64,000 nucleotides of DNA from Tubulanus polymorphus. Taxonomy: Eukaryota > Animalia > Nemertea. Below, one piece after another: positions 1 to 64,000 of this stretch. The DNA is taken from contig NC_134025.1 of assembly GCF_964204645.1 (NCBI RefSeq), forward strand, positions 9,982,001 to 10,046,000, in the 5' to 3' direction. The notes below the pieces were generated by a model. That model worked only from the letters and a program-made list of their open reading frames with translations, did no database searches and had not been told where the DNA came from. A program made the translations under genes and the position numbers. Position 1 is the stretch's first letter. Each line of letters starts with the position of its first letter.

Positions 1-1810
1 GCAACTTGTCTAGCACTATACGACTGAGACATTGAATACCGTTAGTAAAAGAAGGTAATTCGCCATTTCGTGTTTTACTGATTATCACTATTGATCATTA
101 TTTGCGTCGTCGAGTGGTCAACATGAAGAAAAAGATTAAATTTTGCCGTATCATAGGGCATCCCATTTATTTTTGGCACAAGTGGTTCACAGGTCAATAC
201 GTTGGTAAAAATAAACTCGCTCCGAAGGCCGAACAAAAGGCCGATGCATTCCTATTTTAGGAATCTCTTCCGTAAAATCTGTCCAGTAAATTCTTGAGGT
301 CGACGTCCGTGAAAATTGTCGGTTATTTTGAATTATGGTGTTTTAGTCTACAGTATAATGAATCTATAAAAATTCATAAGCTTCGCGATCGTTTCGATAA
401 TTCAGATAAACTCGTATAGGCTAATGCATTATGATTCGGTATTTAAGATTCGATAACGGATTGAATCTTAAATGTCGTCTCGAAAACGATAAATGTTTAA
501 TTTTCCTATCGATTATACATTGCTTCTGGATGCAGCCGTCGAAATTATGATGATTAAACACACGGTTCGTCACAGCGCGGAGCTCGAATTTATGCGTCCA
601 TGGTCGCTGTGAGATTCCCGTTCCCGGACACCGTCATGGTCGGCAGGCATTATTGGTCGGTGCTTATTTTCAAAACCTTCATCGAACATTCGATAAAATC
701 CAGAAATAATATTTTCAAACCTATGGACATGACGGGCGAACACTACTATACTTTGCGATGATAATTATTCAAGAAAACGAAGATGGATTTACTTCGAGTA
801 GCTAGGTTATTATCATGGGGTCAGGGTTTTAACAATAAACTCCAAAATCGTAGCTGGTCGTATATGTGCAAATTGTGACGATAAAGAAAGAGCTATGGGC
901 TAACAACATAATCTCCCTAACAAATCTCAGGCGAAACTAGTTGTATTATTGTGCGGAGTATGTTTTTTGCTCAGGTTGGTTTCCAAAAATGGCAATGCAA
1001 CTTTTTAGAATGGATGAACGCTATAACCCTTTTTAAACGACAGACTCCGTGTGTCCGGCGGTTCTCGCAGCGCTTGTAGTATTTTTGAAAGGGAAGGAAA
1101 ACAAAAGATTTTCGCAGTCTAACTAACCATAGACCGATTTTGGAAAAAATGTCGGCTAATCTGACACTTCTCAAGCATTCGATACCCTAAACGCGGCTTT
1201 TGGCATTATGTTGGGTAATTAGTACTCAAAATCTTGACAATCTGACAGGCTTCGTATTACCTATTAGGTACGGACTATTATCTAAAATACTGAAAAATGC
1301 TCGCTGATCTCAGACTGATGCAGCGTACTTAGACTTCCACCGGAGTCTGACGTTTTGCACACGGAGAGGGAAACTTTCATACTTAGTCATGGCTAGGAAT
1401 TTAGTCGAGATTATTTCCTGGCGAGATTAAAAATCGGTAGCGCCAGGTATTAAAGTCCTCGCATTTTAATGAGCGTCGCTTTAGAAAAACGCGCTGCCGT
1501 CTGCTCCCGATATTGATTTACAGTATCTTTGATTTGTGGAACTTATCCCCGAGTCTTTCTGTATGGAAAATGGTTCGCGCGACGCTCCCCGCAATAGGCT
1601 TTGCTAATGAATTCAAACTGCTGGAGGCTGCGTCTTAAATATTGGCTTCTATTTTGGGAAGATTGTTGTCTGTATTCGCCATTGTATTATTCTCATTATA
1701 TTAAGGATTCTATTTGTCGACGCGCAGTTCCCGATTTAGATGGAGGGAACCTTGTGATTTTTGACCCAATTAATCGAGTTAACAATTTCGACGCCATTTT
1801 CTGTTTTCAG

Positions 1811-4800
1811 TCTGTCATCCAAAGGTCGGGATTCCGAAGTTTGGCCGACGAAGAAGAAGTTGAATTCGAATGCCGCTGTTCCGACAAGGGCATCGAGGCG
1901 ACGCTGGTGTGCGGACCGAATGGTTCGGACTGCCGTGGCCGGCCGCCCAGACAAAGGAAGTTCAAGTACGTAAACAATATACCACGGTGCCCTTCCCTAT
2001 ACTCGCCCACGTACCTCTTTAAGAAATGTCACGTTTTACTTAATAACCGACATTGGAACGAGAAAGCAGAATCAAACATACAACTGAAGAAACCTTAACT
2101 TCTGTCGTGATTACCCAGATGTCGAGATAATTTGAGATGAAACTGGGTATCATCGGGGATATTTTAGATTTGCTGTCATTTCCGTGTCACGGTAAGGAGA
2201 GCTCGTACACACGAGTCCTCAAATGAAAGTTTATTGTCCCATACGCATTAATTATTTTCATAGCTCGAATGACTTGTCATAAAACCTGATCTTATCCTGC
2301 CAACCATCGTAAGATGGATCAACGCGGTTTTTTTTGTTCACCTGTATATACGACACGTCCTTGTGGGTAAATCTTTTACGGCTTGTGAATGACTCACGTG
2401 TGAACCCCTACAGGGGACGTATTCCTAACACCATCGTCAAATTGTTTTGTTGTTAGCCCTTTAGTGTATTATGATTCTCAGATATACATATATACCCTAA
2501 ATAACTTCATCGTGCGTGTTTCTTCTGCTGGAAAAGTATTTTTGAAATCGCCCCGCAAAAACGCACTGTAGCCGTAATCACACGAACGTTTTTGGCCCGT
2601 ACCCAATTAGGCCCGGAACAACCGTTCGCGCGGGTGACAAATGGACATGTTTGGCCCGACCATGGACGTATAAGTCTAGTTTATGACGGACCAGGCCCGA
2701 TCCAAAGTTTAGCACGGGTCTAATTATTGCGTGTGAATTGCAACTGGTTCTGGGAGTTACACACTTCGCTTTGCTTTTGTTAAGCATCGAGTGAGTGTTT
2801 TACGTGTGAACGCACTCTCTAATTAGGCATGGGCCAAATTTGACTCCGGCCTGATCCGGGCCAAATCGCCTGCGTGTGATGGCGGCTATTATCGTGCATT
2901 CGTGAAATGTTCCGGATTAGTGAGACGTTTACTGAAAACTCACCGAATATTGCGCACTTTGCCGAATGTTGGCAAATTTCTGTCGTTGTTTGACTTGCTA
3001 GAGTATTCACTATTCGTGTCATTCCATCGTGATCTCTTTCTATGATTATGAAAACGGACTGCCGATATGGCAAACAATTATTTTCTTCATTTTTGCCACT
3101 CCTTTATAGTTCAAATAAAACGCTTTAGTCTGGGATGCGGTTGCGCGTGGGCTTCGTTATGAATTGTAAAAATAACCGTCAGACCAATTTAGCTGTTTTT
3201 AAGAAACCGCAACCTTGCTGTAGGTGACCCCGCAAATTTCTAAATTTCTTTCTGCATGACCTACATATTGGCGTTGTAGATCGTTGGCACATTTCACCAC
3301 ATCCGTTGCGCTTGGTGTCGGTGTACCACTCATACCGCATTCATATTACTCGTTCGTGCACGATTTGTACGAGCATATCATTCGCCACCTAGCGGATCCG
3401 TGAAAATATTTTTCATCGCTAGGTTAACTCCGCAATTTTGATTAATTTGGTGTTCTGTGACCTCGTCGACAGAGCGTAAGGTGCAAGAAATACATTCTTA
3501 GAACTTATTACATGTTCTTGGTATACGATTGACCTCATTTCAAATTTACGATCTGTGAACTCAATTGCCGTTTCGACCAGTGGCGTTTATAACCCCTAAA
3601 CCCCACGTTTCGTTTTCCGATATATATTTCATCTAACCATAATAGGTGAACTTATTAAATACGCGTGTCTATCCGATTGAGGAAGCCATTCTCCAGGGTG
3701 TGATGTTTGACTAAAAGTGGGCATGCGCCGTTTCCAGGAAAAGGCAGTCTGTCTAGGGCATCTTCGTACACAACGCACAGCGCTTCTGCTGCTGCTGCTG
3801 CTCAACGAAATTATGCAATTGATTGAGAATCATTCCGTTGCCATGGTTTCCATGAAGGATTCGATCTCATTATGAATGCATTAGACTCTGTTTCGAATCG
3901 CGTTAGCTCGTTTCGTCTGTTCTTGACATCAGCCGCGACGTCATGAAAAAGTTTTATTTATTAATTAGTCCGATTTGAGGCGAGAACATGGCGTTGAGAT
4001 GATTCGTCGTTTTCTCAATTAGTCAATTCATTCGATGTGACGATCGCGAGAAGATTATTTGAATTTTTGAAAACGCGGCCGTACCCGAGGTCATGCTCCC
4101 CTGCAAAAGCCACTACGTAAATTTTCAAAAAAAAAAGTTTGAACTATGCTTTAATAACGTGAGATAACAGTCCTGCAATCACGAAGCCGAGAAGTTTAAC
4201 AGTCCTACAATCACGAAGCCAAGAAGTTTAACAGTCCTACGATCACGAAGCCAAGAAGTTAGAATAAAGAACTTTTTTTATTAGAAATTCGAATTTTCGA
4301 TTTTCCGCTGAAAACCATTGTCAAGGAATGACCTGAAATACAACATATCATAGTTTATATAGCAAAACGAATGATACACGCTATTGCACAGATTACTGGG
4401 CGTCAGTGACCAAAGAAGAAATGATCTGGGACAAAAGTTTATCATGGGAAGAGAAACCAAGGTTACCATTGACACAAGAATTGCAGTGTGAATTTATATT
4501 TTAACTTTTCGGATTTCAGTGATTGCGGGACTTACCTTAATTCGCGACTCATTGCGTAGTTGTTTTTTTTTTACCTCGTCTTTAATAGTTTGATATAATT
4601 TCTTTATTTATAGATGCTACAATTGCGGGGAGTACAGCAATCACCTAGCCTTGAAGTGCCCGAAAGGACCGTTGCCGAAAAGCTGTTACGAGTGCCTGTC
4701 TTCTGACCATTTAATCAAAGACTGTCCGAAGAGGGAAGAAAAAACTACGGGTAACGATGGTGACGAGTCTGGAGCCGAATCCAGTCCTCAGCATATCAAA

Positions 4801-4833
4801 AACTCAGGGAAAAATGGCGACCAGGCCACGTAG
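1811..4833 (+). CDS. LIN28: Lin-28 homolog (cold-shock domain + 2 CCHC zinc knuckles), 5'-partial; exons 1811-1965 and 4614-4833
   Basis: Exon after ttttcag encodes SVIQRSGFRSLADEEEVEFEC...GIEATLVCGPNGSDCRG (C-terminal half of the Lin28 CSD plus linker). Phase-2 junction AA|gtacgt...tttatag|A joins to K-CYNCGEYSNHLALKCPKGPLPKSCYECLSSDHLIKDCP (two CCHC knuckles). Stop TAG 4831-4833. The N-terminal CSD exon (CKWFN...VFVHQ) was not found in 1-1810, so it presumably lies upstream of the window. Confidence 0.95.
2571..2886 (+). mobile_element. PIF/Harbinger-like MITE (family A) in lin-28 intron
   Basis: Terminal inverted repeats GCCGTAATCACACG...CGTGTGATGGCGGC. The internal sequence (gtgaattgcaactgg, cgtgtgaacgcactctctaattaggca, GGGCCAAATTT) is shared with copies at 51.4-55.0 and 61.9-63.9 kb. 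Confidence 0.75.
4166..4260. repeat. Three tandem copies of a 32-bp unit (aacagtcctrcratcacgaagccragaagttt)
   Basis: Units start at 4166, 4198 and 4230. Confidence 0.9.
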
Positions 4834-7800
4834 CCTGGAGGAGATAATGAAGAACGTCCTTCGTATGCACGCGTTTTTTTGTAAGACGAAGTCGTATGTC
4901 CATCGTGTTTATCATTCACAACGTCGCGTTATTCTTGAAAAAAAAAGCGTATATACCATTTGAGGAGACTTTAAAAAAATAAATGGCGTACGATATAAAT
5001 ATAGATATCGATATAAATATTAGTTGATAGGTTCCAATTGTTATTACTACGAACTATTAACTTAAAGTCTATGTCCTAGATTTCATTACATATTATATCG
5101 ACGGCGAAGAAAGAATGCCATTCTCAGATACTAAAACCTTTTTTTCGTGTAAACCTATGAAATGAGTTTAGAAAATATACATTTCCCGCAGTATTATGGT
5201 TTTACTTGGTACGGGGAGGTCGACCTCCCTGCTTGGCCAGAGGCAGTCAGAGCGAGTCATTGCATGTCGTGTCTTCATTATTTTTCGTCAGGCATAGATT
5301 ATCATTTGTTGCGCAGTGTGTGTATATTCGTAATCAGCATACGTGAAATTTTGCGGCGTCCCACAGTCAACGAAGACTCCTGCGCGCGCAGTTCTTTTAA
5401 CTTAAGCTTTTTACATCATTTTTACATCGGGCCTTTTCGCGAAATGAATGTTAGCTCGGATTTGTCAGAAATCGTCGGCTCCAAAATAACGCGCGCAAGT
5501 AATTCATGATAACGGAAATTTTGTAGGACTTGGGTTGTCGAAAACAAAAACAAAAAACACTCTTTCCCCTAATGTATGTATATATAGTTTGTAGTTGTCG
5601 TCATTGTAGATGTTCTTTTAGTATCGTTGATCAGGTTGAAAATCGTTCCGGATTCCGGGTTAATAACGAACCAACTTTTTACTGCAACCACTACCTCACA
5701 CACGTATTGGTCGTCGTGTTTGTTTGACCGGTCGTTGTATTGGGCACAAACGCGCGCCGCGTTTTCGTTTCTGTGACTGTGTCGTTTCAAATGAATAGGC
5801 GTTTTGTTTATAGCTTTTTTTCTGTGTAATTCTTACCGTAAATTACCCGTCCCCGACAACAGTTTGGCGAAGTAAGGGATTTCGTATATATTTTTTGTTG
5901 TTTTTTTTTCTTTAGTAATTTTTGTATCAGTCAACAGCAGCAGAACTCGTGGCATCATTGTTTCTATAGGAATGCTCGCTTAAGTGTTAAAGAGCTTTGA
6001 TTATGTTTCCTAGTCGAAAGATAAATCCAATCCAACAAACTTGAGTATAATACTATTATGTAAACACCGCGGACATAGTCATTGGCTAGGCATGGTCATC
6101 AGTATACTTATAATGATAACAAAATAACAAAATTGAATTCGCAGCATCTATTTACAGTTAGGGTTTTTCTACAGTCGTCGTAGAATTTTCATATATATAT
6201 TTTCTTGCCTGATAGAGCTAGCACAAATTGCGTTGGTTTGTTTGTCGACAGCTTCAGTGTGGACTCGAAGTACTGCCTCTGCCTTTTGGACAGGAGTTGC
6301 CTCACGTTTTGCTCATCACTACTCGTTCGTTCTTTTGTCCCATTCGATATGTATGATAATGTACATAAAATGTGTGCGGCCGAATTATATTACGATTAGG
6401 ACAAAATTCGGGAAATTCGTCAAAACTATATTTTATTATCAAACACGCGCGTTAAGAGAGAATGGGGAAATACTAACAGAATAGGTATTTACTACTCATT
6501 ACCTTAATTACTCCCAACTTGATCTATCATATTACGATATTTGAAGGGCTAATCTCATTGACATAAGTAATGCACTTCGGTACCCGCGCGCATCTCTGCT
6601 TTCTCATGCTATATTACTTACAAATCATGAGGGAGAGCTCCGTTCGAGCTAGCGCGATACATTTTTATATACCGAATATTAGTAATACGGATCTCGAAAA
6701 TGTCGAACGAAGTATATACGAACGGTTTCTAATCTGAACACGTCACGAAGGTCAAGTCTTAATTTCGATGTATCATAAATGGGAGTGCCGTTGTCTGTCT
6801 TGTGGCTTATACAATTAACATATTATATCTACTATACTTATATGTATATACGTATATATATATATATATATTAGCCGGTAATCATAATACTGTCATTGAG
6901 GTGATTTAATTTCGTATTGCGGATTTATTTCTTAGTCATTTTTAGAAAAAGGCCGTGTTCTTAATGATACTAATAACAATATGAATGTTTTAATATTTTC
7001 TTTCTTTTTATTTTTGCTATTAATCTATCCTGCGAATAAATGTGTGTATTATAAAGCGTCTACGTAACCTTCTGAAAATGTATACCCACTGCTGGTTTCA
7101 CGTGAGAGGACTCTTTGCTGAAATCTAACTGAAAAAAATTGTCTTTTGCGGTGTAATATTTGACACAAGTTAACTGTTATCTATCGAGAATGATGATCAT
7201 TGGTCAGCAGTATCGAAAATTTCTACGGAGCACACCTTCAAGTCTTTGTTTCGACTACATTGAAAGTTCAGACTTAATGATGGTACATCGGTACCCCCAT
7301 AAGGTTCTTCTAATATGATTGGGGTAAATGTGGACCATTTCAAAAAATAATCAAGTCGCGTTTCGTTTTAGCAATAAATGATATTTTTTAGGCTAGTTAA
7401 TGCATCTATTTTATGTTATACGGTAATACATGTTTCAAGAAGAGACTTTTCGGGATTCTTGAACGTTTGCGAAACCAACACAATTCGTGCAAATTGTTTG
7501 TTACCTTTTGGTTTCGAATCCCCAGAAATAGATATAGAATAGATGTAGATTTTTTTTTTTGATTCCAATTAGTGACGAGCATAGAAAAAAGGCAAGGTGC
7601 AGGAAACATAAATTTGCCGTCGAACAAACCGAATGAAAAACACATTTCATTGCGTAATTATTTGAACCACCGAGAATAATTTAGTTATTTGATTACGTTC
7701 TTTGATTACTTGTAATTGATATCAGCTGTCTCTTTGCTCTTATCTGCAAAACAGTCTGCGGTCTTTCAGCGGAGATATTGAACTATATCGGAGCTATGTA

Positions 7801-8870
7801 CAACAACCATTAAAAAACCACAACAATGAGTTGACTATAATATGATAAGGCGTCATTACCATTCAAAATAATATTCCAAATGCGTGGACGTTTCCAATTC
7901 GGAACTCTTTTCTGGCTTCATCTGCCTAGCTCGATAAGAATCGAAGCAAAAATTTTGGGAGTGGAGGGATCTCTTATATACGGATCTAGCTGGAATAAGT
8001 CTCGAAATCAGGGATGGCTCGCGCATAGGCGTCGTTATATCGATCATCGAAATTCCATCGGAGATTATACTATTCAATCATCCATCATTCGGAGCTACAT
8101 ACTGACAAAACAAAAAATATGATAATGTAATATTGTAATTCATTAAATCGTTTAATAATCATTCAATGAATGAAGAAGAAAAAAACATATATAGAGAGGC
8201 AGCTATGTTTATTTTATTTTGCGAGAAGTTTTACGACTGTTGATTTTCAATTCGACGTTGACGAAAAAGCACAAAAAAGCTCACTAAACTATATCGCTCG
8301 AGGTGGTACGATACAAAAAAAAGAATAGTTCATTTTAATTGCTTATGATATAGTGGCTGAGAGGAAATACGGCGTATGTTGAAAATATAATCGGGCGGTG
8401 TCGACGATAATCCCGTTACGTATTATAGTGTCACCCTCCTATCTTTTAGCGGATAGAGGCTTCGGTTGACTATATAGATATTACGATTATCATTACTGGT
8501 ACGCTTAAGTGTAAATTGTACACATAATATTTTTATACAAAAAAATGATATTTGCCGAAAACCCGTATTTGTAATTTGTTGGTAATTGCCTAGGGGTATT
8601 TACATGTAGTCGCCTATGTACGCTACTTGTAGACTGTAGTTTTCGTTCATCTTGCGTATGTATTAAATATATACTACAACTAAATAAGAGAGAGAGAGGT
8701 TAGAAGTTTATCGTCGAATTTTGAAGTCTCTTGAAGCAATCTTCCTAATAATCAGTATGTATACATATGTAATGGTGAAATAAGTAATTATAACATTTTT
8801 GTACAGATGTTTCGTGGAATGCGCGATGTTTGTTTATAATTGTCAATAAAATGCTCCCTTTTAATAACAA
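4834..8870 (+). other. Putative long lin-28 3'UTR (end uncertain; AATAAA at about 7035 and about 8845)
   Basis: AT/U-rich sequence with no credible ORF after the stop codon. Contains a let-7 site and Pumilio elements, with two candidate poly(A) signals. Confidence 0.5.
5681..5698 (+). promoter_or_regulatory. let-7 complementary element in lin-28 3'UTR
   Basis: ACTGCAACCACTACCTCA contains the 8mer seed match CTACCTCA (5691-5698). It pairs with let-7 (UGAGGUAGUAGGUUGUAUAGUU) nt 1-9 and 11-17, with a single A10 bulge and one G:U. Confidence 0.85.
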
Positions 8871-9265
8871 AATTAGTATTACTTATGTATTATCTCGCAC
8901 TGCTGGATGATAACCGGTATTTTGCCTTAGGACAAAAGAAAATCTTCGCAAAAAAAAGCTGCAGAGGAGGATCAGACAAGCACCAGCTGTTGTTCTGAAG
9001 AAATCTCGAATCAATATGGTCTTTAGCAGAGAGAAAAATCCTTCACTCCAATGTTCATTTAGAATCACACAGTATCACCTGAATTTGATTTGTTTTTCCA
9101 TGAATGACCCCTTTACACAGATAAATCTATTTTGAATAGTAATGGGTAGAATAGTACCAAATAAAGATACGACCACGTTGAGGTATCGAGTCTGACGGAA
9201 GTGTTACAGTCGTCTCTCCAAGAGCACGCGACAGTTTTGTTGTGCATTTATTTCTTTATAATTTA

Positions 9266-9800
9266 AACAAGATGCGAATACATCAAAGCCCACTTTGTCA
9301 GGTGCTAAGTAAAGTCACAGTCGGCCATCTTGGATGGGATCGTGTCCTTCCGGTAGGTTTGTCAGGTGATCGGCCACGCCAGTTGATGAAGTATGAAAGC
9401 TCTATCTGGAAAACTTTTTGGAGTTGATTACCCTAATGTGCGATTTCATAATCCAACATGGCCGAGACGGCCATTTTGGATGACATCATGACCTAGTTTG
9501 GTCAAACCACTCCGTTTCACATTCTCATATAAAAAAGAAAGCTTTACGTGGAGTATTATATCAGTTGATGGTCAAAATGTGCATTTTCAGAATCCAAGAT
9601 GGCCGCCAATCGTCCATCTACACCAATTACCACAATCTACACGCAATCTACACCATCTACATCAATAACCACAAATATTTAAATCGTCCAAGATTTTATG
9701 GTCATATACAATATATCCAAATTTGAAGACGCTGGGACAAAAAAAATTGTGGTCTGTTGAGAGTTCACAATAAACCTGACTCACGGGCGGACGGCCTTAT
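9266..9800 (-). mobile_element. Degenerate Helentron-associated (HINE/DINE-1-like) element, reverse orientation
   Basis: The left end aacaa-GATG cgaata CATC-aaagcccact mirrors the hairpin plus subTIR end of the 21-kb element. Internal CCAAGATGGCCG/CGGCCATCTTGG repeats; acgggcggacgg microsatellite remnant at the right end. Confidence 0.45.
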
Positions 9801-10355
9801 TCACTAACGCATTATTAATCGCAAATCCTCCCGTAACTCAAAATTTGAGAAAATCTCAATCCACAAAAATCTGCAAATATTTTCCGCACAAATTCATCAA
9901 GGTGCGTCTTTATAGACCGATGCCCTACTAACTTTTTCTAGGGCCCAACTTAGAATCATTATAAGTTAGTACCCCAATGTGACGTGTGAATAAGGTCCCG
10001 GGGCCCATCTAGGATCTGATTCAGGGAAGGGCTCACCCCTGAATAGGGCATGTCATATAATTCAAAAAGAGCATTCCCGGGAAAAAATACTCATCGGAAA
10101 ACCCTAACACATTTGCCTAAAAGAAGAACCATTACGCGGGGTTTACATATATGATGTATAATGTATGTTCTCGTATATGACAAGTTTCGATCGAGGTTCA
10201 ACTTAGTCATCGGATCAAGGCACACACCGGCCAATATGCCAATTCTATTTTCTAGTGTTTTCTAGTATTCTGACTGCGAATGCAGTTGGCGCAGAATTCG
10301 ACAGGCAGCAAAAATCGAGGATTGATAACAAAATCTATTGAACCATTTCATTCAT

Positions 10356-10545
10356 TATCTGTATATCTGTATCTGTATCTGTATCTGTATATGTATCTGT
10401 ATCTGTATCTGTATCTGTATCTGATCATGATGCCGGAACTGATCGGCGGTTGTTGCCTGGATCGTCTGTTCGTCCAGTTGATTCCAGTCGAGGACGGATT
10501 TGACGAAGAACCCCGAGTTTCGGTATTGAGCCGTGTTTGACCTCA
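10356..10545 (-). mobile_element. 5'-truncated non-LTR retrotransposon (LINE) 3' fragment with (AGATAC)n microsatellite tail
   Basis: Minus-strand translation NTAQYRNSGFFVKSVLDWNQLDEQTIQATTADQF resembles the YxNSFFxRTxxDWNxL...F C-terminus of CR1/L2/RTE-like ORF2. It is immediately followed by about 11 hexamer repeats (plus strand gtatct, 10356-10423). Confidence 0.7.
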
Positions 10546-11065
10546 TGGCATTAATAGCCTAAACAAATAAACTATTGAGTTACGATGGTCCATTGCCTAT
10601 CGCATGGCCAGTCGATTTGAAGGAGGGCTGTCTGGATACTAAAATGATTGAAGGCTGTCCTAGGTTCGAATTTGATTGATTGCCGTCGTTGGGCCAGCCA
10701 AGGTCTCACCAAGACACTATCTGACCAAGACACTAGTGCCGCGGCCGCGGAAACGGTCGAATCCTGGAGGTATTAGAGCCGTGTCCCAGCGGTACTGATT
10801 TATTTAGTACTGCTAATGCTATAGATCTGATTTTTTGGTCGAATTCTGGGCATTTAATAAATTGAGCATTAGCCGATAGACCGGCGGGACTTCGCCCCAT
10901 TGGTAGGCGGTTCCTAGGTAAGTCCATGGTACGCATTGTAGATTGTAGTGCGTCCCCTTCCACCGGCCTTATAGAAATTTCTCGGAGTCACCCTTTTGCT
11001 AAACAGCTGTCAAACGTTTATTGAATTGAATTGATTAAATTGTCACAAAGTCAAAATCTGGCGAA

Positions 11066-13548
11066 ATGCGAGGTGTTTTTCAAGAAGTTGGACATGATGG
11101 CAGCGCTGATACTATCGTTATGCATGAAGGGGTATGTATTTGTAACATGAATATGCACACCACAAAAGGATCATGCATTTTTAGTTGAAAGCGCAAGAAG
11201 AAAGAATGAGAAGCTTTTTTAGCATTTATTAGTTGAAGACGTTTTCCGTTATGTTTTGTAATCATTTCTATTTTTCACATAGCTTCCGATGCCAGAATTA
11301 GATGAAAATAGTGTAATCATTCAAGTACGAGCTTGCGGATTGTCGTTGGTCGACGCTAATCTTCTGATAGAATTGTTTCGCAAGAATCCACTCTCGCGCC
11401 AGCCTGTTGGGCATGAAATATCTGGAGTCATAACGCAGATCGGTTCTCAGGTTACGTCACTTCAATGCGGCGATGAAGTTGCAGGTACTATTCAGTCCTT
11501 AAAGGAGCAGATCACACTGATAGTTCTAACAGTTTTTCAGTAACTTAAATTCATAATTTTGGATTTAAAGCTTAGACTAGCCCAAGAAACTAGGGACGGT
11601 GGTATTTACATCTGGTATTGCTTCTATTGTAGGGTTACTTCCATTAGATTCTCCATATCCGGGGTGTGCCGAGTTTTGTGTTTGCAGTGAATACGACGTT
11701 GGTAAGAAAACGTGGCTTTTCAATCCGTAGATGTAACTTAACCATTTCCATTAAACTTTAAACCATTTCCTCGAATTGGCTAATTCTTATTTCTAGTAAA
11801 AAAGATGAACTCCATCAGTTTTGAGACTGCAGCTGGAGCAGTAGGTAATGCTATCAGAGCGTATTCGGCTTTGCATTATCAAGCGCGTTTGTGTAGTGGA
11901 GATTCAGTTCTAGTAATCGACGGGGCATCGTCATTTGGAAACACTGTCATTCAGCTAGCCCAACAATGGGGAGCCAAGGTACTTACTTACCAGGGAATTC
12001 ATTTTCGGAGAAGTTTGGTAGCTTTATACAGAGCAGACGCCGATCTTTTTGAATAGCTGATCTAAATAGCTATTTAGGAACAGTTTCCTTATATTTTCAA
12101 CAAACTTTTCTACTTCTCTATAGGTGTTAGCCACTGCAAGCAATGGACAAGAAAGGAAATATCTCGAAGATACATTCCCTAAACTTGGTAAGTCGTTTTT
12201 CTGAGCTAAGCATAAATTCATACAGGAATTTCTATTGATCCAGTCAGTCACAAGTGTTAAATAGAATTGGATTCTAATTTGAATGATGAGTATAGATAAA
12301 ACTGATCCAGATTAAGCTTGGAATATGTTATTATTAATTCTACTGCAGCTCAGGTGGTAGATATAGGCGAGAAAAGAAATGTGATGTTGGCTGCCGTGTT
12401 GGAGGAGACGGGAGGCATGGGCGTTGATTGCGTAGTAGACAACGGCGTAAAAATGTTTAATAACAACGATCTTGAGGACGAAAATGTGCGGATGGAGGTC
12501 ATGCATCCTTTACCCACTAAACATGATATTATATCGAGTTTAGCTATGGGCGGTCGATGGATAACCAGTCAATCAGACTTACAGGTACACCCAATATTTT
12601 AAACTTTATGAGCCAATTATTGACTTAATATTTCAATACAGGTATCGATCTGCTACCCATGCCCACCCCCACACATTGGCAATAAGGGTGATAAGGTGGT
12701 TGCTAACTGAAGTTCTGTTCCAAAAAAGGTCATTTTAGATCTGAATTCAGGCCTCTAGCTTTATGGCTTGTCATAATACAACATTGAAATATGAGTTCGA
12801 CATAGCAGTATCTGAAGGGTTTTTGGTTCATATCTTGGTATTGAATATAGAATTTGTTTGATCGTCAATCATTTCACCAACTGGTCATGGTTTCCCAAGA
12901 CCCCTAGTTTAATTTGACTCCCATATTTCTTCTATGAATCGCTAATAGTCTTACAGTTTTTATCAGATCAATACCAAACTTAGTATGGATGTTCAATTAG
13001 CTACTAATTCCCATTCTATAGCTGTGCTTGGATTCGATCCCTAGAGTACCCCGGCGGAACTAGATAGGCTGTTCGTTAATCGGTCTGGTATCTCTATTTC
13101 AGCTCGATCCTCCTGATAGCCAGATAATGTATATGAAGAGTGCTAGCGTCTGTTTTCTATTTGAACATAGTTGGTGTCTTTCTTCAGCTCAACAGGGACG
13201 ATATCAGCGTATCCTTTTCTCATAGATATAGTTGGTGGTTCAGCATGCAAAATATCATCTGGATTAGTTGTCATTTTTATGGCAGTCATTACACGTTTTG
13301 ATATGATTAATTCTTAACTCCTTGAGAGATATGCTGAAAGACATTATGCAGAAATTAGAACACAACTCTCTGAAGTAAGTATTATTCAAACATCTTTTTC
13401 CGTGTTCATTTCGCGCATTCAGTGCAAAAAGTAATTCTCGAAATATTTCAGTCCGATGATAAATAGAGTGGTAACTCTGGACAGCGCAGTGGAGACTTTG
13501 AAACAGTTGGATAGCCGCAGAATGGAAAAAGTTGTCGCGAGAATATGA
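11066..13548 (+). CDS. CRYZL1: Quinone oxidoreductase-like protein 1 (crystallin zeta-like 1 / FERRY4), about 355 aa; exons 11066-11131, 11283-11484, 11633-11701, 11797-11978, 12124-12187, 12349-12584, 13103-13208, 13329-13374, 13452-13548
   Basis: Nine exons join in frame (1068 nt). Motifs QVRACGLS, PVGHEISG, GLLPLDS, RAYSALHY, DGASSFG..IQLA, LEETGGMGVDCVVDNGV, LPTKHDII, LQLDPPDS and QQGRY match human CRYZL1 as recalled. Confidence 0.93.
12870..12910 (+). mobile_element. 3'-end remnant of the HINE family seen at 21.0-22.3 kb
   Basis: ttcaccaactggtcatggtttcccaagacccctagttt aligns with ttcccaagtgggcatggtgtccctggacccctagttt at 22243-22279. Confidence 0.55.
13209..13328 (+). other. U12-type (minor spliceosome) GT-AG intron in CRYZL1
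   Basis: 5' splice site GTATCCTTTT (U12 consensus RTATCCTTT). Branch site TTCTTAAC at 13311-13318, about 11 nt before the AG at 13327-13328. No polypyrimidine tract. Splicing here keeps the frame (QGRYQ-H-MLKDIMQKL). Confidence 0.88.
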
Positions 13549-13913
13549 AGGTTTAAGACATTCCTTATGGTGTTAAAGTGCAATAAAATGGACGATTAAC
13601 CTGTTCGATTAAAGCCACCTGAAAAGGCTTCTTACCAGTTCTCTGGTAATTGATCGATGGCTTCTTAACTATATACCAGTATGAAGGATGCATATCGTTG
13701 TACATGTATATCGGATCAAAGTTGTGATTTGAAATGATGCAGGAGGTTATCAGAGTTCTGATGGATATTGTTAAGAGATTAACTGAAATAAAAACATTTT
13801 ATAATAATGCTATATATTTCTGCTTTAGTTTTGGATTTTGTCATAGGCAACTAGTGCTGGGGACTCGCAGACTTGAAATGGCTCAAATACTGTTTTTGGC
13901 CCACTTGACAATA

Positions 13914-14075
13914 CAGTCTCCCCCGATATTCCGCCCTCCCATATACCGCCACCTCCGCGTACCGCCAGGTTTTCTCAATGTACATCTCAATACAAATACA
14001 TAGTAAAACACCCCCAGGCCTATATAGCACCAAAATCGTTCTGCACTGATGGGGCCATATATCGGGGTTTGACTG
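13914..14075. mobile_element. Tc1/mariner (pogo/Tigger-like) MITE
   Basis: TA-CAGTCTCCCCGATAT...ATATCGGGGTTTGACTG-TA: imperfect TIRs with TA target duplication. Confidence 0.65.
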
Positions 14076-14795
14076 TATATATCAACTGGTTTCAACTTGC
14101 CACCTTCACCGAGGGATCTTTAATATTGTCAAGCATTGCACTAAGAAGGTAGGGTGTTCCTGGACCTAATTGTCTCTAGGAAACATAACTGAAGCACCAG
14201 CTCGTGAGAGCCGGTCAGAAACGAGTGGTCTTTGGAACTCTTTAATTAGCACGTTGATTCATCCCAAATACCTGTAGACAATTGCCTTGGATTATCACTA
14301 GCCAGGCAATGAATAACAAATTTTCTTACTTAAATTCATCATGATAACGGCCAATCTTGGCTCACATTTCCTTGGAATTTATCTACCTCGGAGAGTATTC
14401 ATGGGGTCTGTGAGTACATGTAGTCTACTCATGATAGTGTTGCTTGGTCTTCACATCAAAAACTGTATGGAGAACCCAGTCACATACAGGAAATTCAAGA
14501 TCAGTGATCCTGCTGCAGATACCTGAGCATGTTCACCAGTTATATCAAGACAATCCATAGAAACATCTTCAACACTTCCCAAACAACTGGACGTCGTCTG
14601 TTGGATGAAAAGTGAACAAAATTCCTAAGAGGGCTAAAAACTAAATAAAATTTGTTCTAAGAAATTGTTATTATTCACAAACTATAAATTACAACAACAA
14701 GGAGCACAAGATGTTTTTTGCTATTCCAAATCACACAACTTTATAATATTCTCGATAATGAATCAAACCCAGAGATCTACATTTTCATTGTAATC

Positions 14796-17700
14796 TTAGA
14801 TGGCCTGCTTGATCAGGTTCGAATAATTCTTGATCTTGGTCGCAGTAGACATATCTACATACTTGTCACCTATATTGACAACCATGCCGCCGATGATTGA
14901 CGGATCGACCTAAAGACGAGAAAAATTATGATGATGAATAAATAATTAGCCCGGCTCTAGGATATTATAAACTGTGTGTCTGTACAAGGAATTTGTATTC
15001 GATGTAAACTGATGTGCAGTGGAATCTAATTGCAATGACTTTCAGGGGACCAGTAAGTAAATGATCGTTACAACCCTATTAGTTTCCACAGTATGAAATT
15101 ATCAATATTGTCCTATCTTGACACCAATATTCTTGGTTTGTTATAAGCGATCAATTGTCATATCCTCTACCGACCCAAAGCCAAATTTTGGTCCAATTAC
15201 CTTCATATTTGAGAATTACACTTACATTAGGGTACTATTTTGAGTTTCCACCTTATTTTCTGACCTGCTTTTTTCCCCAAAAATTGTACATGGGGTCTCA
15301 AATGACCAAAATCTTCGAAATTTTGGAATTTCAATTCAGTTCTAAAACCACGCTCAGTGCCTTATCTACACCTAGACTGACATTCGAGCATGTAACTTAC
15401 CAGTGGCAATGGTTAAAGAATTTTTTTACCATTTTGAAAAATTGAGAAATTTCTTAGATTTGAATGAGAATTTTAGTCACAGTACCACTCCAGAAGCTAT
15501 CCTTTTTAGTATTGCACTAGCGCGATAGATGGCATCACAATATTGTACAGCAGAATACTAAACATTGGGACTCAGCAGCATAAAATGTGTTTGCTGTGAA
15601 TGTATCCTCATTTCTAAGATTGTACAGAGGGCTGTACAATTCAATCGTGAGGATATCTGAGGTCATCGTGTAATAAGGTTCCACTGTACCGTAGCGGGTA
15701 TATCAACAATCTTTACCTGGGTAGTCAGATGAAGTGTTTCTCCCTGCTTCAAGAATCCTTTGAGGGCACCTTCTAATTCTTTCATATTTTTAGCATCCAA
15801 TTCCTGAAAACGAGAAGAGAGGCAGAAAATTGTATGTACCCAGTACATGACGTTAAGTCACAATCCAAACTAGAGAAAAACCTGCAACAACGCCAGGCAT
15901 TTAACACATAGACAGACCGACAGATAGAATCATTTTCACTTAGGATAGCCTACCTTAGCAGTGGTTACTACACATTGGACCTCTCCTCTGTGGGCGCTCA
16001 TTATTCGGTTGTAGGCATTCATCACAGCTTTCATTTTCTTCAGTCTGCCATTTTCGGTCAAAGCAGCTGCAATAGCGAATCATTAAATCTTCATAACGTC
16101 CGTACAGTACAAAGTTGCAATATTTAAGTAATATTTCATTGAAATATTAAAAGAATGCGTCCAAATGAATCAGTTAAGATATGATCACGATAAAACAGCT
16201 TCCACCAACAACTATACGACGATGTGAACCAACTTACTGAAAAAGTTAATGGTCACTTTTGAGCATTTGTTTGCATTCAGGATACTTGTAATAGTGGCTG
16301 TAAAAATAGAGAGAAATTGATTCCAGGTTGTGATAACATTTCTCCAGGACAGAGAGGCAATGAGGAGAAGTACGCTTGCTTGACATGACCATAGTCCACA
16401 GCGTTTTTAAAACGCGATTAAATTTTGAGATTCCTTGTTTGCCCTTTAACAAATGTTCGCTTTGAAAATCCTTACCCGCCTTCTCCGGTTTGGGCAACGT
16501 AGGGTTCAAAAGGTAGTCTTCAAGTGGTTTGCTGGACTTCAGGAGATCCTAGAACAACATAAAACATACATATAATTTTTTCATCATAGGCTATATCCCT
16601 CCTAACTGTACATTTTTTCAATCGTCATGATTTAAATACCTGTAAACTTTTGAAATCTTTCTCAACATTATCGAGTTGCTTCTCTTTCGACGCGGCAGAA
16701 TAAAGAGCATGAGCATAACGGCCTTCGACTCCGAATATCTGAATTGGCGCCTGAAACAATGAAATAAAACGTAAATCCTTAATAGACGCAGAGATGGTGG
16801 AAGAATCGTATGAAAACTTATTTCAACTCGAATCAGCTTTAACTAGATTTTATAATAATGGGTCACTGTGCGAGTCTGGGCACTGCGTCATCAATATTGG
16901 TGTTAAAAAAAATAAAATCTACATTTGTGAATAATGGCGTTATTTTGTAATCAAATAAATTTCATGACGCTTATTCTCTATGTAATGAATTCTCATGTCT
17001 TTGCAACATCAAACTTTTGAGTGGATGCACACTACATCATTAAAATTGGCTAGACTGGTTGCTGGTCAAGTCAATCATTGATACATTCAAAATCAAAATA
17101 CCTTTATTGATCTTTAACAAAAACATGTACTATATTATGATATTTCTTATTCAGTTGACAATATTAAGGAATATGTTGTTTTTCAATGCATCAATAAACT
17201 TAAAAAATAGTTTCCTCATTGGAGTTCACTTACCGTAACAAGTTTTTGCCTTGAAGCTGATGAGCTGAACTGGCGAATCTAAAGAAAAAATTACAACTAA
17301 TATGAAATTTGATTTAACCCCTATGATATGATTGAGGAGGTAGTTTTGAATCTTCCTAACCCTTAGTCAGTAAACAAGAATCCGATTCAAAATCAGATAT
17401 TTCATAAACCACATCGGTTGTTACACTAAGCATTTGTGAACTTAAGCATAAATAAATTGAACGTCCGTTATCCAATCATTGAACTGGCGAATCAAATGCG
17501 ATTGACGGACTCAAATAGATGGATGGATTGAGCTGCAGCGTTTTAACTTTTATTCTCTCAACTTATCATTTATGACCATCTATTTATTTCTTCATTTTAC
17601 GACAACCCACCAGATTCCATGTTTTGAATCGATCCAAAGATGGAAGAATACGAACAAGCTAAACCCTAAGCCATCTCCCCTGACAGGGATTCGAACTTGA

Positions 17701-18275
17701 TAGCACGGAGATTCGTCATGATGGTACAAAACCCTGCCACACATACCCGATTATGAGCGTAGCTTGGATGATATCATCAGTAATTCAGATATCTTATTTC
17801 ATATTAACCTGGGTTTTTTCCATTTGTAGTTTTATCCATGAAATTTGCCTCAGCAGCTCAGCGATTATACAACGGACAATCTAATTAGACTTGGTGCCGC
17901 CAAGTTTTAGTGCGGGAAAACTGCTAATGTGTGCCTGCTACTAGTGGCAGGGTTTTGTGCCGTGCATGGCTGAGTCTAGCAATGCCATCAGGTTCGAATC
18001 TTTGCAGGGAAATACCCTGATGCTGACGAGTGACTTCGATCCAGGAGCCGGCTACCCGGAAGTTAAAATCTTTTCTTGCGTTTGCAATGCCAGACCTGTT
18101 CCACAACTTCTTATCTTTTAAATTCAGTACACGCAGTACATAATCGTATCATACAAAGATGCACGAATGGTTTAAGTACAGAGACAAAATAATCATCACT
18201 GCGAAAAATACGTGTTTATCGCAGAATTAATGGAATTAATTCACTTACAACGGCGGAAAATCTTGGAGCGGCCAT
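14796..18275 (-). CDS. ATP5PO: ATP synthase peripheral stalk subunit OSCP, about 209 aa; exons 18275-18249, 17278-17234, 16750-16640, 16548-16476, 16297-16238, 16066-15954, 15803-15717, 14909-14796
   Basis: Eight GT-AG exons join in frame (630 nt): [51 protein letters not shown]...ENGRL...[19 protein letters not shown]...[27 protein letters not shown]. These are OSCP signatures with a mitochondrial presequence. Confidence 0.96.
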
Positions 18276-18774
18276 GGTTTCCAGACGGGTCAAGGTTGGG
18301 CTGTTGCAAAGATTTGAAGATTTTTCTTGTATTCCTTCTTTTATATATGGAAATCTTTCTTCTTTTTGAAATCCCTTTTCAATTTTGATAGTATAAAAAT
18401 ACGACTGATATCTAATATCAAAATTGTAACCCAATTAATATTTTCTCTACATAGAACACTGTAATAATTTTTTCGCAACATCACCAATCTGGACTAATGG
18501 ATCGGACTAATGACTAATAGCTAAACTTTTCTATTTTATCATACGTTATTTGAGAAAAAAAATTCTACAAGGTCTTGATTATGTCAATATTTACAAATAA
18601 GTGTTTGATAGTACATTAAAATGAACTTTTACTCATCTGTGATGATCCGATTCTTGGTCGGACTCCGCAAATGACCCAGCCTTAGTCCGTAATTGAATTG
18701 TGGAGCCAGGCCGGCATGATTTCTTTTCGTAGAATTTAGTTGTTCTAAATTACCTTTTCTTACTTCATCGAAAT
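18276..18774. promoter_or_regulatory. Bidirectional promoter region between ATP5PO and MRPS6
   Basis: The start codons point away from each other with 499 nt between them (ATG at 18275 minus, 18775 plus). Confidence 0.75.
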
Positions 18775-20529
18775 ATGCCTGTTTACGAATTATCCCTGAT
18801 TGTGCGCTGCCTTGAAAGGGTAATGAATTTGTATGAGCGAATGCAACTCTCCATGGGTCCACACATGCTTTTTCTGTGGAAATACATTGAAATTGACGCA
18901 TACACGCACACACAACAGTGTCAGTGACACACACCGACTGACACAGTCCAGTTGTCCCAAATCCATGGTCATGTCATCTCATATGATGACACCTTACCTT
19001 ACCATAACCCTAACTCTTTGTAATACTAGCACCACATAGTGGAAAGATGACCTAAAACTGCAGTTAGACCAATCAGTGTATTTATAATTCAATTTCTGAA
19101 ACTCATTACTCAGCCTCCCTCTCACTTTGTGAATGTGATGCGACGATCCGAGGGAAAGATGCAAGGAATGGATGTGCAACCTTCTTTGCAAATTTCAAGT
19201 TGTCCTGGAATTTAGTGGGAAATAGATATTAAACTGATAGGCCTATCGAAAAAAGCTTTATAAGCTCATTCTCCGTATTTGCGAAAATTTGTGAATGCTC
19301 TTCAGTGAGCTTTCCCTCAAAAAAGCAATCGAATCTGGTGATTAAGTATTTACTGTCTGTCTGATGGTGGATCCAGATTGCAAGATCCATTTCCTCAATT
19401 TTTGGTTGATTTTGACTAGAGATCAGATGAAATTCCAGTGTCTACAACCATAACTAGAGAGGCAAATTTTAAGGTCCAGATTAATATCAGGGCCCAATCC
19501 TAAATCTTAAAATCGGTCATGTGGTCTTAAGTTCTGATTGCGCAACCAGTGCGTGCATCATTTGAAGCCTTCAAATTTAAGTCGGCATTTGGCTGACCTA
19601 ACTACTAGCAGTCATGACTGATAGACGGGATATAACTAACTTACTAATGATTTCTTTGCAGCCTCAGTTGCATCAGGTTTTAAGAAGAACCGCTGAACAC
19701 ATCATGAAACGAGGCGGCATTGTTCAATCTTGGGAAAAATATGCCAAAACGAATTTACCATACAAGATGCGAAAAAATGATGTAGCTTATTTACAGGGAA
19801 AGTGAGTATAAATGCGGAGCTTTTAAACTTCAGTTCATTTAAGAAAAAAATGCAATAAAAAAGGTTCCATTCTTGGTGAATGATTCTTTTTCATTCATCG
19901 CCACTGAGTGTAGCCTAAGTCTACTTAAGGTCTCTGCATTGAACATTTTTGGTTTAATTGCAAAATACTTCACATTTTCAATGAGGAAAACACTTCAAAC
20001 GTAATCACTTAAGCGTTTAACTTTTTCATGAATTTAAATTTATCATTAAATCATATTGTTTAATCACTGAGAATGGGTAGGTTGTCATAAGCAATTAACC
20101 TTAATTCTATACTACAAAACTGGTCCCTGATAGATGAATACACTATCCTTACTCTCAAAACTGCGCTCAAGGTAGTGTAGTTTACAAAGATCAATGGCCC
20201 CTGTGCTAGAGTAAGGGCAATTTACTGTGTTGAAAAATTAGCAGTGTGATTAATTCTACTTCATGTTATTGTGACCAGAGAAATGTTTTCAAGTTCTTCG
20301 ATTCATTCTTTTCAGTTACTTTTTCGTCAAGTTTTCGTCGCCAATCACGGAGCTGGTGGATTTGAATGAGGAACTCGGTCGAGACGTCGACATCATCAGA
20401 CGACATATCGTCGCGCCTGACGAACCGTTCGATCGGCCGTGTAAATACGGACCTTGCGTATGGGGAGAGATACCGAATCCGAACTATGAAAAGATGATCG
20501 GAAAACTGAGAAGTTTCCGCAAATACTGA
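18775..20529 (+). CDS. MRPS6: Mitochondrial small ribosomal subunit protein bS6m, about 132 aa; exons 18775-18819, 19662-19801, 20316-20529
   Basis: MPVYELSLIVRCLER|PQLHQVLRRTAEHIMKRGGIV...LPYKM...G|NYFFVKFSSP...ELGRDVDIIRRHIV matches MRPS6 (MPRYELALIL...LPY...GYFLVDF...RDIDVIR). Junctions are GT-AG and in frame; stop TGA 20527-20529. Confidence 0.92.
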
Positions 20530-21000
20530 AACTTCTGCCATATGATCAGAACAAAACGTCGCAATTGTGATTTAGCAGCAGTCAGTGAACAGTGAACGTT
20601 TCGGAAATAGATTAAATCTAAGGATTTGCCTCAAATTGAAGATAATCGGGGCTTATGAATACCGATAGAATTTAGCTGGTCATTGGGGATGTGAAGCCTG
20701 GATCCACAGCCAAGATTGAATTCCAAAGTTAGACTTGGATATCGAAGGGTTAAGAACTGTCATAATTCATTTGATTAGTTTAGTACAAATTAGGATGAGT
20801 TGAGGTCAGTCTTAAGTTATGTTTGGACTGTGGAACTGGGATGAAATAGCATTGAGTATTGACTGTGTATAGTATTAGTTAGTATTGATAGTGTTGAGGG
20901 TGTATGTTAATCATTTTCAGTGATACGTTATGCGAGTATAAAGTGAGTTTAAATAAATCAATTTTTATAATACATACATTTAAATTTGTGGCTTTTAGCT

Positions 21001-22279
21001 TTTTTAGCCCATTTGGGACTTTAGTACCAGCGGGCTATTGCGTTCACTTTTCGTCCGTCGTCCATCCGTCCGTTCGTCTGTCCGTAGACGGAATCCAGTT
21101 ATTTTGGGAAGTTTTGAAGACGCTTCAAGGTAATGTCTTGATATTTGGTTTATACATGTATCTACCCTAGACACATCTTCAGCCCAAAAACTGGCCCTAT
21201 CAGAATCAAGATGGCCGACTGGCAGCCATTGTTGTTCGCCAAAATCAGCACTTTTTACACATTTTCGAAGTTTACGAGGGCAATTTTGAAGACGATTTGA
21301 TCAATTACCTTGATCTTTCGAATATATTTGAATCTACCAAGGGCCCATCAGCATAAGAAAAATTGGGTCCATCTGACTCAAGATGGCCGTCCTATGACCT
21401 TTTTAGTGCCCAAAAATGTCAATTTTGGCCAGAATTCTAGGTCCTGTAGCTTCCTACTGGTTTGCCATTTCTCATTGCAATTTGTGATGGGTATTCTTTG
21501 TAAAGGGATGTTTTATACCTGAGATAGGTATTTTTGATCCGCCAATTATGACGCAATTGGCGGCCATCTTGGTGTCATTAGTACTCATTCGTAGGTGGGA
21601 AAAAGTTTTTCGACATTATATTGTTACCTAAGCATATTTTGTTACAACAATGAATTAGAAAGTTGTAGCGTATAACGTGTTCTATGATTGGGGTGAGTTT
21701 CAAGTTCATTGTTTTTTGTATATGGCCACCAGGGGGCGTTGAATAATACAATATCTTAGTATTTCTATATAATATTTGTACCAATACATATTGTGTTACC
21801 GCAATCAATTGAAAAGTTGTAGCTCATGACATCATCTATGATTGTGGTGAGTTTTAAGGAAATTAGTTATTCTATATGGTCACCAGGGGGCGTTGAATAG
21901 TAGAATAACCTGGTATTTCCTTATTATATTGGTACCTAGGCATATTTTGTTACCATGATCAATTACAAAGTTGTAGTTCATGACATGTTCTATGAATATG
22001 GTGAGTTACAAGGTTATTGGGTTTTGAATATGGTCACCAGGGGGCGTTGAATAGTAGATTAACTTAGTATTTCCATATTAAATTAGTAACGAGGCATTTT
22101 TTGTTATCACAATCAATTACAAAATCGTAGCTGCTGACATGTTCTATGATTGTATTGAGTTTCAAGGTCATTGGTTTTTGTATATGGTCACCAGAGGGCG
22201 TTGAATATTGAAATTGTTAGATTGTTGAGCATTTGAAACCACTTCCCAAGTGGGCATGGTGTCCCTGGACCCCTAGTTT
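21001..22279 (+). mobile_element. Helentron-associated interspersed element (HINE / DINE-1 / Pearl-like) with internal 154-bp tandem repeats
   Basis: T-run, then subTIR GCCCATTTGGGA (21007-21018) with nearby inverted cgggcta. (GTCC)n-like microsatellite at about 21052-21085. Four 154-bp units (tatgg at 21721, 21875, 22029, 22183). 3' subTIR TCCCAAGTGGGC (22244-22255), short hairpin GTCC-ct-GGAC and a CTAGTTT end. Confidence 0.8.
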
Positions 22280-23459
22280 TAGGAGGCATTGCTTCTGCTT
22301 TCCAATTTTAGTCCATAACCAATTATTTACCCCTCTTTATGTTATCCCTAGTCCTGAAATAGATATGGGAAAAAGGAAACAAATTCATGACAGGAGAAAG
22401 CGATAGAGGCATTGTCTACATACAGGAACTTCTCAGTAAATATTTGGTTTGAACCAACGGTGCTTTGCTAGTTTTTCACTGATCAAGATGGACATGACTG
22501 CCATCTATCCAATCATCTCAACACTAGACCGTATGAAGCCAGTGAATTTTACGGTTGTAGGTAAAAATCCCCAAATCTTCAAAGTAGGCAAAAACCCCCA
22601 CATGGCGATTGTTCAAAGCAAGATATTTCTTCACTAGTATTGGTATTGACTTAGGAATAATGTTTGATGCTAACGCGATATTTTAGATAAACTACAAAGA
22701 GTATTGTTGACTCATTCAGACTGATCAAATCATTTTGAAATGAATTGTATTTGGTTAAGATTGCTACCCGAGAACAATAAGATTTTTATTTCTTAAGCTG
22801 AAGAATATTCAGGTTACAAATCTCAGATAAATTCAATCTGATTAAGTGACAATTAGTTACGGGTCGTATGATTTATATATCTTAAGTTTGTCATTTGGAT
22901 TTATATTCAATGCTGCTGGTGAATATTTGGTTATAAGTACCATAAGTGGATTGAAGCATTATTATTGTTCATAGATTTGTTAGCTATTTTAATCATTCTG
23001 ACCATGGCCCTGACTCACAAGTTCCTGGTTCCTCTTAGTTTAGCGAGACAGTACATCGATTGGAAAATTCACTATTTTCCTTCACTCTTCTTAGATATTC
23101 GTCTTATTTAATAAGGTGATGCCAACACTGTTGAATTAAGCTCAACATATTTGACTTTTGAGAGTCCTTTGCATTTTAGTCAGTCCCGACTGCTCCAAGT
23201 ATTACCTGGTGTGTATCGGTGAAGTAGTTACCATTCCCTCCACTAGTTACCCAGATCTGTGTCGTGCCTTTTATCAACTAGGGCGTTTTATATGCGTTCC
23301 AAACGACTGTGAGACAACCGCCTCTTTAATGTCAGATTGTCAACAAAGCATTTTGACCGAGGAATGGACCACAAGCAGCATCTAACTTCCTTGTAAAATA
23401 GGATACCGCAGTAGATGGAATAGAAGACTAACCCAACAATAAAGAAAAAATTCCTTTGT

Positions 23460-26080
23460 TTAATCTGATGGAAGACGTTTTTATTTCCTCCAGAATTAAA
23501 TTAACACACATTCAAAAATCCAGAAATGATTGTACATACAAGGGAATTGTCAGAGTTTATTTTCAACATTTTACAATATACAATTGTTTCAACCTCACTT
23601 GCAGCATCTTTCCTATATCTCATATTTTGACAGAACATTTTGAAAAAAGGGAATGTACGCAAGTTAATAACATAAGTCATTCTAAAATAATGAATGAAGG
23701 AAAAAATGGAATGGTTTTAAAGTATGTTACTACTACAGTCAAAATACTAATACTCTCTAGGTGAGTTAGCTGCTTTAGATTTCTCAGATCGGTCATGGAT
23801 ACAAACTAGAGAAAGCTCTTGGTTTGGTCAATCCTTTCTAAATGGACCTACTGAACACTTCTTTGACTCGCTCTGAATCAATTACGGTAACAGCGACAAG
23901 CCTTGTGATCTGCATAGAAGCAGTCATCCAAGAAAAGGGATTTCCCGTCATCTAATTAATAATTCCTATTATCCAATTCATGTGTGATTATTATGATAAA
24001 AAATCAACTCATTAACCAAGACAGTTTGTCTTTTGTCGTTATTCATTACGGAAGAATGAGAAATTTGAATGGATAGTCAATTATTACAGTTTCAGAAGAA
24101 AATTCTTAATATTGTCAAGTCAGAGTTAATGATACCTTGCATGATCATTGATTCATGCATTTGATTGAAAATTAAACTTGTTAATTTTTGTCATTATTGA
24201 TTATGAAATAATTGCAAACTAAATACATTATGAATTATTGCAAATTCAATTGTACGAATTTCAAATCGGGTCGATTAGTGGTATATATTTGTCCAAGATA
24301 TTTCTTACTTTATGACTAACTTCAAGTGCATCGTAATCAAGCAGGGTCGTCGGAACTGGCTCGGAGCGTGTTACTACCCCCAAATGTTTCGAAAATATGT
24401 TACAACATTGATATAATACGATTCCCCGGTACTCAAATATAACCACCTCGGACCTCTTTCCTCGATTCAAACAGCCCTGATAAGCGAACAAAAGCTAGAA
24501 AAAATCGTCCGTCTAAAAATCATTAATTTTGATTAATTAATTAATTAGATAAATCTACTCCATGCATATTTAACAAATTCATCATATAATATAATCTCTA
24601 TCTGCATAAATCTAGTGTAACTTACACCAATAATTTTATATATAACTTAATTTAACCATTAAATTTACATTCAATTTACAACTGTTTATCATAATCAATT
24701 ACCCTTTAAAAATCAATAATCACTCCGTATCTTCGATCATAGTTAACAGTATGGGTTGTTCCACAAAATACATTTTGTAGTCGTCTTACACATCGAAAAT
24801 CGCCAATTCTCTGCTCTTCAGAAAAAAGCTATGATAACCTAAATTAAAGTCGTAAGTAATAGTACGAAGTGAAGATAATACAGTTACATTCTGCGTCGGA
24901 ACTCACTTTCTTAAATTACTTTGATTAATTACATCAAGTTCGTTGATTAGTGATATCAAACAACCTGAAGCAATCAGCAAGATGATCGTTAAAAAACACA
25001 CTACTAAACTAAATTTGGCAGAAGTCACTTTTCTTTTGAAGAAAAAATCATAAACAAAAAACATATGTAACACAACTCTACGCTGCAAAATAAATCGACT
25101 CGTCCAAAGACCTACACGCGCATAATACAATGCTTCGTCCCAATGTAGAAAATCCCTGGAAAGTTCTTGCACTGGCAATCGTCAAAACATCGATATTAAT
25201 ATAACAAAACAAATCAAATATCACACCGTGTTAATAAATGCAAAACATACCAATTCTATTTACAAACTACATCAAACCATCGTGTATTTGGCAAGTATGT
25301 GATCGTTAGCACATTATAAAAAATGTTTATCGGTTAAAAAATGCCCTCTAATCATCGGTTTCTTTTCAAAATCAAGAGCGAAAAAGAAACATTGTCAAGG
25401 TGTCATCTAGCCGACTGAGTTACGGTAATGAAAAACCGTTTCGACAAGGCTCATTTCGTGATGTATACGATATATATTCGATTACACATGGATCTTATGT
25501 TTAATCGTCGTCGTTGATTCAGTTTGCACTCGATATTTTATCAATTAAAGCACATCAAAGTAAGTAAGCATATAATGATGGTCTGAAAACAAAGGATCGC
25601 CAATGAATCAATATCTATTCACAATATATTCACATGTAAGTTTTGTACATAATTTCACAAACAGCATTTTGAGGATCTCTACCACACTTGCATCAATAAT
25701 GATGGTGTATTACCTTGTTGACCATTGCCCACATCGTATTTCGCATAATCATTCCCTAATGCAATAATGAAATTTCATTATCTAATACTGTTAAGAATAT
25801 TGCCAAGGCAAAATGAACTCAAAATTACGGAAATTGCACCTGTTTTACTGTTATCGTTCGGACCCAGTTCGAAGGTAATTGGTGTATTTCATTATCACCC
25901 GTCAAATGATTAGAAAAGAGTTGAACTTAACAAAAAATTATTTGAACTGGGTCCAGAGTTTCTGATACACTTCATATACTAAACATAAGCAGCTGTCTCG
26001 TGATGAAAAACTATTTTACAAACTTGGATATGTTCAGAGTTGATTTTGAATTATTCAACTATGTAAAAACCCAGACGTGA
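23460..26080 (-). other. Putative PRDM1 3'UTR (about 2.6 kb)
   Basis: AU-rich sequence after the stop codon. Minus-strand AATAAA at 23480-23485 and 23556-23561. Confidence 0.5.
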
Positions 26081-29000
26081 TTATGACTGGACAGAGATTT
26101 CCTGTTCCCCGCCGTTAGTTTGAAAGATCGACTCCATTTTCTCAGGTAACGTACCCGACGAGTCCTTTGATTCTGACAACATATCGCTGCCGGCCGACGA
26201 ATCGAGCATGATTTCCTCCTCTTCCGAGTCGAACTGGCAGACGTTCTCGACGTCCAACTCTTCCATATCGCCGAATTTCTCTTCATCCCCGTCTTTACTA
26301 AGCATGTGTATATCAATGTTCGTGTTCGGCGGCATGCAGTTACCAGTTTTCCAGTGAGTTTTCAATCCGCTGGCGCTGATGTATTTACGGTTGCATTTCG
26401 GGCATTCGTACGGGCGTTCGTTCGTGTGCAGACGCTTGTGCAACTTCAGGTGTACGAACTGCGTAAATTTGGCCGGACACAGTTTACATTGGAATGGCTT
26501 TTCGCCGCTGTGCAAGCGCATATGAGTTTTCAAGTTGCTCGTGCTGCTGAAACGTTTGTGACACACGGTGCACTCGTGAGGTTTTTCACCCGTATGAACG
26601 AGGTAATGTTTCTGGAGGTGCGCCAGTTGGGTAAAACCCTTGCCGCACGTTTGACAAGTGAACGGACGTTCGCCCGTATGCGTACGCAAGTGAACCTTCA
26701 AGTTCGATAACTGACCGAATGTCTTAAAGCATATGTTACATTCGTAGTGCATGCGTCCGTCCTTTTTCTTCAAAGGATACGGTAGCGATTTATACCCGCG
26801 AGCGCTGAAACTCGGCGACATGGCCGACTTCGGTTTCGACAAGTTAAGCGCCTGTTCAGCGGCGCTGGTATGCGGCTTCGAAATAATCGGCGTCGACGGC
26901 TGAGAGGTTTGCATCGACTGGCTGTAGCCGTTCAGCATACTTTGGTACAGCGCCGGGTACATCTGCCACGCCAAATTCGGATTACACATTTGTAACATCG
27001 GATTTAAAGCGTAGAGCGTCGACACACTCGGGTTCGGAAACATGTACGGCGATATCGGCGTCTTCACGAGCGCTTTTGAATCCAGCATCGGAAATCGCGG
27101 CGGTATTTCGGGCTTCGAAAGCGGAACTGGAATCATCGGAGGAGGGTGAGGTATATTAGGCGGTATGCTCGGATGCGTTCGATAAGGGAATGGTAGAAAA
27201 CTCGAATGCGGCGGATTTCGATGATTTTCCATCGGATTCTCCAGTTTCGCCATCGGCGGCGCGATCAAACCGGCCAGTTTGCCGTTGCGGTGCACGTCCA
27301 TGATATCGTGACTTTGGCGAAGTTTTTTCATGAAAATGTTCTCGGAAATCTCGTCGATCGGTCGCTTGTACGGCAGCAAACTCGGCGGCTGCGAAGGCGG
27401 CGAGAATCCGTTGCGCACAGACGCGTCTTTCGCCAGAACAGGAGACGGCGGCGACAGTATACGAGAGCCGGCGACCTTCGGTACGTGCGACATAATCGGA
27501 ATAGGCGAAATAGGAGTAATTTTCTGCTGCCTATTTGTTTGATGATCGACTGCCATAGGATAGCCGATCGACGGTTTCTTCTCACACGACGTTGAGTTTT
27601 TAGGACTAGTTATCGGACTCCACGGCTGGAACTCCTCTTTTTTGGGCGTTTTATACGCTACGGTATTATCGACGGAGTCTACGCCGCTGTTTTTCGTCGT
27701 CGCATTGTCATTTCCGTCCAAACTCTCCGCTCGACGCGGCGATAATTGTTCCGAACGATCGTAATCGCAGCTGAGCGGGCCTTCTCGTCGACGAATACTG
27801 AAGTCCAACGCGAGGCTGTCCGTCGACAGCGACGACGAATGCGAACGATCGAATACGTCTTCGTGGTCGGAGCACGAATCATCGGATTTGTAGCTAGATT
27901 TGAAAACTTTGCGCGGCGTCTTCATTTCTGGTAACTTCAGTTCTTTTTCTGCAACGACAATAACATAAACATTGTATGAAGAATATTCACAGATAAAAAG
28001 ACACAAGTCTATTTTGATGATTGATTTCAAAACAGTGTGGCCACTATTCACCCATTAACAAATCCCCTGAGTTTTCCATGATTTTTCCATGTGATTACAT
28101 ACAATTCCCGGAATGAATCAGAAAAATATCCAGGTTTATCCATTTTTCATTGAATCATGTATTGATAAAGAAACATGTAGTCAATAACATATCCAAATTC
28201 TCTGAATTTTCCAGGTTTTTGGTAAAATTTGTCAAATTCCTGATTTTTTTTCAAGATTTTCGCTGATTCTCTGAGTTTTCCAAAGTTTTCTAGGTCAGTG
28301 GCCACTCTGCATGAGTTAAACCAACAAAACATCAGTTTCTACCATAGTTTCATACGATGCTTACTTATTTCTTTAATCATTTGTTCGCCGGTCGTCGGAT
28401 AGTTCAAGCGTTCGGCGAACTCTTTACAGTACCAGACGAGCAGCTCCGAGTTCGGGTGGATCGGTTTGATCGTGTAGAAATAGATGTCGTAGTCGACCTG
28501 ACAAGCGATCAGGTTCTGCTCGTCCTGGTTGTGCGCCGGATTCACGAATCGCATCCAGTTACTTTTCGTGACGTCGAAGCCGTCGATGTAGAAGTACAAT
28601 TCGTTATCTTTGTACACCTGGCGAAACACGAAAAAGGATTATCTACATTAATAGCGGCTTTATGAATATGAATATCAACGATTATAAGCGAGGTGAATAC
28701 ATATTTTCGATTGTCCGAATATATATACTCGGGTTATGAAGCGAAAGCAGTTCAACTGTCCATTTCTTAGTCTAGTGGCTCTTTGAAGTGGACACGGTCG
28801 GCGGGCGATCGCGATTTTATTATGACCAATAAAAAGGAAATTTCTCCTCGAAACTCACGCGCTGGAAACATATCGCGCATATTGAATACACCTATTGAAA
28901 CGGATTCCTTAAGATCGTATTATGTATCTTGTCAATTACAAGCAATTTCCATAAAACATTTGCTTACGTCGCGCATGGCGTGGCCGCGCACGTAGACCGC

Positions 29001-32000
29001 CGCGGTGAAAAGGGTGTTTCACGGCCCGGCGATTGTTAGTCTAATCCATTTCAACGGATTATCGAAGCGCTGAAAAGCGCGATATCTGTTCGAGAAGCCA
29101 CCGCGCGGACAATGGAATTTAGGTTCTAATAACAGCACGCGCAATCCCCTAAAACCGATGAATGCGAATTATCCGCCACAGCCGACCGCTTAATGAGAAT
29201 CGGTGAAAAGCTTTTTTTCGGCGGAAAGTGAAGCGAATGACGATTTTCAATAAAGCACGTTCTTCCGTGGGGGGAGGGGGTAGTGCGTCAACGCGGTTTT
29301 ATGAAATGAAAGCGAATATTAATGAAACAACAAGTTTAGATGGGTTACTCACGCTGCGAACGCATTAGTGTCACATTAGTCGAAATAGCGGGTTTGTTTG
29401 CCTAATTCCGACGGAATAATTTCTATGTTACACTATGCGAAATACACCTCGGCACTGAAGCACCCGAGACAATCTATTTCAAAACACCGGGGACCCATAC
29501 CTATGTATAGAAATTTTTTTGATCGCGCAACGCATGATCAAATGTTTAAAAGAAAACCGTAATAACGCGTGCTAGAAAAATCCGGCTGGTATTATAGACA
29601 CGAAAAAACCTCTGGACACACGATCTTTGAACTCCGGTCTAAGAACATTAAACGTATATAAAAACTAATAAAACTCACTGGACAGAAGCGTTATCATTGT
29701 GCTATCATTTCTAAACTTTCTCGACAAAACAAGCAACAATAACTATACGCGCATATTCCTCGTAATGCATAACTGGTTCTGAATGGCAATAAAAAGTCAC
29801 AGACTTAAAGCCGACCTAACAGTAAACTTTTGCAGATCCATTGCCTATGGGCAGTTTACTAGTAATGTGAGGTCGTAAACAAATGATTGCATTTTGATAT
29901 TGTGTTAAATTTTGTCTTTTATGACTGCGTAGTCTATGGGACATTCTAATGTGCCCGGTGTTGCGCAGTGTTAAGGGGCATGTTCTACCATCCTTGCACT
30001 CGGCTATTCACAGGGTCACTGAACACTATAGAGGCTCCTTTTCAATGAAGTATCTATAAATCTCCATAGAATTACGGAGCGCCCAAAAAGGAAAAGTACC
30101 CATAGCTGAGGAACGAACTATTGAAAACGTCGATACAATAACTGTCAGCTTTATAGTCTAAAGAAGATAAATGAGAACGAGCTGAAAGAAAGTTTCCCCG
30201 GCCCCGGTGATGCTAAATAGGACCGCTATGACAAGGTTGTAAAACAACTTTTTCTCGAAGTTCAGAGGGATGATTTCGTTATTGTCTTTTCGAAAGAAAG
30301 CCATCTGTTGAATATCGCTTTAAAAAGCATGTAGATAAACGTGCCTTTTACAACGGAATAGGTACTAGTTTTCATGGTCGCTTTCGTACAAAATTCGTCA
30401 ACCGTTGCACAAAGACTTTCTTTACACGAATGTTGCGAGCGTACTCACAATGAGATAGAGGACGCGACGAAAAACACTTACCCTCCAAAAATATTTCTTA
30501 TTAGCACTACTCGGTACTTGATCCTTCGTGAATATGTTGCCCATGAGCGGGCCGAATCTCGTGCCCTTGGGAATGAACTCCGTACTCCAAACTCCGGGTA
30601 CCTGTAAAGATATCGAAAAAGAAATTGCACGTGAAAAGTTCGTTAATCGTTTTCGAAATCTAAGGTCGTAAATCTCTCGGTCATGGCTCTACATTTTGAT
30701 AAGCGTCCATAAACATTTTGTTTGAAAAACCGACGTTTCCGAAAACGCTCGAAAACGCACGTAGAAATACCGGCAAGGTTTGATAGCAAAGAAAGTGTTT
30801 GTATTCGAAGGGACGAAATCCATTTAGTTTCTAATAAATGTTTAAATAGGAGAGCTGTTAACGTCAACCCGAAGACGCGCATACATAAATTCTCTTTTTT
30901 AGTCGGCCCTAAAATTTTGCGGAATTAGATGTAAGCACAGGCGCTCGAAATTCATAACTATAAATCAGACATAGAATCTGACGCATGAACGCCGGAGATA
31001 ACTTCAACGCGAGATGATCCATAGTCCGACCGAGACTTGTCCGCGCATACCGACGAGATCATTAGCGGCGCGTCAGCCGAGTACAAAAACAGACGCCGGA
31101 CTAATGACTCGCGTCGGAAATGGTCGAAGCGGCGCTTTCTTCGCGAATTGAAAGGCGTTCATTCAAACTTTCCCTCGCCCCATTTTTTCCAAAACGAAGT
31201 CCCCGGTCGCCGGGGACCGGGCATCTTTGTACTACACACGTGAAATGGAACGGGAGTAGGTAATAGGGCATAAATATCGCTACGCATCACGTCGACCCGG
31301 CGCGCTATAGTCATAAATCTACATCCGCCCGGATTGACAAGTGCAACAACGACGAACGGATTCAAAAGATTTCTTTCTTTTGCGAATCCCGATATGGCGT
31401 CTCTCCGGGCATCGCGGCTTATTCGAAGTTCGTCCTCTATTTTCGAGTTTAACAGTAACTAGTAAGATGCAAGATTTGTCGCGTAACTATGTAATTAGTC
31501 GAGGCGAACGGATGCGGGCCGAGGCATTTCGACGGTGGCGTGAAATTGCCGGCTACGATCGTGGCACCGTCGGTTTTCTGACCTACCAATGAGATAAGTA
31601 TTACCTGGCGCGGCCGTTGTAGCTTTACAAATTACGCTGACAGTTATATACACAGTGGGTGTAATCACCATTTCGCATCTCGGCATTGTGGCGAGCACAT
31701 AGAATCGTTTCGTGCAATCGCGGTCACCTGCTGACGCGCCTGAATCCAGCGAACAATATGGCACCGTACTCCTTTCGTTGAAATCATTTTTGCTCGGCTG
31801 CGTGTGACCCTCTTCGTCGGGCGGCGCGAAGACACCGAGAATATTCGTATTCAAATAGAAAATTAGAAATAAAAAAGAAAAAAAAACGCGCATCCCTACC
31901 TACACAATGTACTGACATTTTATGTGCACGATACACAAAAAAGAACTCCCCAAAAAAAAAAAAAGAAGGAACTCCCGCGCCATTCATGAATGCGATGGGA

Positions 32001-35000
32001 ATTTCAAAACCTTCCAGCGCGCATTAGACGAGTGAAAGCTACTTAAAATGCCTGGAAAATGGTTTCATTTTGTAAATAAACTCCTGAATGAACGGGATCT
32101 TCCGACAGATAATAAGCGGCTTACGGCATTATTCGCGCTCGAGAAATTGTGACCGAAAATACAAAACTTGTTATTCTATTTATTTCAATTTCGTTTCGCG
32201 ACTGAATGAGAACACGACTTAAAATCGCAATAAAACAGCTTTCATCGAAGCAGTGCGGCCCGAACGAACGATAAAGAGAGCATCAAAAAATGAGGAGATT
32301 GCTCCGGACTGAATAGCGCCGCTAGCCGATCTGACCTCGCCCCGATAGAAAATGGGAGCATATGCAATTATTCAGCTTCAAAAAATACGAATTGTTTGCG
32401 AAATACGCAGTATTCGAAGTTCAAGCGATTTTACCCTCGGGGTTTTGGTGATTAATTGACTACGAGCGAACTGAGTGAACGTGGTCGCGGTGGTGAACTT
32501 TCCCTCGAAAAATCATCATCAAAATACCAGGTGCCACAAGCATTTTTCTGGTCCGGGGGTCATTCTATTGTGCGTCGAGGATGTCCTTTTGACGAAAGTT
32601 TTACTTTTACTGCCTTTTCAACGGATAACGAACCAACCTGCGCGCTATGTGGTCGGGCTAATGAAATGGCCATCTACAACACACACAAAAAAACGTGAGA
32701 AAAAACATGCGCTGGTTAGGGCTGTGCGCTGTTTATTTTTGGGCGATGCCTTGACTACACACGTGAATATTCCGAGGACATTAACGCCGCATACCGTCAT
32801 CAATCCTCCCATCTGCTTAATTGCCCCCTGACTTTGCATATATCACCGAGTTTTCGTTTGCTGACAACAAATGAATTAGTCCGATATTGCTTATAATAAC
32901 AGTTTACCTGATTTCTGGTGGAAACATGTAATTTCGTAAAGCCCGGCCCGAATGTGTGTTTAATTGATTGTGTCACCTTCCTCGCAACTAATGATAGCCA
33001 TCGTACGCTAGTGGGATGCCGATCGGTGATCGTTGCATAAGATCCAAAGCTAGCCAGATTCTGACAGACCTCCGGCTCGGCTGGTCAATTGAAATTAATG
33101 AGTATGCGTTCCACCCATAGCTCGGACGTGGCGTAAACGCGCTGACCAACAGATTGATAAATCAAGCTTAAATAATTAAGAGGTAGGGAGCCGGCCACTT
33201 CAACCGCTCTTGGTAATGAAGGATCAATGCAGGTGTGAGCGGCGTGTACATTTGTGACCATTAAATTATTAGTACCTAACAGGGACAAAGGCTGGAAGAT
33301 CAAATGTTTCATCGCTCATGGTGTCTCTCCATCAAGAGGTCTGAATGCGAATTCCAGTGAGCAATATTTCTACTCTAAAGTAAATGATATACCGACTCCA
33401 AAATTTGTTTTTTTCAATATCGCCTACCTTTCAGTAACATCATACCTATACCAAGGAGGGATTCAGCAGACTCTTAAGATCTGCTTCATAATCCACTGAT
33501 TTCAGACGGCTCAGAACTGTCCTGTAGGGTGGATCAGTTCAGTTTCGCCAGCTATTCGTACAGAACATTTTCTATAGGGCACAAAACAGGCGATTTTTGC
33601 GATAAACGTAGAATATGCCCGTTTAGCTTAAGAAGAAACGTTCACAAAAGTTCGGCAAGCGACAAGTAAAAAAAAATATAAGAAAGGAAGATAGGTATAT
33701 ATCAAATAATAAAGGTATCATTCTCTATTATACTCGGTAGATGCCAAATCCATGTGCTGCACATTGCGACATACAGCATTAATTTATTGTAATGTTTCGA
33801 AAAAAATACATCATCAACATATCACGCCCGACGCCGAACAAAACTCGCTCTTACAAACTCGACCGGTAAAAATATAGTACGCATTTATATCATTTTTCGC
33901 TCAGAAAGTCAAAGCATTCTGCGGTGGAGAGTTTAACAAACATAAAAGATGATTTATCGATAAAACATTTGCGTATATTTATAAAACACGAACATCTGCT
34001 CGTATTTATTTTGCTTATCACTTTTCATGACCACATAAGGCATCGAAGGAGTCGGCGTTGTTCGTTTTGAAAACCCGTAAAATGCTTATCTAGAATGTCC
34101 ATCTGTCTTTTAATCGAATTTAAAGCTTTCCGTGAATTTCCCCCGATCACGAAAAGTGCGCCACGCCACTTCAAGGCACTCGACGGCTTTTGACGCAGCA
34201 GAATGGCAACCGGAAGACTTATCATACACTTTCGTACAGCCCTTTTCATGCACTCATGTCCGTCTACGATAAATAAGCCATATACAGCTATAGTGTTTTG
34301 GAAAGTAAACAGGGTCGTGCCTTCGAAAAGCCCGAAAGACTACACACAAGCAAGACCTTGACAAGTTCCGAATATATATGTGTGTCAGTGGGAAGGTCCA
34401 ATTTTTGTAAATAATTGTTTTCTATTCATATTACGAACCCCGGTGTGTTTGGGGGTTGAAAACATAAAAGAATAAATGCGTAATATCCCCACTGACATAT
34501 ACTAGATGTATAGCGTTTCTAGATCTTTACATTGAAAGTGAAAACGGTAGGGTGCATACTATCCGCTGTGGGCTTGGTTTTTTAACGGTTTTCAACGCGT
34601 ACCTCCTACCCGATAGCGTGATTGTTCTTTCGTTTGCATCGATTTCTACAAAATAAACCTAAATAACGACGACACTGCCGGGCCCCGGGCTCTTATCGCT
34701 CGTAATTAAACCGTAGCCCAAAGACAGGAAAAATGAAAGCGCACAGGCGTTTTAATGAATACAGTTTTTCATATACGAACCAGTTTAACGCGAAAAAAAA
34801 AAAACTCGCGATTCATTTTGAAAGCCTTTTCATGCACGAGGCCCTTTCATCTACCGTGGTAAGTTCCCGTCTGAACACCAGGGGGCCGCCGTCGTTAGTC
34901 GGACGGCTGTTGTGAGCAGAAACGACGAGTTGGACAAAAGAGACACGGAATATCTGTAACTGCTCGCACAAAGAACGCGGCCGTAGCCGACTATTCGCGC

Positions 35001-38000
35001 ACAACAGGATTTCAATAAGCGATTACTACTGAAAATCATCGTCTCAAGTGTCAGGCAGCATACGTCAAAGGGGCGGAATCTTGGTTTTTATTTTTCAATA
35101 TGTGTATAGACTATGTTTTTTTTCTACTATTCATAGCGTTTAATAACGAGCTGTAAAAGAACAAATTACGGCAATAGAATCGAATAATTTTTGTTTTCAT
35201 GTTCGATCAATGCAATAAACATCGGTTTCACAATCGGAACTTTCCTCGTTAAAAACTTCCCCGAGGATTTTCGTGATTTCGTTTACTGTTGGGAAAAATA
35301 TGTATACAGTAAACGTCGCCTAACTCGGACTAACTGGGACTAGTAAAGGTCTGGGACTTGGTCCAAGGTAAACGAAGTTAGTTAACTAATCGACAGTGGT
35401 AAGCTTATATAATCGGATGGGCTTATGCTGATGTGGTTTGTGAAAATATCCGATTGTGAAACTAAACCATAGAGCGGTTATCGACTAAGTTAAGGATAGG
35501 AAAATACGTTAGGAAGTCATAAAGATGATTTCGTTTTAATCAAAGTTAGTCGAAAGTGCGAGTTGGCCATGTCCGAGTTAAACGAGGTTTACTGCATAGG
35601 ACATATTTGAAAATTTCAAGAGATTTACGTTCGTTTTCAAGAGAATTACGTTCGTTACATTCATAATAGATTCAAAATACATAGTTAATCAGTGGTATTC
35701 ATGAAAATATATCAGATCGCGTAGAAAAATGGCCGCACCTGATGAGAGAGGAGATAAAAAAACGTCAAACAAATTCTAGCTCGGAGCACAGTCGAAGTCA
35801 TGTTTCCGGTGGCCTTTGTCATCGTGAAGAAAAAAAAAAAAATCCCGAACATTCATAAAAATATCTTATCAAAAAATAAACTTCGAACGATACGAATTCA
35901 ATAGCGCTCAAGACTGACAGAGTTTGATTAGTATGAAAAGGACATTTTTTTTTTCGTTTCATTCAACAGATGATCTAAATTCAAACAACGAACGGAATTT
36001 GAGTCGGCCAGCGAAGATCTCGCACTTAATAAAGACACAAGATGATTGAACTTTCAACCCTTGCACAATAGTGTGCGCGCATCGAGAATCAAAACTTTCT
36101 CGACGCTGGTATCATTACCGACAACTACCGCGTTGTCATTCCGTCGGCGTAATGAGACATTCCGCGCTCTCGTAAACCCAGCCCACGATCATAATAATAC
36201 GAATTATCATCGCGGATTTCAAAATGCGCCGGTAAACATCTGCTGGTGCGCGTACAAATCGAAGAATCCGAGAATTCGAGTGAAATAATAACCACTGCGA
36301 AACTTGTCATTATTCACACATCGCCATTCAGAGCGATTTCGAAAATTCGCACATCCAAACATCGCCTCCCGAGACACTCGGAACTGACTTCGTAACGGAA
36401 GGCATCTGTCCTTTTCGAGTCGTGTGACATAAAATTTACAGTCCGCCTTAATGTCGCGATTAGAATTAATGCATCTGTGTTTACAACTACGATAAAAGCA
36501 ATAACATCAACGAAGTTTAATGCGTTTTACTTATCGGAGAAAAAACACATCTGCATGGTATGCATCGCGTTTTTTTTCGATAAAAGGGTTTCTCTTTTAT
36601 CGCAGTGAATCCACGATAAAAATACAACGTAATCGCTTTAAAAGCTTTTATTTCTTTTACGTTGTTCTAGATCGAGGTTAAATTTCACGGGAAATTTTGT
36701 CAACTTTCAAGTTTCATCAATGGAAGATCGTCGTATATTTTGCCATATCTCACAATCTGTTAATGGTTACAAATTCTTTTTAGAATTTGTGTCCGGTTAT
36801 CAATATCAAATCTATTCAAAGCTGCATCCATAGAATTTTGAATTAAGTTTACCAGTCCTAGAGTTCTATAGCATTTTCAATTAAGTGTACCAGTCCTAGG
36901 AGTTCTATGGCATTTTGAATTAAGTTTACCAGTCCTAGAGTTCTATAGCATTTTGAATTAAGTTTACCAGTCCTAGAGTTCTATAGCATTTTGAATTAAG
37001 TTTACCAGTCCTAGAGTTCTATAGCATTTTCAATTAGGTTTACCAGTCCTAGAGTTCTATAGCATTTTCAATTAAGTGTACCAGTCCTAGGAGTTCTATG
37101 GCATTTTCAATTAAGTTTACCAGTCCTAGAGTTCTATAGCATTTTGAATTAAGTTTACTAGTCCTAGAGTTCTATAGCATTTTGAATTAAGTTTACCAGT
37201 CCTAGAGTTCTATAGCATTTTGAATCAAGTTTACCAGTCCTAGAGTTCTATAGCATTTTGAATTAAGTTTACTAGTCCCAGTGTTCTATAGCATTTTGAA
37301 TTAAGTTTACCAGTCCTAGAGTTCTATAGCATTTTGTATTAAGTTTACCAGTCCTAGAGTTCTACGGCATTTTGAATTAAGTTTACCAGTCCTAGAGTTC
37401 TATAGCATTTTGAATTAAGTTTACCAGTCCTAGAGTTCTACAGATTTTGAATTAAGTGTACCAGTCCTAGGAGTTCTATGGCATCTTGAATTAAGTTTAC
37501 CAGTCCCAGAGTTCTATAGAATTATGAATTAAGTTTACCAGTCCTAGAGTCCTATAGAATTTTCAATTGGTTTACCAGTCCTACAGTCCTAAAGAATTTT
37601 CAATTAAGTTTACCAGTCCTAGAGTTCTATAGAATTTTCAATTAAGTTTACCAGTCCTAGAGTCCAATAGAATTTCCAATTAAGTTTACCAGTCCTATAG
37701 TTCATGGTTCATATATCTCAGCATGTTTTTTTTCATGGCACATGGTTCGTACATAAATCGCTCACCACTTTCTTCTTTTTCGAATGCGACGGAATATAGG
37801 GCCAATGCACCCGATCGGAGTGATGAATTGAGCAGTATATCCGTCGCTTTTCTTAGGAGAGAAAGAAACATGAATGGCAGCCCCCCTCATCCCGAGCGAG
37901 ACCGCAGCCTGAGAGAGTAATCAATCTTCGACGTCAAACGTGAAAGAAACATAAAGCCTATAGATTTTCAAGGAAGAGTGTCGCGGACAAAAATCCGCTT

Positions 38001-41000
38001 AACAACTGCCGAAATGACACAAAGGTTCGCGGCGGATACATTTTCGTTACTATCGCTGTTTTTTTTAAAAAGGGAAAAAACCGCACCACCGGTCGCGGGC
38101 TATTGATAACGCGGCTGGGTATGGCTTCAACGGTGGCGGTGGTTGCAAGACGAGCTAGCGAGCGCTAATGAGAAAATGATCACCTATCACTCAAACATCG
38201 ATAACAATATGCTCCGGTCGCCGCCGCCGTTGTCAGTTGCTTCTGATTTCCTATTCTCCCGTGAAAACGAAATGCAGATGCCGTAAACACGACTTTGTCC
38301 GCATTTCTAGGGTTATAAATGCATTAATAGGAAATCAACAGTTAGACGTTTTATACGCGGCACATGACGGAGTAAATAGATGGCGGCGCGTTGGACGCGC
38401 CTTTATTTGCGCGCTCCTGCGATATTTTGCGTTTTGTGTGCGTCAGATCATTTCTGGCAGTTCGAGTTCCATTTCACTGACCACGATTATTATTTTTGCC
38501 TTTGATGGATTAGCGACATTGCCCTGCCTTGACATGTAACATACAAAGTTGAGGCTTCGGGCACTGCATATAATACAAGCAAGGAAGCCATTGGCCATTA
38601 CAAACTTTCAATTGTAATCGTTGAACAAAAGTAAGGCGATATCATATGAAATTAAGAATCAATTATCATAGACATGACATTAAATGTCTTAATCATAAGC
38701 GTGAAAAGATTGATTTCATTGAAATATTTTTCATCATTACCCTGTTGTCAGGCGGCCACTGGAAAACCGAAATTCAACTTCCTTGTGAATCATTCTCGAT
38801 TTAAATCAACTGAGAAATTGCTCAATCCCTCATGACAACTGTCCTTTCTTTTAAGGGCGTGTCGGTACCAGCATATTCCCTCGATTCCGAATGGCCAAAC
38901 ATTTGTCGACGCAGGATTTCGAGATATCAATCATACTTAGAACGCTTACGGATCAAACGCGCAGCAATTTCGAATCGCGAAAATTTAGGGCCTAATTTAA
39001 TCGCGACGTTTTCCGCGGGGATATTTACAAACCTCTCCCTCAAATGCGAATTTGTGAAATGAATCGCGCCCTTTCGAAGCGAACGATCCGTTATTTCGAG
39101 ATTTTTTTCGACTTTCAAGACAACTAGATGATGAAAAGTCAACTTCGAGATCGCGCTTGATAAAACGCTACACAATAATTGTACGGCATTAAATGACAGC
39201 CCTATATTTACAGAGGCATTGGCTATTGCACAGAATTTGGAAAATCCAACAAACATTAATTTTCTCCATCAACAATGGTCGGCGTTCCTCTGATCAAACA
39301 GAAATTCAATCAAATTTTTAAAGCCAGTGTATAATATGTGTCAACAGTTACAAAACAGCCGATACCAATCGCCACCACCAACAACTAGTTTTTCAATTCT
39401 AGCAGTAGAATATGTTCTTCCCTTTGATTCCACTCTTTCAGTTTGTCATACACCGACCCGAGGGGCAAACGCGTTTTGCCTCAAAAGCGATGGCAACACG
39501 CATTGCCGACAAGGTCATATTTTGTTTCGCATATATGGGAGTCTGAACGGGTGAACAAAAATAGGAACAGGCCTCGGAATCCCCGGCGAGAATCTTTATC
39601 GGGAAAAACCTCTTAAAAGTGTGACAAATCGGTTAATCCTTTCAAAGGCGAAGACCGCTATGCGAAAGATATGAAAGAACGCCGGTTGCGTCTATGATTA
39701 GGAGTAATGAAATGTGTTGTCAGGAGCCAGTAGGGACTCCGCCGAACAAGACTCATTGAAGGACGGGCAAACAATGAATGATCATTTGCTGCGATCAATA
39801 CACCGACAAGCTATCACCATCACCATCATCATCTTCATCATCATCATTGGTGAGAAAAAGTGAAGATCGTTTGCACAACGAAGGTGCATTACTCACCTCG
39901 GTCCCCCCTGAAACAGGCATTGAAGGGCATTTCATAACTCGAAGTGTGTCAAGAGGGTTCGGAACACTGGCCACCGCCCGATGAAAGAACGGATAAATAC
40001 CCTACCCATATTTGTCACCTGGTTATAGGGCCCAATACCCTGCGGGATTAACACGGATTAAACTAGTATGAATTCAGTCGCTCGCATTTCGACAATCGGC
40101 GAAATTTGTATGAATGTTTTATATCTCCATTGAGGACCCGTACGATTCTTTTATACAGCGGCCCCGTAAATATAACTGATTTCGAACGAAGTACTTCACT
40201 CTCCCCTTTTATAAATACGAAATATCCAAATTCTACAAAATTTTTTAATTATGGGACTCAATAATGTGTACAACGCGCACAATGGACTGTTGTTATGAAT
40301 CCTCCGGCCTTCTTTTCAATGTGTTTATGACATTCGTAACAGATTTACGGGACTTCCATTTAACGGAGAAATGAGCCAACATTTCCGATAGCATCCCGAG
40401 GCAAACCACGGACTCCGAAACAAATTCGTAAATGTTTCACAGTCCATGACTCATCATACTTTATTTTTATCTGAACACAAACAATGTTATCGTATTGATG
40501 TAAATCGGGGGAAAAAAATCAAAAATTCAAAAATCTAAAGAACGATCGAATTCACAAATATGCTTACTACGACGACTGTATTTAGAGTGTACAAATAACA
40601 GGGTTACGTTTATTCTAGATTATTTCTCGGCTCTCGTTATGTCGGAGGAAGTCTGTTCACATTTCAACGCGGAAATGCAGAAAACTTTCATCGAAGGTTT
40701 AAAACCCTGAAACCACGTCAAAACATAACCAGAGAACACCCATAATCGAACTACGCACTCAAAGACGAAAGAATCCGCGAACGAACGCAGGATTTTCTAT
40801 TCTTTTTCTTACAACTAGACATAGAACCACCGATTTTAGCTCTATGAACTAGACAACTAAAATCGAAAACAGATGGTTTTAAATAGTTTTTCCGCATTCG
40901 AATTATTGCAATACTATAATAATCTAAGAAAAGTCTTTAAGAAGTCAAAGCCGTGACCGTTATGGACATATGTATCTTGTATTAGCAGGGTTCATATATA

Positions 41001-43686
41001 GTCATTTATCATTAGACCGTGTATACAGGACCGACCTGGAGAGTGCTTTAAATGAAAATGCTCATTTATGATAACTTGTGTATTATACGTCCCAGGACTC
41101 GCTATTCAAAACGGACAGGGATTATGCGAGTCAATCTACGCGGACAGAGGAATCTATTAAAATAAAGAAAGTCCGAGCGAGAATGTGTTCACCAGTGGAA
41201 CTAACTAAAATTCTAGCCGAACAATTCACCGGCCGAACAAAACAAGCTGTCACGCTCGCCGAATGAAAAATTGGAAAGTTATAACATCAAAGTGAATGCG
41301 AAGTCATTGAAGTCCGAGCAATTGATAGCGTCAATATTAACTATTGTCGAATTATTTCAAAATGTCCTCGCAACAATGTCTCATGTTTGAGATGATGACC
41401 ACTTATAACGGACTTGTTGCCTCAAAGCCGAGCGGCTTAGATAAACAAGCCTCGGCACGGAATTGTTTTTCGTAAGCCGGCCGCGAAATAAAATATCTCC
41501 GGCGACCTCGATTAGAACACGGCTGTGCGCGCCGACAAGCAATTATTGCCCTCACGCATCAATTGCACGTCGCAACATCGTCAACAATATTGCCGGGTCT
41601 CCCGTTCATCAAGAGCTCGGCGAGATCGAATAGATAAACTAGATCGAGAAAACTTTCTTCTGGCCAAATGCATTTTAACAATCGACACGACAATAGATAC
41701 TTCACAAAAGAAATGGCAAAACTAAAAGTGACCAAGATGATGTTATATATCTACATATATCGGCAATGATTTTTACATCTATATACTTTTATTCAACAAG
41801 GTGGCCGCTTCCACCTATCTACAAATCCCATTTAGCTTTCCATGATTTTTCCATGTGATTATATAAAATTCCCTGAGTGAATCGAGAGAAATTTCTAGGT
41901 TTAAAACATTAGAATCTATTCATTTTTCATGTATCGCGAATTGGTAAGGAAACGCGTTATAAATAGCAAATCCAAATTCCCCGAGTTTTCCAGGTTTTGT
42001 CAAATTCCCAGACTTTTTTTGAGTTTTAAAGGTTAGCGTGGCCACCCTGCGCAAAACTTAGTCAAAATTTAAGAAATTAGATCGTGAACAAATCGTTACT
42101 TACGTTACTGAGAGTCGACGACGGTTTCAGAACGAGATTTCGCGGTAATGTCATTTCAGCCCGGTTCGGCGCCACCTCCGGGCACGCCTTGTCCGGCACG
42201 ATGTACGTGCATATCTTCTGAAATTCGCTTTCTTTCGTATTGCTTATGTCCAGGCCATCTTCCATGCTGTCTGTAAGATATTCGAAGAAATAGATTTCCT
42301 TAAAAAATTTATTTAAAACCCACTGTATACAGATAATACGTTTAAAATGAAATATATCGGATCAAGAATTAAAAAAACAAGACACGCCGTCTGAGACTCT
42401 CTCTAGAGACCATCGTCAGGTTAATTTGTATATATACAGTAGACTCTGCTTGGGTTGGATACGATCAACTCGGATAACTGTTCAACTCAGATGTTTGTTA
42501 TGGCTGTGACGCTATTCAAGAGATACATAATATCCAACTCAGATATCACTCAAGTCCGACATATTTTCATGGTCCGAAGAGGTCCGACTTGGGCAGAGTC
42601 TAGTGTAGCAGGTTTTCAACTTAAAACATTATCTCCTCATTATAGAGTGGCTTTTCTACTACTTTGAACGGGATATTCGAACATTGCAAAAATCATTCGT
42701 AGCCAGATTTGTGTTTCATTATCGATATAACTATAAGTTACACGATATATACACATATGCTTTGAAAGGAACTTTTGTCACGCGGGTTAGATCTTCAAAA
42801 CGTACCCGCGGGCAATTTTTGCCGGGAGAATTGTTAATCAATTTCATTCCCATTGGCAGAGACTTTCACTAGTCTTTGCAACAGTACAGTAGAAGTTTTA
42901 TAATCAACAACCTAGAAAGAAACTAGATCTCCTCGATTATTCACTCCAGAGGTAAAGAAAATTTCTGCACTTGCTTCGGAATTCAAAAAACGTATGTATA
43001 AGGTTTCACCTGTGCGACCATTACACACGTTTAATGGGTGTCAATTTCGAAAAATAGCCAGTCGGAGAAAACAAGTGGATCGGAACTGTCATAAAAGTCG
43101 TCTTGTCAACTTTTGCTGAACTTCATTACACGGTCTTGCCAGCGTATTAAATAAATTATTAAATCAAATGTTGTTTTTCGTCGGCGCGCACAAGAGGTGT
43201 ACGTTACGGTCAGCGCGGAATGGAAATAAACAATCAAGGGTCGAAACGGGGAAAAGTGATCAAAGATTATTGGAACAGAAGTGAAAAAACAACCGACCAC
43301 TACTTTCAATGCTCAAAAGAAACCCGACTAAGAAAAGTAATCAAAGGTGATAAAAATTCAACCTTTTCACTACTATAAGGACTGTCATAGTTAATCAAAA
43401 TCTACATAAAAAATGCTATTCCATTTGAGAGAGAATCACTAACAAAATTGTTAATTCATATTTGAAATAATCAAATTTCACCATAAAAAAAATTAACGAT
43501 TTCAACAATTTCAAAAAGTTACGAAAATGTGCGTCAAATATCGACGACTAATCGAAATATCCATAATTCTAACTAATATTCCATAATAATACGGATTATT
43601 TTTGAGAAATAATTTTCGAATTCGGTAAAAATCGAGCGCTTACCTGCGTGAGAAGGCAGTAAACTCGCATCTGAGTGAACAGTCAT
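26081..43686 (-). CDS. PRDM1: PR/SET domain zinc-finger protein 1 (Blimp-1), about 816 aa; exons 43686-43644, 42270-42104, 30601-30482, 28617-28365, 27948-26081
   Basis: The PR domain is split over exons: [12 protein letters not shown]...[12 protein letters not shown] | [21 protein letters not shown]...NKKYFWR | [29 protein letters not shown]...QNLIACQ...IYFYTIKPI...[17 protein letters not shown]. The last exon has a Pro/Ser-rich region, [13 protein letters not shown] and five C2H2 fingers starting [22 protein letters not shown]. Junction phases 1,0,0,1 are consistent (2451 nt). The first short exon is the least certain; ATG 42265 is an alternative start. Confidence 0.95.
28033..28309. mobile_element. 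hAT-like MITE (family B) in PRDM1 last intron
   Basis: TIRs CAGTGTGGCCACT...AGTGGCCACTCTG. The internal ttccatgatttttccatgtgatta/aattccc/ttttccagg sequence is shared with 41797-42049. No clear 8-bp TSD. Confidence 0.6.
35307..35594. mobile_element. Tc1/mariner (pogo-like) MITE
   Basis: TA-CAGTAAACGTCGCCTAACTCGGAC...GTCCGAGTTAAACGAGGTTTACTG inverted termini. Confidence 0.7.
36829..37703. repeat. Minisatellite, about 23 copies of a 38-bp unit TTCTATAGCATTTTGAATTAAGTTTACCAGTCCTAGAG, in PRDM1 intron 2
   Basis: Period of 38 verified unit by unit (AAG anchors at 37113, 37151, 37189...). No spacers. Confidence 0.97.
41797..42049. mobile_element. hAT-like MITE (family B) second copy
   Basis: caaggtggccgct...gcgtggccaccctg termini; internal sequence homologous to 28033-28309. 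Confidence 0.6.
42437..42605. mobile_element. Tc1/mariner (pogo-like) MITE
   Basis: TA-CAGTAGACTCTGCTTGGGTTGGA...TCCGACTTGGGCAGAGTCTAGTG-TA. Confidence 0.7.
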
Positions 43687-44050
43687 CGGAGAGGATGTGT
43701 TGTAATATGATGCGCCTCTAATAACGACTAACTATTAAACTACCGCGTACGCGCGGCGCGGTCGACTGTGCCCGCTTGACATGCGATGATTTAATATTCG
43801 CTCGACGCAACAGCCAATCAGATGAGCGCGTCGCGATCGCATGTGCGATTACGACTCGTCGACGTCATCGACTCTCCGAGACTCGATCGCGCGGCGGTGA
43901 ACTCGGCGCGGCCGACGAACTTAACTAAAGCCGCGGCGGCGATTAGAGCCTTTTTAAAAGTCTTCGTTCACAATGCGGATCAACGTCGACGGCTCGTCCT
44001 AACCGTGCGTGCATGCGCAATCGACAAGATACCGCGTCGAAATGATAACG
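43687..44050 (-). promoter_or_regulatory. Putative PRDM1 promoter / CpG-dense region
   Basis: Very CpG-dense sequence directly upstream of the first coding exon. AGCCAATCAG (CCAAT box) at about 43812-43821 and GACGTCA (CRE-like) at 43861-43867. Confidence 0.55.
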
Positions 44051-47000
44051 CGTTCATTGTCAACGTAGTAGCACTATTATCACACGGCCAACCTCATTAT
44101 ACAGAACAGGGACGACGCGAATGGACCAATGAGATTATCTCGTTCGGAGCGGTTTATTTCTCGTTATTGATTTATAGTGTTTGATGGGCTGTGAAAAATA
44201 ACCCTACAGGAAAACGCTCGAACAATAAACCCCCGACAAAAGATACCCGTTCGCCGCTGTCATAGACAAGTAACTACTGGTCATAGGCTGCTCATTTTCC
44301 TTTTCCATCCGAGAAAAATAAAAAAACATCTTGCTTTTTTTTACTAAGGCGCGAAGATTAAAAGGCAAATTCGACGCGTTATCGGAGTTATGATCAGCAA
44401 TCGGACCCCCGCAAAATAGCGGAAGTTCCGATGCAACTGATTGTCATTTCAATGCGGTGGTAGCCGGGAGAGAAAGCTGTATAACCATGTAACAGTTGTC
44501 ACCGAAACAGTCGCCAAACGCGACGATATTTGATAATCGAACAGACTTCGCCCCCAAAAGCGATCTTAACGCTCGTTGCGTTCGCGCCTCGACGTTAAAA
44601 TCACTGTCATTTTCGCCGATGCGAGGTTTCCGATTACAACCGCAAACAATATTTCTCGACGGTTTACCCTCCCTAATACCGCTCAAAGCGTGTATACGCG
44701 TCGTCGGACGCACGGGAAATATTTGCCATACAAAATTGCCTTTATGCTTAAAAGTGAAGGAAAAACATTTACTTTCCTCGAGTCGCTTTTTTTTCAAATA
44801 AGAAACACAATAGACGTCGAATACCTACGATCATCGCGGTAGAGCAGCGCGTCCCGTCCGCGCCATAGAAAAGATACTCGGAAAGCTTAAGTCCAGGATT
44901 AGAAATTGTAACAATATTTGACGAGTTTTTGTAGCGAGCGCCGTTCTTTTGCGGCCGGAATGCAATTCTTAACGCGCATAATGGACGCGAAAAACTATTG
45001 CGTTTCTCGCCCGTTGCTGTTCGAAAAAAAAAATTAAACAAAAAAATGCCAAACCCGTTCGCAAAAAACCAAATGGTAGTAACTACGCCGATATTGTAAT
45101 ATACATAACCGCAGATAATCGAAACTTTTCAACAGCCTAATCCCTATTATAATGTGCACTGAATGGCCTAATACCGCTTACTTTCTATCGTGAATGAAAA
45201 CTTTTCAATATTTCACTTTTACAATGAAATTCACAATCAGTTGGGGGTGCGCGCGTTTTCGCGTTTTTTTTTTTGTATAACTCGAATTTAGAAATCGCGT
45301 AATTAAATCCGAAAAAAACGCGCTGAATCGCGGTCGTCAATTAGAGCTCGACCACGTGCTGGGCTAATCAGCGGAAAAAAGTCGAAAAGAATGGAACTGA
45401 TCTCGAAGAACTGATTTCAATTATCAATCGAACCGATGATAAAAACCTAATTAGACGTTACAAAGAATTGCGATCACAATCGAATCTACTCAATGTGAGA
45501 TATGTGTTTACAAAAACCGGTTATACATGATACTACAATATACAAGTAAATGAACTAAATTGTTATTTATAAGGAGAATAATTAGGTAACTACGTATTAG
45601 GTATAGGTATAAGGTACTGTAATAAACAAATTCGGACAACAGACAATCTATAATTCAACGGACCTGGCTTCATAGACGAGTTTTATCTATAATAACCTAT
45701 AGCACTAACTAAATTGACAATGAATTTACTTATCAGTAACCTCCGGGTTAAAAACTAGGCTAAAACATCCCGACCATTCAAGGTTGTGAGTGGACTTTCC
45801 CGCGGCTTCACTACGTGTCCATTGTTAGTGTTATCGAAGAATAAAGAATATTTTCTATGGTCGATTATTCTTCGACATCCTTGGCCGGCGAGATATATCG
45901 TATTTCTCTCGAATTCGCAATTCCGATGAAATGCTGTCAAAAAGTCTAAAAAATCACGGCGACGTCCGGCGAGACGAGAAACAGTTACAAAACGCCTTCG
46001 AGGCGCGATTTTAATTTGAACAGAAGTTTTAATAACGACTTCATCGGGTTTTCTGCCGCGCGCGATCTTTTTTTAATTTACGAGTGAAATAGACCTTAGG
46101 TTGTGTGAACAAGTGACGACAATACCATCAAAAACCGCGCGATCCTGTTCCGATCCCCGGCAGTCACCTTTAAAGTCTGCAAAATTTAATGAAGTGCTTT
46201 TCCTGGCCATAAGAATTTCACGGCGACAGCTCGGCTTTGAAGAGTAGCTACTTTTATGTGCGGCTTGAAAGCGCGTTAAACACGTCGATGTCGCTTTACA
46301 GGTGTAAAAAAAATGAATGATTTCAACGGAATAATTAAACGCGAAAATTCGTCTTTTGTCCCCGAACGAACGTATTCATTAGGTTTTTTTTTCAAGTTGA
46401 TTATACGCTGATGGAAAAGTCTCGAATCAGTCAGTCGTCGCGAGAGGGAAAGAGGAAGAGTCACAGACACAGAGAGCAGGACTGCCAACCTCTGAAAAGT
46501 GTTATCAGTAACAAATCAGTCGTGAATTGTTTTTTAGTGACATTTCATTGAAATCTGAAAGAAAACGTTCAATTAATCAGGACCAGTAATCAACAGTACA
46601 GTAATCAACAGTAAGACCCTCGGTAACATCTTTCATATTTCTGTTCAAATTAATCAGTAATCAACGGTAAGACTCTGAGTAACACCTTTCATATCTCTGG
46701 TACGCATCAAACAAATCAAATTAGAATTTCTCGATACAAAATATCAAAATATAAAACAGCAGCTCTGAGAGAGATAGCAAGAGACAAGGAACAGGCAATA
46801 GAGTCAGCAATAGAGTCATGTCCTGACGTTGTGAAAGTTTACTACTTTTGGCCTCGCTTGGAAATTGCACAAAAAGCAGTAGATTTTATGGGGTTTGTCC
46901 GGAATGTGCCCTTAGTTTTAAACATGGACCTTAAAAACGATTTAGAGTCCACGATTTAAGTTGTCCTACCTTCTAAACAGTTGACGCTGGATACAACCCT

Positions 47001-50000
47001 GAGGGAGATAGCGGGAGAGAGAGGGAGAGGTTTTCGAGGCACCTTATTGAATGCTCTTGATATATAGTGCGTTCCCACGCTGATTACCTTCGCATGCTGA
47101 TTAAATTCAGATTAACGCAAATCAAAGCCTTATTAAAAAGGATAACTAAACATTCATATTCTGATCCTACAGACGGATTTAGATAAATAAACACAAATAC
47201 CAGGGGTATTTAGACGTATAAACGTTTCCAAATCCCCTTATAACCAGAGGCTAAGCAAACTAAATGTCGTAATCCCTAAACATAAGTGGTGTATCATCCT
47301 TGTATTGAAAGCAAATCAAAGAATGATACCACAAACAATATTAGGAAATGCGTATAGATAGAAGAAAAACCATCTTGATCGTGAAACATAACTTCAGGTA
47401 TTCGAAATCCCGCGCTTTCGTGAAAAACTTTCTTCGAAAAATGCCTCATCGCACGAACAAAAAATCTCCATCTCCGTTAATGAAAACTTTCATAAGAAAC
47501 ATTAGATTGATAACGAAATGATGATTAATTATGAATCGGTGTAGGCTGTGACAGCCGGTTAACAAAGTTAACCGAGTTTAAGCCTTTCAATTTCACGAAT
47601 TCATAGTCGAAAAACGTATAATTTACGGTTTACTCGCGTTGATAGCAACTTTGTGACGTTCCGATTCAGGGTGTTGTCACCAAAAAAATGATGAACGAGC
47701 GCGCCAAAGAAAAGAAAACGCTCGAGTGGCCGAAAGATATACTCCGCGCCGCTATTATCAACCAAAATAGCGATGCAACGTAAGGCTGAAAAAATCGATA
47801 CCTTGTTTCTCCGTTTCTGCTAAGCTTAAAAGTTGACCCTTTACATTACTTTTCTAAAATCAAGATTGAGCTAACCACAACAGACCAGGCAGTTATAGAA
47901 AGGAACTTATTACAACGTTTTCATCGCAGTTTACAAAATGATCTGGCCGATCGGCAGAAACGAGGTATCGTTTCATCTTAGCCTGAACTATTGAAAAGAC
48001 GCCGGCAAAAAATGAAAATATACCAGCAGAGAAGGAAGTTTCCTATTATCCGTTATCGCGCCGGTTTTTGACAGCTTCGCGAAAATACGACGCGCGCATT
48101 TTTGAACGACGAATCGAGTGATATCATTTACATAACAGTGCGGCCACCTGTAATGAAATTCGTCATCGACGTTCGGGCACCATCAGAAAAACTTTCTCAT
48201 AACCATCCTCACAAATTGATCATCCCTGCACACGTGCCCGCTTCGGCGCAACTTGTACGGAATTTTTTTCTAAATAATGATTATCGTTTACCTGTATTTT
48301 CAGGGCCGCCGCGTGAAATAGCATCCGAGCAGAACATCGGCAGCGTCTTTGTCATCGTCGTCATCGGAAAGACGACTTTTACCGACGGGGTATTCTTTCG
48401 CTTAATAAGCAGGTGCGCTCTCTTCAGCAACTATTACTAACCATAAGAGCAAGACTAACACCGACCCGAACGAAGTTTCATCTTATCAGCTTGGGCAAAC
48501 TTGAACTCTCTTTACTTACTTCGTCGTGCTTTGAGGATAGGCTGCGTGTCTATTGTTTCGGCCAGCGCGAGATACTGATAAAATCGCCCAGTTCGCCAGT
48601 TGTTAATGTCACTCTCCGAAAGCTCATATATTCGCCATCAATCAAAATTAAGTTAATATTATTCTTCTTCTCCACCTTCTCGGCGAGCGAGTGGGCCAGC
48701 GAGCGAGATCCGGGAGACAATTTATCGATAGCGGCAGTTATCGTCGCGATAAGTATAATTCGATCGGCTCTCTTGTCACGTTTCTTATTCTTCCTTTCAG
48801 CGAATTTGCGGTCTTCAATAAAACTGCGAGCGTTTTCTTCTTTTTTTAATATGTTCGAAACACCGGCGCCTTTTTACGTGTCTACATCGACGAATAACGA
48901 ATGACGGCTATCATTTTAACGATATTTTCAGTCCCCTAGTGAGAATAAAATCCAACTCTCCGTGTGTGTATTGCGCGCCGGTCTTAATCCAACGGACACT
49001 GTCCAATAAGTGACAATCAGAGACCAGCCCACTGGTACACCTTCCTATTCAAACGTTTCCGCCTTTGTGAACTCAGCGAATAAATTCAACCGCACAACCG
49101 AGGACTCTAAACACTGGCCTCGGGCATCGTGATCGAGACCAAAGATAACATTTACTAACGGTTTTCTGTTCTATCAGGTGTTGATCACGGAGGACAACGC
49201 TAATGACCGATAGCGCACAGGAAACTACTTGCAATTAATTCAGTCCTCGAGAATATCTTCAACGTGTTTCCTTTTTAATCGAAGTTCAAAGTTTAATTAT
49301 GTAAAAGTATTTGAAAATTTATGCGGGACCTGCCCTATATCGATTTTCAAACAAGCCACAATTGGAAATAATACATTCATTTTAACTATAAAGATTTTTA
49401 AAAATATGATCAATTTAGAAATTATGATGGGGAAAAAGATGCGAACTAGCAGTCGCCATCAATTGGTCTCAAATACAAATTGTTTAATGCTAATAACTTT
49501 GAGGATAACCACTGATAAAACACTATGTCCATGTGATGACGATAATACAAGGATAATCCCACAACAAAAAAATAGTCCTCAAGTCTTTTTCCTTGAGCTA
49601 GTCGTTTATCTTAATAGACATCTTCAAGAATACTGGAGATAACTTTCAAGATATGGTTGACACATTGAATCAGCAACAAGCTCAAAGAAACATTTTCATT
49701 ATTATTGAAGGATTATCTTTATAACTTTTGAGGAACTTCTTCAAATGAGGCTGAGGTGGGTTTATTGTACCCTGGAGTAATCATTTAATGATTATGCCAA
49801 GATTGTACTGAAGATTTCATCTATCACACTTTACATCCATTTAAAACTGGATTTACTTGGTTTTTCATGAATTCCCTACATTTCACTTGAAGATGCCTTT
49901 ATAACCAGACCTTTCCACTGGATGCGAGTTAACATAACACGTTGAAAAGTCTCATTAAACTTTAACTCACAAGAACAGACTTCAAATTATCGATAGTTAT

Positions 50001-51399
50001 AAATGGCAAATTTTAAAGGCACATCTTATGATTAGCTGAATAAATACGATACCACCCAGTAACCCGACAGATGTAGGTATGCCTCTAGATTTTATGCATA
50101 CAGTTTAAATTGGCTAAAATCAAGGAACATTTAATCTCAAAGTGGAGGTGGTCCGTATGAAAAGGAAGACGGATATCGTTGTAATTCGACTACCGAACAT
50201 AACACTTCTATGTCTTACAACTGCAGTCAAAAGTCTCCTGACGATTTTAACATCTACTTAAAATAATGTCCCCACATAACGTGCAAAATCGCATATAATC
50301 CTCCTGGAGAGCGGAGAAAACCCATTATAGGGGTTTTATCAGGTAACCGAATCTGTATCAATTTAACTTGAATTTCGAATGCTCCGATTACACTCAACGC
50401 CCATATTGAACTGAATAGAAGAGGGGTTTCTCCTCATTATCGTCGATATTTAACTAAACAGAATACACGCATCAGTGGATACAATCTTTTATATGATATA
50501 TATTAGATTTCAATTTTACGTTAATTGTAAATTGATGCCCGAGCGATCGAAACTGACCAAACCCATAGAAACAATTTCGTACATTTACACAAACGGTAAT
50601 GAGCGGTCAAGCCGGACATATAATAGAATTCGATACCAGAGTTTTAAAATTTCAATACAGCTACTGAATTTTATATGACATCCGCCTATTAGCAACAACG
50701 TTGACTTGAATTAAGATAACGATATTGAAAAGAAAAATCGAAACGATATACATTTCACGGACTGGTTGCCAGAAGAATCATAACGGAATATAAGCAAAAA
50801 ATACCACACTTAGTCAAACATATTCGAGCTATAAAACTCATCAAAACATTTAGACTAGTACCCATAAGCAATTTTATCATATACAGCACAAAGTAAGGCA
50901 TTGTCGGAGCAAGTGCTTTGGCATTTTTTTCTTAGCAAGTTGAATCACTGTTGATTATTGGAAATCTGTTCACTTACTCTCCATAATCTACCCGATTTTT
51001 GTAACAATGAATATGTAGCCCGAAGGCAAGCCGCCCTAAAGTTACTATTCTTCCACTGCCAGAGTTTACAAATGCCTTTTTAATGATTATGGGGAAAACG
51101 CTTGACTGACAAGGAAGGAGTTTGCGTTTGAATTGAGACGAGATCAGTTTGTTTAAAGTAACAATTTGCATACATTTTTCAACTAGTACATAATGATTAA
51201 TGATAAGGAATCTCAAGAGCCAGGTCTATTAGATAAATGCGTAAACATGGCTTCTTGTTATCATTTTAAAGTCATTTTAACTGTATACAACTCATTTCAT
51301 CCACCTATGAACTCCTCTGTCCGCCGAATTGACCACGATTTTTCAAAGAATCATAACAATATTTTCAGCTCCATTAACTCTCGCATTTGTCAAACAAGA

Positions 51400-51716
51400 G
51401 CCACGATCACACAAGCTTTTAAGCCTGTACTGAATTAGGCCCAGAATGCCAATGGAGGCCAAATGGGCCTACCAAAAAACGTTGCACCAGGCCCAAGCCA
51501 AATTTTAGCACGTGGGTCCAATTATTGCGTGTGAATTGTTACTGGTGCTAAACTGAATTGCTAAGTGACTCACTTGCCATTTTTCAAAGTATTGTTTAGT
51601 ATCAAGTGAGTGGTTTGCGTGTGAACGGGCTCTCTAATTAGGCACGGGCCAAATTTGACTGGGGCCTGTTCCGCGCCAATCTGGTCCAGGCCGAATCATC
51701 TCCGCGAGACCGCGGC
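51400..51716 (+). mobile_element. Harbinger-like MITE family A
   Basis: GCCACGATCACAC...GAGACCGCGGC termini; internal homology to 2571-2886. Confidence 0.75.
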
Positions 51717-52542
51717 TTATGAATTCAGAACAAAACTAAATATAGTCTTAGAAGAAAGTCACTACCGCGGTTAAAAAGAAAAAACAAACTCGAACACAAT
51801 AAACATTCAATTAAGCAGCCGATATGAAAATCGTCCACTAACGTAACGCAAACATCCCGAAGACAGAAATCGCTTCGGTCGTCATGGCAATCGGCGTGGA
51901 CCTATTCGAAAACAAGTTAATAGACGCGAAAAAATTAATTACGAGTCCGGGGGAAACCGTTATGATGTATTACGTACAATAAAACTTGCGATAAAAGTTT
52001 GCCGACGAAAGACGTTGTAAGGACTGCGTTTTGCCCGTTTTGCCCGCGCGTGTGATAAAAGAAGCGACAATGGCGAGTGTTGACACAAGTCTCAATTCCT
52101 GCGAGTCGAGGGTAACGCCGGTATGCTGTTGACAACGAATCTCATTTTCCATCTGCAAACAGTCACTTGGCTGCCTCAGCAACAATGTGACTGACAATCA
52201 CGGGCGTGCGACGAGGAATCGGAAATTGCCGCACCGACGGAGTGTATTCCGCGACGATCGAGTCCAAACCATCGGTACTTCACAAACTGGGTCTCACCAA
52301 TTCAGGGTACATGCGTCCATATCCTGGTTGTGGTCAATAGTTCTTCACTAACCTCGATTTCATTATGCAAAATGAATGCCATGAACGATGATCAAGTTGG
52401 AACATTTAAAAAAGATTTAAGATGGTTATCAGTTGTAGGAAAAACAACTTGTATTCTCCTGGTCTTTGAGAATATCAGCATATCATCCATTAACTGAGAA
52501 GGAATCGAGTTAGTCCCAGGTTAAAGTTAATACCAGTCTATA

Positions 52543-52865
52543 GCCGCAATGACACTAACATTTTTGGCCCTGTGCCAAATTAGGCCTGGAACAACCGTTC
52601 ACAGGGGTGCCAATGGGTTTGTCTTGTGCCTGTTTGGCCCAGGCCAAAACATCTATCAGGTCTGAGCCAAATTATAGCACAGGTCAAATTATTGCATGTT
52701 TTGCAATTGGTTGCGGAAGTGACTCAACTCACTTCAATTCACTGTTCAAACTTCAATTCACCGTATAAGCATTGTTTAGTATGAGTGGTTTATGCGTGAA
52801 GGCGTTCTCTAATAAGACATTGGCCAAAAATTGCCCAGGCCAAATCATCTCGGCGTGATCCCGGC
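52543..52865 (+). mobile_element. Harbinger-like MITE family A
   Basis: TAT-AGCCGCAATGACAC...GCGTGATCCCGGCT-TAT, with a 3-bp TAT duplication. Confidence 0.75.
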
Positions 52866-53343
52866 TTATATAAAACCAACACTTAGGAGACCCAGATACA
52901 CGGACAAGTATGTTTCAAGGTCATTTCAAGTCTTCCAGAGATACTACGTATAACGGTGGTCTTTCTCGTGATGTTTGTCTTTCAAAATGCAGTCAACAGG
53001 TGGTAATAACTTACTCTCCGAGGACATTAATCCATTTACACGATGTCGTTGATTCTCTCATCATAGTAGCCGTAGTAGAACGTGTTCGCAGCACCTGTAG
53101 CTCGTAACTGCGAAACCGGGCATTCATAGTAAAAATTAATGTCCTATAGTAGTAACTCAGTTTCACAAGCTGTTCCGCGTCGTGATGCACACACCTTGTT
53201 TTAAAGTGCGTGTTTTTTTACGGCGTCGTCGACGATGACGTAAGCACGGAACGAGTGAATGAACCGACAGAGTTAAAAAAAAGAAGATAAATAACTTCTA
53301 AAGCTCTGGATGTGACGCTAAAGCAGCAGGACGGTGCACAATA

Positions 53344-53633
53344 GCCGCGATCGCATGGGCGAGCTTGACCAGTGCCAAATTAGGACCGGAACAACTGTTT
53401 ATGTCTGTTAGGCCCAACCAAAAACGCTGGACCAGGCCCGAGCCAAATTTCAGCATTGCTCAAATCATTGCATACGAATTACAACTGCTTCCAGAAGTGA
53501 CTCACTTTGCTTTTAGTATCAAGTGAGTGGTTCACGTGTGAACGCCCTCTCTTATCGGGTCCATGTCAAATTTGACCTGGTCCTGATCCATGCCGATTTG
53601 ATCCGGGCCAAATCTTCTGCCTGTGATCGCCGT
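53344..53633 (+). mobile_element. Harbinger-like MITE family A
   Basis: GCCGCGATCGCATG...CTGTGATCGCCGT termini; shared internal blocks. Confidence 0.7.
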
Positions 53634-53646
53634 TTATGACCTTAAA

Positions 53647-53820
53647 AGCCACAATCACATAAGCGTTTTGGCCCGGGCCAAATTTGTGGGAGATTCACTT
53701 CCAGAACCAGATTTACACAACAGCCACAATCACACAGAGACGATTTTGCCAAAATTGGCATGGATAAGACCAAATATGGCCAAATTTGGACTGGGCCAAA
53801 AAGCTTGTGTGATCACAGCT
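53647..53820. mobile_element. Short Harbinger-like MITE related to family A
   Basis: About 38-bp imperfect inverted termini: agccacaatcacataagcgttttggcccgggccaaattt...aaatttggactgggccaaaaagcttgtgtgatcacagct. Confidence 0.65.
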
Positions 53821-54470
53821 AATAATTGGACGCGACAGTATTCGGTCCATATTTGGCCCGTATCAAAAATACTTGTGCGATCGTCACGACTTATGTCAAT
53901 TCAGTATCCGCATCCGACAGGAAAGCGACTTTATACAAAATCGGTATCTGTCACATCAACTGCACCGGGATCTAGCTCCCAAGGAGCAACGATATTGGCG
54001 GGTAAATATTCAGTTAATTATTGGCGCGATATCTTATCACGAGATCTACGGCAAATGTTTGCAGACTTTTCCTTCCTCGTTCGAGTGGCGCTGCTACGAC
54101 TGGCGTTCAGTCGTAAACTTTCTGGCCGCCGCCCGACAAACACAAGTAATCCAAACAAATCGGCGAAACTGCGATAACACAATTTTCATTTACTTTCCTC
54201 TCAATGAAACATATTGATCACGGCGTAATGTCCGCGTATAGCTCAATTAAACAGGCTCTCGAGTCCCTATCTAGCAGGTAAATCATCAGTTTACTGCCGA
54301 CGAACATCACTCGGATAATTCGTTTTACGTCTTTTTACGTAATCTATCTACGGAATTCCCGGTTTAAGCAAATGTCATCTTTACTCTTTAAGTTCCTATG
54401 AGAGTAGTTCTGGCAAATAAAAGCGACGAACTTCGAAGAATCAATGGACTGGTTTATTGAGGAAATATAA

Positions 54471-55019
54471 GCCGCGATCACACGGCATTTGTGGGGCGGG
54501 CCAGATTTTGCCCGTGCCAAATTTGGCCCGGAACAACTGTTCACACGGGTGCCAAATGGGCCCTGAGTCTGTTTGGCCCGGGCCATATTTGGCCCGACCA
54601 AAAACGTCGGACCAGGCCCGAGCCAAATTGTAGCACCAGACAAATGATTGCGTTTGAATTGCAACTGGCACCGGAAATGATCCACTTCGCTTTGTTTGAG
54701 CATTGTTTAGTATCGAGTGAATGGTTTGCGTGTGAACGCGCTCTCTAATTAGGCACAGGCCAAATTTGGCCCGAGCCTGATCCGTGCCAATTTGGCCCGG
54801 GCCAAATCGTCTCCATGTGATCGCGGCTATAGTCAAGGATTGGGGTGCAAATGGGCCTAGACAAGGCCCGAGCCAAATTGTAGCATGGGTCAAATTATTG
54901 CATGTGAATTGCAACTGGCTCTGGAAGTGTCTCACTTAGCTTTGTTTAAGAATTTTTTAGTATCGAGTGAGTGGTTTACATATGAACATGCCGCCAAATC
55001 GTCTTCATGTGATCGCGAC
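54471..55019 (+). mobile_element. Harbinger-like MITE family A: best-preserved copy (54471-54827) plus adjacent partial copy (about 54845-55019)
   Basis: ATA-AGCCGCGATCACACGG...CCATGTGATCGCGGCT-ATA (3-bp ATA duplication). Many GGCCCG / CCAAATTTGGCCCG subrepeats. Confidence 0.8.
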
Positions 55020-58000
55020 TATAATTCAAACCATGTCATACAGATAAAAACGTACTATTTTTTGAAAAGCCAAAGAAGATCTTAGTGAATATTCCCAAAT
55101 TCTTTGGGGGAAGCCATACATACTGTCCTGATTGTCTTGTGCTATTGTCGGTTATGATGGAAGGGTATTAGTGCCCTGATTTTCACCAAATACTATCTGG
55201 AAGTGCCACTAAAACCCGTCTATGAGATGTTCGAGAAAGATTAGCTTTCAAAATTCCAGTATCGACTATAGAAAATAGCAGATATCGATATCGAATATTT
55301 AAACCGAACGCAATTTCATGCATCAGACAACGTCAACTCGTTAGTTTACTATACAATAAGCTGAATTCGAGAAGAAAATCTTCGAAATATCAATGAATCA
55401 ATTTCGTACAATGCGAAATCATTTCGATATTTCGCGCTAGGACGGTCACGTACCATAAGATCGGCATCGCGGCCGCTGCGCGCGGCTAATGAGGAAGAGA
55501 TAGTCGGTGGTGACACCTCGAATCTTGCTGAGACCATCATTCCAGCGCTCTCTCGAGCTCGCGACAGTCATTAAAGAAAATCCATACCGCTGATATCCTC
55601 ACTCGTCGCCAGGTATGAATCCATTTCGTACTCGAGGCCATTTTATCTCTAGTAAAAGGAAATTAAAGTTTACCCCTGCCAGTTATTTGGACAGCGCGAG
55701 CGTTCGTCGGCGGGTTTCGTAACGGCCGCCGTTTCGGATAGCTATCGACATTGACTTTCACGAAAAATCCAATTTCAGCGATCAAAGACCGATTAAGTAG
55801 ATGACGCGGACATATTCCGTCCCGTGACATCACGATACAGAGGGCAGACCGACGCGATGATTTTCAAATTTTGATTGATACGAGCTGATGAAGAGCCATC
55901 GATTAGAGCCTATTGTCGCTACTAGACTAAAACACATTTCTGATGGAGGCTATTATCATTACGAGGCAGTTGGTGGCTTAACGATAATGGCCTCGAAATC
56001 ATGTCTACAAACGACAAACTCCGAGAAGATCGCTCGAAGCTCTTCGGTCGCTCACTTTCAAAATAATAGCTCACGAACGAAACATATCTATTGCGAGCGG
56101 TCCGACAAAAAAAAAACGTTGACAAGTTTAATCAGCCACAGCGCCAATAATAAGACCATTTGCTTGGCTCGAGATAACAGCTCGGATTTGGTGCTAAGGG
56201 TTAAAAAGTGTTAATATCGTTAGCTATTCAGACGAGTAATTTTTCATAGAGCGCTAACCACATCGTGACATCGCCACGTCGACCCCAGACGTGCTTTTAT
56301 AATCATCAGTAAAACGCTATAATTAAGATAATTACACCAGTGGTCATCAATCATCATGCAAGAAGGGCATCTTTAAAACGACCACAGTGACGACTACAGC
56401 CCTTGGGTGATCCAGATATTCTGGCTCAATGATATCTTAAACCATCAACAACAAAGATTTTAAAATCCCGGTTGCCTGGTCTTAGCACATCGTCTTATGA
56501 CTTTAGATCAGTCTCAGCTTCATTTTCGTCTACCTCCAGAATTCACTGAAGAAATGGACTTAAATTTCTCAAGTTTTAGACCAGTTAAGGTCAACAAGTT
56601 AATTCCAGCAGTTCCATCATCTTAGGTCTCAGCTATGCAAAGACATACCAATATCTGCCTATTGAAATTGATTAATTACTTACAAATATATAGCACGTGG
56701 GGCATATCATACATCTTTTTATAATTCCACTGGTAAAAATCCATGTTTGGATTGTCTTAGTCACAGCTATCCTCTGTCTGCTTTGAAGACACATTGCATT
56801 TAAGACAAGTCAGAACATGCCCAGTGGAAATCCCCAGTAACACCTTATCTAGGTCAAAAAAATGATGAAATGTTTATTGGAACGAGGTGTATACTTTTTT
56901 TGTTTTTCTAGTTAGTTTTTTTTTAGTGTAATCATAGCTAGCTCATAGAATAATTTGATCTTTGTACGTAGTGTACTAAGAAATGAAAATGAAACTTCAC
57001 TTTGGAGGGGGGGTGGGGGAGGGGGTAGTGCCATACTATACTATATATTCCCTAATTCAAATAGACCCTCAAACATTTAAATGAAGGATACCCAAATTCT
57101 TTGAGTAAAGTTGATATCAAAGTCTTGATTATTTCCAACCTTTAAAAAGTTAATTAGGGCCAGTTAAGAGCTTAGTTGAGCTCAGGGCTTAAGATCATGC
57201 TCATCATGGCTAAATACAGGCACCTCCATTTCTTCCAAAAACAACTTCCAAACTCGTTGAACTATAGAGCACCAGTGGCGACATTCCCCGTGGCAAAGTT
57301 AAACCAAAAAGCCAGTCGGTAATGCGTCTATTTCACTCTGCATGTGGTCATCATTTCTAAACGGCATGGTTTCTTCATTTCAGATGAAAGACCCGTTACA
57401 CTTTTCGTGGCATTGTGCGCAGTAAATAATAATAACACATAGTGCCATGAAATATATGATTTCGATTCGTATCCGAGACAATGTAAAAAACCATATTCGG
57501 GTAGTTAATCGCTGTTATCTATTGTGGGGGCGCGCAGTAGGAAACCGGTGGGCATGACTTAGGTGCACTCAGTCTTCACTCAGCTGAACTATAATATCCG
57601 ATAAAGAATAAACGTTTGTAGGAATCTAAGTCACGATCTAAAGGGGCACTCAGGTCACCCTTACAACTACAACTGGAAGCGACTGATTAGAGCAACTGGC
57701 AGCGATCGTCAGCGACCAGTTTTTTGCCAGTTGCATTGACCTGAGCGAGTCTACAACTGTCAGCAACGGGTCAACGACGGGAAATTTGTCAGTTGCTAAG
57801 AGTTGAACATGTTGAACATTCAGCAATGCGGTCTAGTGGTCTTTCATTGCATTGTGGTTTTGAATGGTGCATGCATGAACAGAAAGAGTAATTTTCATAG
57901 GGGTTCCAGAATTTCCCTACCAATTGAAATGATCCACGAAAGCTGATAATTTGTTGAGCATCTTTTCATATAAATCTTGCTTCAAATATATTCCACAAAC

Positions 58001-58842
58001 TGTAAAACCTGATTGCAATTTTCGGCTTTCTTCTGGGAATCTACTTCGATCAAAGGCGTGTTACAGTGGAACAATTTGATTAATTTCATACTGGATATAA
58101 TGAATCGATTAAAACGAACATATTTTCTGGTCGCGTGAAGTTCGCTGTAACGAGGTCCTTCCGTAGTTACTTATTCGTCAACACCGGCGGGAAGGAGGCC
58201 TCTCAGGAAGATTCCTCAGCATTTTCGGCTCGATTCTGTCAATGCTGACCTACCTACCGCCGATTCATCGGGTTAAAGGGGTGAAAAATGACGATGCAGA
58301 TAGAGACACCCGGCGAGCAGCTTGAGTCGATCTGCGATCTGAAAACCGCACCTCGTGCAATCATCTCCATAAATTATACATTAATATCTCTTTCATAAGA
58401 GCAAAACTGCGAGCAGTAAAATCCAGCTGGGAGGACGCGTCGCTATCAACCGGCAACAAACATCAAACAAATCGTGAATGGAAGACAAATATATTTTTAC
58501 TTCCTTCTTAAAGCGGCCAGTTTATCAGCGAGTAAAAGTAATAAAACGTGCATTGTGGCGTGTTGTCATTTGTCAACGGAACAGATGCCCCTTTAAAGAC
58601 GCACCACTGTCGGGCAATTTACCAAAGTTCCACGAGAGATGAGACAATGCGTGGAGACTTACTACTTCTCTTTATTTTCATTCAAAAATTAACGTCTACC
58701 AGCGATAAACATGTCACCGCGCACACTAAAGAAACCGTACGTGGATTTATTGTAGCATTCGGCATTTCTACCACTGAACAATTATTATCAGTGTCACAGA
58801 TGGAATCGTACACAACTATTTATCGCCAACTGTAACTTCAGG

Positions 58843-58915
<73 letters not shown>
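58843..58915. repeat. (AT)n microsatellite
   Basis: About 36 AT units with one interruption. Confidence 0.95.
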
Positions 58916-58919
<4 letters not shown>

Positions 58920-61239
58920 CTACGAATATTCAGATGTAAGTCAAGAATTAGCTATGCCATTTATAACACCGACAACCTGAAACAAAAAAACTAACCAAAA
59001 AATTTATTGCCCCCTTGAAGAATAACGCACGATTGCTTAATATTTACAGGACCCCTCAGAAATTTTGCCCTTTTTCTGGTTTCTCTACCCCCCCACCCAA
59101 ATTCAAATTCATGAGATATCTTTATACTGAGTATGCCTGATGATGAATGATAGTCTTTAGCTGAAACGTTGCTCAGAACTTTTCATCTTAGGCTGAACTT
59201 TTGTGGGATTTCTCTCATATTCAATTATGATTATTAATTTTGAAACGCCAATGTTGACGTCGTAGCGCGTAACGACTCATACAGAACCCCCTTATATAAC
59301 GCATACTACGTATCAATGTACATAAACATAATCGTTAACAGTTTTTACGGCGTCAAAAAAAAACCGGATGCACAAAATCCAAATTTGAACTAAAAGGCCA
59401 ACGTAAATCTTTAAAAGCCGTCTTTGAAATTCCATTTCACACGATCTAAACAAAAAAATCCATATCATCCCACAGACGTGGTCTTCAACGAAATACCATT
59501 AGTTCCGACGACGGATGTGTGTCGTAAACGTAAAAGCCGAACGCATAAATTTCATCGAAGCTCAAACCAGGTGAAAATAAAGCGTCCCATTTTTTTTTCT
59601 TCATTCCTCGTAAATTGTTGTATGCCGTATGCCTTCGAGCGATGCTCCCCGTAAATCTAGTGTGACATTGCTTAATGGTTGCCATCGGTTGGTTACCGCG
59701 CTTCCCGGTAATTTTCGCTATTAACTTTCGGCATCGTATTTTTATTCGGCGACCGAACACTATCATTGCGCATTGCGCGTCACGTGGAATAACATCGCGC
59801 GTTTCGAACCTTTTGAACGTATTTCGAAGTATAACGATTTAACGTTTCGTTATCGTGTCATCCGCCGAGAAAAAAAAGTTTTAACGCGATAGAAAGAAAT
59901 GTTGGTCTAAGTAGTAGGCGCAATGATTGCATCAGCGGCTGCAAGAGAACGCGACGAATTTGTCAATGCAAACATCTCAGGCCCGTCGAATAGAATTCCA
60001 CTTTTGGAAGGAGGCAGGTATAGAATTACGATGGATGGCTTCTCTCCGATTGACTGACGTTGAATTTTCGCCTGGTTTCGAACTGCACTCACCCAAGATT
60101 GGATTATTACCGCCCGTGAATGGTTAAGGACCATCTCGAGTAGTCTAGCGATAGTGCGGGAGTTTTCCTGGCCGCGGGCGACTAGAGACGCTACACGACG
60201 ATGACGACGGAAAGAGAGTGCAACATCTTAAGCAGCGCATTCTTCCGAGTTCTTTTCCGAACGCCTCCGCCGAAGCGCACGATTTGCATGCAAATGTCGC
60301 TCCCCGCGGACCCCCTGCGATTCTATGCAAACGCGAGAGGGACTCTCAGTTTTACGAATGGACACGACAACAAAGGCTAAGTTTGCACCTATGTGATGAA
60401 ATACCTCTTCAGGAAACGTTTAAAAAAACAACATTTCAATATACACGGTACGTTCTTCCCACGGCAAATAGACGCGGAAACGATCGCGTCATCGAGGCAT
60501 TACTTTTGAAATCGGGTTCCGAATCCGAACTCGATCAATTTCATGTCTTCACACGCCGGCGAAATCACGAACACGGTTTTTCGACAAGAGTGAAATAAGT
60601 TTCACCCATCGAGCGCGACACGTATATCGCATCAGACGAACCCGACGAAAAGTCGCCGCTAAAGATTAGACGATCGTGAAAATCCATTGCATCCATTAAA
60701 ACCTACAAGAATTCGAGCGACGAAAGAATGTCGAAACAATCGATATGAAATGCAATGATCAACCGTCGCGCCGAGCGAAATATCGGTGCGGTAAATCAAG
60801 AAAAAGAAAATCAGAATCTGATTTTCATTCGTCCCTTGAAGAAATGATGATAATTCTTTAGTTTCAATACGCTTTTATGCCTAGGGGAAGGCTTCACTTT
60901 TCAGCTAAAAACAAGTGTAGCCTAAATTCAAATGAGAAAGAAGTTTAACGGAAACAATTTTTTAAGATAGTCTTGCAAACAAATTGGGGGGGGGGGGATA
61001 CGGGATAGATTTAGGGAAGTTTTTTTCCTGCTTATATGGCGATCACAATCGAAAGCACAGTCTTACATCGAGGTCTGAACACTTGAATGTTGAAGCCATT
61101 CTAAGGCATATTGATGACTTAAGAGACAGATATGGAACTGTGCATGACAATAAAAATTTACATATAAATATACAAGTCTTTCCAAGAATAGTTTGACAGA
61201 TCATATTATATGTTTTCTAAGTCCAACTGTATCTACACC

Positions 61240-61494
61240 TGGGGCTGGTGGCACAGTCGTGACTGGAGTCACAAAAATGGTCTTAAATCTTTAATGACTT
61301 GTCTAAGTTGTTAGATTGGCTATAGAACTAAGATGGTCTTAAGTCCTAAGTCTAAGCGACTATAGAACAGGCCCATTGGGTTGGTTGCACAGTTGTGACG
61401 TAAGTCCAGAACTGATCTTAAATTGTAAGACCGGTCTGAAGGTTGGTCTTAGACTCGTCTTAAGTCGAAGCCGTGACTATGCAACTGGCTCCTG
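61240..61494. mobile_element. Two tandem short inverted-repeat elements (MITE-like)
   Basis: ggggctggtggcacagtcgtgact...gcgactatagaacaggccc and gggttggttgcacagttgtgac...gtgactatgcaactggctcc: each unit has inverted ends and internal cttaag/gtctta repeats. Confidence 0.5.
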
Positions 61495-61857
61495 AGCTCA
61501 AGGTGATATATCCCTCCCCGTAAAGGTAATCTACTGACTTCCAAAAATCGATATTATCACGTATGATAAGTAGCACAAGTCCTCTCCCACCCAGCCTGAA
61601 ATAAGACTACCGGGTATATAGGACTTGAATGCAAAGCAGATTTGACACCTAAATATACCATCAGTGAAAAATATAATTGCTTCTAGAATGTCTTCAAGCA
61701 TGATTTTGTTAAGAGTCATGAAATGATCAGTCACAATGACCTTTAATCGTGTTTACGATGTTTTCTACAGATATTATCTGTCATCATCGAATCAATGCTT
61801 GTGGACAAAATATCATCCCAAATTCACCGGTGGAATTCGCCAAGACTTTCAAGCAAA

Positions 61858-62115
61858 TAGCCCTGATCATACAGAGATGATTTGGCCCAGGTTAAATTGG
61901 CATGGATCAGGCCCGTTCACATGTAAACCACTTACTTGATACTAAGCAATGCTTAAACAAAGCGAAATGAGTCATTTCCACAACCAGTTGCAATTCACAT
62001 GCAATATTCTGATCCCAATATTTGGTTCGGGCCTGATCCGACGTTTTTGGGCACAGGCCCATTTGACACCCGTGTGAACAGTTGTCCCTGGGCCAAAAAT
62101 GCTCCTGTGATTCAG
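61858..62115 (-). mobile_element. Harbinger-like MITE family A, reverse orientation
   Basis: Reverse-complement blocks gttcacatgtaaaccacttacttgatact, ccagttgcaattcacatgc and cacccgtgtgaacagttgt. Confidence 0.7.
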
Positions 62116-63639
62116 TCGGTCCAAAGATGAACGAATCGTAATTACTACAAATAAATCATCCACACACAAACAGATCAAGACTAACTGTGTAAATGGATAC
62201 AGGTATTTTTCTGATTATTCCATCTATTTCTACCGAATCATAAAACCACAATTCATTCGTATCTTACATTTTCAAAGGGTCGATAATAACAAAATATGTA
62301 CTATAAGCGAATCTCCGAGTCAAACCGAACAAAATCAAATGCCGGATCTTCGCCCGCAGGAAAAGGCTTTAAGTACATTCCAAAAAGTAAAATGGCTAGG
62401 AGGATTTGAATCTGTCGATTCACAGAATTTCAAGCATCTCCTCAAGGCTAAAGCTCTTGAGCAGAAGAAAAATAAGGGTAACACACCTACAAGACCTCTT
62501 CGACAAACCCTGACATTATCACAGTGTATTATCGTGTCACTGGCTCGAAGTTCTGTAACTTGTTACGAGGACAGAGAAATATGCGCTGAAGGCTTTGAGG
62601 CCAGTCACCTGCTCGAGCCGTGCACGAGCATTGTGCATCAGCACTGAGGTGTCCCATATTTAAAATACAACCCATCAAACGCGCACCGAGTACCCCCTGG
62701 GCAGGCGCATAATAATGCGAGATTAAGCAATTATAACTTAGACAGTGACAGTATATTTCATTCAAAACACAATAAAAAGCGGTAAGGTCACAATTCCCCA
62801 CCCTCCTTTATATACAATAAGATCATATACAGTCCATGCTGGTATGCCGCGACTTCTGACGTCCAGGACGCCGAGCGATATTCAATGCGCTCGAGTATCG
62901 TTTGAGTACGGAGAAGCATGAAGTACATGTCTAAAAACAACCAGAATACACAAAGACCGGCAATGCCAAAAATTGAAAGTCGACTATTGAAACTATGTCC
63001 GCGCGAGAAGAAAGTCGCGGAGAAAAGAATATCGCCTTGTGTGTGTGTGTGCGCGTACACCTCCCGGAGTAACGGCAAACGAACGAACGTGTCAATCAAC
63101 TCTGTCAATCACGACGCACGACTCCATAATTGGCTCATAGATGCGAGAACCGCTTTGAATCCGTTTCGATCGATCGCCTCGCTGCAATGGACACTATATA
63201 CCGTCACAATAACCCGAATCATTAGAAATTATTTCTTAACAGGACGCTTCCTTAAACGCACTGTTTTACGCTTACGATTTTTTCCCGCGCCAGTAACTAT
63301 TAAAAAAAAAAAAAACACAAAGTACGAAACGAACAACTTCGCACGAAAGTCATGCCAATCATTTCGGATTAAGATCTTTTCCGTTTATTTCATTAGGTGG
63401 AATTAATGACGAGAAATACGCTGTAGTCGTTCGGCTTATCTCACCACAATGAATAGGTCGCGTTTGCGTAAACCCGATCATCGAGTTTCACCGAGACTCG
63501 CGACTAATTGAAGGTTAATCGAAAAGAAATGTCAGCTCTGAGGTCACAGCGTTCAGAAATTTCCGATACGCGACTTAGTCGGAGATGATATTTTTCGACG
63601 AGCAACACGTTTCGCTTGTTTTTAGAACACTTATTGGCC

Positions 63640-63902
63640 GGCGGCAAATTAGGCAAAATTGGGTAAAATTTGGCTGAATCGAAAATGTCGGCCCAGGCCA
63701 GAGCAAGGGTCTTCAATTTAGCGAGGGTCAAATCATTGTGTGTGAATTGCAACTGGTTACAGAAATGAATCACTTCGCTTTGTTTAAGCATTGTTTAGTA
63801 TCGAGTGAGTGGTTTACGTGTAAACGCGCTCTCTAATTAGGCACGGGCCAAGTTTAACTACGGGCCTGATCCCGGGCAAAATCGTCTCCGTGTGATGGCG
63901 GC
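63640..63902 (+). mobile_element. Harbinger-like MITE family A, 5'-degenerate
   Basis: gtgtgaattgcaactgg...tatcgagtgagtggtttacgtgtaaacgcgctctctaattaggcacgggcc...CGTGTGATGGCGGC. Confidence 0.75.
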
Positions 63903-64000
63903 TTAGAGAAAAAGCGTTTCATAAATATACGAATCAAAAATACGAAAGTTGACGCGAAGCCAGATGCGCGACGATTACATAGAAATTCGAATGCGGATCC

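Follow-up and report, generated by a model that had tools for sequence, protein, structure and literature searches.

Likely remnant of an ancestral bilaterian neighbourhood around lin-28 and Blimp-1 in the nemertean Tubulanus polymorphus

The window analysed here is a 64,000-nucleotide stretch of the Tubulanus polymorphus genome (contig NC_134025.1), which contains, in 5' to 3' order, lin-28 (+), CRYZL1 (+), ATP5PO (-), MRPS6 (+) and PRDM1/Blimp-1 (-). The lin-28 stop codon ends at 4833 and that of PRDM1 begins at 26081-26083, leaving 21,247 bases and three genes between them. An earlier note on this DNA had described the outer genes as convergent, about 21 kb apart and enclosing the other three, and exon mapping and the stop codons bear this out. 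Contigs from sequencing run X3 join exons of CRYZL1, ATP5PO and MRPS6 at GT..AG introns and also span one PRDM1 intron; runs X2-X4 come from a single sample of a single study, and the assembly may derive from them.

Of the lin-28 coding exons, two are present; the first did not turn up within the window. The exon at 1811..1965 (+) encodes the second half of the cold-shock domain and a linker (Pfam CSD, E 4.5e-7; splice sites read), and is 100% identical over 1811-1966 to record P0240, 'protein lin-28 homolog'. The last coding exon (4614..4833, +) encodes two CCHC knuckles (Pfam zf-CCHC), terminates in the stop codon at 4831-4833, and matches the same record at 97% over 4609-4830 (tblastn). P0240 itself contains a cold-shock domain and a CCHC knuckle by Pfam, and a cold-shock domain followed by CCHC zinc knuckles is the arrangement of the lin-28 family. 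A predicted 3' UTR of about 4 kb (4834..8860, +) is drawn to the end of an X3 contig (7479-8858) beside an AATAAA at 8845, with no single contig tying that segment to the stop codon. Within it, 5691-5698 match the let-7 8-mer and 8008-8014 a miR-125 7-mer, with chances of 1.3% and 13.5%, respectively, in 1000 resamples. A miR-125/lin-4 8-mer match falls inside the last exon, at 4803-4810, in a motif scan.

The three middle genes have housekeeping functions. CRYZL1, quinone oxidoreductase-like protein 1 (11066..13548, +), was traced across its exons by tblastn of named records and by seven intron joints in X3. ATP5PO, the OSCP subunit of ATP synthase (14796..18275, -), has a Pfam OSCP match in three of five exon frames, with six X3 intron joints listed. 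MRPS6, mitochondrial ribosomal protein S6 (18775..20529, +), has two X3 intron joints and a Pfam Ribosomal_S6 match in one of three exon frames (E 5e-5, below the curated cut-off), and lies tail-to-tail with PRDM1. The start codons of ATP5PO and MRPS6 are head-to-head across 499 bases (18276..18774), likely a bidirectional promoter.

The PRDM1/Blimp-1 coding sequence (26081..42265, -) comprises four exons encoding a PR domain and five C2H2 fingers (Pfam PRDM2_PR, SET, zf-C2H2); four blocks of record P0096 align to it exactly between 42265 and 26084 (minus strand). The PR domain is closest to PRDM1 (E 4.6e-33, versus 8.7e-16 at best for other PRDMs), its top solved-structure match is also PRDM1, and together with the five fingers this identifies the gene as PRDM1/Blimp-1. 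A homologue search with the zinc fingers as query was dominated by poly-finger proteins; no PRDM1 relatives were found in prokaryote genome contigs, and no gene model among 509 proteins fuses PRDM1 to a neighbour. A short upstream coding exon of 43 nt is predicted at 43644..43686 (-) from an ATG, a GT donor and a phase in frame with the next exon; its ATG coincides with 43686, where the block of the earlier note ended. The predicted 3' UTR of 2.6 kb (23489..26080, -) follows X3 contigs to 23489, beside AATAAA motifs at 23485 and 23561. The first intron is 11.5 kb, and the 20 kb upstream (43795..63794) are gene-poor and likely regulatory, with no Pfam match in 49 of the 51 ORFs of at least 70 aa, a scan in which short exons could be missed. 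A developmental regulator, a large non-coding territory and unrelated adjoining genes together give the locus the composition of a genomic regulatory block. Since three genes and about 14.6 kb separate the predicted UTR ends of lin-28 and Blimp-1, explanations by a common promoter, by readthrough or by antisense overlap were rejected.

A lin-28 protein search returned four proteins, and the positions of lin-28 in other species were therefore taken from publications. In both Drosophila melanogaster and D. mojavensis, Blimp-1 flanks lin-28 upstream (PMC12402932, accessible part), and the two are also neighbours in the portions seen of PMC4071072 and of PMC12449766 (Table 1). No gene separates them in Drosophila. 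Blimp-1 and lin-28 are the genes nearest to one predicted fly element, according to the available part of its source. In Anopheles gambiae, the C2H2 zinc-finger gene AGAP006592 is presumably Blimp-1, and the two genes are thus probably linked there too. According to the supplement of PMC3126782, this gene is the next one to lin-28 (AGAP006591, 2L:34,412,588-34,417,188), 12.3 kb upstream on the same strand. None of the four other neighbours checked is still near lin-28 in that genome: MRPS6 and OSCP lie on 2R, as does a separase-domain gene, and an Eaf6-domain gene is 4.3 Mb off (PMC3126782 supplement).

In vertebrates, lin28a and crybg2 adjoin znf683, a Blimp-1 paralogue, in elephant shark, an arrangement described as fully conserved in coelacanth, human and mouse in the accessible text of PMC7662092, and cattle LIN28A and ZNF683 are consecutive in a gene list (PMC12587522). 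The LIN28A-ZNF683 adjacency named in the earlier note is thereby borne out. The same accessible text reports that znf683 is seemingly absent from chicken and Xenopus, and that prdm1a retains little besides atg5 in pike and salmonids, so the link is dispensable. The cattle order MRPS6-SLC5A3-ATP5O-ITSN1-CRYZL1, within 1 Mb, agrees with the proposed mammalian clustering of the three middle genes and preserves their order as found in the window. In human, LIN28A is on chr1 and LIN28B at chr6:105.40-105.53 Mb. PRDM1 would lie near LIN28B, and 21q22 may be paralogous with 1p36/6q. Cattle data show which genes the 1p36-like and 21q22-like segments contain; the Lamb 2021 supplement gave no match on three-segment paralogy.

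Elsewhere the block recurs in pieces. At locus L060, which groups with spiralians, MRPS6 and PRDM1 lie tail-to-tail, as they do in the window. CRYZL1 and PRDM1 are 19 accession numbers apart on one contig in a leafhopper, a hint of proximity, and 394 apart on one 37-Mb scaffold in Owenia, where the hint is that they seem distant. Distance between RefSeq accession numbers was discarded as a proxy for gene order, because about 18,000 numbers separate lin-28 and PRDM1 in the window itself; the gap of about 1,500 in Lineus is consequently uninformative, and a gap of 96 on one Dermacentor contig was set aside. Among 80 metagenome Blimp-1 loci, eight of them longer than 10 kb, none showed lin-28. 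The proposal of a single intact block is weakened, because the housekeeping genes have left the neighbourhood in Anopheles and, in Owenia, a large distance seems to separate CRYZL1 from PRDM1.

The proposed ancient linkage of lin-28 and Blimp-1 fares better, since it recurs in Drosophila, probably in Anopheles, and in vertebrates (lin28a/znf683). Because the genes are neighbours in a ribbon worm, fruit flies and vertebrates, the pairing likely predates the fly-human split, and the five genes in the window are likely what is left of a neighbourhood of the bilaterian ancestor. The published standard for a conserved pair is at most four intervening genes in at least four lineages (Irimia 2012, PMC3514665). 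Here three genes intervene in the window and none in Drosophila, and the genes are consecutive in cattle; the linkage is found in three lineages (nemertean, Diptera and vertebrates), one fewer than that standard asks for. With the four-lineage cut-off, randomised gene orders yielded 0.015 conserved pairs for each genome, and the pairs that survive in flies are enriched in ones that include a developmental gene (PMC3514665). No publication naming lin-28/Blimp-1 as an ancient pair was found. The main text of PMC3514665, in the part available, does not name the two genes, and its supplementary list was outside the scope of the search; the supplements of PMC11136973 and PMC9977687 (each searchable in part), PMC8040251, PMC4595640 and PMC6961396 and the text of PMC2447486 gave no match, and literature on LIN28B with PRDM1 at 6q21, or on sea urchin identifiers, yielded nothing useful. 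As synteny alone, lin-28/Blimp-1 is one among several hundred ancient gene pairs.

The explanation we favour, with a little better than even confidence, is an ancestral bilaterian neighbourhood whose lin-28/Blimp-1 core has been kept by putative shared or interleaved enhancers rather than by let-7. Blimp-1, a developmental transcription factor, would command a large regulatory territory, namely the long first intron and the gene-poor upstream region; some of its enhancers may be located within lin-28 or past it, or may serve the two promoters together, in which case a break between the genes would be selected against. The core is probably held by such cis-regulatory entanglement, with CRYZL1, ATP5PO and MRPS6 as putative passengers, free to leave. 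That relative orientation varies by lineage is compatible with enhancers and rules out a common promoter or an antisense overlap. Vertebrate duplications followed by reciprocal loss could then have produced lin28a/znf683, LIN28B...PRDM1 and CRYZL1-ATP5PO-MRPS6. A bolder and rather doubtful proposal is that the two genes form a temporal-identity cluster inherited from the ancestor of fly, ribbon worm and vertebrate, in which one stage-specific enhancer set times both, the let-7 site on Blimp-1 being lineage-limited; if so, gene order itself would be part of the heterochronic and germline circuit.

Entanglement by enhancers must be weighed first against a neutral remnant, in which neighbours in the bilaterian ancestor have simply not yet been broken apart and nothing functional holds them, an account that is possible without being the one we expect. 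It would suit the retention of the passenger genes in nemerteans, the loss or loosening of the link in chicken, Xenopus and teleosts (PMC7662092, accessible text), the varying orientation, and the roughly 600 conserved ancestral pairs of which many have no known cause (PMC3514665); a blastn comparison of the window with 80 distant Blimp-1 loci likewise found no non-coding similarity. However, the pair seems to be kept in Diptera while the other neighbours that were checked, four of four, have dispersed among fly, mosquito and nemertean, and pure decay would not favour lin-28/Blimp-1.

It is unlikely that the genes are linked because they share one timing or germline relay, as a 'Lin28-let-7-Blimp1' block would imply. 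Blimp-1 appears among the cited let-7 targets of the Lin28 network; in flies, deficiencies that take out both genes show a much reduced penetrance (1% and 5%) of the lin-28 ovary phenotype, hypothetically credited by the authors to Blimp-1 (both PMC4071072, accessible part). A let-7 seed match also occurs downstream of Blimp-1 in 12 of 15 rows, all from one arthropod clade, and the window's lin-28 bears its let-7 8-mer. However, these deficiencies delete several genes, and the seed match is absent from 21 of 21 loci outside that clade, where several of the regions are not true UTRs. The let-7 component of the claimed block is not borne out in the window either: no let-7 gene matches Rfam at gathering score (at E<=1 a single weak mir-610 match lies inside a repeat), and the PRDM1 3' region (23480-26080) has no let-7 seed match of 6, 7 or 8 bases. 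The relay consists of diffusible RNA and protein acting in trans, which requires no linkage, and so could not hold gene order by itself. Adjacency gained independently in flies, nemerteans and vertebrates from one ancestral chromosome is very improbable: order and orientation do vary and the pair was chosen after the fact, but with about 14,000 fly genes the chance that any of the window's ten gene pairs is adjacent in fly is roughly 0.1-0.2%, or below 1% if both genes are confined to one arm, and must recur in vertebrates, and further pairs of the block recur too (MRPS6/PRDM1 in L060, the cattle order).

Should shared regulation indeed hold the pair together, a cis link would exist between two much-studied regulators of timing and the germline, and it is testable at once in Drosophila, the genes being direct neighbours there. 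Experiments that use deficiencies or extensive deletions at fly lin-28, and possibly those at LIN28A/ZNF683, risk disturbing both genes, a confound that one fly paper has met.

The LIN28-let-7-BLIMP1 axis that West is said to have described in 2009 for mammalian germ-cell specification involves the same two proteins, and the window's lin-28 has let-7 and miR-125 seed matches; unlike the arrangement here, that axis acts in trans, and the window has neither a let-7 gene nor a let-7 site on Blimp-1. The duplicated vertebrate prdm1/znf683 segments of PMC7662092 share the gene family and the placement of lin28a next to znf683, whereas that study, in its accessible text, concerns vertebrates alone with amphioxus as a tree outgroup, does not single out lin28 and makes no extension to protostomes. 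The Drosophila locus, in the accessible parts of PMC4071072 and PMC12402932, has the same pair side by side and a proposed genetic interaction between them; it differs in having nothing between them and Eaf6 and Separase as outer neighbours, and is treated there purely as local fly gene order. The closest parallel in kind is with the conserved pairs and regulatory blocks of Irimia 2012 (PMC3514665), such as Otx-Ehbp1 and Isl-Scaper, in which unrelated genes lie within four intervening genes of each other in distant phyla, and one of the two encodes a transcription factor of development and has extensive non-coding space. Unlike those pairs, lin-28/Blimp-1 has no fixed orientation across the three lineages shown, and joins two developmental regulators rather than a target and a housekeeping bystander.

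The lin-28/Blimp-1 gene pair is real and probably ancient. The window is animal DNA, and its lin-28 and PRDM1 (Blimp-1) genes are 100% matches to the protein records P0240 ('protein lin-28 homolog [Tubulanus polymorphus]') and P0096 ('PR domain zinc finger protein 1-like [Tubulanus polymorphus]'), respectively. The forward strand carries lin-28 (exons 1811-1965 and 4614-4833, with no first coding exon found within the window), CRYZL1 (11066-13548) and MRPS6 (18775-20529), and the reverse strand ATP5PO (18275-14796) and PRDM1 (42265-26081, plus a further exon predicted at 43686-43644). The earlier note read the sequence correctly. Between the lin-28 and PRDM1 stop codons lie 21,247 bases. In contigs from sequencing run X3 (run type not on record), exons of CRYZL1, ATP5PO, MRPS6 and PRDM1 are spliced together across canonical introns. 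ATP5PO and MRPS6 are head-to-head, with 499 bases between them, and are likely an ordinary bidirectional-promoter unit, separate from the lin-28/Blimp-1 link. In both nemertean lin-28 proteins the linker from the cold-shock domain to the first CCHC knuckle (1940-1965 and 4614-4620 in the window) is shorter by six residues than its mussel and mite counterparts, which may alter the grip on pre-let-7. Interspersed repeats occur at 2600-2900, 21000-22350, 53300-55100, 61900-62200 and 63500-63800, the last three with junk ORFs of similar appearance; X3 contig depth is very high in repeats at 2164-3491 and 20756-22362, and simple repeats (10351-10433 and 58756-58980) translate to YL and YI runs.

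Among vertebrates, LIN28B maps to chr6:105.40-105.53 Mb (PMC3916362). PRDM1 presumably lies about 1 Mb further along chromosome 6, and we take 21q22 to be a paralog of segments on 1p36 and chromosome 6. PMC7662092 describes znf683, the vertebrate Blimp-1 paralog, as still adjoining lin28a in elephant shark, and the lin28a/znf683 region as fully conserved between coelacanth, human and mouse. Against the linkage, the same paper shows znf683 as seemingly missing in chicken and Xenopus, while in pike and salmonids only atg5 is left of the synteny around prdm1a. In cattle, LIN28A, ZNF683 and CRYBG2 stand in a row (PMC12587522), and the order within 1 Mb elsewhere is MRPS6, SLC5A3, ATP5O, ITSN1, CRYZL1 (PMC3689702).

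The pair has apparently survived selectively in Diptera. The Anopheles C2H2 gene next to lin-28 is presumably Blimp-1; AGAP006590 'still life' we take to be the TIAM1/2 ortholog, human TIAM1 is presumably at 21q22.11, near CRYZL1-ATP5PO-MRPS6, and TIAM/still life may be a further member of the ancestral neighbourhood. In the PMC3126782 supplement the C2H2 gene, unnamed there, is on the same strand as lin-28 and 12.3 kb upstream, and AGAP006590 is the next gene after lin-28. None of the four other neighbours checked in its table is still near lin-28; MRPS6, OSCP and a separase-domain gene are on another arm, and an Eaf6-domain gene is 4.3 Mb away. A 'quinone oxidoreductase' gene at 1.6 Mb has a label too general to equate with CRYZL1. 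In D. melanogaster and D. mojavensis, Blimp-1 borders lin-28 on its upstream side (PMC12402932). PMC4071072 terms Blimp1 a neighbouring gene of Drosophila lin-28, and gives penetrances of 1% and 5% for the lin-28 ovary phenotype over deficiencies removing lin-28, Blimp-1 and other genes; PMC12449766 tabulates a predicted enhancer with Blimp-1 and lin-28 as nearest genes.

In metagenome Blimp-1 loci (the best 80 of 153), MRPS6 is tail-to-tail with Blimp-1, as in the window, once, in L060, a locus that clusters with the spiralians, on a long branch (support 99/95). Against the linkage, these 80 loci, of which only eight exceed 10 kb and whose flanks end at 10 kb, yielded no lin-28, CRYZL1 or ATP5PO, and their non-coding sequence showed no similarity to that of the window. 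CRYZL1 and PRDM1 are 19 accession numbers apart on one leafhopper contig, which speaks for the linkage, and 394 apart on the same Owenia scaffold, which speaks against it; both values are hints only, because accession distance failed a control in Tubulanus polymorphus.

Present in three major lineages (nemertean, Diptera and vertebrates), the lin-28/Blimp-1 linkage is very probably ancestral homology, and on balance we lean towards regulatory constraint as what has held the pair together. Such constraint would act in cis, in the manner of a genomic regulatory block centred on Blimp-1; the first intron of Blimp-1 is 11.5 kb, and the 49 ORFs scanned, of 51 in the 20 kb upstream, have no Pfam matches. 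Orientation is convergent in the window, tandem in Anopheles and presumably divergent in human, and this variability excludes a shared promoter; the gap between the lin-28 and PRDM1 UTR ends excludes antisense overlap. A neutral remnant of ancestral gene order, which the variable orientation favours and the apparent selective survival in Diptera speaks against, is a less likely explanation.

A let-7 pathway cluster is improbable, and let-7 drops out of the Lin28-let-7-Blimp1 block that had been proposed. There is no let-7 gene in the window, since Rfam gave no matches at gathering scores and, at E<=1, a single weak and unrelated one (mir-610, 54505-54604, within an interspersed repeat). X3 contigs place the PRDM1 3' end at about 23489, beside AATAAA signals, and the 2.6-kb 3' region lacks let-7 seed matches of any length from 6 to 8 bases, an absence that is real but not surprising, because a 7-mer is expected by chance in just 11% of resamples. 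Motif scans with the let-7 and miR-125 seeds placed a let-7 8-mer 858 bases downstream of the lin-28 stop (chance 1.3% by resampling) and, also on the lin-28 side, miR-125 matches at 4803 and 8008. The first of these, a miR-125/lin-4 8-mer (4803-4810), falls inside the coding region of lin-28, some 20 bases short of the stop codon. Feedback on lin-28 is known, and the sites at lin-28 fit this rather than a local link from let-7 to Blimp-1. Elsewhere, let-7 seed matches follow the Blimp-1 stop in 12 of 36 loci scanned (L022, L026, L028, L034, L035, L037, L038, L039, L040, L043, L070 and L071) versus 3.35 expected, 11 with an 8-mer and one with a 7-mer. All 12 are within one 15-row arthropod clade (support 99/94), at a guess copepods, and in six the match is inside a 100-170 base element of 76-88% identity. 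These sites are one inherited event, but they suggest that an invertebrate Blimp-1 is a let-7 target.

Coincidence is very improbable. Among the literature matches listed, which cover open-access papers and not the Irimia 2012 supplementary pair list, none showed a statement of cross-phylum lin-28/Blimp-1 linkage. Of the tests for ancient microsyntenic pairs in Irimia 2012 (PMC3514665), lin-28 and Blimp-1 fall within the first (<=4 intervening genes), and three lineages are in hand for the second (four or more).
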